Below, piece after piece: positions 1 to 64,000 of a stretch of DNA of 64,000 nt. Origin of the DNA: a virus (taxonomy: Duplodnaviria > Caudoviricetes). A program made the position numbers and the translations under genes. The number at the start of each line of letters is the position of its first letter. The stretch's first letter is position 1. The notes below the pieces were generated by a model. That model was not told the DNA's origin, ran no database searches, and saw only the letters and a list, made by a program, of their open reading frames with translations. The stretch spans positions 77,780 through 141,779 of IMG/VR virus record IMGVR_UViG_3300031994_000023; one strand, 5' to 3'.

Positions 1-389
1 GCAACTAGAATATCTAATGTTGGATACTGCTCAAAATACTTCTTTCTCGAACCTAAAACCCAATCGTCAACTACAAAATTTTGGAAGTTTTGTTTGTCAT
101 AACTGAATGATGACATGTCTCTACGAGTGAAGGGAACTGTATCCCCTACTTGTAGCTGGGAATATTTGGTAGGTGAACGATTTCTTAATTCTTCCATGGT
201 AGGGTAAGTGAAACGGTATAATTCATCTTTAGAAGGTTCCATTAATTCTCTCATCAAAGGGATTAATTCTTTAAAGTGTTCATTAAAGTTGGTACCATAT
301 TCATACACCCATTTATCAAATTCCCAGTGTTCCTCCACAAATGCTTCACTTGCCTCCGAGTTCAGTGTAGTGTTTCCTTTACTTGCCAT
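1..389 (-). CDS. MASK-tag protein, ADP-ribosyltransferase-like (runs off the window edge; not in the ORF track)
   Basis: Manual translation from ATG at 389: MASKGNTTLNSEASEAFVEEHWEFDKWV...MEPSKDELYRFT...LQVGDTVPFT...SSFS. Clear paralog of 11470..12060 (FDKWV, MEPSEDVLYRFS, LKIGDSVFFT, KSFS). Confidence 0.75.
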   Translation of the reverse strand, partial: MASKGNTTLNSEASEAFVEEHWEFDKWVYEYGTNFNEHFKELIPLMRELMEPSKDELYRFTYPTMEELRNRSPTKYSQLQVGDTVPFTRRDMSSFSYDKQNFQNFVVDDWVLGSRKKYFEQYPTLDILV

Positions 390-470
390 ATACTTGAATT
401 TTTTTTTGATAATGAAATGAATATTTTTATATACTCTTGTTTTGTAATATATTATTAGGTGAAATAGAAT

Positions 471-770
471 TTGACAACTTTAAAATATTTTTTAGACAGA
501 TTTAAGTGTAAGAATAGATTTGCAGATAACGTGGAAGCAATTGAGTTGGGTGATGTACAATTTGATGACATGTCATATGGTGACAATGTTATATTGTTCA
601 CAAACTCTGAAAACAATGAGGTGGTTCTGAGAATTGACTTAGACCGAAGAGACATATATCTTTACACGGTTATAAACGAAAAAGAAGTGAAAGTATCTCG
701 TTGGTTAATCCATAACCAAGACACACAAAAACTCACAATAACAGTACCAAGAGAACGAGTGAACATGTAA
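471..770 (+). CDS. Small protein of the convergent partner family (putative protease inhibitor/immunity)
   Basis: 99 aa, TTG start, AGGTGA RBS, TATA-like TTTTTATATA upstream. N-terminal pattern resembles the 5599, 7079 and 9074 ORFs. Tail-to-tail with HExxH gene 831..1670. Confidence 0.65.
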   Translation: MTTLKYFLDRFKCKNRFADNVEAIELGDVQFDDMSYGDNVILFTNSENNEVVLRIDLDRRDIYLYTVINEKEVKVSRWLIHNQDTQKLTITVPRERVNM

Positions 771-830
771 AAAAAAAGACCCGACCCCACCACACACCAT
801 CCACCCCCACCCCATGATACAAAGAGGGGA

Positions 831-1670
831 TTATCCTTTTTTTCTATCGAATTCATAAAAGAAACCACGAACAACTTCAAAAACATCTTCATCTGTTTTA
901 CAATCAAGAATAGTGTTCGCAACCCTATCCAGATTCGGATTCATCCTCTTCCATTGAGCATAGGATACGGGCTCAGAATACTGATTACCATTTGGATTAG
1001 ATACTACTGCCATACTAGGATTTGTTCTATGCATCGCAACAATCTTAAAGGCATCTGCCCAATTCTCAGAATACCTATTTTCATAATTTAATTTACTATT
1101 TTTATCGAATGTGGCGTTAGCATAACCACTTGATTTCTCAGTTTCAGATAGGTTCTTAAACCAATCCATACTAGGAATGTTTCTGAGTTTAGGATGGTCT
1201 TCCATACAATGTGCCATCTCATGATATAATGTGTTTTGGGGCGAATTATAATTTTGATAAAACAATGATTTATTCCCAATGTACACATCATGAGTTCCAT
1301 AAGGAACCGACCCATACTCTGCTAGATAATTCTGAGGGTCATAATCAAAGATAATTTTATCTACATTTTTCTTCATCAAATCTGGTGCCTCATTAACATA
1401 CCGTAACAGGTCTTCCATAGTGTATGGTACCTCACCATCATTTTTTCGTTGATAGTATTCTAGATTGTCAAGGTAGTGTGTTGTGAATTCTACAGGTATG
1501 CCATCAGGTGATGTGAGGTATATTTTTTTTTCGTCATATGAATTTATTATGTAATTTTGTTGTTTACTCGCTTCGAGCAATAGTTTTGCAGAATTCTTTT
1601 TTATGTAGGGATTGTCTAAGATGTTAGTTGTAGTTATTGTGTTTAAGATGGTACTTCCTTTACTAGACAT
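831..1670 (-). CDS. MASK-tag (MSSK) zincin metallopeptidase
   Basis: HEMAH, SSGYA and ENWADAF motifs (HExxH...SxYA...ExxAE pattern). Confidence 0.75.
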   Translation of the reverse strand: MSSKGSTILNTITTTNILDNPYIKKNSAKLLLEASKQQNYIINSYDEKKIYLTSPDGIPVEFTTHYLDNLEYYQRKNDGEVPYTMEDLLRYVNEAPDLMKKNVDKIIFDYDPQNYLAEYGSVPYGTHDVYIGNKSLFYQNYNSPQNTLYHEMAHCMEDHPKLRNIPSMDWFKNLSETEKSSGYANATFDKNSKLNYENRYSENWADAFKIVAMHRTNPSMAVVSNPNGNQYSEPVSYAQWKRMNPNLDRVANTILDCKTDEDVFEVVRGFFYEFDRKKG

Positions 1671-1706
1671 ACTGTTCTTCGTGTTCTCATTTTTCTAGAG
1701 GAGTTT

Positions 1707-2099
1707 TTATAATGTGATTCCTTGTTCTTCTAATTCTTGTATTCTCTGGTTGAGTTCTCTCATTTCATCCCTCACCCTGTTATGTGCTTCCCTTGTTTCA
1801 TCATATATTCTTTGTCTTCGTCCGAGTGTTGTGAGTAGTGGTGCGGATTCTCCTCTTACCTGTATCTGTGCCTTGATTTTTTCTAGGTCTTCTCTTGCAC
1901 CCGCTAATTCGGCTCGGAGGACGTTCATTTCAACACCTAAATCCCATACTCTTGCCCATTTATCGTTTAACTCTTGATGAAGTGCTTCTGTTTCAGATGG
2001 AATTAACCCTAATTTTCTATTTAATTCAACAAAATTCAGTTCACTTTCACCAGTTGTTTCTGTTCCATTTCCAGAGTTTCCTGTTCCTTTACTTGCCAT
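1707..2099 (-). CDS. MASK-tag coiled-coil protein
   Basis: MASKGTGNSG start; heptad-like E/L/R-rich helical body. Confidence 0.7.
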   Translation of the reverse strand: MASKGTGNSGNGTETTGESELNFVELNRKLGLIPSETEALHQELNDKWARVWDLGVEMNVLRAELAGAREDLEKIKAQIQVRGESAPLLTTLGRRQRIYDETREAHNRVRDEMRELNQRIQELEEQGITL

Positions 2100-2168
2100 G
2101 ATTTTTTTTTTCCTTTATTTTCAAAAAACTAAATTTATATAAAAAATATGGGGAATATATTAAGTATT

Positions 2169-2288
2169 ATGACTATTCAAATCAAAGACATAATCAAAAA
2201 ATATCATACAAACATTGAATTAACTAAAATGACACCTGAACTTCAAAATGTGGATATATTCCAAGATAATGTTAATGTAAATAATTAA
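2169..2288 (+). pseudogene. Truncated (39-aa) member of the convergent partner family
   Basis: MTIQIKDIIKKYHTNIELTKMTPELQNVDIF aligns with the 7079 ORF (MTKLKNILQKFNLNPELTEALFELDFVDIY). TATA-like TTTATATA upstream; stops after 39 codons. Confidence 0.55.
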
Positions 2289-2298
2289 TCACTCGTGG

Positions 2299-2784
2299 TT
2301 ATAAATTGTATTGTGGATGAATAATACTTCTTGCTCTTGATGTTAAGTCTAAATATTCTTTTAATTCGGGTGTGTCATTAATATTTTCTACTTCAAAGGA
2401 GCCGTCAAGTTTTTCTTGTAAACTGTCCAGTTTACTTCTTGCTTCATTTAATAATGATTTTGTCTCATTATATACTGAGTTATTATATTCTGTGGTGATT
2501 AAGGGATGTTCTGCCACCCACTGTGTATCTTGTTGTTGTCCTACTGTCCATTGATTTGTATTTTGTTGTCGTTGTAAATCCTGTTCTAAGAAATATAATT
2601 CATTTCGAAGGTTATTAACTCTTTCTTGTTGTTGTGTGTTGTTTCTTACGTTAGCCATATATTCTCCCCATGTGGATTCGGTTTGTGCACCACCTTCACT
2701 GTTGAGATATATTGCATAGTCATCTATTCCTTCGTCGGTGTATGATGTTCCTCCACCTCCACCGCCTGTTCCTTTACTTGCCAT
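2299..2784 (-). CDS. MASK-tag protein, long-leader (GIDDY..YLN) subfamily
   Basis: Leader MASKGTGGGGGGTSYTDEGIDDYAIYLNSE. Confidence 0.75.
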   Translation of the reverse strand: MASKGTGGGGGGTSYTDEGIDDYAIYLNSEGGAQTESTWGEYMANVRNNTQQQERVNNLRNELYFLEQDLQRQQNTNQWTVGQQQDTQWVAEHPLITTEYNNSVYNETKSLLNEARSKLDSLQEKLDGSFEVENINDTPELKEYLDLTSRARSIIHPQYNL

Positions 2785-2788
2785 GTTA

Positions 2789-3763
2789 TCATTTTATCTT
2801 TTTTAAATCTTTGAAGATTTGTTCTGCTTCCTCTCTTGTTTTACAATCCCATAGTCTGTTCCCCAATTTTGCAGATTCGGGGAATTCTTTCTCCCAACTA
2901 TTATAATCCATTAGTTTCACATGGTTTCCATTATATTCTGCATAAGTATCGGTAATATAATAACGGTTACCTACTCGTATGCGGGCATCGTCGTATCCGA
3001 GCCTATGAGAACCCACAACTTTCATGATTTCTGCAAGAGATTCTGTGTAATATCTAGGATTCGGTACGCCACGTACCATTTCACCACCGCTCTCATAGTT
3101 ATATGTGTATGTTCCAGCATAAGTGGACACATTTTGTTTTTGTGTTTTCATTAATCTTCGGAAAGAGGGGTTGGAGGATAATGTAAATTCGTTTTGGTGT
3201 CCTCCATTATAGTCAAAGTTATGGGTTATTTCATGAATAATAACACCCCTAACATCCCATGCATCATCTTTTTCATAGGATAAAAATGTTTTTTTGATTT
3301 CAACAATTCCATCTCTTTCTGGTCCATCATAATAACTACTCCCAGTTCTACCACTTAGTTTTACTTCTTTTAATGTCTCTTTGAACAAACTTGGTATTTT
3401 ATCGATAGTTGTTAAGCAGTCTTCGAGGGTGGCTTGAGAGTGGGAACTCATACTTTCTTGTCTAAACCCTAATTTACAGTCTACAATGTATGTGCCAGTG
3501 TCTGTTTTTCCTTCGAATATTACTGTTCCATCACTTTTAATTGTTTGAATAACCATATTCGCACTATTTGCTGATGAAAGAACATTCTGAATGTCTTCTT
3601 CTGAGAACTTTTTATATTTTCTCATTTTTTCGGCTTGTTCTTCATTGTAATTAAGTTCGGATGGTGTGAGAGTATGGTCGTCTTGTAAAATAGGGGAGAA
3701 ATTAGTTTGATAGTCATCTAATGTTAACTGGGTGTTTAATGTTATGTTACCTTTGCTCGCCAT
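2789..3763 (-). CDS. MASK-tag zincin metallopeptidase
   Basis: HEITHNFD, STYA and ESLAE motifs. Confidence 0.75.
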   Translation of the reverse strand: MASKGNITLNTQLTLDDYQTNFSPILQDDHTLTPSELNYNEEQAEKMRKYKKFSEEDIQNVLSSANSANMVIQTIKSDGTVIFEGKTDTGTYIVDCKLGFRQESMSSHSQATLEDCLTTIDKIPSLFKETLKEVKLSGRTGSSYYDGPERDGIVEIKKTFLSYEKDDAWDVRGVIIHEITHNFDYNGGHQNEFTLSSNPSFRRLMKTQKQNVSTYAGTYTYNYESGGEMVRGVPNPRYYTESLAEIMKVVGSHRLGYDDARIRVGNRYYITDTYAEYNGNHVKLMDYNSWEKEFPESAKLGNRLWDCKTREEAEQIFKDLKKIK

Positions 3764-3774
3764 GTTCCTTTTAT

Positions 3775-5505
3775 TTAGTCATTACTCCAGTATCCTTTGA
3801 AGTCGTTGGGATTTCTTATGTTTTTTATAACATCTGTGTTTTCACGATGGTCTTTTTCCTCTTCTATGGTTGGTACATTTGGTATCATTCCATAATTTTT
3901 GGTTTCATCAAGGTTGTTAGGGTCTACTGGACTTTCCATACTCTCAGGGTTAATGCCTAGTTGTGCCATTTGTAATTTTGTGGATATGTCATTCATCCAC
4001 ATTTGTTGCTGTTGTCTTTGTGTGTCAAGACTGTGTGATTCTTGACTCATTCCTGCATTGGCAAACATTAAACTTAATGGTGTTCCTCCGACAAAATATT
4101 CATCAAGGTATGGGTTGTCAGGGTCTGCCACTGCCCCTAATGGTTTTCCAAGGCTTTCACTTATTTGTCTTGGAGTCATCGCTCCCAAACTGAAAAGTAT
4201 GCTCGCACTTTGAAGGTCACGGGCGTAGTCTCTTTTGTCAATATCTTCTATTTTGAATAACCATGAGAGGTATTTTTCCCCGTGTAAACGATAATATTCG
4301 TCACTGAGTATTTGGTTTACTATGTCTTCATTTTTCTTTTTAATTGGTTGAATGATACTTGTGTTGTAAATGTTGGATGATTCTACACTAGTGTTTCCAC
4401 CGAGACTCCCATTTATTGCCATACCTATCCTGTATGGTGGAACTCCATGTGCACTTAGGACTTCGTCACGGTTGTCCGCTCGGTATAATCTGAAACTTGC
4501 CTCGTTACTTCCTCCTGCGTTTAGTTTTGTGAAACTTACATGCACGTTTCCTTCGGTGGATGGTACGAGCATGGCGAAGGCACTGTGAGGATTTTTAACG
4601 GCTTGTTCCATGTTTTCCTTAATTTTGTATTTAAGGGTTTTTGTTTCATCATAGTCTGGGTCTTCTTCGTCCATCCCTGGGTCGAAGTCTCCTGTGACTG
4701 TTACTGCATATGAGGGCATTCCATAATTTTGGAAGAAACTACTGTTAAATCGGCTTCTTCCAAGGTCTCCGAAGATGGCTCTTATGACTGGTACTACTTT
4801 TGCACTTCCATATACTGGTGCGTGTGGTGCATAGTTTACTCCCCATATTAATTCGTTTGCTCTTTCGCTTGGGTCTAAACTGTTGTATTCGACTTGTTCT
4901 CCAGTGTCACAGTCGACATCGAATTTGACTCCATCGGGTGTGGTGTTTTTTCCATATAATATGAACCATCTATGTTTTTTTCCAACTCTTTGTAATACTC
5001 GTACTCCGTCTCGGTGTACTTTCATGTTGAATATGGGTGTGGGGTTAAGGTCGACTATGTCGCTTTCACTTGTGTTCCTTCTGAGAATTTCCATGCATCC
5101 ACACCCGAGAGCTCTTTTATCATAACAGAATCTGTATAATGCCGTGTTTATGGGTGTGTATAATTGTAGTAGGAAATCTTCTATGAATTGTTTCTGGTTT
5201 TTTGCTTCGTTAGATTCGTCTTCCACTTGGTTTCGTGGGACTAAACTGTACCCATATCCACTGGCGTCTTCCGCTACGACTTCGCAACATCTTCTATGGT
5301 ATGTGTTGTTGTCTAATAATTCGCAGAGTCTTCTTAAATTATATTGGGGTCGTTTAAATTCGGCGTAATCGTATCCGTCATCATCGACTGCCTTCGTTCT
5401 TGCACGTGCTTCGTCCTCTTTGATAACATACCTGTCTAAGACACTTTTTTCTATTACTTCCCAGTCATTGTTTTTTTGGGTAACTACAAATTGTTCTATT
5501 GCCAT
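3775..5505 (-). CDS. Phage portal protein (PBSX/HK97-like)
   Basis: 576 aa; FFQNYGMPSYAVTV, EASFRLYR..NRDEVLSAHGVPPYRIG and IIQPI motifs typical of PBSX-family portals. Confidence 0.9.
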   Translation of the reverse strand: MAIEQFVVTQKNNDWEVIEKSVLDRYVIKEDEARARTKAVDDDGYDYAEFKRPQYNLRRLCELLDNNTYHRRCCEVVAEDASGYGYSLVPRNQVEDESNEAKNQKQFIEDFLLQLYTPINTALYRFCYDKRALGCGCMEILRRNTSESDIVDLNPTPIFNMKVHRDGVRVLQRVGKKHRWFILYGKNTTPDGVKFDVDCDTGEQVEYNSLDPSERANELIWGVNYAPHAPVYGSAKVVPVIRAIFGDLGRSRFNSSFFQNYGMPSYAVTVTGDFDPGMDEEDPDYDETKTLKYKIKENMEQAVKNPHSAFAMLVPSTEGNVHVSFTKLNAGGSNEASFRLYRADNRDEVLSAHGVPPYRIGMAINGSLGGNTSVESSNIYNTSIIQPIKKKNEDIVNQILSDEYYRLHGEKYLSWLFKIEDIDKRDYARDLQSASILFSLGAMTPRQISESLGKPLGAVADPDNPYLDEYFVGGTPLSLMFANAGMSQESHSLDTQRQQQQMWMNDISTKLQMAQLGINPESMESPVDPNNLDETKNYGMIPNVPTIEEEKDHRENTDVIKNIRNPNDFKGYWSND

Positions 5506-5598
5506 GGTTATCTAGTTTAATAGTATATATATGATAAAGTTTATAAGTAAAAAATATGATTAGATTCTCTTTTTTTATATAGATGAGGTGATTTGTTA

Positions 5599-5922
5599 AT
5601 GGTTAAAATAAAAGAATTAATTAGTGAAACGGGCATTGATGTGAATGTTACAGATGCACTGTTGGAGTTGGAACCTATTAAAAAGTTCAAACTATTAAAA
5701 TATGATAAAAGTAATATACATGGACACAGATTCAAAGGAATTAGCAGTGAAGAGGGTGAAGAATACCGAGTAGTGATTGAAGTAAACGAACACTTTCAAT
5801 CAATAACCCTAATAGAATACAAAGAAAAAGTAATTAAAAACAGATGGAACAAGGATGGAATATGGGACAACCCCCAACTACATTACATGCCAACACAAAA
5901 CGAACTAAAACCTCACCCATAA
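5599..5922 (+). CDS. Small protein of the convergent partner family
   Basis: GAGGTG RBS 8 nt before ATG 5599; MVKIKELISETGIDVNVTDALLEL; 3' end overlaps the 3' end of HExxH gene 5913..6902. Confidence 0.7.
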   Translation: MVKIKELISETGIDVNVTDALLELEPIKKFKLLKYDKSNIHGHRFKGISSEEGEEYRVVIEVNEHFQSITLIEYKEKVIKNRWNKDGIWDNPQLHYMPTQNELKPHP

Positions 5923-6902
5923 CGCTCCAAGTACAAAGCGTCCATCTTATCCAACCACTCACGAGGAGTTTTAGACTCACGAAACAAACGAGCCACATGG
6001 TCTAACTCAGGCTCCAACCTAACATGCTCCTCATACGAAATATCCCCCGCAATAGTATACTGTGAACCATTAACATAACCCACCTTACCAGAACCAGGAG
6101 TAGAATCCTGAGCCTTTGCACGAGTAGGATTAGAAATAGCAGTACCCAGAGGCATAACTGAACATGCAAGATTCTCAGTATGATACATTTCCCTCATTTC
6201 TTGTTCAGGATTATTTTTAAACCCTCTTGCATACTCTGACGCACTATGCTCCTCTGACAACTTCTTAAAATAAGGATGGTCAGAAAGTGTAGTGTAAGAT
6301 TCGCCACTTAAATAATCTACTTTATGAGTTCCTTCATGTTCCATCACATTCTTATAACCACTACTAGCCCATGGGTCTTTTTTATCAAAAATACTGAAAG
6401 AATCATAAATTATGACATCATTTCCAGGGTCGTAATGTCCACTCTCTCCTTGGTCGTCACCATAAAATATCTGTGCTCCACCATAATACTTGAAAATTTC
6501 GGGGTAATCCTTGGCGTAATATTTAAAAAACTGTTCGGGTGTAACAATTAATTCTCCGTTGTGCATTGCAGAGAGTACACTTGAATCTAAGAGTAATGCT
6601 TGATTATCAAAGTATGCCACAAATTCTTCATCTTCCATATAAAATTGGTCATAACCTAATTCTTTTAGAGTTTTCAGAAGTTTTGTTGCATCTTCTTCAT
6701 TGAGGCTCGTGTTCTCAGTTAAGTATTCTATTGTTTCCGCTTCTTCTTGTTTTGTTGATTCTCTCATCATCATAACCCTTTCGTTGGGATGATGTTCACT
6801 ACTACTTATCCAGTCACCATATGAGTCTATGTATTTGTTGTAATCTTCCAACTCCTTGGTGGAACTTAAACTCATCAGTGATGTGTTTCCTTTACTTGCC
6901 AT
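5913..6902 (-). CDS. MASK-tag zincin metallopeptidase
   Basis: HEGTHKVD, SEYA and ENLA motifs. Confidence 0.75.
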   Translation of the reverse strand: MASKGNTSLMSLSSTKELEDYNKYIDSYGDWISSSEHHPNERVMMMRESTKQEEAETIEYLTENTSLNEEDATKLLKTLKELGYDQFYMEDEEFVAYFDNQALLLDSSVLSAMHNGELIVTPEQFFKYYAKDYPEIFKYYGGAQIFYGDDQGESGHYDPGNDVIIYDSFSIFDKKDPWASSGYKNVMEHEGTHKVDYLSGESYTTLSDHPYFKKLSEEHSASEYARGFKNNPEQEMREMYHTENLACSVMPLGTAISNPTRAKAQDSTPGSGKVGYVNGSQYTIAGDISYEEHVRLEPELDHVARLFRESKTPREWLDKMDALYLERYG

Positions 6903-7078
6903 AAAACCTTTTTTTTTATGATTCTTTTATTTGTAAATTCTCTCTCTCTTTTAATGAAAAACGTGTAAAAATTCCAAAAACACTCATCATTTGTGTGCCA
7001 AAATAACACCGTCCATACTCCATTTTTCAACAGGGGACTTAATTAATTATATACTTCTTAAACAACATACAAGAATAC

Positions 7079-7387
7079 ATGACCAAACTAAAAAACATAC
7101 TTCAAAAATTTAATTTAAATCCTGAGTTAACAGAAGCATTATTTGAGTTAGATTTTGTTGATATTTATGATAATTACCAGAATGAAACTGTAGATGGCAA
7201 CAAGTTCCTTGTGTTAAGAGGTACGACCACCACACCAGAGGGGGAAATATACCCTCAAGAATTGGTTATTGATGAACAAAACCAAAAAGTAGTGGCATAC
7301 GGTTATCCATTCAATGACACAAAATATGAGAAAGCACCTATTTTTTATCAGGAATATGATAAAAATGGTGAAATTATAGGAATATAA
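7079..7387 (+). CDS. Small protein of the convergent partner family
   Basis: 102 aa; MTKLKNILQKFNLNPELTEALFEL; tail-to-tail with HExxH gene 7429..8304. Confidence 0.7.
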   Translation: MTKLKNILQKFNLNPELTEALFELDFVDIYDNYQNETVDGNKFLVLRGTTTTPEGEIYPQELVIDEQNQKVVAYGYPFNDTKYEKAPIFYQEYDKNGEIIGI

Positions 7388-7428
7388 AAAAAAGAGTACA
7401 GTATTCTTTTCTCCCTATTTTTTTTTAT

Positions 7429-8304
7429 TTATTTGAGTATTTGTGGTGTGGGCTCTGTTGGTTCTAAATATGTTTGTGCATAGAGTTTAGGGTTTTCTAT
7501 AAATTCGCCTGCTAATTTTATCATTTGTTTGTTTTCATCTTTTTTTGCCCAAGTCTTGTATGGCATAAGACCTTCTTTTGTAGGTACAATTATGTTTTCA
7601 CCATGTTTTTTGGCTAATTGAACATATGCTCCTACTTCTGCCAAGTTTTCTGCCCTTTTTCTCCAATCCGTAGACCTTGGGTCAATTGATACTGCATATG
7701 CATATTCTGTTGGTGTTTTACCATCAGACGCTTCTTTCCACGCTTTGTTCTTAGAGAAAAAGCCTCGCACACTATTACTACTCCGGTATGCCCAGTCAAG
7801 AGAATGTATTGACTCATGATTCAAAGAATATTCTAAACTTTGTGGACTGTTCTTTGAGTGTAGTAAATTTCCAGCAGTGATTATGATTACGTTGGCACTT
7901 GGAACGAATTGTCCGAGAACTTCCCTACCATTTGGATTATATTTTGGTCCAGTGAATGTTATTTGGTTAACATGTCCTTTAATGTTAGGATTTAAGTTTG
8001 TATAATACTCCATAACATCCCTCAAAGTGTATCGTCCATCAGGTAAATTGTCATTTAATCCGAACCTTGAATTAGTAAGAAATGCTCCTCTAAATACCAA
8101 TCTTTCGTTAGGTGCATTAGGGTCAGAGTTTGATAGGATGAGAGAATCTATTTTTTTATCATAGGTTGCGTTGAACCCATATTCTTTGGCTACTGTTTCA
8201 ATGTATTTTATTTGATTGTCCATTAAGTAACCCATTTGGTTGAGGTTTTTAATTTCAACGGAGTCTGTGGATATTGCGTTTAGTGAAGAGTATTTACTTG
8301 CCAT
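7429..8304 (-). CDS. MASK-tag zincin metallopeptidase
   Basis: HESIHSLD, TEYA and ENLAE motifs. Confidence 0.75.
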   Translation of the reverse strand: MASKYSSLNAISTDSVEIKNLNQMGYLMDNQIKYIETVAKEYGFNATYDKKIDSLILSNSDPNAPNERLVFRGAFLTNSRFGLNDNLPDGRYTLRDVMEYYTNLNPNIKGHVNQITFTGPKYNPNGREVLGQFVPSANVIIITAGNLLHSKNSPQSLEYSLNHESIHSLDWAYRSSNSVRGFFSKNKAWKEASDGKTPTEYAYAVSIDPRSTDWRKRAENLAEVGAYVQLAKKHGENIIVPTKEGLMPYKTWAKKDENKQMIKLAGEFIENPKLYAQTYLEPTEPTPQILK

Positions 8305-8351
8305 AATCCCTTTTTTATGTTAATCCTGTTTGTCGTTTTATACTTTTTTTT

Positions 8352-8918
8352 TTATTTGTATCTTTCACTGACTAGTGTGTCCATTGCTGTTTGTGCACTA
8401 TAATATCTGTCAAAGAATTCTTCTAGGTACCCTTGGTTTCCGAGATATTCTATTTGTCGTTCTAAGTCTCTGTTGATTCGTTCATTGTTTAAACCTCTGG
8501 CTTGTATTGTTTCCTGCATTGCCTTTGAGGATATTATGGTGTTTAATCTGTTTTGAACATCTCGTCCTCTTGATAATGTACCCATGAGTTCGGAGTAGGC
8601 TTGTTCTAGTTGCTCCGTTGGTTCTCTCAGTTGATTAAATGGGTAATTTTCTGTTTCAATATTATGTACGAGTTGTCTTGCCATTGACACTCTTTGTCTT
8701 TCGAGGTCATCTAGTTTTTGGGTTACATTATCTATTATTTCATCTGTGTCTTGCAGTAAGTGTTCTCGACTTCCGAAGGCACTTTCATTAGTTTGTGTTC
8801 CTGTTTCTGTTTCAGTTAATTCTTCTCCTGTGAGTGGGTCTGTGTTGTGCCAGTTTCCTTCACCATCTATGTATCCTACTCCCATTTGAATATTACTTCC
8901 ACCATCTTTACTAGCCAT
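8352..8918 (-). CDS. MASK-tag helical/coiled-coil protein
   Basis: MASKDGGS start; acidic helical body. Confidence 0.7.
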   Translation of the reverse strand: MASKDGGSNIQMGVGYIDGEGNWHNTDPLTGEELTETETGTQTNESAFGSREHLLQDTDEIIDNVTQKLDDLERQRVSMARQLVHNIETENYPFNQLREPTEQLEQAYSELMGTLSRGRDVQNRLNTIISSKAMQETIQARGLNNERINRDLERQIEYLGNQGYLEEFFDRYYSAQTAMDTLVSERYK

Positions 8919-9073
8919 TATTTTATTATTCTCCTATTATATCTCTTTTTTTTGTGCCACATTGTTAGTTTGTGGCACGGAATTTAATAGTTTTTTTTCT
9001 CTGAAAAAAAAAAGAATTCATTACAATAATTAATAAAAAATTATATCATTTATTAAAAACAAAAAAGATAATT

Positions 9074-9406
9074 ATGACAACAATAAATGATATTTTTAAA
9101 CAATTCGGTTTAGACTGCCATCTTTGTGAAACATTAAAAAAACACACACTAAAATATAACCCTACAATAACAGATTACAATCATGAAAAAAACCCTCAAA
9201 CAAACAAAGCAATATATGAGAGATATTCATTTACTGGAACCTGTAACAAAGAAGGAACACCATGTGACATAAAATTAAACATAATGGTATATGACAACAA
9301 TACCAAATTACATTATCGTGTAGAAGATAACAGTCGCTTCAAATCACCATTAAACGAGGGCATAACCATAGACTGTGACGGAAACAAAGGCTACGACCTA
9401 GGATAA
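9074..9406 (+). CDS. Small protein of the convergent partner family
   Basis: 110 aa; MTTINDIFKQFGLDCHLCETL; tail-to-tail with HExxH gene 9486..10433. Confidence 0.65.
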   Translation: MTTINDIFKQFGLDCHLCETLKKHTLKYNPTITDYNHEKNPQTNKAIYERYSFTGTCNKEGTPCDIKLNIMVYDNNTKLHYRVEDNSRFKSPLNEGITIDCDGNKGYDLG

Positions 9407-9485
9407 AAAAAACCCATCCTACACCCCAACTTCTTCACCAAACTCTCAATTCTTTTTTTTCCACAAAAAACAATAAACACTCCGT

Positions 9486-10433
9486 TTATAACTTGCTATC
9501 CATGAATGCCACCACTTCATCAACAGAATTTGCATTATACACAACATCCGCCAACTCTGCCAACTCCTTATGAGACTTTCTCCAATCACCATAAGGCATG
9601 TCATTACCTGGATTAGAAGGGTCTTCAATCATTGCAAGATGTCGTGTACTCTTATCTGACCAATATCTCATAGGCATAACCGCTTCCGCCAAGTTTTCAC
9701 AATAATATTTCCTATTCTCATCAGGGTCAGATGAATTTTTATAACTTAAACTATACCCCGAAGCTGCACTTTTATCCGAAATTTTCATGAAATAAGGATG
9801 ATTTGAGATTATTCCACCACCATTAAGTGCACCTTTTCCTCCGAAATCCAATCTATGCACATGCTCATGTAACATTGTATGTCCTAAATCATAACTAGTA
9901 CCTTGACCTATTTGGAACAATGGTGTAACACTTATATAAATCTCATTGTCTTCTGTGTAATAGTTTTGGTCAGAATATGCGAATATTACTTTTCCACCAT
10001 TTGCATGGAATAAATCTGGTTGATTATTTATTTCATCTAAGATTGATGAAAAACGGTATGCTGAATCGAATGGGTTGATTGGTATTTCATCTTCCACAAA
10101 TTCTAGGTATCTGTCAGATATGAAATATATTTGATTGTCTTGTCGTAATGTTATTCCATTTATTCCTTCATGTTCGTATTCTGGTAATATTTCGAATCCT
10201 GCATTTTGTATGTCATAGTATAAGTCGTAGTATGCGTCAATGTCAAGTGTTTCTTCGTCAACCGTTTTGCTTTTTTCTGCCAGAAAATCTTCGACATCAT
10301 CTACTGATTCCATATTATAGTATTCATCTAATGAAGGGTCGTATGTTTTTTCTTGTTCGTCGAATGTTTCTTCGTATTCTTCCTCTGTCTCAGAAACGGT
10401 TGTTGTGGAACCACCACCATATTTACTTGCCAT
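9486..10433 (-). CDS. MASK-tag zincin metallopeptidase
   Basis: HEHVHRLD, SGYS and ENLAE motifs; close paralog of 10477..11433. Confidence 0.75.
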   Translation of the reverse strand: MASKYGGGSTTTVSETEEEYEETFDEQEKTYDPSLDEYYNMESVDDVEDFLAEKSKTVDEETLDIDAYYDLYYDIQNAGFEILPEYEHEGINGITLRQDNQIYFISDRYLEFVEDEIPINPFDSAYRFSSILDEINNQPDLFHANGGKVIFAYSDQNYYTEDNEIYISVTPLFQIGQGTSYDLGHTMLHEHVHRLDFGGKGALNGGGIISNHPYFMKISDKSAASGYSLSYKNSSDPDENRKYYCENLAEAVMPMRYWSDKSTRHLAMIEDPSNPGNDMPYGDWRKSHKELAELADVVYNANSVDEVVAFMDSKL

Positions 10434-10476
10434 TTTTTTTATGTTCCTTCCGTTAAAGTTTTATATTTTTTTTTGT

Positions 10477-11433
10477 CTAAAAGTATTCATCCATATATTC
10501 ATCTTTTAAGTGTTGTGGATATGATTCCCATTTTTTGTCCAAGAATGACACTATCTCATCTAATGAATTAGAAGAATAAACTTTCTCTGCAACCTCTGCT
10601 AATTCCGTGTGTGTTTTCCTCCAGTTCCCATAGGGTATGTCTTCTCCTGTGTCAGGGTCACTAATCATAGCCATATGTCTTGTAGATTTATTCGCATAAT
10701 ATCTCATAGGCATAACAGATTCCGCCAAATTCTCTCCAAAGTAATTTTGCCAATCTAATGGATTATCACTTTCTTTGTAAGATTTACTGTATGCCGATGC
10801 AGGACTGCTATTTGAAATTGCCCTAAAATATGGATGTCCAGATATAAGTCCTTCACGTTGTTGTTTTCCTTGTTCAAAATCAAGCCTATGTATATGTTCA
10901 TGAAGAATAGTTTGCCCTATTGAACCAGAAGTTCCTTTTTTATCATTGTCGAGCATGGTTGTACTGAGAGTAATTTCATTACTATAAGGGTCATAATAAT
11001 TTTGGAAGGTGTCTTCTAAACGTACAAGACCACCCATTGACTTAATTAATGGAGGATGTGAATCAAACTCTGCTAGAATATCTTTTAAAGAGTAATCTGT
11101 CTGATAATCAAGGGTTCCTCTCTTTTCGTTAAGGTAGTCCTTGTATTCATCAGATAAAAAATAAACATTATTATCTTTTCGGAACATTATCCCATCAACA
11201 CCATCATAGGAAAATGTTGGAAGAACTTCATAACTGTTTGCAGTTAATGCGTCATAAATCTGAGCTAATTCTTGTTTAATTTCTGGTTCATCCACTCCCA
11301 TTTCTTCCATTTTGGTGTTTATAAAATCTTCTTTCCCCATTTCTTTCATATCATAATATGAAGATAGTGAAGGGTCACGGAGATTCAATGTACTCTCCGA
11401 TGAAAGTAGAATAGAACTATATTTACTTGCCAT
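10477..11433 (-). CDS. MASK-tag zincin metallopeptidase
   Basis: HEHIHRLD, SAYS and ENLAE motifs; shares VMPMRY..KSTRH with 9486..10433 (tandem duplication). Confidence 0.75.
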   Translation of the reverse strand: MASKYSSILLSSESTLNLRDPSLSSYYDMKEMGKEDFINTKMEEMGVDEPEIKQELAQIYDALTANSYEVLPTFSYDGVDGIMFRKDNNVYFLSDEYKDYLNEKRGTLDYQTDYSLKDILAEFDSHPPLIKSMGGLVRLEDTFQNYYDPYSNEITLSTTMLDNDKKGTSGSIGQTILHEHIHRLDFEQGKQQREGLISGHPYFRAISNSSPASAYSKSYKESDNPLDWQNYFGENLAESVMPMRYYANKSTRHMAMISDPDTGEDIPYGNWRKTHTELAEVAEKVYSSNSLDEIVSFLDKKWESYPQHLKDEYMDEYF

Positions 11434-11469
11434 TGTTTTTTTTTATAGTGTCTCTTTTAAAATTTACTC

Positions 11470-12060
11470 TTATGCCTCTTCAATATAAATTAAGCGTACT
11501 TTTTCGTTTTCCCTCAGTTCTTCATGAGTAGTATTTTTCCTGTCAAAGAAATCATAATAATTAACTGTTTTAATATCCTTAACAAGCCACCCCTCACCTT
11601 TACCGTCACCCCTCACTAAACGTTCTGCCTGACCATATTCTTCTTGATAATAGTCAAGAGAAAACATGGGAGTACCTTTCGGTGCGATGAATATATTGTA
11701 GGGAGCATTGTTTAATTGTCTGTATCGGGGGTTTCTGAATATTTCAACAACACCCTCTTGAAACGAAGAGAAATCTTCACTAAACGATTTAAGTGTTCCT
11801 GTGAAGAATACGGAATCTCCAATTTTCAAGTTATCATGTTCATTTTCATACGCTTCATCTCCATAGTTTGTATTGGATGGAGTGCTAAATCTATACAATA
11901 CATCTTCTGATGGTTCCATATGGTCAAGTATATACTGTTCTTGTTCGGGGCTAAAAAGATTGCCATCACCCGAAACCCATTTATCGAATGTTTCCAGATT
12001 ATCTTGGATATATTGGTCAGATAATTGTGATTGTAGTGTCACATTGCCCTTGCTCGTCAT
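11470..12060 (-). CDS. MASK-tag (MTSK) ADP-ribosyltransferase-like protein
   Basis: R-S-E type motifs in the expected order: VLYR, SFS, QAE. Confidence 0.55.
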   Translation of the reverse strand: MTSKGNVTLQSQLSDQYIQDNLETFDKWVSGDGNLFSPEQEQYILDHMEPSEDVLYRFSTPSNTNYGDEAYENEHDNLKIGDSVFFTGTLKSFSEDFSSFQEGVVEIFRNPRYRQLNNAPYNIFIAPKGTPMFSLDYYQEEYGQAERLVRGDGKGEGWLVKDIKTVNYYDFFDRKNTTHEELRENEKVRLIYIEEA

Positions 12061-12151
12061 ACTCCTCTTCTTCTTCTTTTTTTTGTTCTGAACCTTTCTT
12101 TTTCCTTAGATTAACAAGTTATACTCCTAATATAAGACTATTTGACATGTT

Positions 12152-13672
12152 TTACATTATAATTTTTGTTCGTTTATGAGTCCATTGTCGAGCACTGCCG
12201 GTGAGACTATCCACAATGTCATCACGTTCACCTTCCACACCCGTGAAACTAATTAATTGTTCAATCATCTTATTATTCCATGGGGCACGAACGAATTTAA
12301 CACAACGACTTTCTGCCAAATTTTCCAAAGCGAAACTACGAATATTCTTTGCACCACGCACTTTATCACCACGAATATTCCATAACTTAAGACGAGGATG
12401 ATTTGCAAAACTGTTAATAAGAATTCGACTACCACTACCAGGCTCTTCCTCAATCCTTATTCTCACATGTCTACCATCCTTCAATGCAATTCTCATAAAT
12501 GTTTCATTAACCATTTTCGGAGTGAAATTCCCATTTACAAGGTCGAGAACATAGAGTGTTTCGCCATCATACGCAGTTAACACACCACTAGTTTCATCAC
12601 CTTCAGGTTTATAGTTTGCCTTGGTTTTCTTGTTAGCTGCGAAATCCCAGTATCTCATCCGAGGTATTCCTTCGGGTACTTCATCTTTTTCTATTATGCA
12701 TGTAGGCACCACTCCATCTTCATCGTAGAACCATTCTCTTCGGAACACATATCCTTGTCTTACGGTAGGGTTGCCTTGATATACTGCGTTGAAGAGGTAA
12801 GAACCCATACTTCTCTTGGCTTCCATTAACACATTAATATCCCTTTGTTCTTCCCACAAGACTTCTCCTTCTTTTCTTCCTAGAAGGTCACGAGAAGGGT
12901 CTTCACATATTGCGGGGAAGTTAACATCAACCCATACTTCTTGAGGTATTGCCCCACCTTTCCTTAAAATCTCTAATGCCTCTTTAGCATCAATTGTTGG
13001 CTCATTTCGTTGAATGATTCCCTGCAAATCATTGATATGTAAACGTTGTGCGATTATGAGCATTATGGGTGGTAGTCCATTACTACGTTTTTGTAAACGA
13101 GTTTTTGCAGTTGCCTCAAACCATGACCTTAATTTATCTTGCAATACAGGACTTTCCGCTTCGGCAATGTTTTTAATAGGGTCGTCAATTATGAAGAGCC
13201 CCGCACCGAAACCGAGGATAGAACCGGCAGCACCTACACTTAACATTTGTCCTTCAAATGGTTTTTGCATGTGAAACTTGTTTTTTGCCTTACTATCTGT
13301 TGCAAGTCCCGCTTTAAGAAGTGTTTGGTCACTATAATAGTTAAGAATGTCTTTTACTTCTCCTCCGAATTCACTGGCTAAACCCTGTGAATAAGAGGAT
13401 AAAATCACCTGCTCATTTGGGAAGTTTGCAAGGAAATATGAACAAAATATTTTACTTATGAGTGTGGATTTTCCGTGTCGTGGTGGTACGGAGAGCATGA
13501 GTTTGGAGACTTTACCTTGGATGGCATAATAAAGAAATTCTATGATTATTTTGTCAAAGTCTCTTGGTTTCCATGTTCCATTGGTTATTAATTTACCCCA
13601 CATTGCAATATTTATGGAGGCAGGGTTGTACAAATCGTTAGGTAATTTTTTATCTATTTCTGTTTCGGTCAT
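12152..13672 (-). CDS. terL: Terminase large subunit
   Basis: Walker A PPRHGKS, Walker B IIDDP, YQGNP, nuclease motifs RYWDFA and DDIVDS. Confidence 0.95.
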   Translation of the reverse strand: MTETEIDKKLPNDLYNPASINIAMWGKLITNGTWKPRDFDKIIIEFLYYAIQGKVSKLMLSVPPRHGKSTLISKIFCSYFLANFPNEQVILSSYSQGLASEFGGEVKDILNYYSDQTLLKAGLATDSKAKNKFHMQKPFEGQMLSVGAAGSILGFGAGLFIIDDPIKNIAEAESPVLQDKLRSWFEATAKTRLQKRSNGLPPIMLIIAQRLHINDLQGIIQRNEPTIDAKEALEILRKGGAIPQEVWVDVNFPAICEDPSRDLLGRKEGEVLWEEQRDINVLMEAKRSMGSYLFNAVYQGNPTVRQGYVFRREWFYDEDGVVPTCIIEKDEVPEGIPRMRYWDFAANKKTKANYKPEGDETSGVLTAYDGETLYVLDLVNGNFTPKMVNETFMRIALKDGRHVRIRIEEEPGSGSRILINSFANHPRLKLWNIRGDKVRGAKNIRSFALENLAESRCVKFVRAPWNNKMIEQLISFTGVEGERDDIVDSLTGSARQWTHKRTKIIM

Positions 13673-13776
13673 GGTTCAATTATAAAAAAAAATGTTGGTT
13701 TTATTCTAATGTTTCTTCTTCTTTAGTGAGGAATTTCCTTTTTCCGAGAGGGGGGTGTGTGTGTCGTGTAGTTTTT

Positions 13777-14292
13777 TTATCTGTCTTCGTATCCGTCACG
13801 TAACCAACCATATGCTGTCACCCTATCACTATCCGGATGGTCTCTTAGATATTGGTACATGTCTTGGAGGTTCTGTTCGACATGTTGTTGAACATTTTGT
13901 TGATAGTACCTTTCAAATTGTGCGTATGATTTGAAAGCATGTTGGTATGGAAGATATTCTGCATCATACAGTTGGTGTAATCTGTCACGAGGATAATTTA
14001 AACCTTCTATACGACCTAGCTGTTCGGGATTAAACCTGTTTCTCTGAACATCAACAGTTAAATATTGTTCTAATTCTCTGTCAATTTCACCTTTGGTCAT
14101 GTATCTACTGACTGGTGTGAGGTCTATTGTTTCACCATCTACTTCTACGGTTGTGGATGGATTATTCCATCTTTCTGCTCTTGCAGGGTTTGTGTCTGTT
14201 GCAACACTATTCAAATATGTTGGGTAGTCGTCTATTCCTGTGTCTTCATAGGAGGCTCCTCCACCACCCCCGCCTTCTCCTTTACTAGCCAT
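13777..14292 (-). CDS. MASK-tag protein, long-leader subfamily
   Basis: Leader MASKGEGGGGGGASYEDTGIDDYPTYLNS. Confidence 0.75.
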   Translation of the reverse strand: MASKGEGGGGGGASYEDTGIDDYPTYLNSVATDTNPARAERWNNPSTTVEVDGETIDLTPVSRYMTKGEIDRELEQYLTVDVQRNRFNPEQLGRIEGLNYPRDRLHQLYDAEYLPYQHAFKSYAQFERYYQQNVQQHVEQNLQDMYQYLRDHPDSDRVTAYGWLRDGYEDR

Positions 14293-14761
14293 TTAATTTC
14301 TCCTGTATCATATTGTTAAGGTCTTCTTTGAATTCGCCTCGTAAAAACTTATTCGTATCTCTTTGATTACGATATTCCTTGTTATACTGATAAATATAAG
14401 ATTCAACCATGTGGTCAACAACTTCCTCTGGTGTTATATCACCATTTTTTTGTATAGTACGGTTAACTCTATTTACAACTTGATTTTCATAAGGAATTTG
14501 ATATACTTCTAAACCGAAAGCTTGGTCAAAAGAGAACATTTCATCAAAACCAGTAGATTCTCTTCGGGTAACAATACTAATAACCCTATCCGCTAAGCCC
14601 TCTATATCAATATCAGATTCACCATAGTTACTATGAAAATTATGATACTTCTCTTTTAACCCATTAGTGTTCACTGTTTCAGAGTTAAGATAAATAGGAT
14701 AATCGTCTAGTCCTGTGTCTGTGTAGGAAGCACCACCACCACTACCATTTTTACTTGCCAT
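14285..14761 (-). CDS. MASK-tag protein, long-leader subfamily (start reassigned to 14761)
   Basis: Internal Met gives MASKNGSGGGASYTDTGLDDYPIYLNSE; overlaps the stop of the upstream terminase small subunit. Confidence 0.75.
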   Translation of the reverse strand: MASKNGSGGGASYTDTGLDDYPIYLNSETVNTNGLKEKYHNFHSNYGESDIDIEGLADRVISIVTRRESTGFDEMFSFDQAFGLEVYQIPYENQVVNRVNRTIQKNGDITPEEVVDHMVESYIYQYNKEYRNQRDTNKFLRGEFKEDLNNMIQEKLNG

Positions 14762-15431
14762 CTTTTCTACTATTACCCTCTTGTTTAACCATTTCATTGA
14801 TAATATCTAACTGTTTATCAATAAATCTCTTATCCATTATTGCCTCAGTGAATTCAGCATACCTTTTACTGGTATCTTCGTCACGTGTCGTGTTAACATC
14901 TGCATCAACAATAACCTCTTGTGTGTCCTGAATCATTTCAGGTAATCCAAGGAATCTTAAGGCAAGTTTACTTGTCACAGCATTGGCGTTGGAAAGATTC
15001 TGAATACTATTAGCGACGGTTGTACTGTTAACACGATTGTTCGGTTCAAATTCACCTGTTTTAGGATTAGGTATGAGTCCGAGGTCTATCATTAATTGTC
15101 CTAGTACTGCATCCGTTGCTTGATGGTATTGGTCAAGTTGTTCTAATCGTTTATCAAAATAAGCGTCTTGTTCTTGTTTTAGTCTTTCATTTCTTAGGTA
15201 GACGTCGTATTCGTCTTTTTGGTTGGCTCTGTCCACCCAGTGATATTTACTACTGTACACTTTTAGTTGTTGTAGGCTTATGTCATTGTTGTGTTTGGCT
15301 CTTGTTTTGTTTAGTGTACGGTTTGGTCCAAGGTTAAGGTAGGTGTTGAAGTAGGTGAACGCTTTTTGCGTTTCATTCTTCATCCTTTCTGACCATGAAT
15401 AATTTTCGTCTTTATTGTCTTTTTTTGACAT
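14751..15431 (-). CDS. Probable terminase small subunit
   Basis: ETQKAFTYFNTYLNLGPNRTL...SSKYHWVDRA HTH-like pattern seen in small terminases; lies upstream of terL. Confidence 0.6.
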   Translation of the reverse strand: MSKKDNKDENYSWSERMKNETQKAFTYFNTYLNLGPNRTLNKTRAKHNNDISLQQLKVYSSKYHWVDRANQKDEYDVYLRNERLKQEQDAYFDKRLEQLDQYHQATDAVLGQLMIDLGLIPNPKTGEFEPNNRVNSTTVANSIQNLSNANAVTSKLALRFLGLPEMIQDTQEVIVDADVNTTRDEDTSKRYAEFTEAIMDKRFIDKQLDIINEMVKQEGNSRKDGK

Positions 15432-15591
15432 TTTTCCTTCCTTTTTCAGAGTATTCTATTGTATCTTCTTCTAATATTGGGTTATGAACATTTCCGTCTG
15501 CGTCTATGGTTTCGAGAATGTATCCTTCTTCATCATTGAGTATACTGTATTCTCCATCCCTAGTTACTTTGCTCAAAATTTTTTCAATCAT
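15412..15591 (-). CDS. Hypothetical 59-aa protein (below the ORF-track cutoff)
   Basis: Manual translation MIEKILSKVTRDGEYSILNDEEGYILETID...; overlaps the start of the small terminase. Confidence 0.4.
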   Translation of the reverse strand: MIEKILSKVTRDGEYSILNDEEGYILETIDADGNVHNPILEEDTIEYSEKGRKNVKKRQ

Positions 15592-15673
15592 GTATATAAG
15601 ATATGTGTTAAATTAAAGTTTACAAAAAATAATAAAAAAAAAAATAATAATAGGGAGGAGAGGATGCTTTTAT

Positions 15674-16081
15674 CTAAAGGTAAATCTGGAAATCTTCTTG
15701 TCGTGCAGGTTGAGGAATAACTACTCTTCCCCCACTTCGTGGACGGAATATTCTATTAAATAAGTTTTGATAATTTCCTGTTTCATAGGCTTCTCGAAGG
15801 TCTTCTACGGGGATTTCTCCACCGATTATTACATTTCCTGCATGGTCATATGCTGCCTCATCCATTTCCCCTAAATTATCCCTTATTGCCCTTCTTAAAC
15901 CTATGTCAAATGTATGGGTTTCATCATCATCTATTTCTTCCAAGAAGTTATCTAGTTCTTCTTGTGTGTCTCCTGCGGGTGTTGTTCCTGCTTCTGTGTT
16001 AAGGTATGTTGGATAATCGTCTATTCCGGTGTCTTCGTAGGAGGCTCCTCCACCTCCACCACCTTCTCCTTTACTAGCCAT
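15674..16081 (-). CDS. MASK-tag protein, long-leader subfamily
   Basis: Leader MASKGEGGGGGGASYEDTGIDDYPTYLNTE. Confidence 0.75.
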   Translation of the reverse strand: MASKGEGGGGGGASYEDTGIDDYPTYLNTEAGTTPAGDTQEELDNFLEEIDDDETHTFDIGLRRAIRDNLGEMDEAAYDHAGNVIIGGEIPVEDLREAYETGNYQNLFNRIFRPRSGGRVVIPQPARQEDFQIYL

Positions 16082-16095
16082 TGATTATTCCCTCT

Positions 16096-16365
16096 TTATC
16101 CTCTGTTTCCTCTGTTATTTCCACTCTTACTCATATTTATTCTGTCGTCGACAGTACGAGTACCTTCATTTTCATTTATACCTGGTGCTCCCTCACGACC
16201 CATAAGTCTGTCTATGAAGTCATCTACATCTGCATTTACATTTCCTGCGGGTGTGACCATTGCAGTTGCTGTTCCGTCGGCTCCACCACTTCTTGGTCCT
16301 CTTGTACGGGTGTTGTCTCCTGCTCCTGTTAGTCCACCGACTCCGTATCCTTGTTTGCTTGCCAT
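16096..16365 (-). CDS. MASK-tag Gly/Arg-rich small protein
   Basis: MASKQGYGVGG start; low complexity, probably disordered. Confidence 0.65.
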   Translation of the reverse strand: MASKQGYGVGGLTGAGDNTRTRGPRSGGADGTATAMVTPAGNVNADVDDFIDRLMGREGAPGINENEGTRTVDDRINMSKSGNNRGNRG

Positions 16366-16436
16366 TATTCTTTAAATTTCTCCTTTTTTTTATTAGTTCG
16401 TCTGTATTTTTATTATTTTGTTTTTTGATTGGGAAA

Positions 16437-17072
16437 TTAGTTTTCCCATAGGTATATTTCGTTTGTGTCTAGAAGGTATAATAGTAGTGTGAATTCGTGT
16501 TCCCATTTTTGCCAGTCGGGGTATATTTTTTTCATTTCGTTGTAGAATGGTGGGTTGTGGTTTAGGCAGTATGTGTGTATTAGTTCGTGGTATACTACAT
16601 GTTCTATGTGTTTTTCGGGGAAGTATTTTAGTAGTATGTTGAATGTTAGTTTGTCTTTGTTTAGGTTGCACCTTCCCCATGACCCGTATAGTTCTTTGTA
16701 TTCTATTTTTTTGGGTTTTTTTAGTTTGGGGTTTGTTTCACAATATTTTTTAATATTTTTTTCTACTATTGTTTTTAGTTGTTCTAGTGTTTTTGGTTCT
16801 AGTTTCAGGTTTTTTTCGTTTATTTCTTTTTGGAATTTGGGTATTAGTTCTTCGTTTATTTTTTTGTATTTTTTTGCCCATGCCTTTGGTTTCCAGTGAT
16901 TGAAGTAGTCGTATACCCATTGGTCGGGTGTGTTTTCGGGTAGTCGTAGTACTATGTGGTCGTGGGCGAATAGTCGTCTGTGTTTTTTAATTCTTTTGTC
17001 GTAAACTATGTTTATTTTGTATGGTTCTTCGTCTATTTTGATGGTTAGGGTTTTGTTTTTTTTGTATTTCAA
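16437..17072 (-). CDS. YgjP/DUF45 (SprT/M48-like) metallopeptidase-domain protein
   Basis: WGRCN..LTFN..L...P...HVVYHELIH...NHNPPFY. Confidence 0.8.
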   Translation of the reverse strand: MKYKKNKTLTIKIDEEPYKINIVYDKRIKKHRRLFAHDHIVLRLPENTPDQWVYDYFNHWKPKAWAKKYKKINEELIPKFQKEINEKNLKLEPKTLEQLKTIVEKNIKKYCETNPKLKKPKKIEYKELYGSWGRCNLNKDKLTFNILLKYFPEKHIEHVVYHELIHTYCLNHNPPFYNEMKKIYPDWQKWEHEFTLLLYLLDTNEIYLWEN

Positions 17073-17089
17073 TTTTGCACCTACTATAA

Positions 17090-17140
17090 TAATATATTTG
17101 TCGTATATATTATAGTATGTATTGCATAGTATTTAAATAT
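17090..17140 (-). promoter_or_regulatory. Repeated viral promoter cassette (TATA plus conserved downstream block), divergent copy
   Basis: Minus strand reads TTTAAATACTATGCAATACATACTATAATATATACGACAAATATATT; matches the copies at 32-63 kb. Confidence 0.6.
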
Positions 17141-17172
17141 TACCAATTACCCCCTACCAAAACACAAAAAAA

Positions 17173-17931
17173 TCAATCCTCATAAAACCGCAGAGACATA
17201 TCCAACATCCGAACCTTCCGTTGCAACCTATCCCTCACCTCACGCTCAAACCTTTTCCTATCCTTACAACTCGAACAAACACCACACGGACGCTCACCAT
17301 TATAATAACAACTCCACGTATCACGAAGGTCAATACCAAAATCCATAGCCATCTCCAAAATCTCATGTTTATTCTTCTTCAACAACGGAGCCCTAATCTG
17401 AACAACCTTCAAATCACTCATCATATTCAACAAATTAAACTGATGAACATACTCCGCACGACAATCCAAATAAACAGGATTCACATCACCAGTAGCACCA
17501 TAATACACCCTCTCATAACCATGTTGCAAAGCGTAACTAGTACCAATACTCAAAAAAGTCGAATTACGGGCAGGAACCAAAGTCTCATCATCCAAAACAT
17601 GATTATTATTAGGAGCGAGATTACCATCAATGGCATAAGAACTAATCTTAACAACTTCATGACTAACATTCAAACGTTCACAATGCCGTTTAGCCATCTG
17701 AATCTCCTTAATTGCCTCCTGCCCATAATCAAAACTAATCACATGCAAAGGCACCTTCTCATTCCATAACCAATAAAGCAGAGTTGTTGTGTCAAGACCA
17801 CCACTCATTAAAAGAATAGAAGGTTTAAGTTCAATTTGACTAACTTCATTCAACATTGTTTCATAAGAAACATTCTGCTTATCCAACACCTTACCCAACC
17901 GTTGACTATGAAATTTATCCGCTACACTCAA
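17173..17931 (-). CDS. queC: 7-cyano-7-deazaguanine synthase QueC-like
   Basis: SGGLD PP-loop, SFDYGQ, VPARN, YLDCR, TWSCY...PCGVCSSC zinc site. Confidence 0.85.
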   Translation of the reverse strand: MSVADKFHSQRLGKVLDKQNVSYETMLNEVSQIELKPSILLMSGGLDTTTLLYWLWNEKVPLHVISFDYGQEAIKEIQMAKRHCERLNVSHEVVKISSYAIDGNLAPNNNHVLDDETLVPARNSTFLSIGTSYALQHGYERVYYGATGDVNPVYLDCRAEYVHQFNLLNMMSDLKVVQIRAPLLKKNKHEILEMAMDFGIDLRDTWSCYYNGERPCGVCSSCKDRKRFEREVRDRLQRKVRMLDMSLRFYED

Positions 17932-17969
17932 AATTATCCATTCCCTCTGTTTATCTCTCTTCTTTTTGT

Positions 17970-18809
17970 TTAATTCACTCTTCTTCTCTTATTCCTTAAT
18001 AAAGTAAAATAAGTTTTCCAATAATTCTTGTAAAACTCTTGCCTCTGCAATTGCTTCAAAAAATATTTTCGCTCATACAAAGGACGATACTTCCTATTCG
18101 TTTCAGGAGTCTTAGGTATACCTGAATGAAAATAATAATCTCTGATGGCACTCATATTCCAACCCGCACTATCAACACTATTAAAGGGTGTTTTCTTTAA
18201 CTGCCTATCGTCATTGATTCCTAAGCCATGAACGTAGCAACCGTGTTTATGAGCGTACTTAACTAACTGAGTATATCCATTAGACGTAATCCCATCATTC
18301 CCACATATACTAATATTATCATACTGACGACACATATGTTTGAATTCATTTATGCCCCATATTGGATGATACACTGCAATAATATTGGGAGTGATGGAAA
18401 GAAGTGCATCTCGTAGATGACGAATAGAAGGCAAACCTAGATAAAGTAAATCCATATCAAAGTAACCTTGTATCCTTTTATCGTTTTTTGTTTCTTTAAC
18501 AAAAGACAAATATTTTTCTATGAATTTCCTTGTTTTTTCTTCTGACTGGGATTTAGCCGAAAAGTTGTAAATATAGGCACCACTATCAATCAGTAACTTC
18601 ACATTAGGGAATTGTTTTAACTTTTCATACTCCCCCCTATGTGCTTGAACCAAGAGATTCATTTTTTTGTTTTGAAAATCATCTACACCCACATAATCAT
18701 GTGCCCTTTTGTCAATTACAGTGTATACATCCATTCCACAATCTTGCTGAATCATAATAATTCTACCATTCATACCCACATTTAGGGCAACGATAATGAT
18801 TGGTTTCAT
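17970..18809 (-). CDS. TGT-fold/DpdA-like transglycosylase (true start probably downstream of 18809)
   Basis: LIDSGAY, FDMD, AVYH, VHGLG and SVDSAGW motifs; lies between queC and a ParB-N gene. Confidence 0.65.
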   Translation of the reverse strand: MKPIIIVALNVGMNGRIIMIQQDCGMDVYTVIDKRAHDYVGVDDFQNKKMNLLVQAHRGEYEKLKQFPNVKLLIDSGAYIYNFSAKSQSEEKTRKFIEKYLSFVKETKNDKRIQGYFDMDLLYLGLPSIRHLRDALLSITPNIIAVYHPIWGINEFKHMCRQYDNISICGNDGITSNGYTQLVKYAHKHGCYVHGLGINDDRQLKKTPFNSVDSAGWNMSAIRDYYFHSGIPKTPETNRKYRPLYERKYFLKQLQRQEFYKNYWKTYFTLLRNKRRRVN

Positions 18810-19401
18810 CCGAACTAACCATTACTTCGTCTAGTACCTCACTCCCACTCTCCAAATGCTCCTTCGTCCGTTCTTCTCTTATTTCACGCCTACCATTACT
18901 TGGGTCTATATCATGACGCAGTTGTGGGGACTCTTCATCAAACAATGTATTGTCAATTTGTATTAACTCATCAATATTGAATGTGGAAAGTTCTACATCA
19001 TCAAAGCCTGTTAAATCCATGTTGAAATTTGAAACTTGTAACTCATTCAATATGTTAGTTAATTTCCCATAATCCCAGTCACCACTAATCTTGTTTAACG
19101 CCAAATTCAAAGCTTTCTCATGTTCATCATCTTTAATAGAGAGTTTATCATCTTCGAACACCCATCCTATGTCCCCAAGTCGTATCATAGAGAAATCTTT
19201 ATCTGCACTTGTCTTGGAGAGTACGTTGTATCGTTGGTGTCCCCCAATAATATGATTATTTTTTAAGTTAACAATTATTGGGTCAACAAGTCCAAATTCT
19301 TTCAAGTTCTCTGCTAATCTTTTTTGTTCGTCGGGTGTGATTATTCTTGGATTATATTCTGCGGGTTGTAATTGATTAAGTTTTATGGTTTCAAATTTCA
19401 T
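18763..19401 (-). CDS. ParB/Srx N-terminal domain protein with C-terminal CxxC
   Basis: AEYNPR, FGLVDPIIVN, IIGGHQR, ALNKISGDWD, CPKCGYEW. Confidence 0.85.
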   Translation of the reverse strand: MKFETIKLNQLQPAEYNPRIITPDEQKRLAENLKEFGLVDPIIVNLKNNHIIGGHQRYNVLSKTSADKDFSMIRLGDIGWVFEDDKLSIKDDEHEKALNLALNKISGDWDYGKLTNILNELQVSNFNMDLTGFDDVELSTFNIDELIQIDNTLFDEESPQLRHDIDPSNGRREIREERTKEHLESGSEVLDEVMVSSDETNHYRCPKCGYEW

Positions 19402-19432
19402 GATAATTTATTATTTTAATGGGTCTTTTTTT

Positions 19433-19930
19433 TTATACCCTATTCCTTCCACTGTTTCTTCTACGATTTCTTCTAGACATCGTTTCTCGATAATTTTCTT
19501 CTAAATATTCAGTTCTTGTATCCATGTACTCTCTAATCCCAGACAATGCTTCTTCATAGTGTCCTCTATAACCACCATTAAGGTTGTACAGGAAATAATT
19601 TTCATAGAAATCTGAAAGTTCAGCATAGGCTTGTTTTAATTCGGGAACATCATATCCTGCGTAGATTGACTCATGAAGAAAATCTTCGTCATCCCCACTA
19701 TACGGGAATTCAGGATTATTTATTAGTTCCCAATATTTTTCGTCAATTTCTGCCTTATACCTATCCCATTCGTCCCTACTCGCTTCCTGTGGGTTAAATG
19801 GAAGAGTACTTCCATCTTCTACATACTCCAAAACATTAGTTTCACTGTTGAGGTAGGTTGGGTAGTCGTCTATTCCTTCATCGGCGTAGGATGCTCCCCC
19901 ACCACTTCCTCCTTCTCCTTTACTAGCCAT
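19433..19930 (-). CDS. MASK-tag protein, long-leader subfamily
   Basis: Leader MASKGEGGSGGGASYADEGIDDYPTYLNSE; Arg-rich C-terminal tail. Confidence 0.75.
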   Translation of the reverse strand: MASKGEGGSGGGASYADEGIDDYPTYLNSETNVLEYVEDGSTLPFNPQEASRDEWDRYKAEIDEKYWELINNPEFPYSGDDEDFLHESIYAGYDVPELKQAYAELSDFYENYFLYNLNGGYRGHYEEALSGIREYMDTRTEYLEENYRETMSRRNRRRNSGRNRV

Positions 19931-19958
19931 AAATAATTAATTGTTCATCTCCCTTATA

Positions 19959-21089
19959 TTATTTTTCTTTTCTTTTATAATCTTTATATTTTTCAAATAT
20001 CTCAGAGTTTCTTTCACGATAACTATAATACTCTTCATTCAAGAAGTTAATAATTTCTTTAGGTGTTTTAGCCTCACGAACATGTCTTCCAATATAATCA
20101 CCATAACTATTATATTTCTGATAATCCTCATATGAAGTCCGACGCCCCTTCGGACTGAGAGGTGTATCCACATAAGACTTGGAACCCGTATATATATTAC
20201 CTAGAGGAGCGGTGGACTCTGCAAAATTTTCAACACGATAAATATCAGAAAAATAAGGATGTGGAGAAACACCATAATAACTATTACTATAGTCAGAAGC
20301 AGTCCATATTTCACTGGCAATCTTGAACATAGGATGGTCTGAAATATATCTTCCTGCGAAAGCGTATTCCCTATCACTTGCACCCATACCCCCATAATTA
20401 TCCAGACGGTGTGTCAACTCATGCTCAAAAGTATTCTTAAAATCATACGTTTTCAGAAGGGTACTGTTCAGAGTTATAGTATTATATGTTTCACTATAGG
20501 CTCCACCTAGCACGCCCTCTGAAGAGGCATACTTGTCTAAACTATGGTCTGTGAGTATTATTCGACCAGGATAAAATTTGTAAATGTCTGGACACTCTGT
20601 GGAGAAATACTGCAAATATTGGTGTGGGGGAACAGAAAATGGTGCATCCTCATTGAATATGTTTTGCATGCCTTCATAACTAATACTAACAAGTTGATTT
20701 CCTAATCTGACATTAAAATAATGTTCTCCTTCAAGAGTATCACTGTTTAATATTTGGTACCCTTCTTTTTTTAACTCATCCAAGAAGGCTTTTGCTCCTT
20801 CTTCAGTGTATCCTCCTTTTTCTATTAATTCTTGGAGGGCTTGTTTTTGTGTTATTTTTTTGTAGTCTTCGAATAGTTTTTCGTCTGTTATGGGTGTGTC
20901 TGATTCGTACCAGTCTTTTCCTTTGAGCACTTCTTCGTTGATGAATTCTAAGTCGGAGTCACTGTTTCTTATGTATATTCCGAAGTTGTCTTCGTTGAAG
21001 GGTCTGTAGTCTTGTTCGAAGTTATCTCCTTCTCCTTGGAAGTCTCCACCATATAGTGAGTCTAGGCTTGTTGCGTTTTTACTTGCCAT
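19959..21089 (-). CDS. MASK-tag zincin metallopeptidase
   Basis: HELTHRLD, SDYS and ENFAE motifs; most similar to 5913..6902. Confidence 0.75.
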   Translation of the reverse strand: MASKNATSLDSLYGGDFQGEGDNFEQDYRPFNEDNFGIYIRNSDSDLEFINEEVLKGKDWYESDTPITDEKLFEDYKKITQKQALQELIEKGGYTEEGAKAFLDELKKEGYQILNSDTLEGEHYFNVRLGNQLVSISYEGMQNIFNEDAPFSVPPHQYLQYFSTECPDIYKFYPGRIILTDHSLDKYASSEGVLGGAYSETYNTITLNSTLLKTYDFKNTFEHELTHRLDNYGGMGASDREYAFAGRYISDHPMFKIASEIWTASDYSNSYYGVSPHPYFSDIYRVENFAESTAPLGNIYTGSKSYVDTPLSPKGRRTSYEDYQKYNSYGDYIGRHVREAKTPKEIINFLNEEYYSYRERNSEIFEKYKDYKRKEK

Positions 21090-21095
21090 GATTTT

Positions 21096-21479
21096 TTATA
21101 ATATTATCGTTGTGGTGTTTTGTGTTTGGGTTATTCTAGGTGTGTTTCCCCTTGCTTCAGTTATTTCTTGTTGTATTTGTTGTTCTAGTTGTTCTAGTTG
21201 GTCTATGTTTTCGCCGAATTTTCGGAATTCTAGTCGTATTTGTCGTGTGCTTGTTGTGTGGTTTTGTATTAAGGAGTTTTGGAGTAGTTTGGCTTCTTCG
21301 TATGTTTTTAGTAGTTTTTTTACTAGTTGTTCATGTTTCTTGCTTACAAAGTGTCTTGTTCTGTATTGTTCGGCTTTGTTAAGGATTGTTTCTTCGTCTT
21401 CTCGATGGTAATTTCCCCATCCGTTTGTGTTTCGGGGTGTCCATAAACTGTTTAATGTGTTTGTGCCTTTACTTGCCAT
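21096..21479 (-). CDS. MASK-tag coiled-coil protein (start reassigned to 21479)
   Basis: MASKGTNTLNSLWTP; paralog of 22309..22932 (S..HE.L...L and QQIQQEI shared). Confidence 0.7.
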   Translation of the reverse strand: MASKGTNTLNSLWTPRNTNGWGNYHREDEETILNKAEQYRTRHFVSKKHEQLVKKLLKTYEEAKLLQNSLIQNHTTSTRQIRLEFRKFGENIDQLEQLEQQIQQEITEARGNTPRITQTQNTTTIIL

Positions 21480-21628
21480 GGTGCTCATCGATAGGTTTAT
21501 AAAAAAAATTGTTTTCCATGTTTCTTTTTTTATGGGAAAGGTGGTGTGTTAAAAAAGAAAAAGTGTGGATTTACAAAAAAAATTAATGGTGGATTATTAA
21601 GAAAAAATATGATAATGGGGGTGGGGGG

Positions 21629-22207
21629 TTATTGTTTATGTACTAATAGGTATGAATATGCGTTTGCGAGTTCATCATATTCTTTGTAGTTTGGGTATAC
21701 TTCAGATATTAATTCATAGAATCGTGGGGTGTGTTCCCATTCTTCATAGTGGCATAATTCATGATATACATTGTATTCCACTAATTCTTTAGGAACATAT
21801 TGTAATTTTGTACTAAATGATAAATTGTGATTTTGTGAATGTGATGCCCAACTTCTATTCATGTCTGATTTGATGAATATTCGGTTGGGTGTTCCTTTGT
21901 AGGAGTATTTTTTTAAGTATTGGTTTATAAGATGTTGTAATTCTTCTTTTGTTCTGTATTCGAGGGTTAGGTTTTCGTTTTTAATCTTGTGTTGGAGGTG
22001 AGTTACTTGTTTTTCGTATTTTTTTAAGATGTTTTTCATCCAGTCTATGTGACTGTGTAGTATGTGTTCTATTTCGGTTATTGTGTGTTTTGGGTTGACT
22101 TTGATATAGAATTCGTCCCAGTGTATGAATAGTTTGTAGTTTTTTACTTGTTTGGTGTACCTTATTTGTACATTTTTGTGTATTTCGTTTATAAATATAT
22201 TTGTCAA
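21629..22207 (-). CDS. Second YgjP/DUF45-like metallopeptidase-domain protein
   Basis: RSWASHS...LSFS..L...P...VYHELCH...HTPRFY. Confidence 0.75.
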   Translation of the reverse strand: MTNIFINEIHKNVQIRYTKQVKNYKLFIHWDEFYIKVNPKHTITEIEHILHSHIDWMKNILKKYEKQVTHLQHKIKNENLTLEYRTKEELQHLINQYLKKYSYKGTPNRIFIKSDMNRSWASHSQNHNLSFSTKLQYVPKELVEYNVYHELCHYEEWEHTPRFYELISEVYPNYKEYDELANAYSYLLVHKQ

Positions 22208-22308
22208 ACGACCATCTCCGTTCTTTAAATATATTTATATAACTTATACTATAAATAATTTTCTATTTAACCCTGTTTTCACAATACAAAATTATAGAAG
22301 AAACCAGA

Positions 22309-22932
22309 TTATTCAGTGAAATTTAATTTATACTCTTTATCGTCAACGGTATTTGTGATATTAGCATGATTCTGGTTAGAATTTGTGTTCGTCACCACAT
22401 TTTCCTTGTTATCTGTATTGTGATTATATGTTAATACGGTTCGTGTGTTATCTTTGTTTTGTCCCCTATAAGTAGGGTCTCTTGTATATACAGGTACTAT
22501 ATTACCTGTTTTGTCTCGAATAATTTTTCGTGCAATTTTACCCTTGTTTGCTGTTTTTATGGAATCGTTAATATCTTGTCTTTTTTGTATTTCCTGTTGG
22601 ATTTGTTGGATTATTCTGTCGGCTTCTAATGTGCTTTCTCTTTTTGCAATACCATATTCGGCTTTGGTAAATACGTCTAGTTTGTTGTTGGTGAATCTTT
22701 GGATGGTGTTTGTGTATTCTATGATTTCTTCTTTTTTTCGTTGTAGTTGTTCCATTAATTTCTCATGCTCTTCTGAGATGTATCCTTCGTTTTGTGTTTG
22801 TTCTTCTAGTTGGTTTATGGTTTGTATTGTTTTTTCTGAGTTGTAGGTTGTGTGTCCATCGTATGGTGTTGGTTCGTTGGGTATGGGTGTGAGTATGGAT
22901 TGTAGTGTTTGGTTTGTTCCTTTACTTGCCAT
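22309..22932 (-). CDS. MASK-tag coiled-coil protein
   Basis: MASKGTNQTLQSILTP; paralog of 21096..21479. Confidence 0.7.
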   Translation of the reverse strand: MASKGTNQTLQSILTPIPNEPTPYDGHTTYNSEKTIQTINQLEEQTQNEGYISEEHEKLMEQLQRKKEEIIEYTNTIQRFTNNKLDVFTKAEYGIAKRESTLEADRIIQQIQQEIQKRQDINDSIKTANKGKIARKIIRDKTGNIVPVYTRDPTYRGQNKDNTRTVLTYNHNTDNKENVVTNTNSNQNHANITNTVDDKEYKLNFTE

Positions 22933-22993
22933 GGTTTTTTTTTGGGGATGGATTTTTTTTTAATGGTATTACCCTTCTTTTTTTGGGGGTGTT

Positions 22994-23506
22994 CTACCAG
23001 TATGGTTTTCCTGTGTCGTTTAAGTCATTTATTAGTTGGGTTCTTTGGTTTTGTAGTGTGTTTAGTTGATTCCTTAGTTGCTCTTCTCTTTGAGGTGTTA
23101 CTCCTTGTGAAATTGTTTGCATGATGTTTTCCATGCGTTCTATTAATTTGATTTGTTGTTTTTGCAATTGTATTGCATGGTCTAGGTTTGCATTGTCGGC
23201 TCGGAGTTCGGATTCATCAGAACGGTAATCTTCTAACTTATTGGTATCTGTGGTTGTGGTGGTTTGGTTAATTAAATTTCTTAATTCAGAGTTGTTTCGA
23301 TTCAACTGTTCTTGTAGTTGAGATATATTACTTTGTATCATTTCCTGTTCAGAAGGAACATCTATATCATATTCTTCTCTTAACTCATCATATTTGTTCA
23401 TAAAACTGTCAGAAGTGGTGTTAAGATAAGTGGGATAGTCATCTATTCCTGTGTCCACATATGATGCTCCACCACCATTACCATTTCCACTATTTTTACT
23501 TGCCAT
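22994..23506 (-). CDS. MASK-tag protein, long-leader subfamily
   Basis: Leader MASKNSGNGNGGGASYVDTGIDDYPTYLNT; coiled-coil body. Confidence 0.75.
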   Translation of the reverse strand: MASKNSGNGNGGGASYVDTGIDDYPTYLNTTSDSFMNKYDELREEYDIDVPSEQEMIQSNISQLQEQLNRNNSELRNLINQTTTTTDTNKLEDYRSDESELRADNANLDHAIQLQKQQIKLIERMENIMQTISQGVTPQREEQLRNQLNTLQNQRTQLINDLNDTGKPYW

Positions 23507-23546
23507 AATAATTTAATTTAAAACCTCTTACGTTACCTCTTTCTTT

Positions 23547-23828
23547 TCAGTCCAATTCCAATATTAACCGGAGATTGCGTATAGGATAAGCCATGAACCT
23601 TTCAATTATTTGTTCTTCGGTCATGCCTATTTCGTTCCACATGTTTATGTTTTGAGTATATAATGCACCACTCGCACTATATGCTCTTTCCATGAAACCT
23701 GTATCTTCTTTTAGGAAGTTTTCGAGTAATTCTGTTTTTTGTTGTTTAGTTAGTCCTCTGGCAGGTGTTTCGGAGAACATTGTTTTAACTTTTTTTTCAA
23801 ATTCTTGGAATGATATGGGATATTTCAT
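23547..23828 (-). CDS. Hypothetical protein (no MASK tag)
   Basis: 93 aa, GAGGT RBS; directly downstream of the GNAT-like MASK gene. Confidence 0.6.
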   Translation of the reverse strand: MKYPISFQEFEKKVKTMFSETPARGLTKQQKTELLENFLKEDTGFMERAYSASGALYTQNINMWNEIGMTEEQIIERFMAYPIRNLRLILELD

Positions 23829-23858
23829 ATATAATTACCTCATTGTTTATTTTATGTT

Positions 23859-24467
23859 TTAATCAAAAGTTTTGTAATTGCGTCCTGTTGCCCATTCATT
23901 TAGTGTTATGTTGTCTTTTACCATTTGTTTCGCTACACTCGGGTCATGCTCAAACCAAATTATTCTTTCAGTACCATAGTCTGGTGTCCATCCTTGGCTC
24001 ATCATGTCGTCATTGTATTGAGAGTCCCAGTTTACCCATCCTACAGGTTTATATCCACAGTGTAAGTAGAAATCCCAATTCCCTTCGAAACTGTCGAAGT
24101 TGGTTCCGCCTTTGTCTATTGCAATTTCGTTTATGGCTCTCATGTTGTCTAATGATTCGCCGTTAGCGTCTCTGGCAGAACTTAAACTTATCAATGTGTG
24201 TGTGTCTCTGGTTATTGCGAATGTACTTCCGTTTTCCGTTATGTACATGTCTGCGTTTTTTAGGGCTTCTTCGTCTGGTGTGTCTACTCTCCATGAGATT
24301 TCTGGGTCTGTGTTGTTTTTGTTTTGTTGTACGTTTTGTATGAATTCTGTTGTGTCATATGTTTGTCTGTATTTGATTTGAGGGTAACTATCTGTTGCAC
24401 TGCTTTTGTTGGGTGATGTGTATGTGGTGTAGCCACTTGTCGTGTTTGAACTGTATTTGCTTGCCAT
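23859..24467 (-). CDS. MASK-tag GNAT-like protein
   Basis: AIDKGGTNFDSFEGNWDFYLHCGYKPVGWVNWD resembles the GGxxLDxF...Y...GF..V GNAT-like domain of viral polyvalent proteins. Confidence 0.5.
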   Translation of the reverse strand: MASKYSSNTTSGYTTYTSPNKSSATDSYPQIKYRQTYDTTEFIQNVQQNKNNTDPEISWRVDTPDEEALKNADMYITENGSTFAITRDTHTLISLSSARDANGESLDNMRAINEIAIDKGGTNFDSFEGNWDFYLHCGYKPVGWVNWDSQYNDDMMSQGWTPDYGTERIIWFEHDPSVAKQMVKDNITLNEWATGRNYKTFD

Positions 24468-24644
24468 TTTTCTTTTTTTTTGTGAGTTGTTGTGTGTTCA
24501 ATATTTCTTCTTTTTTTTTTGAGGGGTGTGGGAAAACAGAACATATTATACTAATTGTATAATATATACTCTATTGTATGGGATATAAATACTTAACCCC
24601 AAAACCACCACCACAACCCTACAAAAAAAAAACATAAAATGAAA

Positions 24645-24720
24645 TGCGTGTTACATGAATCGAACATGTGCCTCACTACAGGAATGCAGTGTGTAACTTA
24701 CCACTTATTACCAAACACGC
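24645..24720 (-). tRNA. tRNA-Gly-like gene with an atypical 8-nt anticodon loop
   Basis: Acceptor GCGTGTT/AACACGC plus A73; D-arm GTAA/TTAC with AGTGGTA; T-arm ACATG-TTCGATT-CATGT; anticodon arm CACTG-CATTCCTG-TAGTG. Confidence 0.75.
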
Positions 24721-24787
24721 AAAAAAAAGTAAAAAAAAAAGCATGGAAAAAAAATCAAACCCATACCAAAAACAATAAACAATATTA

Positions 24788-25024
24788 CTATGAATAAACT
24801 ATCTTCCAATCCTCACTCATCAAATCCGTTTGACTAGGCACCCATGGTACAAAATCATCATCCACAGTCTTCAAATAAATATAAGGCACTGTCATTTTAC
24901 TATCTGGAGTAGGCACTTGCATAGTTATAAACATCCCATCCCCATTCCACATTTCCCTCGTTAATTTTTTACCATTTTTAACATGTTTCAAAGCTTCACT
25001 AAACGTCATATACACTGTTTCCAT
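24788..25024 (-). CDS. Tad2-like (DUF2829) nucleotide-signal sponge
   Basis: MTFSEAL..VKNGKKLTR..WNG.GMFI...PYIYLKT.....VPWVPSQTDLMSEDW, the DUF2829 signature. Confidence 0.8.
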   Translation of the reverse strand: METVYMTFSEALKHVKNGKKLTREMWNGDGMFITMQVPTPDSKMTVPYIYLKTVDDDFVPWVPSQTDLMSEDWKIVYS

Positions 25025-25071
25025 CTTTTTTCCTAGTCCTCCTTATTAATTTCGTTCTTCCAATTTAAGTA

Positions 25072-25689
25072 TCATAATTCTTTAGGATAAGGTTTCCGTC
25101 TACATTCTAAGATTTTGCGTTGTTTCTTAGTGAGAGGATAACAATATTTATGTCTTCCTTTATCGGGAATATAATATGCGTTTTTATCAATATGTTGTTG
25201 AATCCACTTAAGACTAGATGTTCCATACCTAGAACTAGCACTCCTTGCATGTACTTTTTCACCATTAATCATCATCCATGATTTTCGTGAGATTGTACCT
25301 AAATATATCCAATTACCCGCTTGATAAATAACACCCAAATGATTCTGGTTTCTATCTGCATAACTCACTATTACTTCAATTTGTGGTTGTGTTTTTTTTA
25401 TTAGTTTAATTGTTTCACTGATTATTTTAGTAACAGGAGTTTTATGTTCCTTCAAAGCAACTCGTGCCAACTCACAAACACCACCCCTATTTTGAGGAGT
25501 GAATTCTGCGTATAACATCCGAGAACCTCTATTATAAATTACTGAACCAATAAATTTTCCATCTTCCCATGCCCCAAACAGTAACTTTTTATCAGATGGC
25601 ATTTGTTTACTGTAATGATAATGTTCCACTGCAAACTTAGACGCTTGGTAAGTACAAGGTGCTACGTGGATGGAGGGTTTATTTTTCAT
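25072..25689 (-). CDS. Mom-like GNAT DNA adenine modification protein
   Basis: HYHYS, ELARVAL, VSYAD..Q.H.GVIYQAGNWIYLG, K.RHKY.YPL motifs. Confidence 0.75.
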   Translation of the reverse strand: MKNKPSIHVAPCTYQASKFAVEHYHYSKQMPSDKKLLFGAWEDGKFIGSVIYNRGSRMLYAEFTPQNRGGVCELARVALKEHKTPVTKIISETIKLIKKTQPQIEVIVSYADRNQNHLGVIYQAGNWIYLGTISRKSWMMINGEKVHARSASSRYGTSSLKWIQQHIDKNAYYIPDKGRHKYCYPLTKKQRKILECRRKPYPKEL

Positions 25690-26401
25690 TAATTATTTCT
25701 ATTCCATATTTTTTTTCAGATAATAATGTGTCAACTGTTTCTTCGGATAATAATTTTTTTATCTCCGATAATCCGTTTTGAGTTATTTTTATCATATAAT
25801 ACTCTTCTTCGGAGTCGTTTGTTTCTTCGGGTTCTTCATTTTGTAATTCTTGTCTATCCGTTGCTTCGTTTTGTGATGTTTGTTCAGTGATTGTTTCATC
25901 TGTGTTTTCAAATTGACTCAATTGAGGTAAGGTATCTAGTGGTTGTTCACTGAAATCAATGTCAAAACCAAAGTAATCTTTGTCAAATCCTGTTAACTCT
26001 AGGTTGAAATTGTTCACATTTAGTTCATCAAAGAGTTCGTCAAGTTTTCCAAAGTCCCATTCACCACTTATCTTGTTTAGTGCAATATTTAATGCTTTTT
26101 CATGGTTTTCGTCTTTGATTGTGAGTTTATCATCTTCAAATACCCAACCTATGTCTCCTAATCGGATTAGTTTTAACTCCCCATCTTCATAGTCGACATC
26201 TGTCCCCATTTTTTCTCGAAGTACATTGTATCGTTGGTGTCCTCCGATGATGTGGTTGTTTTTTAGGTTGATAATTATGGGGTCAACGAGTCCGAATTCT
26301 TCAAGGTTTTGTGTTAACTTTTTTTGTTCGGATGGACTCATTACCCTTGGGTTGTATTCACTTGGGATTATTTCATCTAGTTTTATTTTATCAATTTTCA
26401 T
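25679..26401 (-). CDS. Second ParB/Srx N-terminal domain protein
   Basis: Close paralog of 18763..19401 over the N-terminal ~140 aa; different acidic C-terminus. Confidence 0.85.
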   Translation of the reverse strand: MKIDKIKLDEIIPSEYNPRVMSPSEQKKLTQNLEEFGLVDPIIINLKNNHIIGGHQRYNVLREKMGTDVDYEDGELKLIRLGDIGWVFEDDKLTIKDENHEKALNIALNKISGEWDFGKLDELFDELNVNNFNLELTGFDKDYFGFDIDFSEQPLDTLPQLSQFENTDETITEQTSQNEATDRQELQNEEPEETNDSEEEYYMIKITQNGLSEIKKLLSEETVDTLLSEKKYGIEIINEK

Positions 26402-26476
26402 AAACGAACTCTTTAATTTTTTTTGGGTTATATTTCTCTAAAAAAAAATTGTTTAAACAGGTTATAAGAGTTTATG

Positions 26477-27415
26477 TTAAGATAGGTTCATATTCCATGC
26501 ATTTAATATATCTCTTACGACGGTGGTGGTTACTGCGTTACCGCAACATTTGTATCGTTGGGTGTCACTTATTAGTTCACCGTTTACTCCTAATTGTGTG
26601 TAATTATCTGGAAATCCTTGTAATCGTTCACATTCTATGGGTGTTAACTTTCTGATTTGATAATTTTCCATTAACACCCCTACTCCACATTCTGTGTGTA
26701 TTGTAGGACTTAGTTGTGTTTGCACTCTTCCTCGACAGTTTGTTTGTCCGAGTACTATTCCGTCTCCAACACTTGCCTCAACATAACCTTTTTTAGTATT
26801 GTTTCTTAGTTTTATTCTTTTTATGTGCTCTGTTTTATTTTTTTTTGAGGTATTTTTTGGAGGGTGTTCATTTGTTGTTTTGATAGATAGTATTTCTTGT
26901 CCACATCTTGTTCTAAGAAATCCTTTAAGGAATATTCTTTCCCTATTCTGTGGTACTCCATGGTTTTTGCTATTATATATCGACCATTGCACATTATACC
27001 CCAGTTCGGTGAGTGTCCTAAGGATTGTCTTGAAAGTTCTTCCCTTGTCGTGAGATAATAAACCTTTAACATTTTCGAGTAAAAAATATTTGGGTTTTTT
27101 GTCTTTGAGAATCCTTGCGATTTCAAAAAAGAGCGTTCCTCTGGTGTCGTTGAACCCTCTTCTTTTTCCTGCATGAGAAAATGCTTGACACGGGAATCCT
27201 CCAACCATGAAATCAAAGTGGGATATGTTTTCTGTTCTGATTTTGGTGACGTCTCCGAGGTCAGTGTGGTTTGGATAGTGTTTTTTGTAGATGTTTTTTG
27301 CATATTTGTCTATTTCACTGAATCCTATACATTTTAATTGGTTAGCGTACTTGCTTTGTATGATTCCATATTCAAATCCTCCGATACCACTGAATAAGGA
27401 CAAGTAATTCATCAT
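26477..27415 (-). CDS. dcm: DNA (cytosine-5)-methyltransferase
   Basis: LFSGIGG, GGFPCQ, ENVKG, QNRER, RLQGFPD and GNAVT motifs. Confidence 0.95.
   Translation of the reverse strand: MMNYLSLFSGIGGFEYGIIQSKYANQLKCIGFSEIDKYAKNIYKKHYPNHTDLGDVTKIRTENISHFDFMVGGFPCQAFSHAGKRRGFNDTRGTLFFEIARILKDKKPKYFLLENVKGLLSHDKGRTFKTILRTLTELGYNVQWSIYNSKNHGVPQNRERIFLKGFLRTRCGQEILSIKTTNEHPPKNTSKKNKTEHIKRIKLRNNTKKGYVEASVGDGIVLGQTNCRGRVQTQLSPTIHTECGVGVLMENYQIRKLTPIECERLQGFPDNYTQLGVNGELISDTQRYKCCGNAVTTTVVRDILNAWNMNLS
26821..27303 (-). CDS. Overprinted ORF within dcm; putative beta polypeptide (M.EcoHK31I-like)
   Basis: Alternative frame open for 160 codons; contains NWGIMCNGRY...EY....EYSLKDFLEQDVDKKYYLS. Confidence 0.5.
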   Translation of the reverse strand: MQKTSTKNTIQTTLTSETSPKSEQKTYPTLISWLEDSRVKHFLMQEKEEGSTTPEERSFLKSQGFSKTKNPNIFYSKMLKVYYLTTREELSRQSLGHSPNWGIMCNGRYIIAKTMEYHRIGKEYSLKDFLEQDVDKKYYLSKQQMNTLQKIPQKKIKQST

Positions 27416-27430
27416 ATTTTTATTTGAGTA

Positions 27431-27964
27431 TTAGTTATTCTTTTTTTTTGTTTCTACGGTTATTATTGTATCATTATGTTGAGCCCCGTGTGGAACGAGA
27501 AGTATTTCTTGCATTTCAAAATTGTTAGTTTTGCCTATGCCACCACTATTCCATCCACAACAAATAGCAACACCACCTTGTTTAGTTATTCGTGCAATTT
27601 CCTTTTTCTGTTTTGTCCAGTAACTTGCCTGTGTGGTAGTCATGTTTACTGAGTGGTTTAGTTTTTTATATGATTCACTTACTTGTCTTGGACTATAAGG
27701 TGGGTCATATAATACAATATCTACACTGTTTTCTTCGAATAGTTTCAGAAAATCAAGAGCGTCCATATGATAATTTGTATTGTATTGTGGGTCTAGGTCG
27801 TTAGTAACTGTGGCTATGGTATTGTTGTTAGCGAAAGGGTCTATGATTATCGGGTTGTTGTTGGTTGAAGAGTAATCTTGGATTGTTTTGTGAATTAATT
27901 CTTTGATAGGTTTGATGGTAAATGTGTTTTTAGAGGGCATTGCCCATTTTCGATTTATTTTCAT
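27431..27964 (-). CDS. Phage-type N6-adenine (amino) DNA methyltransferase
   Basis: IDPFA SAM-binding motif, DALDFL, catalytic DPPYS, VPHGAQHNDTI. Confidence 0.8.
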   Translation of the reverse strand: MKINRKWAMPSKNTFTIKPIKELIHKTIQDYSSTNNNPIIIDPFANNNTIATVTNDLDPQYNTNYHMDALDFLKLFEENSVDIVLYDPPYSPRQVSESYKKLNHSVNMTTTQASYWTKQKKEIARITKQGGVAICCGWNSGGIGKTNNFEMQEILLVPHGAQHNDTIITVETKKKNN

Positions 27965-28277
27965 GAGGAAATTTTTTTTATAGGAGAGCAGTTGGATTTG
28001 ATAAAATTGATTTTTAAGAGTTAGTAATACTTCTTTTTCAACTATGCTCTAAAAGAACGGGCGTTGGGATAAAAGAGAAAATAAGAAACATTTAAATACT
28101 ATGAAAACATATATAATAGTGTAGAAAAAAGAATATAAACCTTTTTTTTACCATAAACAATAATTCGTACAAAAAAAAGGCGAGATTACACTCACATAGT
28201 TTAACTTTTAAAAATAGTTTAGATTATAAACAATTATATTCTATACAAGGAAAAGTTAAAGAAGGGAGGTGATACCT

Positions 28278-28346
28278 ATGCCAAAATGGGATATGTATTA
28301 TTACATAAACCATATTTTGACATTGTTGAACCACCTATTTAATTAA
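28278..28346 (+). CDS. 22-aa hydrophobic peptide in a structured intergenic locus
   Basis: GGAGGTGA RBS before ATG; MPKWDMYYYINHILTLLNHLFN; TATA-like TTTAAATA near 28091. Confidence 0.45.
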   Translation: MPKWDMYYYINHILTLLNHLFN

Positions 28347-28481
28347 GAAGAAGTAATCCCGTTTAACTTTTGTATAATTATTGTTTTGTATCTCCACCTA
28401 TATATACATTATTATTCTACAAACCTCTTTTTTTATCCAAACCTCGCCCCTTCGCTTTGAAAAAATTAATGAAAGATTGTC

Positions 28482-28518
28482 TTTTACCTTAATGTATGAG
28501 TTTTACCTTAATGTATGA
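28482..28518. repeat. 18-bp tandem direct repeat TTTTACCTTAATGTATGA
   Basis: Two copies 1 nt apart, duplicating the 3' end of gene 28503..29027. Confidence 0.8.
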
Positions 28519-29027
28519 TTTATTAAATTAGGGGAAGTTATTCTTGTTCTGCGTTCTGGTGCTTTAAGTTGTCTTCTTCCTCTTGCAGATTCTGTTGCCA
28601 TAACTCCTTGAACATATGATTCGTATTGAGGAGCATTTTCGTAACGGAATGTTTCATATTCATAGATTTTGTCTAATAACTCTTCTTCCATCTCTGCTAA
28701 TCTTCGATTATCCTCTACTCTTACTCTTTCACCATTTTCATATCTTCTGGTGAACCTATCATGGAGGATATTATCCCTTTCTATGAGTTGTTCATATATT
28801 TCTTTAGCCATATTTTGAAGAGTTTTTATCTCTTCTTTTTGTTTTACTCTGTCAAGGAAGTATGTTTCATTTAATGCATCTTTCCAGTCTCTTGTAACAA
28901 CACTCTCCCTTGCTCCAGTATCGTTATTATTTCTTGTTTCGGTGTTGAGGTAGGTTGGGTAGTCATCTATCCCTTCATCTATGAATGGTGCTCCACCACC
29001 TCCACCACCTCCTCCTTTACTTGCCAT
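28503..29027 (-). CDS. MASK-tag protein, long-leader subfamily
   Basis: Leader MASKGGGGGGGGAPFIDEGIDDYPTYLNTE. Confidence 0.75.
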   Translation of the reverse strand: MASKGGGGGGGGAPFIDEGIDDYPTYLNTETRNNNDTGARESVVTRDWKDALNETYFLDRVKQKEEIKTLQNMAKEIYEQLIERDNILHDRFTRRYENGERVRVEDNRRLAEMEEELLDKIYEYETFRYENAPQYESYVQGVMATESARGRRQLKAPERRTRITSPNLINHTLR

Positions 29028-29409
29028 TGTTTATAATTTTCTCCAGTGTTTGTCCTTTGTTTATGTCAGTTCGTTTAATTTTGAAGTTACCCTGTGGCGT
29101 TCTCTGAAGTAAATTTAGAGTTAATATTGTGTAGGGTTTGTAAGTGAATTTTACACAAATTAATGGTGTGGCTCCGAATTTGTAACTGAACCGTTTTAAC
29201 TCTTCAATTTGTTCTTTTCGAATATAGATATTATCCTTTTTACTGCTCTTCACTTCAAATGCATAACAGTGTTTGTGGTTTCCTGCGAGGACATCGGGTC
29301 GGTCACTTTTAGTGGCTCCACCACTTGCAGGTATTCGTGTGGCAGCATATCCGTGTTGTTCAAGGTATTTTACTAAATATCTTTCTTCTAGAGAACCTTT
29401 TTTACTCAT
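29017..29409 (-). CDS. hjc: Archaeal Holliday junction resolvase
   Basis: KG...ER.L...L...GY...R.PASG, PDVLAG, FEVKS, EQIEEL..F...FG: the Hjc signature. Confidence 0.9.
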   Translation of the reverse strand: MSKKGSLEERYLVKYLEQHGYAATRIPASGGATKSDRPDVLAGNHKHCYAFEVKSSKKDNIYIRKEQIEELKRFSYKFGATPLICVKFTYKPYTILTLNLLQRTPQGNFKIKRTDINKGQTLEKIINNGK

Positions 29410-29472
29410 GTTATCCCCACTTTTTTAGAGTATTACCCTTTTTTTTCTTTCAGGTCTTCTTCTTCCTTTTTT

Positions 29473-30399
29473 TTACATGAATGTTGCAGAGTCAATTATG
29501 TTCTCTTCCATAATATAAGATGGTTTTTTGAATGTGAGATTACAACAGTCTTGTGGATTAGGATTAAAATTGTTCTTAAAGTACATATAATGTTCATCCA
29601 CATCATCACATACTGATACCTGTGGTTTTTTTATTTGTTTTAATAATTCAAGTTTCTTGTTTAAAGGTAAATGTTTGTAGTTACTTTGTTTAACTGTGTA
29701 CTCGGATATATCTACAATGTCCTTTATTGCTTTTTCAATCCAACTATTAACTCTTAAAAATTCGACTAATACTTTGTCACATTGTATCCTGTTTATTTTA
29801 TGAATATCTGTGTGTTCAGGAAGAAATGGTGATAATCGTATGCATGTATCATATCCTTCAGAGTGTAATGTTTCCACTGTTTCTTTTCTTCTTTCGAATG
29901 GTGGTGCGTTGTCTAATTGTGATAGTATGTTGTTTTCTGTGGAGGGGATACTTATCTGCACATGTGCTAATTCTTTATCCAATATTTCCATGTACTCTTT
30001 GTTAAGTAGTAGGTCTGATTTTGTTACGATTAAGTAATGTATCTTTTTATGGTTTAAGGCTTTTATTGTGTTTAGTGTGTTTTTAACTTTTTTTTCTATG
30101 GGTTGGAAGCAGTCGGTCATGCCACCTAATCGTATTACTGTGCCTTCTTCTAGTTTATCTATTTTTTTTCTGATTTTTTGTATGTCGGCTTGTGCAACAT
30201 TTTCTGGGTGCCATAGTTTTCTGAAGTTTAGTAGAGACTTGGCATAACAATATTTGCAATTATAATAACATCCTTTTCCATAAGGGTCTAAACGAGTTGC
30301 ATAATTACATTTAGTCCCTTCATTACCATTAACTGTTTTATAAAATGATTTATATTCATTAATCATGACGAATAAAATAAGCACTCCATCATTTTCCAA
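29473..30399 (-). CDS. Radical SAM protein, spore-photoproduct-lyase-like (likely start 30366)
   Basis: DPYGKGCYYNCKYCYA (CxxxCxxC), GGMTDCFQPIE, IVTKS, IRLSP, C-terminal CC. Confidence 0.8.
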   Translation of the reverse strand: MENDGVLILFVMINEYKSFYKTVNGNEGTKCNYATRLDPYGKGCYYNCKYCYAKSLLNFRKLWHPENVAQADIQKIRKKIDKLEEGTVIRLGGMTDCFQPIEKKVKNTLNTIKALNHKKIHYLIVTKSDLLLNKEYMEILDKELAHVQISIPSTENNILSQLDNAPPFERRKETVETLHSEGYDTCIRLSPFLPEHTDIHKINRIQCDKVLVEFLRVNSWIEKAIKDIVDISEYTVKQSNYKHLPLNKKLELLKQIKKPQVSVCDDVDEHYMYFKNNFNPNPQDCCNLTFKKPSYIMEENIIDSATFM

Positions 30400-30443
30400 A
30401 AAAAAGAGAGAGAAAGAAAAAAAAAATTAAAAAACCACATGTA

Positions 30444-30797
30444 CTAAAGATGTATAAACAATGCAATAATCATAACAACAACACTCACAATAATTTCAAG
30501 GGTCACTTTCTTGTAAGTATTCCTTATATCGAGCAGTTCTGTCTTAATTTCCTGAATACTTTCACATTGATTTTTAACTCTTTCATCAAGAGTGTTGAAC
30601 TCCATTTCCACACCACTGCAATTATCATCGATGTGGGCTTCCATTCTTACTATTTTTTCTGTGAGGGAACGGAATTCTGCATCGGTACTACCTTTTAATT
30701 TACCACAGCATTCATCAACATCTTTCAGGTGGTTGGCTTGTACACTTTGCCTTTCTTTTAATACTTCTATCGCTACTTCTACATCCTGTTGATTCAT
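30444..30797 (-). CDS. Coiled-coil protein with C-terminal TM helix (XhlA/holin-like architecture)
   Basis: Heptad-rich body ending in hydrophobic IIVSVVVMIIALFIHL. Confidence 0.5.
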   Translation of the reverse strand: MNQQDVEVAIEVLKERQSVQANHLKDVDECCGKLKGSTDAEFRSLTEKIVRMEAHIDDNCSGVEMEFNTLDERVKNQCESIQEIKTELLDIRNTYKKVTLEIIVSVVVMIIALFIHL

Positions 30798-31063
30798 GCT
30801 CCTCCCTCGTTTTCAGTTACAAGTTCTTCATCTTGGGAGGATATTATTAGTTCTTTGAAGTCTTCTTCTTGTTTTTCTGTTAATGATTTCCCAGCTATGA
30901 ATCCACCGAGGATACTTACAGGAGTTGTGGTGACTGGTATCAGTGCGAGAATAAGATTGGTTTCATACTTTGTGAATCCGATTAATAGAAATAAGCAGAG
31001 AAGGCTTAGGAGAGCGTAACACCCTAAAATAGATATAATTTGAGATTGTGTTTTTGAATCCAT
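30794..31063 (-). CDS. Two-TM small membrane protein, putative holin
   Basis: Two hydrophobic segments, acidic tail; overlaps the downstream TM gene by 4 nt. Confidence 0.45.
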   Translation of the reverse strand: MDSKTQSQIISILGCYALLSLLCLFLLIGFTKYETNLILALIPVTTTPVSILGGFIAGKSLTEKQEEDFKELIISSQDEELVTENEGGA

Positions 31064-31306
31064 AATTGTTCACTCCTTTTTTTTTTACTTCTTCTTCTTT
31101 TTTCGTGAATTGTTTTGTTTACTCCTTTTTTTTTAAATTCTTGTTTTAATGCTAAAAAATAAAGTATTCTCTGATATTAATAAGGGCAATTTAAAAAAAG
31201 AAAATAACCTTTAGAAAAGAGTTTTTAAAAGTTACTGCTTGGAATGGGTGGGACTTTGTTGCACTGGAGGGTTGGATGGGTGGAAGAGGGTTTGTAACGC
31301 CGTCTC

Positions 31307-31627
31307 TTATGAGTATAAGACGGTTAATTCTTCCATGGATTTTTTTATGATTTCTTGGTTTATTATGTTTTTCAGGTAGTTTGGATTTTTGTCGTGGAAT
31401 TCTATTGTTTCTTCTTCGTTTAAGTATGGTTGTGGTTGTCCTCGTATGAATTCGTCCCATCCATTGTGGATTAGAATGTCTTTAGGAATGTTCCACAGTT
31501 CTTTTGTGTGTGCAAGTTCTAATGATTCGCCTCCTGTTAGTTCGGGAAATTCTCGTTGGATTATGTTGGATAATATTATTTCGGGGACATTTGTTTTTAT
31601 GTCCCCATATTTGATTAGTTTAGTCAT
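31307..31627 (-). CDS. Hypothetical protein
   Basis: 106 aa, GGAG RBS, coupled to 31620..32012. Confidence 0.6.
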   Translation of the reverse strand: MTKLIKYGDIKTNVPEIILSNIIQREFPELTGGESLELAHTKELWNIPKDILIHNGWDEFIRGQPQPYLNEEETIEFHDKNPNYLKNIINQEIIKKSMEELTVLYS

Positions 31628-32012
31628 AGTGGTGTATCTCCTTTATTTCATGGGAATATGTGTTTATTTCCATGATTTTTTGTGTTCTGTATTCTGAGGT
31701 GTAGAATTCGCCTATTACGAATACTACTTCTTTTTGTATTTGTATGTAGTAGTTTTGTGCGTTGTAATCTTCGGATACGAATATTTTGTATGTTCCTTGG
31801 TTTAGTCCGTATGGGTCTAGTTTTCCTTCTATTTCTTTGTTTTCGAGTTTTTGTTGAATTTTGGTGATGATTTTTTGTTTGTCGGCTCCGGTTTTGAGGA
31901 TTATGTTTTCTATTTCGTGTATGTCTATTTCATGTTTCAGAAATAGGTTTATTGGTGCCAGTTCGTCGTTTGAGACGCAATCTGGTTGTTTTATTTGGAT
32001 TTGTACTAACAT
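31620..32012 (-). CDS. Hypothetical protein
   Basis: 130 aa, AGGTGA RBS, directly behind a promoter cassette. Confidence 0.65.
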   Translation of the reverse strand: MLVQIQIKQPDCVSNDELAPINLFLKHEIDIHEIENIILKTGADKQKIITKIQQKLENKEIEGKLDPYGLNQGTYKIFVSEDYNAQNYYIQIQKEVVFVIGEFYTSEYRTQKIMEINTYSHEIKEIHHYD

Positions 32013-32029
32013 TTTGATTCACCTATACA

Positions 32030-32082
32030 ATATAATATTTTTGGTATATATTATAATATATACCAATTAGTATATAAAGGTT
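32030..32082 (-). promoter_or_regulatory. Repeated viral promoter cassette
   Basis: Minus strand CCTTTATATACTAATTGGTATATATTATAATATATACCAAAAATATTATA. Confidence 0.7.
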
Positions 32083-32292
32083 TGTAATCCACAACAAAAA
32101 AACCAAAAAACAACAAGTAATATAGGGCAAACACACAATTTATGATAAAAAAATAAACTAGTGTTACTTAAATAACAAAGAAGACAATAATACTACAACA
32201 CCACACCCCTAAGTATGAATTTAATTTAGTTATTTCATTATTTTTATGGAGGCATCATACGAAGGCAATTGTATTATATTTCATTCTGAATT

Positions 32293-32346
32293 AAAAACAT
32301 TTATATACCCAAAGATACATAATATAAATTATACCACAAATATTAT
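32293..32346 (+). promoter_or_regulatory. Repeated viral promoter cassette (divergent partner)
   Basis: CATTTATATACCCAAAGATACATAATATAAATTATACCACAAATATTATA followed by GGAG RBS. Confidence 0.7.
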
Positions 32347-32354
32347 AGGAGAAA

Positions 32355-32570
32355 TTGAAAATGAAAAAAGAAGAACTACTACAAATCATAAAAGACGAAG
32401 AAAAACCACTACAAAGTACCAAATGCAAAATAACACAAATAACACTAAACATAAACAACAAAAAACACACAATACACGGAAACCAAAAAATAAAACAACA
32501 AATAAAACAATACCCCGACAACACCGAATTCACAGAAATATGGTACATCTCACACCAAGTACCACTATAA
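32355..32570 (+). CDS. Hypothetical protein
   Basis: First ORF after the promoter cassette and RBS. Confidence 0.55.
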   Translation: MKMKKEELLQIIKDEEKPLQSTKCKITQITLNINNKKHTIHGNQKIKQQIKQYPDNTEFTEIWYISHQVPL

Positions 32571-32597
32571 CAAAAAAGCAAAGGAGACACAAAAAAA

Positions 32598-32927
32598 ATG
32601 AAATACATATCCAACGCATTCTCCCCCTCAATGATAAAAGGAGATGCAACAATAAAAATCACCACCATCACAAAAAACGAATTCATAAAAGCAGGAAAAA
32701 CCGCAACATCCACCATAGGACACCCCGAAATCGCAAAAACATTCAACCTCCCACTAAACAGAACATCAATAACACTCAAACCCAATGATGAATTATACAT
32801 AGTATTACCACAAAAAAGACCAAAAGCAAACGAACTAGTAGAAAATGGTGCAAAATACACATTCATACCAGAATCAGAAGGATACACATACAAAAAAATA
32901 ACCATAATGAAGGAGGATAAAAAATGA
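32598..32927 (+). CDS. DUF1874/AcrIII-1-like viral ring nuclease (anti-type III CRISPR)
   Basis: YISNAFSPSMI, STIGHPEIA (catalytic GH), NRTSITLKPND and QKRP motifs of the STIV B116/AcrIII-1 family. Confidence 0.8.
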   Translation: MKYISNAFSPSMIKGDATIKITTITKNEFIKAGKTATSTIGHPEIAKTFNLPLNRTSITLKPNDELYIVLPQKRPKANELVENGAKYTFIPESEGYTYKKITIMKEDKK

Positions 32928-33451
32928 TAATCAATATTGGCAAAAAATTAGAAGGATTTAACAGATATAATGGTGGGTGGATTAAAACCATCACCCGCCT
33001 CGACAAAGATTATAAAAACGGATATAGCTTAGTTGGAGAATTTTTACCAGTTTCCTCAGGCAATATCGATTTAGAGGAAGATGTTTTGTACCTCGACTGT
33101 TCCATAGGAGGTAGTAGAAAAAATCAAGAGAAAGATTACCACCTTTTCAAACTGATTGATGGTGAAATATTTACCATCCAAACGGTTGAAGATGGTGGTC
33201 CCGATTGGGCTATGACTCTATGGGAATCTGTTGAAAAAGAATTAGGCACTACTGAAGATAAAGTGCAAAAAGCAGTCAAAACGTTCAAAAACCTTTCAGA
33301 TGAGGAATTTTTCCACTGTTTTGAGGAATTGAGAAAAACGGATAGGAGGTACCAAACCTTTACTTATTTGTTATTGGAAGATTTCCTCAAAACATCACTT
33401 AGAGAGGGTACATTAAAACAAACAATCGATGAATTGGAGAAGGAGATATAA
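32924..33451 (+). CDS. Hypothetical early protein
   Basis: 175 aa, GGAGG RBS, ATGA overlap with the ring-nuclease gene. Confidence 0.7.
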   Translation: MIINIGKKLEGFNRYNGGWIKTITRLDKDYKNGYSLVGEFLPVSSGNIDLEEDVLYLDCSIGGSRKNQEKDYHLFKLIDGEIFTIQTVEDGGPDWAMTLWESVEKELGTTEDKVQKAVKTFKNLSDEEFFHCFEELRKTDRRYQTFTYLLLEDFLKTSLREGTLKQTIDELEKEI

Positions 33452-33604
33452 TCCTTCTTCAATGATGAACAAAATTAGAAGAGTACTCGATAGAGCACAA
33501 GTATAATAGGGTGTAAACACAAAGGATTTGAAAAAAATAATTATTAAGTGGTGAGAGTAAAAAAAAATAGGGAAATAAATTACTCCATCCTCCACGGTTG
33601 CTCC

Positions 33605-33859
33605 TTAATTTTCTGAAGAGGGTGTGAATAATTTTGCCTCGATTAAATCATCTATGATTGTGTCATAGTCTGGTTGTGCCGTGCTTTCATAATTTTTAAG
33701 GTCGTATCGGTTGTTTTGTGTGATGAATTCTATTACTTTCGCTTCGTCGAATTCTCCCTCTAAATATGATAATATTTTGTTTATGTTCTCTATTTCTGAT
33801 GGGTTTGATTTTTTAGAAAATATCAGTTTTAATATTGTGTCATAGGTTTGTTTATCCAT
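33605..33859 (-). CDS. Hypothetical protein
   Basis: 84 aa, AGGAG RBS. Confidence 0.6.
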   Translation of the reverse strand: MDKQTYDTILKLIFSKKSNPSEIENINKILSYLEGEFDEAKVIEFITQNNRYDLKNYESTAQPDYDTIIDDLIEAKLFTPSSEN

Positions 33860-33899
33860 TTTTTTTCATCTCCTTTAAAAAATTATATGGGGGGTGAAT

Positions 33900-34259
33900 T
33901 TAATAGTTCATTATTTTTGTTAACATCGGGTATTGTTGGACGGCTTCGTCTGTTGGTTGAGGTTTAAATCCTCTGTCTCGTTCTATACCTATAGGGAATT
34001 GTTTGTTAATTTCTTCGAATTCAGTTAGGGAAAAATATCCTAATTCGGCGAAGTCGATGTTGTTTAAGAATGCATATCCGAAGAATAATTGTGTTTCTTT
34101 GTCATATTCGTATACGAACCAATGGAAATTGCGTAATGGGTGGAAATAATGGGCATATATTTTTCTGTCTTTTAATGGTGTTGTGTCTGTGTTGTTGAAG
34201 TTTGGTATTTTTTTTTCTAATTCTTTTGTCATTAATTTAATTTTTGCCATTTTAGTCAC
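33900..34259 (-). CDS. DUF2958 family protein
   Basis: KLMTKEL...P, YFHP...HWFVYEYD....FFG, ELGYFSL.E, IERD..F.P. Confidence 0.8.
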   Translation of the reverse strand: MTKMAKIKLMTKELEKKIPNFNNTDTTPLKDRKIYAHYFHPLRNFHWFVYEYDKETQLFFGYAFLNNIDFAELGYFSLTEFEEINKQFPIGIERDRGFKPQPTDEAVQQYPMLTKIMNY

Positions 34260-34435
34260 CTTCTATTTGGAATTGTTTTTCTATTTGTGTTATTTCTTTT
34301 TCTAAGTTTTTAAAATCATATTCTGTTTGGAATGTTTCTTTTAGGTCATAAAAACTTGATATGAAGTTGTATAATGTGATGTCTTTTTTTATTGTCATTT
34401 TTTGTGTCTCCTTTGTTGTTTTTTACCCACAAAAA

Positions 34436-34488
34436 ATATAATACTCGTGGTATAATATATAATATATACCACATAGTATATAAAGGTA
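34436..34488 (-). promoter_or_regulatory. Repeated viral promoter cassette
   Basis: Minus strand CCTTTATATACTATGTGGTATATATTATATATTATACCACGAGTATTATA. Confidence 0.7.
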
Positions 34489-36055
34489 TCACAACACACA
34501 ACAACCAAAAACAACAAACCACAACAAAACTAAGAAAAAACAACAAGACATATAGGGCAAACAACAAAAAAACAACAAAAAACAAACCACCCACAAACAA
34601 ACCACAAAAAACAACAACCAAAACAAAGAAACCACAACAAAGTTTTCATTTAATCACACACAACTACAATTAAACAATAATAAAAAAAAAAGAATACACA
34701 AACCAAAAAAAAAAGAAACTTCAAAATAAAAACACCATCACAAACAATCCACACCACATTCCTTATAAAGTAACGTCAAATACTTAATATTCCAACGAGT
34801 GCTTTTATTCATAATATAAGGACACAACTTAAAAAGAGAATTATCCTCAGAATACATTGGAACGGTAATCTCGGAAATACTTTCCAAATAATTATCACTA
34901 ACATGTTGCTTGATTTTGTTTATTTTCACAGTGAAATATAATGTTCTGTCATCATCACAATAAAATTGTTCTGGGAACGCACCAAACACATCCAGCACAG
35001 TTTTTCCAATATTCATAACATAGGGATACATTAACTGATAAAATCCATCCTGTTGGTGTAAAATGTTTTTTCTAGAAGCATGAATCCAATAGTTATCATT
35101 TGTTGGTTGTTTCAGTATGTCCTTCCTGTTTTTATAAAATTGATATTTGTATTTCATTCTTTTGTCAACTCTTCATATTTTCTAAGGAATGCTTGATACT
35201 CTTCGTTTGTTTCTTCTTTGTTACTTTCTTTTGTTGAATTTTGTCCTATACCATACTTTGCTCTTCTTTTATTTTGATGAATTAACATCCTCTCATCATA
35301 ATTTCTTACCATAATATCATTTCCTCCAGTAATTTATATTTCAATTCTTTTCTTGCAACTGGTCAAGTTTTTTTCTAAGCATAACATTCTCCTGAACTAC
35401 AAAAGACAGTGATTCAAGAGTATCATCATACTCATTCAGAGTTTTAATACATTTTGTCAATGAAAGATACTTGTCTGCAATCTGGTCATATACTTTACCA
35501 CTCTTTAGTCTAAACCTTTCTCTCATTATAACATCATCCTCTAAATTCATATTTTCTTTATATTTGGTTTCCTTTTTCCAACCAGTATGCTTTATTAGTT
35601 CCTTTGAAATCATACTGTCGAATTATTCTCTGTTTATAGTCCACACAACACGTTCGATTTTCTACAAATTCATGTAACGAGACACAGAGTTTTTTCATAA
35701 CTTTACCATTATATACAGTTTTCCATCCATTATATATGCAAGAATCACATATCATATTAATCACCATTATATGACTCTTTGTTACATTATATGTACATTC
35801 CATTTAATCCCCTACTAACTTAACTAATCCATTTTCAATTATGATTTCGTGAATATCACAATATCCGTATCCGCCATCATACAAAATTCCGATTGGCAAC
35901 TCATCATCAAAGTATTCCAATGCTTTTTTTAAAGAGGCAACAGTGGCTCTGTAATCAGTCCTAAATCCAAATTGGGTTTTAAAATCTTTTTGTTCGACTT
36001 TAACTCTTTTTTCTTCCATCATCTTTTTCACCGTCTTATTTGTTCATTGAAAAAT

Positions 36056-36384
36056 TGGGTGGGGGAGGATTTGCACCTCCTACAAAACAAGCCTCCTTTA
36101 GGTGTTCTATGTTCATATTGTTCTTGTTCATATCCTTTTTTTTAGGGGTAAAAATCAAGGTATTACTGGTGATGTCTTCTCCTGAGAGAGTTAATCTTTG
36201 GAACTCGCACTACTCATCACACATTTAGTTATAGTCCTCATCCATAACATGTAATGTAATTAATGAAATGGAAATTATAATTGTGGGGTAGACGTAGACA
36301 TGGAGAGGTTTTACATCACCATTTTATTTTTATGTAATTAAAAAAGAATACCGAGAAACATATACATATTCTCATTACCCACCC
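36056..36384 (-). ncRNA. ~330-nt structured RNA candidate with tRNA-like termini
   Basis: 5' GGGTGGG-TA pairs with 3' CCCACCC-A; T-arm GGAGG-TGCAAAT-CCTCC; internal helix TGGTGATGT/ACATCACCA; fills a ~400-bp intergenic gap. Confidence 0.65.
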
Positions 36385-38740
36385 GTATTAAATTATTTGA
36401 AAGGCATTTCTCCTTTTTTAGAGTACCCTATCACCTCAATTCTCCATATTTATTCCATAATGGTTTCATGAAGTATATCCATTCTTTTTTTCTATCATAA
36501 CGTGGATGTACTTTGTAAAACATGCAAATTTTTTTGTTCACACATTCTATGAGTGTAAGACAAGCAACTGGTTTGTTTCCATCCTTAACTACATGAATAC
36601 AGGTTTTACACAATTCGTCATTCTCCATCATCTTCCACTTCCACATTAACTATCCATGTTCCATGGATTTTCATTTGTTTAAACACCAAATCACTGCATT
36701 CAAAATAATATTCATCACCATTTGTACTGTGAAGATATAGGTGATGTTGTATTGTTGACTTGTATTTTACAAGGTGTTGTATGAAATTAACAGAATCCCT
36801 ATGAAAAAGAATGTTTTCCCCATAAACTGTTAAATTAACAGGTTTACCTTTTAAGGAATATTCATAGCCATGTGTGTTCTCTGGAGAGTTGTATTCATCA
36901 CTAAGAGTACAATGTTTTTCAAAGAAAGTTTTCCAATCCATCATATTCCACCTATTCACCCTCATCATCTTCAATTCTTTTTAGCTCCATTGTAATTTGA
37001 ACAGATTCGGATACATAATCGGTTACTACAGAAAAATTTTTTACATATTTCTCGAAGTATTCATATTTCTCGAAGCATAAGTATTTGCAGATTCTATTCT
37101 GGTCATAAATGGAATGACCTTCACAAGGAATTATTTTCAACCGATTACCGGATAATTCAATAATCCAACCATCTGAAAGATTCAACACTTCCCTTATCCG
37201 TGATTCGGCTTGTTTTTTCTGTAGCATGAATCTTCTCCTATCTTGTTGATAAATGTAGAAAATACTTTGCAAATTTCTTTCAACATCATTTTTCATTTCC
37301 GACATATCTCATATCTCCTTTTGCAAATAAATCACCATATTAGTCTTCGAAATATTCTGAGAACTCTTGTATCATTACATTTATTACTTTTTCAACATCA
37401 TTACCCAGTGATTTGGAACGGTATACTGCATAACCTAACAGGTCAGCACTGATATGGTCGAGAGTAACTGTTAATTCCACCTTATCTTCCCATAAATCTA
37501 CATCTGCCCATTCATCATCATCTAAAATCTTTTTTAGTTTTTTGTATCCATCTTCAAATTTCATCATTTTAAGTTTCCTCGTTCTGTTTTTATATTCTTC
37601 AAGTAATTCACCTAATAAAGAAGTATCCTCACAGTTAAGTGTTGCTCTTTCATTCCACATCCTTTGAGGACAATCTTTGTTATAAGTCATCTACTGTCAC
37701 GAACTCCTTTTCAAATTCATTTCTTGTCGGTGTCATAAACGCAACCAAATTCTTCGATTCCTCAAACAATCTTATTCTATTCCTAATGCTTTCATCTTCA
37801 CTTCTTAGTTTAACATCACTACCAAAATTGGTTATAATATAATACCCTTGCAGTGTGTGGTTTATCCAAGCAGTTATACCTTTGGATGTTATGATGATTT
37901 TTAAGTCATCATCTTTTTCAGTTGGTGTAATTTTCACTTTCATATTAATCAATTATAATTGTTATAAAATTAGCATAATCAGGTTCTAATTTAGTAAGTT
38001 CTGATAAATAATGCAATTCTTTTTCAAATAAACTATCCACATCATCTATACCTGTATGAATTTTGATTAGCAACTCTTTTGTACCTAATTCTGGGTCATT
38101 ATAAACAGATAAACATGGTTTTACATTGTTAAAATATTCTTGAGTTAAACTACTAACCGTTTTTAAAATATTTTCAATAAACTCTTTCTCATATAAATTA
38201 TCTTTTAAATATTTTTCAAGTTTTTGTTCACCACCATCACCACACCATCTCAAACCTACAATACCATCTGGAATTATCATTTTTCACTCCAACTCCTTTT
38301 TTAGCATTTTGATTAGGTTGGTCATTCCCATAACCAATCCGATGGCATCTATTGTTTCCTGTGTGAATGTTTCACCATCCTCCTTTATTATTTGTTTTGC
38401 GAGTAAGAGGTTTCTCCAAGCCTTCACACTAGTAACCAATTGTTCTGTGTCTTTGTCTACACTACTTCCCATCATTTCTTCAAACATTTTATTGATATTA
38501 TGAGGCACTTGTGGTTCTCGTTTAGGTAACCATTCTGGTCTTCCCATGAATGGATTAATTATATCTTTCCATTCGCCATCAATCTCTACTTTTCCAAGTG
38601 TTTCATAATGTCCCCATGGTGGATAGAATGTTAATTCATCCCCAAACTCGAATGTTAATTCATCTCCAAACTCAGAGTTAAGTATTTTTTTTATGTTTTC
38701 TTGTATTTTATCTCTCATGTTTTTCAAATCTTTTTTATCC

Positions 38741-39710
38741 TTTTCTTCTGTCATTTTAATCTCCTTCCTTTTCTATACACAGTATGCTTCCTTCCCAGTC
38801 ATAATGGTAATTGTAGATAATGTAATTGTTCCATCTGAGGTAATCTGTTATTCTTTGTATCATCTTTTTATCCAGTTTGTAATGATTTTCGGAGTCATCA
38901 TAAGTTATGAATAGTTTTTCCTTGAAGGAGTCATAATAGCAGACAATATTGTTTTCAGGAACATACAATATATGGCATTTCATGGGGTCTGTGCATAATT
39001 CCACTTCCTGAGAATAAAGGTATGGTGGTTCTGGTGGTGTGTCCTTTTCATCAACAATTATTTCATAGCCACCATAATCTTTTGAGGTGATGTGAGTATA
39101 CTCTATAATTCGGGTATTGGTGATAGGTTTCATTGTCTTGTTTCTCAGTATTTCCCAGTCATCTGCAACAATGTCCTCGTATTCAAGGTAGGATTTTGTA
39201 GGTATCGATGAATTATAATATTTTCGCATAACCTCTTCATGTTCAAAGTAAACATAATGATTTACAAAAGACCATGCGGGTTCTGCATACTTCCTACGGT
39301 ATGCTTTCATTCCTTTTTTAAGTTGTGGTAATATTTCCTCGAATTTCATCTTCAATCACTATCCCATTTTTTTATGTTGGTATAAATACAGGCATTATCC
39401 GTGTTGGTTTCTCCTGTTCATGTTCAAATTGTGTTAATCTGTATTTTCTGATAATTTGTTTCTTTTCAGTATAATTGCATTCGGTATAAGATTTGTTGTA
39501 TTCTTCATAGCACATATCATCAAGGATGACATTATTTGAATATTTGTATCTTTCTGTTTCATCCTTTGAGGAATCATCAACAACAATAATTCCTGTAACT
39601 ATGATGGCAATCAATACCAGTATCATTACTACTGCATTGAGTTTTTGTTCAATCATCACTACCACACAACCTCAGACTTATCATTTTCTTCTGTCATTTT
39701 AATCTCCTTC
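38741..39710. repeat. 27-bp identical direct repeat (38741..38767 and 39684..39710) covering an RBS and start codon
   Basis: TTTTCTTCTGTCATTTTAATCTCCTTC occurs twice, bracketing two genes. Confidence 0.8.
38756..39355 (-). CDS. Protein with N-terminal Tad2/DUF2829-like domain
   Basis: MKFEEIL..LKKG.K..R...W...EDIVADDWEI pattern, followed by an unrelated C-terminal domain. Confidence 0.45.
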   Translation of the reverse strand: MKMKFEEILPQLKKGMKAYRRKYAEPAWSFVNHYVYFEHEEVMRKYYNSSIPTKSYLEYEDIVADDWEILRNKTMKPITNTRIIEYTHITSKDYGGYEIIVDEKDTPPEPPYLYSQEVELCTDPMKCHILYVPENNIVCYYDSFKEKLFITYDDSENHYKLDKKMIQRITDYLRWNNYIIYNYHYDWEGSILCIEKEGD

Positions 39711-42700
39711 TATTTGTTCCATTCGTGTACCTCTCTTATCATCTTGAAGAATGCATGTTTATCCTCTATCCAACCAGTACGCATAGTAACTCCATAATCA
39801 CCATACAATTCTACGAGGCAACACCAAAAGTTTTCTCCAAAATAATCTCTTATAGGTACTTCTGCCCCATTTTCATTGGTTATGGGTCTGTTGTATGTGA
39901 TGTAGGGTGTTCCATCTTCATCAAGTTTTCGTAATTGTGGAATGTTTTTGAGTAATGTTTCTTCAAGACCCTGTTCAAAGATAATATTAGCAATCAATGT
40001 TTCACAATCATTCATTTTCTTGTTGCGTCCTCGTTTTCCATGATTGACGCCTGTTAAAATATTCTTTAAAATCTTCTTCAACTGTTGTATCTTTCCCACA
40101 ATGTCTACAAGTCCATGTAGTTCTTCCCTCACTTAGTGTGAATGGAACCATGAACCTACGATACCCACATTGTGAGCATACGGGGAGGTCTTTGAATAAT
40201 CCTCCTATTTCTTCATCTAATTTCTTGTTTGTAGAATCTTTGAGTATATTTTCTGTGAAGTAATCATCTAATTCTTCTGATAGTAATACTACTGGAGAAT
40301 TTTGTCTTTGTATATGTTCTTGTAGTATATGGTAATTTGCGAGTAGTAACTCGTTTGTTAGTTGCTGTTTTTTGTTTAGTTCTTCTAATTTTTTCAGTAT
40401 TTTTTCTTCAGTATTAATCTCATTAGTCATTTCCTTGTTGCCCCCTCCCAGTTATCTAGTCCCACTCTTCAACGAGTAATTCATGTTCTACTGCAATTAA
40501 TATTTCTGCTCGGAACACATCATACTTATCTTCAATCACAGCACGAATCTTCTTTGATACACATCGAAGTACAGAATCATCATGTTCTTTCAACGCTTGT
40601 TTATACAACCACACATTTACAAATGGAACACGATACTTCATACATAGCTTAAAATAAACATCCTCTGAGAATATATTCTTAGGGTCATAAGATACAAGAG
40701 GTACCACATATTTATTCGCACATGATTCATGAGGGTCTATGAGCATGAGAGTAAAGTATGCGTTTCCACCTATTAGTACAATGTCATTCATTCTTATGCC
40801 ATTATAGTCTCCGGTTTTCATGAATACGAGAACATTCAATATTATGTCATTTTTTGACAATCCACCCCAACAGCCAACCAATGTATCTTCGTGTAAAAGG
40901 TTGATTATCTTTTTTTCTTTGTCTGTGAGGTTATTGTATGTTTTGCTTTTTTTGTCTAATTGTTGATTGTTACATAATTTGTCTATCTCTGTTAGTACTT
41001 CTTCAGAGATTGTTCCTTTGAGTTCCATTTCTTGTTACCTCCTCTTTGTATTTACAAGATGGTTTTGGATTATCCTCATCAAAATGTACCCTTTGGTTTT
41101 TAAAACATTCAAAACATGGAAATTCATCATCTAAGTTTTCATAATACTCATAATCAAGATATAAGTGTTTGCAGTCATGACATTCATGACAAATATCTTC
41201 TAACAAATCAGAGAAATAATTTTTATCTTCTTCAGATACAGTCATTTCATAGTTGCCCCCTATCAACTTTTCATAATACTCCTCTCTTTTCTAATTCATA
41301 AGACTCGTTTCTAAGCATTTCACATATTTCCATTTTTTCTTTGAAGAGTTCTTCATCGGATAATTCAGTTTCTATTTCACCATTTATCTTTTTCTGATTC
41401 ACTTCAAATAGTAATAGATTCGCTTCGTACAACAGAAATAGTTGGTCATCAGTCATGTCATAGTATGGATTTTCTATTTTGTACTTCATTCTTGTTATCT
41501 GGTCTTCAATGATTTCTTCAGCAGAAGTTATCTTCTCATGCCCCATTGTTGTCACCTTTATTATCTTTTTTAGCACCTATTTCAAGAACATAAGTTACTG
41601 TAATATCAGCATTGAACCATATTGAGAAGGGTCTACCTACTGATTGAATGATTTCCAACTCAGAATCATGAATCACATACTCCCTATCTATAACTACATC
41701 TATACTTCCGGAGGTAATGGTTATCTTTTTAATATCACTTAACCCTTTTTTGAGAAAATATCCCATGAGTATATTCTTCAACTGGTTCTGAACAGGTTCA
41801 AGGTATTCTATCATCCTTGATAAACGGAGCAAGTTATCCTCCACACTATCTGCATATCTTTCAGTATCCTTGTATTCATAAACTATTCTTTCATAGTTTT
41901 CAATGTCATCAGTTATCATTTTTTTATTTCACCATATGTTTATCTCTTCATCGAATGGGTTTCCAATACCAAACTCCAATGTTATTCTCAGAGAATCAAT
42001 GTGTGTATTGTTAGAGTCATAGGTTATTCCACTATTCTTCAATGGACTTATAGAGTAGTTTTCCACTCCCAATGTTTCTGTTAATTCTTCAAGGTCTTCA
42101 CAGTCAATCCAAGTGTTGTACAATAAGTGTAACAATACTGTTGTATGTGATATTGGTATTACTGCAAACAGTTTTTCATTGAACTGAAGATACTGTATTT
42201 CATCATCTCCCATACCAAAATCAGAGGTTAACCATTTATGATATTCATATAATTGTACATATTCTTTGTCATATGACTGGTTAGGATTGCCTTCTTTGAG
42301 CAGTTCATTTATTGTTTTCAGTTGTAACTCTTCCTTGAATGTTCCCACTATTTTAGTTTTCAGTTTTACCTTGTACCTTAAATGCTCTGGTTCTCTTTTA
42401 CTTTCCTCATGTACTGTTTCAATTTTTGGAGTGTTTTCTGAAATGAAGTAAAAGTCAAGGCATTCCTCCAGACTTAAACCTTCCTCAGTGTATAACAGTA
42501 CCACAAATAATGTTAGCAAGGTTCTGTCTGCAAACGGTAACGTATTGATTAATTTTGTGTCCCATCCTGTCATCAAGGCTTGTATTATTTCATTGAATTT
42601 TTCATTGTTGTATTTTTGGTTGTGTTTGATGACATGTTCTATCTCTGTTTCCTCTTTCTCATCATTGGCTTCTGTCCATCTGTGAAACCATCTTAGAGTT

Positions 42701-43671
42701 ATTAGTTCTTCATCTGTTATGTATCCTTCGACTTTGATGATGTCTTTTGTTTTTTGTATTGTTTTAGTCATTTATCCAACCTTCATGAATTATTTTCTTA
42801 TATTATTGACAAACCACCTTAACAATTTTCCATCTTCCGTGTTCTTGTGTATTTCTTCCGTTATTTCATCATAGATACAAAGTTCTTCTGCGAGGTAAGG
42901 TATGTACGGTAATTCAGCACCCTTGAGTTTTTTTCTGTGTTCTTTCCATTTTTCAACTATAGTCATCTTTTTTGGCATTATTCACTCAATCCCTCCGACA
43001 TTGAAATTTGACATTCTTCCAGTATTGTATCAAGTATATCTTCATCAAAAAGGAAGTTACACTCATCTCCAGCACGACATCCTTTAGGGGATGATAATTC
43101 ACATAATGCACATTCCCTATCATCGTCAAGACCATATATGAGTTTGTTTTTGAGTTTGGTTATGTTTATCAATTTTATCTTATCCATCAATATTCACCCT
43201 CATAATCTTCCATTCTTTCCAGAACTTTCTTCGCAATATAATCCAATTCATAATCAGTCAAACATTGGGGATTGATATTGGATTTGCATTCTTGTATACA
43301 AAGACAAGCTTCTTCATAATCATAATAGACACATGAAACAAAATAATTACTTATTCCACAGTAATGTGTTAATTCATTCATTAACCTTTGTGAAACACCC
43401 CTGTATACTGGAGGTTCATCCCTATAATCTGGCTCAATATACAGTTTTTTCATATCTTTGCTGTAATCCATGTACACTGTGAAAGGTTCATTTTCAAATC
43501 TTATGATGTGAATATATTTGTTGTGTTGATAATTCATGTGTTCTAACAAGGTACTATTGAGTCGCAGTTGTCCTTTTACAGAACCAAAACCATCATATTC
43601 CACATATTCTCCGATGTCTGTTTTTATTTCATCACGAATCCATCTTAGGATATTTTCCTTTTTATGCATTA

Positions 43672-44049
43672 TTAATCACCTACTTCCCTCATTTCAAAAA
43701 CAATTTCCTCTTCAATTTTTCTTAAAAATTTTAAATATCTGGCTACTTGATTCATTTTAGAAATTGCAAATAAATCAATTTTTTCAATATCTGAGGGAAT
43801 TTTCAACCTATCACGATTTGTAACAGTTTCATTATTTCCTGTATAATCATCAGATTTTCCGAATAAATATTCTGATGAGCAATTGTATAATAAACATAAT
43901 TTATCAAGAGTGACTGAGTTCATGTTTCTTCGTCCTTTTTCCATTTTTGAAAAAGTATTTGGGCTAATTCCTAAATAATCTGCAACTTGTTTTTGAGTAT
44001 AATTGTTGTTTTCCCTCAGCTTTTTCAACCGTTCATAAGTAACTCCCAT
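43672..44049 (-). CDS. XRE-family HTH transcriptional regulator
   Basis: RLKKLRE...YTQKQVADYLGIS....SKMEKGRR...L.KL..LY..S.EYL. Confidence 0.9.
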   Translation of the reverse strand: MGVTYERLKKLRENNNYTQKQVADYLGISPNTFSKMEKGRRNMNSVTLDKLCLLYNCSSEYLFGKSDDYTGNNETVTNRDRLKIPSDIEKIDLFAISKMNQVARYLKFLRKIEEEIVFEMREVGD

Positions 44050-46273
44050 AATACACTACCATCCGTTTTTAATCAATATTGAAAGTGATTTCCTCCTTTA
44101 ATACACCCTCATTAACTTCAATATATTTATGAATATATTTCCTGGTTTTTAGGAACTCTTCTGCTTCTTCTGGTATGTTATCATAGAACACACCATTTTC
44201 TTCATAGAGTCTTTTTTGTTCTTCATCGTTATACCTTATGAATTTGACTTCATTTCCAGACACATATACTTCTGAGGCATTGAAATGTGTTCGCAGTATG
44301 GATTCAAATATTTGTCTATCTATTTTGAAAAAGTTCTCTGCTTCTTCTACCTTTTTAAGATAATCCTCCCTTGCCTGTTGATAATCATGCATGGCTTCTT
44401 CCAGAGGTATTAGTTCATTCATGTTCATTCTTCTCCTTTCATGTTCTTCAGTTTCACAACAAATTTAACAGTACCATCATTAAAATCCACATCACAGTTA
44501 ATGTTCCATCCTATTTCTTCAAGCAAAGCCCATAATCTGGATACATCTGAGAAAGTAGATTTATCCCAACCATAAATTTTCAGTATATTTTCTGATAAGT
44601 GAATAACCCAACTCTCTGAAAGTTCAAGTTGTTCCCGTAGTATTAATTCTGTTTTAAATTTTTTTGTGATGTACATTTTGAAAAACTTATCTGATAATTC
44701 AGGATTACACTCTGTTGTTCCACACTCATCTACCACATACCACTTGTAATAGTGCTGGTGGAGAGATATTATGTTTTTCAAGGATTCAATTTTATCCATT
44801 TCCTCTTTTGGTTCAGTTTGTAAGGGGAATTGACATTGGTGGATATATTTTAGAATATCTTTTAGAAACTGAGGATAAATTTCAAATGATATGGTATCTT
44901 CAAATACCATTAGTATGTGTTTCACTCCCTCCCAGTCATTTGTATCCCATGATGCAAATAACATTTCAACATACTCCTCATTGATTGAGTATTTTGTGGC
45001 AATATTTTCTATAGATAATGAAGTTTTTCCATCATTGCCCTTTTTAATAAGGTTTTCATTTGTGGATATATCTTTCATTTTATCCCCACCTCATTTTCTT
45101 CAATCGTTTTGGGTTCAGATATAATATCTTGCATTCGCTCCCATGAATAGCTATGTATTATACTTTCACGTTCTATTACAAAGGGATAGTCATTTAGCCT
45201 AAGGTCATATAATATTTCCATAAAGTAAGGTAACATCTCAACCGGCATGTTAATCGTGTACTCTACCTTATTTTTTGTTATCAATTCAGCTCTAAAATCT
45301 ACATACTCAAATAGTAATCTTTTAGATATGAGGGATTCTAATGTGTTTATAGTGTAGTTTCCATTGTATTTTTCATATTTGATAATTAATTTGGTTGTTA
45401 TGTAACAGTATCTTGTTTTTTCATCCAATTCTCTTTTGTTTGCTCTGCCTTGTAAATAATGTATCAAATTATAATTAATCATTCCCATCACTTTTCTTCA
45501 ATCAGTTTGGGTTCAGGTCTAATATCTTCTTCCTTAACTTTTTCTGATTCGATTTCCTTGCGAATATCGAACCTTCTTTTAGTTTCCGATATGGAATAAG
45601 CTATTTTCAGTTCATACCCATATTCCCAAAATTCTCCCAATATTTCTTTTGCCATGTGAAACTGGAATCCAGTTATTCCATCTCCTACCATGTATGAACA
45701 ATCATCTGCAATATATGTTAGTATTGGTATTATGGCTTCTCGGGGTTTGTTTGTGATATAGTTTTCCATCTTTTCAGACCACCTTTCTAAGAAATGGAAT
45801 ACTGCTCCACCATAATCTTCAGGGCCATCATAGTGGTTATTATATTTCCATTTGTTGTATTCTAATAATTTTATGGGTTTTATGTTTACCATTATCCCCT
45901 TCTCCTCTCTTCTCTTTCCATAAACTCTGTATTCATATCTTTCATTCAACCACCACCCATTTTGTAATTGTTTGTTCTGGTATGGTTTTTTGTACTTTTC
46001 TAAGGACGTGGAACTCTGATTTATATTTGGTTTCCATTTTTTCAGGAATCCATTCATGTTGTATATCTACTCGGATTAAGTATTCATTTTCTTGAGTCAT
46101 TTCCATAAGTAATTCCTTTTTGATATGTTTACTGGCATTTCTTACCTGATATAATCTTGAAGCACCAATGTACCATAATGATTGTTCTATCACTGCATCA
46201 TCATAGATTCTTTTGAAATTGGTGTTGTGTTTGGATTGTGTGAGTGTATCTTGTTTGGGAGAGTATATCATCA

Positions 46274-46729
46274 TTATTTTTCTCCAGTTTCCTTTGTGTT
46301 TGGATAATGTGCCACCTCTTCCAATCTACATATACTGTCATTAGCGATGGTATGAATTAATTCCAAATCCTTATTTTCAAGATGTGGTTTTGTAATATCC
46401 ATTATCATCACCAAATTATGAATTAGGGTATTTATTTGTTCATTTTCTTTTGATTCGTCATATGGTTCATAGGCTTTTTCGAAGTAATCCTTTTTAACTG
46501 TGTAATAATCCAATTCTTCCTCTTTCACAACATAATCACCCTTAGTGCAAGAGGCAATTACCCTTTTATCTGTGGGAGAAGCCGTTATACATAATTCATC
46601 AACATAAGATATAACAGCTCTTTCACCAATCCATTCCTTAATCGATTCATCATTGTATTGAACGGCTTCTACAGGCACTATTTTTTTAATGTATTTTCTA
46701 ACTTTTTCCAATGTCTTAACCTCCCACAC
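46274..46729 (-). CDS. Conserved phage protein (KY.KK...VEAVQ...GDYVV...F...YE type)
   Basis: Motif pattern widespread in phages; function not assigned. Confidence 0.55.
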   Translation of the reverse strand: MWEVKTLEKVRKYIKKIVPVEAVQYNDESIKEWIGERAVISYVDELCITASPTDKRVIASCTKGDYVVKEEELDYYTVKKDYFEKAYEPYDESKENEQINTLIHNLVMIMDITKPHLENKDLELIHTIANDSICRLEEVAHYPNTKETGEK

Positions 46730-48487
46730 TAATAAGCATCATATTATACTTTATTATAAAACCTTTATTTTGGATATAATCTACCATTGCAATATTTTCT
46801 AAAATATTTGTACATGGGTAAATTCATATTTCTACCCAAGCAATATCCTAATCAGTCCCATTCCTCAGAACTATATTCCATAGGATTATGATTCCAATTC
46901 GTATCACTATTGGCATAATGATTATACAACAACAGATTTCTTACAAAACCATTCACAACCCCCCTTGACTCGTTGTCCAAATCTATGTACCGAGGCATTT
47001 TATAAAGTTGCTTTGTGATTTTGTTACACAAATTTACCATCTGAAATACCAAATCCATATTAATTTCACTTAATTGTTTTACTTCTTCCATAGTTTTTTC
47101 ATTATCCATCATAACAGCACACCCCTAAAATTGTTCCTCTTCCATCATCAACCTTATCAATTGTGAAAGTTTTAAAGCCAAATCAATTGAATCTTTATAC
47201 TCGTCAGAACTCAAATACTTAGGAATTCCTATTTGGGCTTGTTGGTGGTCCATAATAATTTTATATCTGTCTGCTTGTAGAAAATCAATTAAATCACCTC
47301 TTGTTTCATTTATTCTTTTTTTATTTGCTTTTCGAAGTTCTGAAGTCATTTCATCCAAACCACTATTACTCATCATATTATTAATAAATTCCATAAAATC
47401 TTCGTTATCCATCCTTTTTTCCTCCAACAATCATATTTACTGTCCTTAGTGTATAATTCATATAAACTCACTTAAAAGCATATTTTTTTTCCAACTTTAA
47501 CCAAACTATTGTTTTTATCCACCCATACTGATTACAATTAACAACCCGATTATGAATTGTAACACATAAAAGAGTATGCAGATTATAATTATACAAAACA
47601 GTGAGATTAGACTTATAGTTATTATATCATTGCTCCACTCCATTTTTTTAATCAACCCCCATCTCGTTTTTTTATCCATTCTTCCAACAGTTTTCTGTTT
47701 TCATCGATAGAATTGTATGGACTTAACTGTTCCCATAAACTCACATATAACTGCTGTTCCTCATCGGTCGTACGGGCACATTGCAAATCACCATACTCAA
47801 AGATGAATGAAATTTCTTCAAGAGGCAGGTTTGTGTGAATATCAATATCTTCAACAAAGGAATCAGTTTTATCGTATAAGCAAATCATTAGGTTGTAATC
47901 AACCTCTTTTGATTGGATAATCATTATTTTTTCGATTCTTTGAGAACTGTAAGATACTAGGTGGTCATCACCTAATTTAACTTCCAATCCTATAGGAGGA
48001 TTAAGATAGTAAACATACCAGGTGGTATTTTCTGTTTTGTCTGTTTCTATTGTTTCGGTGAAATGGTATTTCATTTCATGGTATGGGACTGCTATTTCTG
48101 TGAACGAATTTGGTTCTTTATAACACACATTATTCCACCATTCAAGGAATTTATCCTTGTTTGTGGGAGATGTTGTTTCTTCTACACCCTGTTTTGCTCT
48201 GAATATTTCAACCAATCTGTTTGATGAGTAAGTATTAGTAGATAAGTTTGTGTTTATTCCGAGGACTATGTTTTTTTTATTGAGAAATACACCCATAATA
48301 ATATCATCAGTCACTGAAAATTCAATATAATCGCTTGCCTTTTCTTCTTCATGTATTACTAACACAGTTTTCCCATCAAGTTCAATTGTATTGTTTGCCA
48401 GTTCATAACTCATTTCATATCAAGTTCCTAACTTTTTTTTTTGAAAATTGTGGAATAGGATGTGTTATATATACATCCAAATTCGAA

Positions 48488-49129
48488 TTATTCTTTCTGC
48501 ACATACTTAATTGCTTCATAAGTTACTGGTTGTAATACTGTTTCTATAAGTACTTTGGTTATGTATTGTGTCATTACAAAGCCACATAATGACCAGAAAG
48601 ACATTGTACCAAGGAATCCTATAGTTAGGAATAGTATTGTATCAACTAATTCTCCACCAATAGTACTACCAATAGTTCTTGCAAATAAGTATTTTCCATT
48701 TGTTTTTTCTTTCATAATTGTCATCATACGAGCGTTAACATATTGTCCACAGTAGCAACCGATGTATGAACCTAGAACAATTCGTGGCACGAAAGTAAAT
48801 ATATATTCAAAGTGAGGTTGTGCCGTGAATGTTGAAGGATAAGGTAATCCTACAGCTATAATGCCCGTAACTATCATTATCAAATTAGCGAATAATGATA
48901 GAAGGACTGTTTTCATCATTACTTTTTCACCATATTCTTCTGTGATAACATCACCAAGAAGGTAGGTGAATGGAAACAATATTGTCCCAGAGGTTATTGT
49001 TAGAAATCCAATTTGGCTTGTTTTTGTTGCGAGTATGTTGCATATGATGAGCATACTGGCGAATAGTGCGATACATGTTATTTTTTTATCGTTGTAACTT
49101 AATTTGAAGTCTTCTTTTGTTAATATCAT
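48488..49129 (-). CDS. yhhQ: Queuosine precursor (preQ0/preQ1) transporter, VUT/YhhQ family
   Basis: Multi-TM; NILATK, FPFTYLLGDVITEEYG, PRIVLGS, RTIGST..GELVDT. Confidence 0.9.
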   Translation of the reverse strand: MILTKEDFKLSYNDKKITCIALFASMLIICNILATKTSQIGFLTITSGTILFPFTYLLGDVITEEYGEKVMMKTVLLSLFANLIMIVTGIIAVGLPYPSTFTAQPHFEYIFTFVPRIVLGSYIGCYCGQYVNARMMTIMKEKTNGKYLFARTIGSTIGGELVDTILFLTIGFLGTMSFWSLCGFVMTQYITKVLIETVLQPVTYEAIKYVQKE

Positions 49130-49135
49130 AATTTG

Positions 49136-49327
49136 TTATTTCTCCCTGTATATTGCCTCTGTTGGACAATTCATTGCACAGAGTTCACATTCTGCACATT
49201 CTTGACTTATTTGTGGGTAATTTTCGTGGAAGGTTATGTTGTTTAGAGCACAGATTGCAACACATACTCCGTTGTTTGGACAGTTTTGTTTTCCTGTGCA
49301 TTTTTGTTTGTTTATTTTTAGTGGCAT
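49136..49327 (-). CDS. 2[4Fe-4S] ferredoxin
   Basis: Cys motifs CTGKQNC...GVCVAIC and CAECELCAMNCP. Confidence 0.85.
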   Translation of the reverse strand: MPLKINKQKCTGKQNCPNNGVCVAICALNNITFHENYPQISQECAECELCAMNCPTEAIYREK

Positions 49328-49360
49328 ATTATTCTTTTATCTCCCCAATCTTTTTTTTTG

Positions 49361-49900
49361 TTAGTATAGGTCTATGAAATCATATTCCCAATTGTTTTTT
49401 ATGAGTAAGTCTCTTTCATTAACGGCTTCATCTATCGTTTTAAATATTCCATAATGTCCACCATTGTATCTTATGCGATAGGTGTTGTTTTTGGCATATT
49501 GGATGTATCGTGGTAAGTTATGTTTTTGTCGGTGATTGTAGGTTAATGCATCCTTATTCCACCCATTTTTTTCTAGTTGTTTTTTGTATTCTTGTATGGT
49601 TTCATAGGAATCTGAAGAGCAGAAGTATTGTTTTCCTTTTTGGATGAAGTATGTTCCGTTTTGGTTTTGGTATATGTAAATTGAGTTTGGGTGTTTTTTG
49701 TGGTGTTTTTTCTTTGCATATTTTTGTTTGATTTTTTTCATTAGAGGCTCATAGAATTTGTTGTTTTTGCACTCTTCGTATATGGGTGTTATTTCTTCAA
49801 GTGTTCTTCTTGAAGCAACATACGTGTTTTTCACGTAGATAATATAATTCGATGTGCCATTGTTTTGTGAGTATTTGTAAAGGTATTTTTTGATTTTCAA
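49361..49900 (-). CDS. Basic protein with repeated AP2-like DNA-binding modules
   Basis: Three repeats of YI.....TY.I....Y/F......EE/DEA, the last YGIFKTIDEAVNERD. Confidence 0.45.
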   Translation of the reverse strand: MKIKKYLYKYSQNNGTSNYIIYVKNTYVASRRTLEEITPIYEECKNNKFYEPLMKKIKQKYAKKKHHKKHPNSIYIYQNQNGTYFIQKGKQYFCSSDSYETIQEYKKQLEKNGWNKDALTYNHRQKHNLPRYIQYAKNNTYRIRYNGGHYGIFKTIDEAVNERDLLIKNNWEYDFIDLY

Positions 49901-49953
49901 TTAATATCCCATCCCATTGAACCCCATTTTTTTTTATTCTGTTTTTACTTCAG

Positions 49954-50349
49954 TTATTTCTGAAAAGTTGCATATTCCCTTTTTTCATCCCACACCATAT
50001 CATATATGCCTATTGTTAAGTGGAATATGTTGTTTTCTTCTTCTAATTCGAAAGGTATGCTCTCTTTTGTGAGATAATTTGTTAGTTGTTTTATTTCATC
50101 TGTGATTGTACTTACTTGTAGTTGTATTGTGTCATCTATTACTTCGGTTGTGGCATTATTTTTTCCATTGCCTATTTTTTGTGTGGTGTATTGTTCTAGG
50201 TCATATATGGAATCCCAATACTCCTTATTTGCTCTTTGATAACGGATTATTTTTTGTTTTAGGGTGGTGATTAGGTTGTTTTCTTTTTTTGGATTCATCT
50301 TTAAATCAAATCTCCTACTCTCTTCTCTTTTATGAGGACTATTTGTCAT
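49954..50349 (-). CDS. Hypothetical protein
   Basis: 131 aa, GGAGG RBS. Confidence 0.6.
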   Translation of the reverse strand: MTNSPHKREESRRFDLKMNPKKENNLITTLKQKIIRYQRANKEYWDSIYDLEQYTTQKIGNGKNNATTEVIDDTIQLQVSTITDEIKQLTNYLTKESIPFELEEENNIFHLTIGIYDMVWDEKREYATFQK

Positions 50350-50640
50350 CCTCCTTATTTTTTTTTTATTTTTCTGTTATTTTGTGTAGTGGTATTGTAC
50401 CCATGTATTCTACTTTTTCTTTGGGTAAGTTCCATTCGATTTTTGTTTTAAGTGAGTTGTTGTTTATTGTGGTTATTAATCCATATTCATTTGTTGTTTT
50501 GATATTGTTTATTTTTTTCATAATAATTTGCACCTCATATTATAGTTTATAATAAAGTATATTGTGTTTATTTCATTTTAATTTATTGGATGGGAGAAAC
50601 ATTGAATTCTTCATATCTCTTCTCCTTTTGGGCGAAATTC

Positions 50641-51069
50641 TTATTCTGCTTTTTCTGTTTGTAGTTGTAATTCTGTTAAGGGTTTGTTGGAGAATCTGTC
50701 TTTTATGTTGTGATGTATTGTGAATTTCATGTAATTCTGTGATGCATTTTTGAAGAAGAGTTTAGGTACTATGAAGGAATGTCTTCTCTTGTCTGGTTTA
50801 TTTTTGGGTGTGCCTACTTGTTGGTTGAGTCTTAGTTTCTTAGATAATACACTCCCATCCGGTTGCTCCGAGGTGATGTATATTTTATTGTTTTCTTTGT
50901 ACATGTAGATATGGGTCTTCGCTCCAAGTAATTCAATGATGTTGTAGTCTATGAGTAATGTGTAGTTGTGGTATGTGTATTTTTCTCCGTTGGTTCGTGT
51001 TCTTTTTTGTGATATTGTATATATTTTTTCTGTGATGGTTGTTATGTTATTGTTTTGTTTTTTTGTCAT
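50641..51069 (-). CDS. Hypothetical protein, possibly tandem AbrB-like DNA-binding
   Basis: Two Y/H-x-x-I-[DP]-x-x-hydrophobic beta-alpha units; basic. Confidence 0.4.
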   Translation of the reverse strand: MTKKQNNNITTITEKIYTISQKRTRTNGEKYTYHNYTLLIDYNIIELLGAKTHIYMYKENNKIYITSEQPDGSVLSKKLRLNQQVGTPKNKPDKRRHSFIVPKLFFKNASQNYMKFTIHHNIKDRFSNKPLTELQLQTEKAE

Positions 51070-51116
51070 TGTACTTTCATGCCTCTTTTATATTATCTTT
51101 TTTTTGTGGGGGGTTG

Positions 51117-51422
51117 TTACCATACGTTATTGTCTATTATGAGTACTACTTCTTTGTTGGCGGGTATTATTATGTCCATGATTGTTTGGGTCATTGTTGT
51201 GTATAATGTTATTCTTTTGTCTTCTTGGTTCTGTTTTTGTATGGTTATTTTGGCTATTTTGTAGTGGTATGATTGGATGTTGTCTATTAGTAGAGTTATA
51301 GTGAATGGTTGTGTTTTATTATAGTTGCTCTGTATATGTTTGATTGTTGTGGGTGTTGTGTTTTGTATTTTAATATAAGGTGGGTGTTGTATTTTGATGT
51401 TTTGTATTTCTTTTAGTGTCAT
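51117..51422 (-). CDS. Hypothetical protein
   Basis: 101 aa behind an AT-rich promoter-like region. Confidence 0.5.
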   Translation of the reverse strand: MTLKEIQNIKIQHPPYIKIQNTTPTTIKHIQSNYNKTQPFTITLLIDNIQSYHYKIAKITIQKQNQEDKRITLYTTMTQTIMDIIIPANKEVVLIIDNNVW

Positions 51423-51818
51423 CTTCGTTCTTTGCTCTTATTCTTTTTTTTGTACAAATTTGTATATATACTTTAGGTATATAATATTATTTATACTACA
51501 ATAACATATATATACTTTATCATAAAACATAAAAAAAACAACATAATACAAAAAAAGCAGTAAAAAAAGAACCACAAACTTTATAAAACACAAAAAATAA
51601 AACAAATAACTGTGATAACAACAAATATCACATCCCCTATCGATAGGAAATTCGTTTTTAAATCAATCTCCAGAGAAGAAGATAGCGTCCTTTCTTTACA
51701 ATTTTTATAACGCCATCTCCAAAACATAACGGTATAAAAAAAACAAGAACAAGAGTAAGACTACCTTCTCCTCAATGGAGACCACAATCCCCACCCAAAA
51801 AAAAAATAGCAGACAAAA

Positions 51819-52217
51819 CTAATTTTTAGGAACAATCCTCACAGTCTTAGAAAAATCCTTAACCATGATGAAACGACCATCACTACTTCTAAAATCAACA
51901 TGACCCATAAACAAAGTAGTACCCTCAACACCACACAATTTCATTGCCAAACCCACAATATAATCAACAGAATCATCTCTCAACAAACCACGAACAGACA
52001 AATCATAAACAGTCTTAAGAACCAACCTATACGCCTTAGACAACGGCTCAAAATAATACTTGCTATCTGACAACTTCAAATAAAAGGAATACACCACATT
52101 AGAAAAAGGTTCGGGACGATTCTCATAAACAGACCTTAAATAATTCAAATTATCACCCAAAACATTCAAATTTAAAACATTCAAAATAACATCTTCATTT
52201 TTAAAAGTAATCACCAT
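51819..52217 (-). CDS. Hypothetical protein
   Basis: 132 aa with GGAG RBS; divergent from nrdD. Confidence 0.5.
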   Translation of the reverse strand: MVITFKNEDVILNVLNLNVLGDNLNYLRSVYENRPEPFSNVVYSFYLKLSDSKYYFEPLSKAYRLVLKTVYDLSVRGLLRDDSVDYIVGLAMKLCGVEGTTLFMGHVDFRSSDGRFIMVKDFSKTVRIVPKN

Positions 52218-52613
52218 TTATTAACAGCACTCCTATAACAATTCTCTTTTTCATTAAAAAAAATAATAATAATTCTGCAATACTATGTGTATACAAACTA
52301 AATTTTACGAGAACATAAAAAAAGCAATTCGTTCCCACACCATAAAACCAACTCCCAAAAAAACAAAACAAAAAACACCTAAAAACAAAAACAATCCCAA
52401 AAAAACAACACAAAAAGAAACACACAACCACCAAAAAAGTTCAATAACACACAAACCAATTCTAAAAATTAAAACAAACAACATAAACTAATAAAGCAAT
52501 CAAATAAAAAAAGACACCCCACAAAAAAAAAACAATCCACCTCCCACAACACCAAAAAAAGAGGGGAAACGAACAAAAGATGGGGCAAAAAAAAGAAATA
52601 TAGGAAAAAAAGC

Positions 52614-54671
52614 ATGATAAATACAAGAACAATCAAAGTAAGAACAAACAAAGACACAATAGAACAATTCGACAAAAACAAAATAACAGAAACACTAACC
52701 CGAGAAACACAAACCACACCAAAACTCGCGAAAAAAATAGCAACAGACATCGAAAACATACTACAAAACATAGACCTAAACTATGTAACAAGCCCCATGA
52801 TACGAGAACTAACCAACGCAAAACTCATGGAAAACGGACTAGAAAGCCTAAGACGAAAACACACCCGAATGGGAATGACATCATACGACATAGAAAACCT
52901 AATCAACAATGGAAACAGAGACAACGCCAACATGATGCAAAACCCAGAAACAATACACAAATACGTAGCCGACGAATCACTCAAACAATACACACTACTA
53001 AACATACTACCACACAACCTCGCAGACGCACACCTCAACGGCGACCTACACATACACGACTTAGACTACTTCGCAAGCAGACCACTAAACTGCCTCCAAC
53101 ACGACCTACGATTATTCATCAAATACGGATTAAAAGTAGACGGAACAGGAGACCACACAAGTATTGCACGACCACCAACACACATGGAAACAGTAATGAA
53201 CCACAGTGGAGAAATACTACTCGCAGCTCAACAGAACATGAGTGGAGGACAGGCATTCAGTCTATGGAACGTATTCGTGGCACCATTTGCACACGGATTA
53301 CCATACGAACAAATAGAACAATGCGTTGAAATGTTCATATACAACCTAAACATGGCATATGCAGCACGTGGAGGACAAGTACCATTCACAAGTGTAGGAT
53401 TAGAATTCACAGTACCAGACTTCCTCAAAAACGAAACAGCATATGGACCAGGAGGAAAAGCGTGCGGAGTATATGGAGACTATGAAAAAGAAGTAAGACT
53501 CATACAAAGAGCGTTCACAGAAGTACTATTAAAAGGAGATGCCAATGGAAAACCACACCTCTTCCCAAACACAATATATTACTTAAGAGAAGAATGCCTT
53601 AAACCCGAATTTGAAGAAGACATTGACAGAGTACATTACTTATCCGCCAAGTTCGGAACTGCCTACTACATCAACATGCTCCCCGAGTACATGGGCAAAC
53701 ACGCAAATTATATGGGTTGCAGAACAAGACTCTCAGATAACTGGACTGGAGACTGGGAAACAGACACACTCCGTTGTGGAAACCTTGCATATGTTACATT
53801 AAATCTTCCACGATTAGCGTACAGAGCCAAGGACGAAACACAGTTATTTGATTTACTAGATGAACAGTTAGAAAACGCACAGAACATCCTATTAACCCGT
53901 AGAGAAAGGGCAATGAAATGCTTGAACGAATATAAATTATTACCTTTCCTCACACAAGAGTTTGAAGGTAAACCTTATTACCAAGTGGAAAACAGTACTT
54001 TGTCTTTTGGATTTGTAGGATTAAATGAAATGTTAATCAGTCTCACAGGTAAAGGTGTAGCCGACCCTAATAGTAACAAATTAGGACATAAAGTAATTGA
54101 TTACATTAATGACCATATTAATACCTTGAAGAGTGAAACACCCTACCGTTGGAGTATAATACAAACACCCGCAGAAAGTACTGCTTACCGATTTGCAACG
54201 ATGGATAGAAAAATGTACCCTGACAAGGCAATATACAATGGTGGAACGGAAGCAAGTTATTATACGAATAGTAACCACTTACCAGTAGACACAGAACTTT
54301 CATTACCTGAAAAAATAAAAATAGAAAGTGAATACCATCCAAAAACCCAAGGTGGACACATATTCCATGCATTCATGGGAGAATCCTACAGTGACCCAGA
54401 GAGCCTAAGAAGTTTGACTGATAAAATATGTCATAACAGTGACATTGGATTCTGGGCATACAGTAGTGCATTATCCTATTGTAACAAATGTGGAACATTA
54501 ATGAAAGGATTGCAAAACAATTGCATACATTGTGGAGAAACAAAAGAAGTAGAATGGTACGACCGTATCACAGGATATGTACAGCAAGTGGGACATAGCC
54601 AAAGTGCAAGTGGTGGATGGAATAAAGGTAAAAAACAAGAGTTAATTGATAGAAGAAGATTTGAACAATGA
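52614..54671 (+). CDS. nrdD: Anaerobic (class III) ribonucleoside-triphosphate reductase with ATP cone
   Basis: N-terminal ATP cone, HIHDLD, SGGQ, MGCRT, TPAES, YYTNS, CxxC..CxxC, glycyl-radical RITGY. Confidence 0.95.
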   Translation: MINTRTIKVRTNKDTIEQFDKNKITETLTRETQTTPKLAKKIATDIENILQNIDLNYVTSPMIRELTNAKLMENGLESLRRKHTRMGMTSYDIENLINNGNRDNANMMQNPETIHKYVADESLKQYTLLNILPHNLADAHLNGDLHIHDLDYFASRPLNCLQHDLRLFIKYGLKVDGTGDHTSIARPPTHMETVMNHSGEILLAAQQNMSGGQAFSLWNVFVAPFAHGLPYEQIEQCVEMFIYNLNMAYAARGGQVPFTSVGLEFTVPDFLKNETAYGPGGKACGVYGDYEKEVRLIQRAFTEVLLKGDANGKPHLFPNTIYYLREECLKPEFEEDIDRVHYLSAKFGTAYYINMLPEYMGKHANYMGCRTRLSDNWTGDWETDTLRCGNLAYVTLNLPRLAYRAKDETQLFDLLDEQLENAQNILLTRRERAMKCLNEYKLLPFLTQEFEGKPYYQVENSTLSFGFVGLNEMLISLTGKGVADPNSNKLGHKVIDYINDHINTLKSETPYRWSIIQTPAESTAYRFATMDRKMYPDKAIYNGGTEASYYTNSNHLPVDTELSLPEKIKIESEYHPKTQGGHIFHAFMGESYSDPESLRSLTDKICHNSDIGFWAYSSALSYCNKCGTLMKGLQNNCIHCGETKEVEWYDRITGYVQQVGHSQSASGGWNKGKKQELIDRRRFEQ

Positions 54672-55213
54672 AAAAAAAAGAGAAGGAACATAAGAAACCA
54701 CATACAATGAATATAAACTGTTATTCCTTATGTTATCTGCCATTTTTCCCCAATAACTTGGTGTATATTCTTTTTTAAGGTATAATTTTAAAGGTTTAAT
54801 AAACAATTTTTTTTAATACAAAAAACACAAGGTATCGGTTTTTTTTAAAAAAAATAAAAAAGACCTAACATACTAAAAGACTAAAAAAAATGTGATTAGA
54901 AACATTTTAGTGATTATACTTCACACTGAAGTACAATTAATATATATAATACCAGTAGTATATAAATATATTCCTGATTATAAGAAGTAGTAGCAAAAAC
55001 AAATAAAACGTGAAAAGAACATGAAAGAAAACAAAACCCCCGTAAACACAACAATAAAAGATGAACCCAACATCAAAGACGAAATAATCCTCACAAAACA
55101 AATTGACAATGAGGAGCATGCACATTTAGAACCAACAAAAATAACACACACAGAAACACGCCCTACAAAAATCCATGTAAACCTCTTCAAGAAATAGAAA
55201 AAAAATAAGCATT

Positions 55214-55456
55214 ATGTATGAAGAACCAATAATCGACGTAAACTTCAAAAAGAGCGATAAGAAATATTACTTATTATTCAAAACTCCCAAAAATATTGTG
55301 AAAAAAGTATCCAACCTAGAAAAAGTATTGCTCAAAAGAGTAAACAAAAACAAAACAATTCTAAACATAGAATATGACGAAGGTAAGAAATTAAACTATT
55401 CCTATGATAACATGCAATTAATTCTGTTAGAAAATATGGAGTTAAGTGTAGTTTAG
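55214..55456 (+). CDS. Hypothetical protein
   Basis: 80-aa ORF downstream of a TATA-like element. Confidence 0.5.
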   Translation: MYEEPIIDVNFKKSDKKYYLLFKTPKNIVKKVSNLEKVLLKRVNKNKTILNIEYDEGKKLNYSYDNMQLILLENMELSVV

Positions 55457-55805
55457 GGGATATTAGAGAGTGTATTCCCTTTTTTTATCTTTTTTTTTAT
55501 GGGAGTTGTTAGTTTAGCATTGGTCGGACATTAATACGTTTTTAAATTTTCAAGGGCGATAATGTGTTTTTTTATTTTTTGATTTTTAGGGATTTTTCTG
55601 TTTTTGTATTTTGCATTTTTTTCAATTAATTTTATAGGGTGGTGGGTGGTGTTTTTTCTGAAGGTTAAGGGATTATAGTTTGGTTTATAAAAAAATTATG
55701 TTTGATGTAGGGTAATTGATTTAAAAATGGTTTTTCTATAAGGTAACATTATTTATTTTAGAATAACCTTAAATTATTTGAGTATTTTAAAAAAAAAGTA
55801 GGGGT

Positions 55806-56909
55806 TTAATTAGTGGCTTTTATCAAATCTGATATGTCTTTTTGGGATTGGAATATTTTAACAATATCAGTTATTTTGTTAATGAAATAAAAGGCACATC
55901 TTGTTTTATCATCTTTATCAAAGAATACTAAAAATGAATCATAAATCCACATTTCATATTGTTCATTGAATTCGTGGGGGAATGTCTCGGTATCATAATA
56001 AAACCGGATTGTTTCTCCTTCTGAAATGGAATGAATTTGTTTGTCCATTTGATTTAATGAATCAATCAAACATTCTCCTAATTCATTTTCTAAGTCAAAT
56101 ATTATATTATCTTTGATTGAAAATGGAATAGATACATTTTCTGACAATTTTTCTGATTCTGATGCATTTTCTGTTTGATTAGGACATTTAAATTCAAAAA
56201 AGGCATCTTTCCATTTGGTTTTTAGTACATCTAAATCGGAATCAAGATAGTTTATTAGGGAATTTTCTTTAATGTTCTCAGTACTATATAATATTAGTTC
56301 ATCTTTCGCTTGAATCGTTTCTAACATGTTAAGTATGGGGACAATTTCGAAGTATTTTTCTTGGTTGTAGAATTCTAGTTCGTCTTTTTGTAAGATGTTG
56401 TCTTCATGTATTTTTTGATACATGTATTCGGAAATTTGAATGTATTTATCATTTTCTAATCCTTCATAGTGGGGTACTAATGGGTTTAGTGATTTTAAGA
56501 ATTCAAAAAATTGGTCTGCGTTGTAGGAACGATATTTTTGTTGCCAGTTTTTTGTTAGGTTTTCTAAGAATTCTGTTTGTTCTGTTTCGTCCATGCAATC
56601 TGATAATCCTATTACCCAGTTATGGTATTTGCCGTTACATTGTATTGGGTATCCATTTATTATTTCATTTGTGGAATTTATACTTGATTCGAAGTCCGTT
56701 CCTTCTTCTATTGATTCTAACATAGTAGTTATAGGGGTTAATTCGAATATGTCAATCATGTCTGAATCAACGTATTTTCTGAATTCCGTAGGGGTTAGAT
56801 GTGATTGTATGTTGTGTAGTAATGTTTCGTAGTCGATTTGTTGTTTGAGTTTTTTTTCAATGAACGTTTTTAATTCTTGTGTGTTTTGATATAATTTGGT
56901 GTATTTCAT
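55806..56909 (-). CDS. Hypothetical acidic protein
   Basis: 367 aa, AGGAG RBS, behind a promoter cassette; internal repeat FELTPI.TMLE / FEIVPI.NMLE. Confidence 0.7.
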   Translation of the reverse strand: MKYTKLYQNTQELKTFIEKKLKQQIDYETLLHNIQSHLTPTEFRKYVDSDMIDIFELTPITTMLESIEEGTDFESSINSTNEIINGYPIQCNGKYHNWVIGLSDCMDETEQTEFLENLTKNWQQKYRSYNADQFFEFLKSLNPLVPHYEGLENDKYIQISEYMYQKIHEDNILQKDELEFYNQEKYFEIVPILNMLETIQAKDELILYSTENIKENSLINYLDSDLDVLKTKWKDAFFEFKCPNQTENASESEKLSENVSIPFSIKDNIIFDLENELGECLIDSLNQMDKQIHSISEGETIRFYYDTETFPHEFNEQYEMWIYDSFLVFFDKDDKTRCAFYFINKITDIVKIFQSQKDISDLIKATN

Positions 56910-56944
56910 TTTTTTTCACTCCTTCCTTTCACAAATATTTTTAT

Positions 56945-56996
56945 TATAATACTTGTGGTATAATATATAGTATATACCATATAGTATTTAAAGGTT
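56945..56996 (-). promoter_or_regulatory. Repeated viral promoter cassette
   Basis: Minus strand CCTTTAAATACTATATGGTATATACTATATATTATACCACAAGTATTATA. Confidence 0.7.
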
Positions 56997-58392
56997 ATCC
57001 AAAAAAAAATATTAAAAAAAAAAAATTTTGAAGTGAATTAAAATGAAACTAATACAAAAAAAATAAACACTACATGGGTCTGGACAAACCATAAAAATAT
57101 CTCCCACAACAAAAAAAAACTCACTCAACATGGTCTAACAAAGAAGACAACTGAAACAAACGAAGCCCATTAACAACATCCCTAATCTGTTGCTCAGTAG
57201 GATTAACACCATACAACATTTTAACAGACTTAACAACATCCCCCAAAAGAGAATCCGTTAACTCAAAGGGACACGCCTCCAATTCAGATTTAACCCTATC
57301 TTCAAGAGTCATCAAATATCACCATCCTCCATAATTCGTTTCACATTTCTATATCAATATTCCTACCAACTTCTGCTTCAATATCTGGTAATACCTCATT
57401 GACAATAGTATAAACCGTTTCTGTGAACTCATCCGTGTAATACGGCGTGTTCCGAACCGTTGATAATACCATATCAAAAATTTCATCAGTTATCTCCCCA
57501 ACATCACTCTCATTATCTAATCTTTCAAGGGTATCGGTTAGGAGCATTATTTGGTATCCGAGTAAATTGTATTTATTGTTAATTTCTTTTATTTCGTCTA
57601 GTATTGTTTCATATTTTGTTTGGTTTTGCATGTTTTTCACCAACCTGCTTTTTCCAGTTTTTTTTACCAACATATTTCCATATTGTCTTGAAATATGCCA
57701 CCACTACGGTTTTTAAGTCTGAAGGTGAAACCTAAATCTTCATAATACGCTTTTATTTCTTCTTCCCATGTTTCGTATATTGTTCCATGGGGGTAAAATT
57801 TGCAGGATGTTTTACCTTCACTTGCTGATTTTTCTATCAGTTCATTTTGTAGGGTGTAAATGTCGTTGATTGTGTTTCCGTTTATTTTGTGGTTTTCAAT
57901 TTCTGTTTGGTATTTTTGTCTTAATTTTTGTGCATTTAACATGTGTGCTTTCCTCCAGTTTATGTTTTAGTATTTTTTAGGGGTGGGGGTGTTTAATCTA
58001 ATTCTCCCCTCCTCCTTTTTTTTATGATGTTTCTTCGGGGATTTGTGTTCCGAATGTGGTTGACATCATAAATTCGTTTTCATAGTATTTTTCACAGAAA
58101 TGTATTATCCATTGAGGATTGTCGGCTATTATGTTTAATCCGTCTAGTAGTTTGTTTAGTGGGATTTCTTCCGTGTTTATACTGAAGAATCCGTATTTGT
58201 CACAGTGGACATCTAGATTTACTTTGTGTAGTAAGTGGGATAATAGACGACATCTTTTATCACATTGGATTGTGATTTCACAATCGGATGTGATTATTAC
58301 ATCCAATTTTATGTCTAATAATCGTTCTATGCGGGTTATTGGGGTTATGGTTATTGTTGCCATTTTTCGTCACTCCTTGTTACACAAATAAA

Positions 58393-58446
58393 ATATTATA
58401 TTTGTGGTATAATATATAATATGTATCACATAGTATATAAAGGTTA
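58393..58446 (-). promoter_or_regulatory. Repeated viral promoter cassette
   Basis: Minus strand CCTTTATATACTATGTGATACATATTATATATTATACCACAAATATAATA. Confidence 0.7.
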
Positions 58447-60342
58447 CCAAACCACAACACCAAACAAACCACATCCCCAAAAAACTAAAAAAGCAACAGG
58501 ACATATAGAGTAACTATGAATAAACGAAACAAAAAAAAATATACATCAAAAATAACCAAAAGAACGTGCAAACAAACCACAACAAACCACAACAAATACA
58601 ATTAAAATAAACCATAAAAACAATAAAAAAAATATAAAAAAAGAATCAGATTATTCGGATGCCATACTAATCAATATATCATTTATCCTACGAATCTGCC
58701 GATTCAACTTCAAAATCTCATCACATTTAGACTTAATAACATCTTCATCCATAAGACAGAACATATCACACTCACTCAAAAAGTCTCGTTTAATAATCTG
58801 CTTCACTTTATTCTCTAACTCCCATTTACCTTTAACCAAATTTTTAACATATATAGTCACATCTTGACCTCCAACCACATGCTTCTCCACCAAATCACTA
58901 TATCTGACATCCACGCCTGCATGGTCATAAATGTTTTTCACTTTTTTTCCCTTATATTCATAGTCTATGTTTTTGTAGTAAATGTAAATATCATAAGGAT
59001 TCTGATGTACTGAACCCTTAGATGTGGATTTAATTATGAAATTTTGTTTATCATACTTGGGTTTGAGTCGACGGTAAGTTTTACCTTTGAATTTTATAGT
59101 AGTTGTTTTGTCATGGGTTAAATCCTTAAAGTTCTCTGTCTTTAATTTAAGTAATTTTTCACCTTTTTCGTTGATAATGTAAATGTTCTCTATTTTGTAA
59201 TAATTTTCGTTCACATTTATCAGAAAATAAGATAAAGCGATGGGAGATGTGAGTTCACTTTGGTTTTTGTGGTTCATTACTCTCCCTACTCTCCCTTCTT
59301 CATATTTTTCTATTATAATCTGTTCATATTTACTTATTGCCATTTTATGGGTGCCTCCTCTCTTTTTTTTAGTTGTTTTCTAGTCTTGATAATGTTGTGT
59401 CTATTTTTCGTGTGTGGTACAGTAATGTGTCTAATTGTTCATCTGTTAGTTCTTTGTTGCCGTCGATTATTTGTTTTAGTGTGTCTATGTTGTCTTTGTG
59501 TATTTCTATTATTTCTGTTATGGTTTCATCTGTGAGTGTAGGTTTGTGGTAATGTTCGCATGGTTTGTTTTCTAGGAATTGTAGGTTGTCGTCATGTTTG
59601 TTACAGTATTCTTTACTGAAACCTGATAGGGCGTATGGGTTGTGTATTATTTGATAATATTTACATGTTGTACATGTTTTTTCCATGATATTCTCCTCCT
59701 TAATATGGGGGTTAAGTTGGAACCTAACTTATGTTAGGTTCTACAGTGTTTATTATTATTTCATAGGTTAACCATTTTGGTTCTTTGTTCCATAGTGTGC
59801 CGTATTCGTTTTGGTCTTTTATGTATACGGTTTTTTGGAATTTTTGGGGTTGTCCTACTTCGGACATGAATAGATTTATGTCCAAATCTGCGTCTATTTC
59901 GTTGTCGAAGGCTTGTGCGATAATTAGTTGGTTTTGTGTTTTTAGTTTTTGTTTGTTGAATAGTGGTTTTACTTCGGTGATTATGTTTGTGTATTTGTCT
60001 CGTTGTAGGTCGAATTGTAGTGATTCATTGTTGTGTGATATTATTACTCGTTGTTTGATGTATTTTATGCCTTCAGGGTTGGCATATTGGCTTATCATTC
60101 TTATTATTTCCATTGTGTGTGGTCTCCCTTTTTTTATTTGTTTTGGGTTAGTCGTTTGGATAGTTCTTCTTCGTTTATTAGTTCTAGTTCGTATAATTTT
60201 AGGTTGTTTTGGATTTTTAGTTGTTTTATTGTTTCGTGTTGGTTGTTTATGTGTTGTTCCATGAGGTTTAGGGTGTGCATATCGAATGTTATGTTTACCA
60301 TTGTGGTTTTCTCTCCTTTTTTTGGGTGTTTGAAACTACCAT

Positions 60343-60396
60343 ATATAATATTAGTAGTATAATATTTAATATGTATCTTATAGTATATAAAGGTTT
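60343..60396 (-). promoter_or_regulatory. Repeated viral promoter cassette
   Basis: Minus strand CCTTTATATACTATAAGATACATATTAAATATTATACTACTAATATTATA. Confidence 0.65.
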
Positions 60397-62570
60397 ACAA
60401 TCCACAATAAAACAAAAAAAATAAAAACAAGAAAAACAAGAAAAAAAAGAAATCAAGGCAAATAAAACAAAATACCAAAAACAGTATCAACAGTACCCAA
60501 ACAAAGTAACACGAACAAAACACCAACAAAAATCAAATTCAAAGAAGTAGCCTCATCCAACGAATGGCAAAACACAGAAAACACCAACCTATCCACACAC
60601 AGATACAACACAGTAACTAAAAGCAAAGACACAATCAGACTAACACAACACTTAACAAACAAGAACATAACATCACACCTCTTTAAACTTTAACCTAAGG
60701 GGAGTACAACCATTATCCTCAGAATCAGAAACCATCTCAGAGAGCACCCAACCATCAGACATATACTTCCCAACAATCCTACTCAACTCATCCACATTCA
60801 AAACAACATTTCTAGTTGAATCATCTTTATCCCTCAACAAAATTTCAAAAAACTTATTATACCATGCATCAGGATAAATAATTATCTCAGGTTCCACCGT
60901 AAACAAATTTTTATGATGAGACAACACTCGACATAACCTGTGAGCTTCATCATAAGACTCATAATGTTTCATCATACTTTTTCACCTACCATTTCCTGTA
61001 ATACAAGTTCTAAATTATATAACTCATCCATATACGAATCTGAAAGTATGAGTATTTTATGCATAAAATTCTGTCCCCCATCCTTCAACAACTCTTCGGC
61101 TATTTCGAGCACTTTTCTACCTTCGTCTCCAGAATTAAGGTATTCTTGAATTAACAATTGTTTTGAATCAGTGTCGGCTAATGTTAATTCACCTACACAA
61201 AGTAGAATATCATCCACATCATGATTTTTATAGGTGATTGTTTCCACCAAATCTGCTCCTACTTTATCGGTATGAATATCCCATTCCTTTTCATGTAATA
61301 AAATTTCTTCTTTAGTATTTTCCATCATCTCAAAAAGTGATGGTGTTTCCTTAATGATTATTCTTATTGCTTGTTCAACATTACAATATGCAGTAGGGTT
61401 CAATTTCATCTAACCTCTATCTTTTTTTTTATTACCAGATTCATTTTCCATGAAAATCCGTACTTCTATCTTATTGTTATTATTGAGCATTATCCATGGG
61501 TACGGTTTTATTTGTTGTAAAAGGGAAGGATTTATTTTATCAGTGAAAATACTTAAATAGTTCTGTTCCATGTTCAACTGAATAGTTCCCTCGGTAGTAC
61601 CCTCAGAGTTTAACTGTTTTTCAATGTTATGTATTATATCATATGTTAAATTTAAGTTCTCGGATAATTGTTTTAATAAATTAGCAATGAGGGGTGTTGT
61701 TGTTTCTGCAACATTATCTCTCGGATAAGATAAAGTAGAAGTAATTTCTCTCTGTTGAGGATTATTAACTATTTTTTCATAATAATTAGGAACATCCGAC
61801 TCCAAAGACTTGCTCCTAATCTTATCATCCATCCATGCCATTACAAACCACCAAAAATTAATACCAAATTCTTATTCAATTCCTATCCTCTTTTTGAAGA
61901 GTTGTGTAAATTATGTAGAGTATACTAGTGATTAAAAGAGTTGCCTGAATAATTGATGTTAGCAAAAGTTTTTTGGAGACATCATTAGAAAAGGGATTGT
62001 TTAGAACATGTTCTGATGAGGATTGAAGATTATTCACAAAATATAATTCTACGTTTTCCATAAAATTATTTTTTGAAGAGTTTAGTAGTTGATTTATTTC
62101 TTGAGCATTCATGGTTATGGATTATGTTTAAAATAAAATTTACAATTTTCAAAAAAAAGGATAAGTAATGAATTAAACATGTAATTTTACAGATTCTGAT
62201 GCATGCCACATGTGCATATTTCCACCTACACATCGGGTAATACTAAGTCGTGTCCATTTTCCCGTGTCAAAATTTGCGTGTAATGGAAGTTTTTTCCAAA
62301 ATGTTGCGTTAAATTTTGTTTTTGCATCCGTGGAGAATTCTCCTCGGACTAATTCGGGTGGTTTGTAGTAAAAACCGTTTTCATCTTTGAATACTCGAAA
62401 TACGTGGACGGATATTAAATCGCCATTATCATAACAGAAATGGTATTCTAGTTTACCGTCGGCTAGATAGTCGTGGTATTCGTATTCTATGCATCCTGAG
62501 AAGTATGGTGTGTTTTTTTGGTCGTATATGATGTTTTTCATTTTCGGATTCTCCATTCATTTCCCACAAA

Positions 62571-62622
62571 ATATAATATTTGTGGTATAATATATAATAT
62601 GTATCCATTAGTATATAAATAT
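62571..62622 (-). promoter_or_regulatory. Repeated viral promoter cassette
   Basis: Minus strand ATTTATATACTAATGGATACATATTATATATTATACCACAAATATTATA. Confidence 0.7.
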
Positions 62623-63117
62623 TCCTTCAAAAAAAAAGAAAGAAAAAAGACACAAAACAATTACCAATACGATTTAACAAACCGTACATTCTTTGTTGCA
62701 CCTTTTACTTCTGTAATGTCTCTATTATACCCGTTTTCTTTCATTTTAATTCCTTTTTTGGATAATTCTTTTATTTCATAGGTATTTCGTCCATCATGGT
62801 GTAAACCATCTACGAATAGTTTACCATATTTTTCTTCATAAATGATAATGTCGTCCACACCTTGCCTACATTCGTCTATTGCGTCTTTTAGGGAGGTAAA
62901 TACTTTTTCTGAGTAACATTTGTATTTACCATCCCATAATCCGAGGATTCCTGTGATTACATATTGTTTATCGTCTTGTTTATTGTTGAATAAGTTAGTT
63001 AATTGTTCTTCTAATAGTTCTGCCATTAAATACCAATCATCATCTTCTAAACCTTCAAAATCGGAAGGTATTAATCCATATTCGTTGTATATTTCTTTTA
63101 CCATGTTTTTCACCTTC

Positions 63118-63168
63118 TATAATACTTGTGGTATAATATATAATATGTATCCATTACTATATAAAAGA
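63118..63168 (-). promoter_or_regulatory. Repeated viral promoter cassette
   Basis: Minus strand TTTTATATAGTAATGGATACATATTATATATTATACCACAAGTATTATA. Confidence 0.7.
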
Positions 63169-63365
63169 TTCTATAAAAACAAAAAAACAAAAAAACACTA
63201 AATCATGTATACCAAATGACTAATTTTTAGGATAAAAAGGAGGTTCTATTGTTAAACAACATCCCATCATTAATAAAATGAAAACATGAGACGTATTTAT
63301 ATAAAATTATTCATTGTAATTTTATTTAAAATGGTGGTGGATATGGTTCTATTCTATCATGAATT

Positions 63366-63420
63366 AAAAACATTTATATATTATTCAATACATATTATAG
63401 TATATACCATAGGTATAAAG
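63366..63420 (+). promoter_or_regulatory. Repeated viral promoter cassette (divergent partner)
   Basis: CATTTATATATTATTCAATACATATTATAGTATATACCATAGGTATA followed by AGGAG RBS. Confidence 0.6.
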
Positions 63421-63558
63421 GAGACAAAAATCATGATAGAAATAATAGACGACATCGGGATAACCACAATACATACCCCAAACCTTATAACATACATAAC
63501 AACATTAACAATATTCTTAATAACGGTATACTTAACCGTAATATAGGAGGACAAAAAA

Positions 63559-63873
63559 ATGAACCAAAATTTAAACGAATTAAACGAATTAATAACCCAA
63601 TTAGACAAAAAAGGCAAAGAATTAAACACAATAAAAGCCACAATACGAGAAAAAGAATTCCAAATAAAAACCAACAAATTAAACTTAGAATTCGATAAAG
63701 AATTCACAGAAGGTTTAAAAGTCAAAGAAATACCACACAAAATACACAATTACTTATTAGATGACCTAGATGGTCTCTGCCTTTTAAAAGAACAACGAGA
63801 CAATCTAGAACACGAATATTTAATATTGAAACTAAAAATAAATTACTTAGAACGAGTAATCGACAACCAATAA
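63559..63873 (+). CDS. Hypothetical coiled-coil protein
   Basis: 104 aa, AGGAGG RBS. Confidence 0.65.
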   Translation: MNQNLNELNELITQLDKKGKELNTIKATIREKEFQIKTNKLNLEFDKEFTEGLKVKEIPHKIHNYLLDDLDGLCLLKEQRDNLEHEYLILKLKINYLERVIDNQ

Positions 63874-64000
63874 ACCCCCCCCCCCACATCATTTTATAGG
63901 AGGACAAAAAAATGAACATAGAAAAAATAGAAAACAATATAAAAACCAATTTAACAGACGAAAGCGTGATAATCTACGGATTAACCCTATACATATTAAA

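Follow-up and report, generated by a model that had tools for sequence, protein, structure and literature searches.

A short N-terminal peptide shared by two dozen proteins in the head and packaging block of a gut Methanobacteriales virus: a candidate head-loading address

Why should two dozen proteins encoded around the portal and terminase genes of a single virus begin with the same four residues? The genome in question (IMG/VR record IMGVR_UViG_3300031994_000023, here G000; 141,779 bp, rated 92% complete) is that of a 142-kb virus of gut Methanobacteriales, in agreement with the archaeal host proposed in the preliminary description of this DNA. In the window, i.e., the 64,000-nucleotide stretch analyzed here (positions 77,780 to 141,779 of the record), all 22 minus-strand M[AST]SK starts listed in that description were recovered at their coordinates, heading open frames of 89-376 aa. 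The starts at 14761 and 21479 are candidates, as in-frame ATG codons occur 12 and 3 codons upstream, respectively. A DNA pattern search of the window returned exactly 22 matches, compared with a mean of 0.41 and a maximum of 3 in 100 shuffles, and none after 29.1 kb, as had been claimed. Two further tagged genes lie just ahead of the window (genome 76293-76892 and 76919-77554), bringing the total to 24, a count that leaves out one internal pattern match in the integrase.

The tagged genes define a 31-kb block that runs from the prohead protease/major capsid protein (MCP) side through the portal and the large (TerL) and small (TerS) terminase subunits (Table 1). Across the whole genome, they account for 24 of the 38 non-nested minus-strand ORFs within this block and for none of the 117 outside it, which bears out their assignment to the packaging region; the Fisher p value of about 1e-18 is descriptive, since the tags themselves set the limits of the block. 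In two Methanobrevibacter MAGs of 2.6 and 3.2 Mb, used as a host control, the pattern matched 11 and 16 times and its reversal 11 and 7 times.

Table 1. Tagged genes, untagged head genes and small neighboring genes of the block (window positions unless stated)
Feature	Position	Strand	Remarks
MASK-tagged ART-fold protein, 200 aa	1..389, runs off window; genome 77566-78168	-	clusters with ART family, alignment A1
Small convergent partner gene, 99 aa, TTG start	471..770	+	family of alignment A3
MSSK-tagged zincin (HExxH), 279 aa	831..1670	-	
MASK-tagged coiled-coil protein, 130 aa	1707..2099	-	homologues tagged MGKNR, MGNN, MATNS
MASK + 30-aa Gly-rich/GIDDY leader, helical body, 161 aa	2299..2784	-	
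MASK-tagged zincin, 324 aa	2789..3763	-	weak match: C-terminal part of PHROG 4728 (head morphogenesis)
Portal protein, untagged	3775..5505	-	PF04860 E 1e-12; 43% identity to Methanobacterium virus Drs3 portal
Small convergent partner gene, 107 aa, helix + beta-meander	5599..5922	+	
MASK-tagged zincin, 329 aa	5913..6902	-	model pLDDT 93; only first ~11 residues low-confidence
Small convergent partner gene, 102 aa	7079..7387	+	
MASK-tagged zincin, 291 aa	7429..8304	-	
MASK-tagged helical protein, 188 aa	8352..8918	-	
Small convergent partner gene, 110 aa	9074..9406	+	
MASK-tagged zincin, 315 aa	9486..10433	-	
MASK-tagged zincin, 318 aa	10477..11433	-	45% identity to zincin at 9486..10433
MTSK-tagged ADP-ribosyltransferase-fold protein, R/S/E motifs	11470..12060	-	98% identical strain copy starts MASK
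Terminase large subunit, untagged	12152..13672	-	
MASK + GIDDY leader, 171 aa	13777..14292	-	body 39% identical to MGKNR-tagged G001 protein
MASK + GIDDY leader, 158 aa	14285..14761	-	alternative ATG at 14797
Terminase small subunit, untagged	14751..15431	-	PHROG 6299 E 8e-17
MASK + GIDDY leader, 135 aa	15674..16081	-	largely deleted in two other strains' contigs
MASK-tagged Gly-rich protein, 89 aa	16096..16365	-	L009 homologue starts MAGKY
MASK + GIDDY leader, acidic body, 165 aa	19433..19930	-	
MASK-tagged zincin, 376 aa	19959..21089	-	
MASK-tagged coiled-coil protein, 127 aa	21096..21479	-	alternative ATG at 21488
MASK-tagged helical protein, 207 aa	22309..22932	-	
MASK + GIDDY leader, coiled-coil body, 170 aa	22994..23506	-	
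Untagged 93-aa gene directly after GNAT-fold gene	23547..23828	-	homologue follows tagged gene in L030 (E 8e-6)
MASK-tagged GNAT-fold protein, 202 aa	23859..24467	-	structural neighbours include MuF-fused cluster
MASK + GIDDY leader, 174 aa; last tagged gene	28503..29027	-	

The 24 tagged proteins comprise seven zincin peptidases, four proteins of ADP-ribosyltransferase (ART) fold, one of GNAT fold and 12 small proteins, so that half of them are without a recognizable enzyme domain. The earlier tally for the window (seven HExxH zincins, two ART-like and one GNAT-like protein) holds, and several families are indeed present, but the bodies are less independent than had been thought: the zincins and the ART proteins are sets of paralogues, and seven of the 12 small proteins have a longer leader of 30 residues in common. 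In the zincins, H189, E190, H193 and E243/246 are invariant (HExxH with a downstream Glu, as in the zincin fold); their profile matches neprilysin/ECE-1 (E 7e-6), and a Foldseek search with a zincin model gave weak matches (E above 0.01), for the most part metallopeptidases and minor capsid proteins of MuF type. The ART family drew no match in Pfam and PDB sequence searches, and its assignment rests on motifs (R57, S94 and E146 are invariant) and on a predicted structure that compares with PF03496 clusters at TM 0.63-0.67.

As the preliminary description had supposed, the zincin, ART and GNAT cargo all have MuF-fused counterparts. In structure, the ART proteins come closest to a MuF-ART fusion cluster (TM 0.63), and the GNAT-fold protein matches a MuF-fused cluster (TM 0.71). 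The zincin family of the tagged proteins is itself MuF-fused in methanogen proviruses: across 314 Methanobacteriaceae genomes, the majority of zincin matches fall in proteins of 500-1040 aa with the MuF CRC motif, and among the long homologues tested, eight of ten match the MuF family, six of them above the Pfam cut-off. No MuF domain was matched in the tagged proteins, and neither PF04233 nor tblastn detected one elsewhere in this genome. The idea that the tag replaces a MuF-type fusion is an oversimplification, as one relative, G001, carries both MGKNR tags (21 pattern matches, 20 of them full genes) and a stand-alone MuF without cargo.

Comparison with related viruses brought out a feature that had been overlooked, namely that the tag, judged from the sequences, is specific to each virus and switches on related bodies. 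Close relatives, with portals 74-84% identical, use MGKNR, MGKSR, MGNN, MATNSE or SLI[ST][RK], and a helical leader of 18 aa, ending in K-C/H/T, occurs in a more distant lineage. The tag thus tracks the virus genome and not the gene, and sister zincins carry different tags (SH-aLRT 98-100; a quick IQ-TREE run with long branches, of which only the starred pairs were used). The resolution of the portal tree is too poor to order the tag changes, and pattern scans of IMG/VR for the GIDDY leader and the MGKSR-type start gave no match. In each relative examined, the tagged genes lie among head genes.

Several known systems resemble this arrangement. In T4, the internal proteins IPI-III and Alt bear a capsid targeting sequence (CTS) (PMC9026906, PMC3012670); there, too, a short common N-terminal peptide heads divergent proteins, the cargo includes an ADP-ribosyltransferase, and it varies among related viruses. 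However, the T4 CTS has 10 residues, is cut by gp21 after Glu, is T-even-wide and heads about three genes, whereas the present putative loading tags have 4-5 residues, head 24 genes among the portal and terminase genes of an archaeal virus and differ between close relatives. The tags do not share the CTS consensus or the gp21 site (L/I-x-E), and the protease is of XkdF type (PF14550, seen in the G001 orthologue). The N-terminal packaging signal of phage P1 DarB (PMC9024508) is likewise a peptide, sufficient for capsid loading in P1, but it spans 10-30 residues with no consensus common to the Dar proteins, in contrast to the exact motif shared here. Thus, T4 and P1 already provide the principle of an N-terminal loading peptide. 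MuF polymorphic toxins (Jamet 2017, PMC5576092) and phage polyvalent proteins (Iyer 2017, PMC5512222; see also PMC9503650) share the zincin, ART and GNAT cargo, the site in the packaging module and small neighboring ORFs as candidate immunity genes; here, however, the domains stand alone, are peptide-tagged without MuF and occur in many copies per genome, and most of the partner genes lie on the other strand. Polyvalent proteins are noted to be scarce in archaea (Iyer 2017, PMC5512222).

Taken together, our analyses suggest that the tag probably acts as a head-loading address, comparable to the T4 CTS, for stand-alone cargo of MuF type. It would mark late-expressed proteins of this large virus, and a head-assembly component (scaffold/protease, portal or adaptor) may bind it during prohead assembly, so that the tagged proteins would be packed along with the DNA. 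They would then be delivered to the next host cell, in which the peptidases, ADP-ribosyltransferases and acetyltransferase could act on host proteins or defenses. The tag would thereby do the job of the MuF domain in smaller methanogen proviruses, and any new gene gaining it would join the payload. Uniformity within a genome may reflect selection for one binding partner, probably together with recombination between similar gene starts, while tags would drift between lineages. Against this reading, the tag falls short of both the T4 CTS (10 residues) and the P1 signal (>9) in length, the portal, MCP and protease do not contain the tag sequence, G001 keeps its MuF beside the tags, and half of the cargo has no recognizable enzyme domain. 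Moreover, such unlike tags at portal identities of 74-84% require the binding partner to change fast. We tentatively raise the possibility, itself rather doubtful, that a tag of 4-6 residues and its reader co-evolve and that some two dozen cargo genes switch together, so that each virus loads its own arsenal and excludes that of co-infecting relatives; this would give an archaeal virus an open-ended payload of effectors addressed by a peptide.

An address outside the head is an unlikely alternative. The tag could direct proteins to a loading site in the tail or baseplate or to a viral chaperone, or serve as a modification or stability signal in the infected cell. The virus probably has a contractile tail, the genome encoding contractile-tail genes that include a sheath initiator, and contractile injection systems use signal peptides; in every tag Met precedes a small residue, and a flexible linker rich in Gly, Ser and Asn comes after the tag; the block also holds the DNA-modification genes QueC and Mom, which act inside the cell. 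However, no tagged gene occurs among the tail genes, the tagged genes of each relative examined lie among head genes, and the cargo domains are MuF-fused elsewhere.

Less probable still is that the peptide has no address role and is a by-product of recombination that copies a working gene start into new or swapped genes of the block. Shared DNA descent, which would allow such copying, is indicated by the Ser3 codon, AGY in 24 of 24 tags against a genome share of 42%; similarly, Thr3 is ACG in all five MATNS starts of L010, the 30-aa leaders are 63-79% alike in DNA on unrelated bodies, two other strains show a deletion of one tagged gene, and tags follow genomes. Yet the peptide is what is conserved, as had been proposed. 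Codons 2-4 of the 24 tags differ from the consensus by 10 synonymous and two amino-acid changes, third positions vary freely, including AGR and CGN for Arg in G001, and conservation ends at the ATG. No conserved DNA site was found upstream of or flanking the tagged genes, which argues against an integron-like cassette site. In one lineage SLI[ST][RK] is retained behind variable extensions of 0-14 residues and is thus a peptide rather than start-codon context. Moreover, untagged genes of the block (portal, terminase, ParB-like and QueC) never gain the tag. A separate origin of the tag, as a copy from the portal, MCP or protease, was also rejected.

Prohead proteases can cut after Lys (K|S), as in HK97. 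That the tag is a minimal propeptide of this kind, on proteins reaching the head by other means, is very unlikely: the protease/scaffold has nine E-S-x-K motifs and the MCP leader one, MASK, MGKNR, MGKSR and SLI[ST][RK] contain K or R, and the helical leader of the distant lineage ends in K-C/H/T, but the conserved parts of MGNN and MATNSE lack a basic residue (first K/R at residues 4-58), so that such a site is not general, and the scaffolds of G000, G001 and L011 all retain the E-S-x-K repeats, although these viruses have different tags and none of the tags matches the repeats.

If the head-loading reading is correct, a peptide of 4-5 residues suffices for protein loading into the head of an archaeal virus and would be the shortest such signal known to us; our literature search found no report of such a signal in methanogen viruses. 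It would also offer a handle for protein delivery into Methanobacteriales, a source of livestock methane that is difficult to manipulate. About two dozen candidate anti-defense or host-takeover proteins are named per virus, and, with tags exchanged naturally among close relatives, cargo selection by phage heads becomes directly testable.

Some minor observations concern expression, strain variation and the small neighboring genes. A sigma-70 scan gave 60 matches against a mean of 50, little above chance with a consensus unsuited to archaea. Several tagged genes are represented among the short contigs of one metatranscriptome; DNA carry-over is possible there, and these contigs were not taken as evidence of expression. 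Apparent recombination at the strain-contig joints 19882 and 19902 was rejected, as it came from the mis-mapped paralogous leader at 29027. A small, mostly convergent gene adjoins four of the seven zincins here and all seven in G001. For the 107-aa partner, a fold search gave no clear match (best Z 6.7), and a complex prediction with the convergent 329-aa zincin scored 0.02 (mark 0.32) and was not taken as evidence. On sequence grounds, the untagged 93-aa gene after the GNAT-fold gene is a candidate immunity or partner gene.

The preliminary description had listed 22 minus-strand starts in the window sharing a tag, M[AST]SK, and six-frame translation recovered them all, each on an open frame of 89-376 aa, together with one 27-aa chance frame bearing a tag start. 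The tag's DNA pattern gave 22 matches, all at these starts, against a shuffled mean of 0.41. The virus record is 141,779 bp long and the window covers its second half; two further tagged genes immediately ahead of the window bring the total to 24. Counted genome-wide, as had been proposed, the tag occurs on 24 of 38 non-nested minus-strand ORFs at 76.3-106.8 kb and on 0 of 117 elsewhere; in the proposed host control, two Methanobrevibacter MAGs (2.6 and 3.2 Mb), its frequency (11 and 16) is close to that of the reversed pattern (11 and 7). The start of the tagged block directly adjoins the prohead protease/scaffold and MCP genes, while portal, TerL and TerS lie inside it, intermixed with untagged DNA-modification genes (QueC, Mom).

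Judged by sequence comparison, the tag goes with the virus, not with the gene body. In related viruses, another proposed comparison, M[AST]SK is replaced by other tags on homologous bodies. The layout is shared by G001, a 137-kb relative whose portal is 76% identical: it carries 21 MGKNR matches within 32 kb and no MASK gene across the 81 kb read, and it also retains a stand-alone MuF. Other tags are MGNN (L008), MATNSE (L010, a contig within a Methanosphaera MAG), MA[SG]KY (L009), MGKNR (L011), MGKSR (L023) and SLI[ST][RK], preceded by 0-14 additional residues (L021, L027, L030). Body clusters span these tags: 15 zincins (HExxH metallopeptidases), 11 ADP-ribosyltransferases (ARTs) and 5 coiled-coil proteins group irrespective of tag. 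In a quick IQ-TREE tree of 81 zincin bodies, with the first 30 residues removed, strongly supported sisters (SH-aLRT 98-100) with unlike tags include window 1670 (MSSK) and an MGNN protein, a MASK and an MGKSR protein, and MGKNR and SLI-type proteins. In viruses further removed (portal 56-57%), the head module is compact and the 21 kb read contains zero tagged genes. In a separate lineage (L028 and L031, contigs of 65 and 180 kb), an 18-aa helical leader ending K-C/H/T is found on about 10 genes near the terminase, including zincins and ARTs; same-strand genes of 54-130 aa often come next.

The view that the tag is conserved as a peptide was also borne out: codons 2-4 differ from the consensus by 10 synonymous and 2 amino-acid differences. 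The copy of the MTSK gene in another strain begins MASK, the DNA ahead of tagged starts is merely A-rich, and a search for a DNA site flanking the tagged genes found none. In seven tagged genes a Gly-rich linker comes after the tag, together with a GIDDYPTYLN motif. Compared pairwise across 18 codons, these leaders show synonymous differences at 143 codons and non-synonymous ones at 83. Their counterpart in MGKNR and MGNN viruses is a second-level leader with a PTM-x-ED motif. The Ser3 codon is AGY in 24 of 24 tags, against a genome share of 42%, and on this codon evidence the tags are of common DNA descent, via copying or single-step change from Gly/Asn codons.

The seven zincins noted previously were confirmed, with an invariant HExxH and downstream Glu and profile matches to neprilysin-type peptidases; the zincin structure model is confident, with low confidence solely for the first ~11 residues. 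Four tagged ART-fold proteins have invariant Arg, Ser and Glu, the top structural match being a MuF-ART fusion cluster, and the one tagged GNAT-fold (acetyltransferase) protein also matches a MuF-fused cluster. The MuF family was matched by 8 of 10 long zincin homologues tested (6 above the Pfam cut-off), and among 314 Methanobacteriaceae genomes zincin matches lie mostly within 500-1040 aa proteins bearing the MuF CRC motif. No MuF was detectable in the genome under study. The other 12 tagged proteins are small and mostly acidic or coiled-coil, and none was assigned to a family.

The tag, its location, the identity of its cargo and tag switching are established. The likeliest reading is that the tag is a head-loading address, probably the correct one; we infer that it would be bound, and the tagged proteins packaged and then ejected. 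In T4, a 10-residue CTS loads divergent internal proteins, and the ART Alt is packed too (PMC9026906, PMC3012670); P1 DarB carries an N-terminal packaging signal (PMC9024508), and standard head cargo domains include zincin, ART and GNAT (PMC5512222, PMC9503650). The mode of action would, with reasonable likelihood, resemble that of both the T4 CTS and the MuF cargo systems; the system itself is a member of neither, as its tags lack the CTS sequence and it has no MuF fusion. It stands out for its very short tag, for carrying it on 24 genes, for its archaeal host and for lineage-specific switching; literature searches turned up no account of such a tag system in methanogen viruses. That the tag instead addresses a different destination is improbable, and that it is a by-product of copying is a little more so. 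A pure protease site is unlikely to account for the tags in general, since K/R is absent from two tag types and the scaffold E-S-x-K repeats stay constant while tags change.

A ~100-aa gene, mostly convergent, adjoins 4 of 7 zincins in the genome under study and 7 of 7 in G001. These partner genes form one divergent family with an MTTLKELL-like N-terminal helix, found in most close relatives examined, and a search for a fold match returned no known one. Their position suggests that they are candidate inhibitors or immunity proteins, as with MuF toxins (PMC5576092). The tagged gene at 15674-16081 is mostly missing from contigs of two other strains, and the payload therefore varies inside the population.

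Coordinates of partner genes and other features in the virus and its relatives
Feature	Sequence	Position	Strand	Remarks
Convergent partner gene of zincin	window	471-770	+	~100 aa, shared N-terminal helix
Convergent partner gene of zincin	window	5599-5922	+	~100 aa, shared N-terminal helix
Convergent partner gene of zincin	window	7079-7387	+	~100 aa, shared N-terminal helix
Convergent partner gene of zincin	window	9074-9406	+	~100 aa, shared N-terminal helix
DNA-modification cluster	window	17173-19401, 25072-27964		QueC, ParB-like pairs, Mom, cytosine-methylase-like gene; among tagged genes
YgjP-like metallopeptidase	window	21629-22207	-	no tag; inside tagged block
Anaerobic ribonucleotide reductase NrdD	window	52614-54671	+	strand opposite to neighbors
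Tyrosine recombinase	genome (L003)	26329-27462 (8330-9463)	-	PF00589, E 7e-11
Tail-region proteins	genome (L002)	51495-52577, 54814-55317	-	common ~25-aa leader, MNSQADR motif
PTM-x-ED leader	L005	18139		after tag
PTM-x-ED leader	L008	1685, 4697		after tag
PTM-x-ED leader	L011	7847		after tag
DNA-modification genes	L009	1-8200		PTPS, radical SAM, GTP cyclohydrolase I; interleaved with tagged genes
1004-aa restriction-modification-like protein, several DNA methylase-like genes	L016 (G001)	292-3306, 4224-14493		among MGKNR genes

The nearest relatives of the portal are methanogen-virus portals (Drs3, 43% identity), and the virus encodes an endolysin with a pseudomurein-binding repeat and an archaeal Hjc resolvase; the tail is probably contractile, as indicated by a gene for a sheath initiator. 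Near-identical DNA is present in gut sequencing runs from sheep and goat. Given the tyrosine recombinase, the virus may be temperate, and the DNA-modification clusters in the window and L009 suggest 7-deazaguanine modification. The MNSQADR leader of the two tail-region proteins differs from the MASK tag and is followed by a Gly/Ser-rich linker; one of these proteins begins MATNN, near the MATNS tag of L010.

What the first reader, a model, noticed from the sequence alone, without database searches (positions are those of the whole stretch)
2299..29027. Seven proteins share a ~28-aa leader (MASK-Gly linker-SY.D.GIDDYPTYLN) fused to unrelated C-termini
Seen: ORFs starting at 2784, 14292, 14761, 16081, 19930, 23506 and 29027 share this leader, and similarity stops abruptly after YLN[ST]. 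The 14292 and 16081 leaders are identical over 28 aa yet differ at 10 synonymous codons, indicating strong purifying selection on the peptide rather than a recent DNA duplication. Inference: a polymorphic architecture of constant targeting module plus variable payload. The acidic Tyr-rich motif may be a docking peptide, and the leader DNA may also serve as a recombination handle for swapping payloads.
Basis: partly seen in the sequence, partly recalled or inferred. Interest (0 to 1): 0.8.

Follow-up and report, generated by a model that had tools for sequence, protein, structure and literature searches.

The report
Shared address peptide in methanogen virus
Seven otherwise unrelated small acidic proteins of a 142-kb virus of rumen methanogens begin with the same flexible 28-residue peptide, which is kept by selection on the protein; it most likely works as an address label that brings interchangeable proteins to one common partner, perhaps the virus head, but that partner is not identified.

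Summary
Seven minus-strand ORFs start with MASK, a Gly linker and [AT][SP][YF]xDxG[IL]DDY[PA][TI]YLN, and similarity ends there. In the 16-codon core, synonymous sites are saturated (pS 0.74) while pN is 0.13, so selection acts on the peptide.

The payloads show no BLAST or hhalign similarity. Two AF2 models give different folds, with the leader disordered in both. Three payloads have orthologues in sister viruses that carry another leader or none, so the leader is a portable module.

An HMM of the leader against 1.84 billion proteins finds only these seven. Sister genomes use a different leader (PTM.ED..G.IF), also on unrelated payloads.

The leader is the second layer of a larger system. Twenty-two genes of this archaeal tailed virus start with MASK. 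Each sister genome has its own tag (MGKNR, MGNN, MATNSE, MxxKY) on the homologous, fast-evolving gene set, which includes 6-7 zincin-like proteins.

Best reading: an address or docking peptide, possibly for loading the capsid as in phage T4. This is inferred, not shown. The "recombination handle" idea is neither supported nor excluded.

This scan has noted similar shared N-terminal tags on other viral DNA. I class it as a new variant of a known kind.

The parts
2299..2784 (-). Leader protein 1 (161 aa). Leader is coded by 2701-2784; payload is acidic (pI 4.6).
   Evidence: It lies directly downstream of the MASK-tagged zincin-like gene 2789-3763 and of the portal gene.
13777..14292 (-). Leader protein 2 (171 aa). 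Leader is coded by 14209-14292; payload is a mixed alpha/beta fold.
   Evidence: The orthologue G001 80023-80469 (40% identity over 126 aa) carries MGKNR..LPTMSEDTAGTIF instead. AF2: pLDDT 70 overall, residues 1-32 below 50.
14285..14761 (-). Leader protein 3 (158 aa, counted from the MASK start at 14761). Leader is coded by 14684-14761.
   Evidence: The payload is 54% identical (E 4e-42) to L027 5015-5530, whose N-terminus is unrelated to this leader.
15674..16081 (-). Leader protein 4 (135 aa). Leader is coded by 15998-16081. This gene is present in some strains and absent in others.
   Evidence: Contigs from a goat-gut run skip 15807-16110, and another run replaces about 15619-16069. A contig from an RNA library covers 15831-16104 (weak evidence).
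19433..19930 (-). Leader protein 5 (165 aa). Leader is coded by 19847-19930.
   Evidence: It lies directly downstream of the MASK-tagged zincin-like gene 19959-21089.
22994..23506 (-). Leader protein 6 (170 aa). Leader is coded by 23420-23506; payload is three long helices.
   Evidence: The orthologue L020 2021-2470 lacks the 22-aa linker plus motif. AF2: pLDDT 77 overall, residues 1-36 below 50.
28503..29027 (-). Leader protein 7 (174 aa). Leader is coded by 28944-29027. Its start overlaps the end of the Hjc resolvase gene 29017-29409.
1..389 (-). MASK-tagged ORF without the leader (200 aa; it runs off the window start). Begins MASKGNTTLNS.
1707..2099 (-). MASK-tagged ORF (130 aa) without the leader.
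   Evidence: Weak homologue of MGKNR-tagged G001 79495-80007.
2789..3763 (-). MASK-tagged zincin-like protein (324 aa, payload family 1). Begins MASKGNITLNT.
   Evidence: phrog_4728 'head morphogenesis', E 4e-4.
5913..6902 (-). MASK-tagged zincin-like protein (329 aa, family 1).
7429..8304 (-). MASK-tagged zincin-like protein (291 aa, family 1).
8352..8918 (-). MASK-tagged ORF (188 aa).
9486..10433 (-). MASK-tagged zincin-like protein (315 aa, family 1).
10477..11433 (-). MASK-tagged zincin-like protein (318 aa, family 1).
16096..16365 (-). MASK-tagged ORF (89 aa). Its orthologue L020 8256-8525 starts MAGKY.
19959..21089 (-). MASK-tagged zincin-like protein (376 aa, family 1).
21096..21479 (-). 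MASK-tagged ORF (127 aa). Begins MASKGTNTLNS.
22309..22932 (-). MASK-tagged ORF (207 aa).
23859..24467 (-). MASK-tagged ORF (202 aa).
3775..5505 (-). Portal protein. Context only: untagged, 76% identical in the sister genome.
12152..13672 (-). Large terminase. Context only: untagged. Closest cultured relative is Methanobacterium virus Drs3, 58.5% identity.

Best explanation
The 28-residue N-terminus is a portable, intrinsically disordered address module made of three parts:
- a 4-residue genome-wide tag (MASK);
- a Gly linker;
- a 16-residue acidic, Tyr-rich short linear motif ([AT][SP][YF]xDxG[IL]DDY[PA][TI]YLN), followed by a second short polar linker.

In this virus lineage it is attached to seven small acidic proteins of independent origin, and selection on the peptide keeps it in place.

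The most likely mechanism is that the motif docks all seven proteins to one common partner, so that different payloads are brought to the same place. The likeliest destination is the assembling head, where they would be loaded as internal or ejected proteins, as the capsid-targeting sequence does for phage T4 internal proteins.

Shown: modularity, purifying selection, predicted disorder, non-homologous payloads, and leader/payload re-assortment among sister genomes.

Inferred: that the motif binds anything, and that the destination is the capsid. My odds are about 0.75 for a docking or address peptide read by a common partner, and about 0.4 for loading into the virion specifically. The confidence given for this entry (0.45) is for the statement as a whole, capsid destination included.
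For: 1. Seven copies and no others in the 142-kb genome; 16 invariant columns, then an abrupt loss of similarity.
2. pS 0.74 against pN 0.13 in the core; two leaders identical in protein differ at 10 synonymous codons.
3. Payloads are unrelated: BLAST E >= 0.2, hhalign <= 1.4%. AF2 gives an alpha/beta fold for one and a three-helix bundle for another, with the leader below pLDDT 50 in both.
4. Orthologues of three payloads in sister genomes carry another leader or none. In relatives, the PTM.ED..G.IF leader sits on fam7 (G001), fam3 (L023), the G001-78553 family (L027) and two singletons (L013).
5. Context: the virus is a tailed archaeal virus, and the tagged genes fill the gaps between TerL, portal, protease-scaffold and MCP. 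Smaller relatives without tags (Drs3, L014, L022) have these core genes contiguous.
6. Tagged proteins evolve 3-4 times faster than core proteins (23-40% against 76-82% identity), and every homologue in G001 carries that genome's own tag.
7. Tag codons vary synonymously in line with codon usage, so the tag too is selected as a peptide.
8. Published precedent: T4 internal proteins are a diverse set sharing only a conserved CTS that encapsidates them into the scaffolding core (PMC3012670).
Against: - No partner is identified.
- There is no virion proteomics for this virus or any relative.
- No conserved protease site follows the motif: only 5 of 7 copies have YLN[ST]E, and nothing matches the T4 LxE rule.
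- Several leader genes sit among DNA-modification and recombination genes (QueC, ParB-N, methyltransferases, Hjc) rather than strictly among head genes.
- The payloads are acidic (pI 4.2-5.9). The T4 internal protein described in the review read here has basic faces thought to travel with DNA (PMC3012670); that IPI-III are basic as a group is from my own knowledge, not checked here.
- This exact leader exists in no other genome searched, so conservation across species cannot be used as evidence.
Confidence: 0.45

Rival explanations
1. The motif is a docking peptide for a partner that is not the capsid interior. The leader would recruit the seven proteins to a cytoplasmic hub (a host or viral machine, for example replication or DNA-modification complexes, a chaperone or a protease), or anchor them on the outside of the virion, as conserved N-terminal anchors do for interchangeable phage tail-spike and fibre proteins.
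For: It rests on the same modularity and selection evidence as the best explanation. Leader genes 5 and 7 adjoin ParB-N-like, methyltransferase and Hjc genes. The acidic payloads and the long helical bundle of 22994-23506 would also suit fibre-like or DNA-mimic proteins.
Against: The payloads have no Ig, beta-helix or other adhesin-like fold. The tagged gene set as a whole is concentrated inside the head and packaging module. No host motif class fits (see Tried and rejected).
Confidence: 0.3
2. The leader is a propeptide or regulatory handle. It would be recognised and removed, or used as a degron, by a protease: the prohead protease, one of the 6-7 tagged zincin-like paralogues, or the YgjP-like metallopeptidase. 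This would time the activation or destruction of the payloads.
For: The genome encodes many candidate proteases. Family 1 has an invariant HExxH..E and profile matches to ECE-1 and neprilysin. There is also a YgjP-like gene at 16437-17072. Two leader genes lie directly downstream of zincin-like genes (2299-2784 and 19433-19930). The leader is disordered and flanked by linkers.
Against: There is no conserved cleavage motif at the leader/payload boundary. Adjacency in 2 of 7 cases is about what chance gives. Sister genome G001 has six zincins but only one leader-type protein.
Confidence: 0.12
3. These are ordinary paralogues. A single ancestral small protein duplicated, its N-terminus stayed conserved and the rest diverged beyond recognition, so no module transfer and no special addressing role is involved.
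For: The payloads are similar in size (107-146 aa) and composition (acidic, rich in aromatics). Tagged proteins evolve very fast, so old paralogues would escape BLAST and hhalign. The profiles used were shallow, with 1-2 sequences each.
Against: Three payloads have orthologues in sister genomes with a different leader or none, so the payload families are older than this leader. Two modelled payloads have different folds. The same architecture with another leader recurs on unrelated payloads in relatives.
Confidence: 0.08
4. The conserved 5' segment acts mainly at the nucleic-acid level, as a translation or transcription signal or as a recombination handle that shuffles payload cassettes.
For: The first 12 nt are nearly invariant in 22 genes. 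Exact runs of 20-22 nt are shared by some leader pairs. Near-identical strains differ by indels at leader gene 4, and one break lies about 12 nt into the ORF, just after the MASK codons.
Against: Synonymous sites of the motif are saturated. Tag codons in G001 vary freely and follow genome codon usage. The uniform AGY serine codon in G000 is explained by descent under selection for Ser. The highly expressed core genes (MCP, portal) lack the tag.
Confidence: 0.07

Closest known systems
Capsid-targeting sequence (CTS) of phage T4 internal proteins (IPI, IPII, IPIII, Alt) and the hypervariable IP loci of T-even phages
   Same: A short N-terminal peptide is the only thing shared by a diverse, fast-evolving set of small proteins of a large tailed virus (PMC3012670). 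The genes are strain-variable.
   Different: There is no sequence similarity to the T4 CTS. The leader here is 28 aa in three parts (tag, Gly linker, acidic motif), whereas from my own knowledge the T4 CTS is about 10 aa. No cleavage site follows it. The head protease is an XkdF/HK97-type protease-scaffold fusion, not gp21. The host is an archaeon. Encapsidation is untested. The payloads are acidic.
MuF-domain polymorphic toxins of temperate phages (named from my own knowledge; I did not read a paper on them)
   Same: A constant N-terminal module thought to put a variable C-terminal effector into the phage head. The position next to the portal matches gene 2789-3763.
   Different: No MuF domain is detectable in any leader or tagged protein. 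The constant part here is a disordered peptide, not a folded domain.
Encapsulin cargo-loading peptides (from my own knowledge)
   Same: A short conserved peptide on a flexible Gly-rich linker that docks unrelated cargo to the inner face of an HK97-fold shell.
   Different: Those peptides are usually C-terminal and hydrophobic or small-residue (GSL-type). This one is N-terminal and acidic-aromatic. No binding to the MCP was shown.
Conserved N-terminal anchor of interchangeable phage tail-spike and receptor-binding proteins (from my own knowledge)
   Same: A conserved N-terminus with swappable C-terminal parts within and between related genomes.
   Different: Those anchors are folded domains on large beta-helical or fibre proteins in the tail module. 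The payloads here are 107-146-aa acidic helical or alpha/beta proteins in the packaging and head region.
RiPP precursors (shared leader plus variable core, with a radical-SAM maturase)
   Same: Several genes share a leader and have variable C-termini, and a radical-SAM gene lies nearby (29473-30399).
   Different: The proteins are 135-174 aa with folded payloads. The radical-SAM protein resembles 'mobile pair B'/PA0069-type enzymes and has no SPASM-type hit above noise. It sits beside only one of the seven genes.

Membership tests
T4-type capsid-targeting sequence system | One short N-terminal peptide shared by otherwise unrelated small proteins of one virus | tested here: met
T4-type capsid-targeting sequence system | Sequence similarity to the T4 CTS, and a prohead-protease site (L/I-x-E) closing the tag | tested here: not met
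   The alignment shows no such site. Only 5 of 7 copies have E two residues after YLN, preceded by N-[ST], not L/I-x. The T4 consensus itself is from my own knowledge.
T4-type capsid-targeting sequence system | Tagged proteins are packaged in the capsid and the tag is necessary and sufficient for this | not testable with these tools
   No virion proteome exists for this clade.
T4-type capsid-targeting sequence system | Gene set is hypervariable between related viruses | tested here: met
MuF polymorphic toxins | N-terminal Phage_Mu_F domain | tested here: not met
   Pfam and PHROGs scans of all seven leader proteins and of family 1 find no MuF hit. Only gene 2789-3763 has a weak phrog_4728 'head morphogenesis' hit (E 4e-4), and that hit lies over the zincin region.
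Encapsulin cargo-loading peptide | Peptide binds the interior of the HK97-fold shell protein | tested here: inconclusive
   One prediction job gave no verdict.
RiPP precursor family | Short precursor (leader plus unstructured core) with a cognate maturase in the same operon | tested here: not met
Ordinary paralogue family | Homology extends over the body of the proteins | tested here: not met
   The profiles were shallow, so very old common ancestry is not excluded.

The most novel reading that the evidence does not exclude
Large viruses of Methanobacteriales use a two-layer N-terminal protein address code.

Layer 1 is a 4-6-residue tag that is uniform across about 20 genes within a genome but differs between sister genomes (MASK, MxxKY, MGKNR, MGNN, MATNSE). 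This implies a fast co-evolving reader, for example one that keeps a virus's cargo private during co-infection.

Layer 2 consists of longer leader classes (GIDDYPTYLN here, PTM.ED..G.IF in relatives, and GN[TS]TLN[ST] on other genes) that sort subsets of this cargo to a particular site in the particle or the cell.

Leaders would move between genes as cassettes.
Probability: 0.15. Interest if true: 0.85.

Novelty: new variant of a known kind. Interest (0 to 1): 0.6.

Why it matters
Shared N-terminal address tags on variable proteins are established experimentally only for a few phages, T4 above all. Here the same logic appears in an archaeal virus of rumen methanogens, in a layered form and with clear evidence of module exchange between sister genomes.

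If the leader does load proteins into the capsid, it marks out a set of candidate injected effectors of a methanogen virus: seven small acidic proteins, plus a wider tagged set that includes 6-7 zincin-like proteins. It would also give a short peptide that could be used to package foreign proteins into archaeal virus particles.

The genome-specific tags pose a sharper question: what reads a 4-residue N-terminus, and why does it change so quickly?

Tried and rejected
- Complex prediction of leader (A4) with MCP 1-350 (A7) and scaffold 225-388 (A8): no verdict, score 0.00. This is not evidence either way.
- DNA pattern for the motif in IMG/VR: 0 hits. Word-based search of 5.8 billion protein clusters: only the window's own proteins, plus an identical copy on a 1.6-kb ENA contig.
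- The HMM search gave one foreign hit, P0128, a repeat protein with GIDDxRIYLN in each repeat (I read it as beta-propeller-like). I judged it a chance match of a short strand-turn motif.
- ESM Atlas look-alikes of 13777-14292: all below 0.9, Atlas model pLDDT 0.46. Foldseek against PDB and BFVD with the AF2 model: nothing with E <= 0.001.
- Pfam, PHROGs and NCBIfam on the seven proteins: only noise.
- Motif classes considered by eye and dropped: PIP box (no aromatic pair at the required positions), SSB-tail-like DDIPF (must be C-terminal), YPxnL late domain (no ESCRT expected in this host; too short), EF-hand or dockerin Ca loop (register does not fit), class III (prepilin) signal (no hydrophobic stretch), N-myristoylation (applies only to the MG tags and is a eukaryotic system).
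- The idea that the leader mimics the scaffold segment FDGIQEALDDY.FA: that segment is conserved in genomes with different leaders, and [ILV]DDY is common in this acidic proteome. No support.
- The idea of 7 leaders pairing with 7 zincins: only 2 are adjacent, and G001 has 6 zincins with 1 leader-type gene.
- RNA evidence: short contigs from one sheep-gut metatranscriptome cover parts of the region, including 15831-16104. DNA carry-over cannot be excluded, and stretches without cover mean nothing.
- Literature searches found no description of these tags.

Full report
**What is there**

The window is the last 64 kb of a single 141,779-bp contig. The contig has 34% G+C and its ends repeat.

It encodes a portal (PF04860), a T4-type large terminase, an HK97-like capsid protein and a protease-scaffold fusion. 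It also encodes a C5 methyltransferase, QueC, two ParB-N-like proteins, a YgjP-like metallopeptidase, an archaeal Hjc resolvase and a radical-SAM protein.

The terminase is 58.5% identical to that of Methanobacterium virus Drs3. Portal relatives lie on contigs from Methanosphaera and Methanobrevibacter metagenome bins. The DNA is held in sheep- and goat-gut runs. This is a large tailed virus of rumen Methanobacteriales.

**The observation**

Seven minus-strand ORFs begin with MASK, 5-9 mostly Gly residues, and then [AT][SP][YF]xDxG[IL]DDY[PA][TI]YLN. Their coordinates are 2299-2784, 13777-14292, 14285-14761, 15674-16081, 19433-19930, 22994-23506 and 28503-29027.
- No other copy exists in six frames of the whole genome.
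- Sixteen of the first 28 columns are invariant, and nothing is conserved after YLN[ST].
- The leaders at 14292 and 16081 are identical in protein and differ at 10 synonymous codons.
- Over all 21 pairs, the 16-codon core has pS 0.74, which is saturation, against pN 0.13.

The copies are therefore old at the DNA level, and the peptide is held by purifying selection.

**Are the payloads unrelated?**

- With the leader removed, the best pairwise BLASTP E-value is 0.2.
- All 21 hhalign comparisons have probability <=1.4%.
- No payload matches Pfam, PHROGs or NCBIfam above noise.
- AF2 models were built from two-row alignments with orthologues. For 13777-14292 the model is a compact alpha/beta fold (pLDDT 80-90 in the body). 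For 22994-23506 it is three long helices (pLDDT above 90). The leader is below pLDDT 50 in both.
- All seven payloads are acidic (pI 4.2-5.9) and 107-146 aa long. A very old common origin cannot be formally excluded.

The comparison with relatives argues against a common origin, as follows.

**Relatives**

I collected sister genomes and fragments whose portal or capsid protein is 74-84% identical to that of this virus: G001 (137 kb), L013, L020/L028, L021, L023 and L027.

Three of the seven payloads have orthologues there:
- 13777-14292 matches G001 80023-80469 (40% identity). That protein starts MGKNRASTLPTMSEDTAGTIF.
- 22994-23506 matches L020 2021-2470, which simply lacks the 22-residue linker plus motif.
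- 14285-14761 matches L027 5015-5530 (54% identity, E 4e-42), which has an unrelated N-terminus.

The payload families therefore pre-date this leader, and the leader was grafted onto them, or homogenised among them, in the lineage of this virus.

The same architecture recurs with a different leader. PTM.ED..G.IF heads five proteins in four sister genomes. Their bodies belong to at least four unrelated groups, and each pair shares only the first 27-40 residues.

The exact GIDDYPTYLN leader is found nowhere else. A degenerate DNA pattern gives no hit in IMG/VR. A word search of 5.8 billion protein clusters returns only the window's own proteins. An HMM of the leader against 1.84 billion representatives returns the seven proteins plus one chance match to a repeat protein that I read as a beta-propeller.

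**The wider system**

MASK alone, encoded by ATGGC[ATG]AG[TC]AAA, starts 22 genes between genome positions 76,892 and 106,806.

Each sister genome has its own tag on a similar number of genes:
- MGKN(R) on 21 genes in G001, and also in L023 and L027;
- MGNN[TP] in L013;
- MATNSE in L021;
- M[AGTP][SG]KY in L020/L028.

Every BLAST homologue in G001 of a MASK protein is MGKNR-tagged. The bodies of tagged proteins are only 23-40% identical, whereas core proteins are 76-82% identical.

Tag codons in G001 vary synonymously in proportion to genome codon usage. The tag is therefore also selected as a peptide. The uniform AGY serine codon in MASK is what descent under selection for Ser would leave.

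More distant relatives have no tag and no such genes, and their TerL, portal, protease and MCP genes are contiguous. These are Drs3, L014 and the 93.8-kb L022, with portals <=58% identical.

The leader under study is thus a second layer on top of a genome-specific tag.

**How it most likely works**

The module is a tag, a flexible linker and a short acidic-aromatic motif, followed by another polar linker. It is predicted to be disordered, selected as a peptide, and attached to unrelated folded bodies. That is the anatomy of a docking (short linear) motif read by one common partner.

The tagged genes fill the spaces between the head and packaging core genes of a virus whose genome is nearly four times that of its untagged relative Drs3. 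[quoted passage not shown]

I therefore favour loading into the procapsid, at about 0.4. The general claim of an address peptide with a common reader stands at about 0.75.

Against the capsid reading:
- no cleavage site closes the leader;
- the payloads are acidic;
- some copies sit among DNA-modification genes and an Hjc gene;
- nothing shows packaging.

**The recombination-handle idea**

Current DNA identity over the 84 nt is 73-87% among the five copies of equal length, with exact runs of up to 22 nt.

Contigs of goat-gut strains, mostly 90-99% identical (the run also laid pieces under 90%), skip 15807-16110. This removes most of leader gene 4. In another run, about 15619-16069 is replaced by roughly 52 nt, and the upstream break falls right after the MASK codons.

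This shows that leader genes are strain-variable cassettes. Two junctions are too few to show that leader DNA guides the exchange.

**Comparison and novelty**

The system works like a T4-type CTS but fails two defining features of that family, sequence similarity and a protease site. The key feature, encapsidation, is untestable here.
- It is not a MuF toxin, because there is no MuF domain.
- It is not a RiPP system, because the payloads are folded and there is no SPASM maturase.
- It is not an ordinary paralogue family.

This scan has noted shared N-terminal tags on many unrelated proteins in other large viruses, including another archaeal virus. Those are unchecked AI notes, so the general phenomenon is not unique to this genome.

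What is particular here:
- the host group;
- the layered address (genome-specific tag plus leader class);
- the direct evidence for leader/payload re-assortment;
- the strictly lineage-specific leader.

I class it as a new variant of a known kind, with interest 0.6.

Noticed in passing
window 831-1670, 2789-3763, 5913-6902, 7429-8304, 9486-10433, 10477-11433, 19959-21089 (all minus strand); homologues in L005, L006, L013, L023: About seven paralogous ~300-aa proteins, six of them MASK-tagged, share an invariant HExxH...D...E motif. Their profile matches zincin metalloproteases in the PDB (ECE-1 at E 2.8e-5, neprilysin, MJ1213 minigluzincin). One member, next to the portal, weakly hits PHROG 'head morphogenesis'. 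A multi-copy, tagged, fast-evolving zincin family in an archaeal virus looks like an effector set.
   Followed up: partly
genome 76,892-106,806 (window up to 29027); G001, L013, L020/L028, L021, L023, L027: Genome-specific N-terminal tags (MASK, MGKNR, MGNN, MATNSE, MxxKY) sit on about 20 genes per genome. They are selected at the protein level and switched in concert across homologous families between sister viruses. No mechanism or reader is known.
   Followed up: partly
window ORF starts 389, 3763, 6902, 21089, 21479, 22932; genome 76,892: A second extended leader class, MASKG-N-[TSI]-[TS]-L-[NM]-[ST] and variants, is shared by members of different payload families (zincins, the ~200-aa family, singletons). 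Six of the seven contain an N-x-[ST] sequon.
   Followed up: no
window 24644-24721 (-): ARAGORN calls a 78-nt tRNA with an undetermined anticodon (oversized anticodon loop).
   Followed up: no
window 15619-16110, and 24500/28848: Structural variation between strains in goat- and sheep-gut runs: deletion or replacement of leader gene 4, and a joint linking 28848 to 24500 with 36 other letters. If that joint is a deletion, it removes the tRNA, ParB-N and methyltransferase block together with the payload of leader gene 7.
   Followed up: partly
genome 74,736-76,292 (L011 14736-16292, minus strand): The protease-scaffold gene has no ATG at the start of its protease domain in this genome. The open frame continues upstream of the 388-aa ORF (…VVTAPVLIPYAPDCEY…), which matches the N-termini of the 520-568-aa homologues. 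This points to an alternative start codon or an assembly error. The middle of the scaffold is a hypervariable low-complexity region with KC-containing repeats.
   Followed up: no
window 29017-29409 (-) and 29473-30399 (-): An archaeal Hjc Holliday-junction resolvase (E 1.7e-37) lies next to a radical-SAM protein of the 'mobile pair B'/PA0069 type. The Hjc stop overlaps the start of leader gene 7.
   Followed up: no
window 27965-28502: About 540 nt downstream of leader gene 7 contain no ORF of 50 aa or more on the coding (minus) strand.
   Followed up: no
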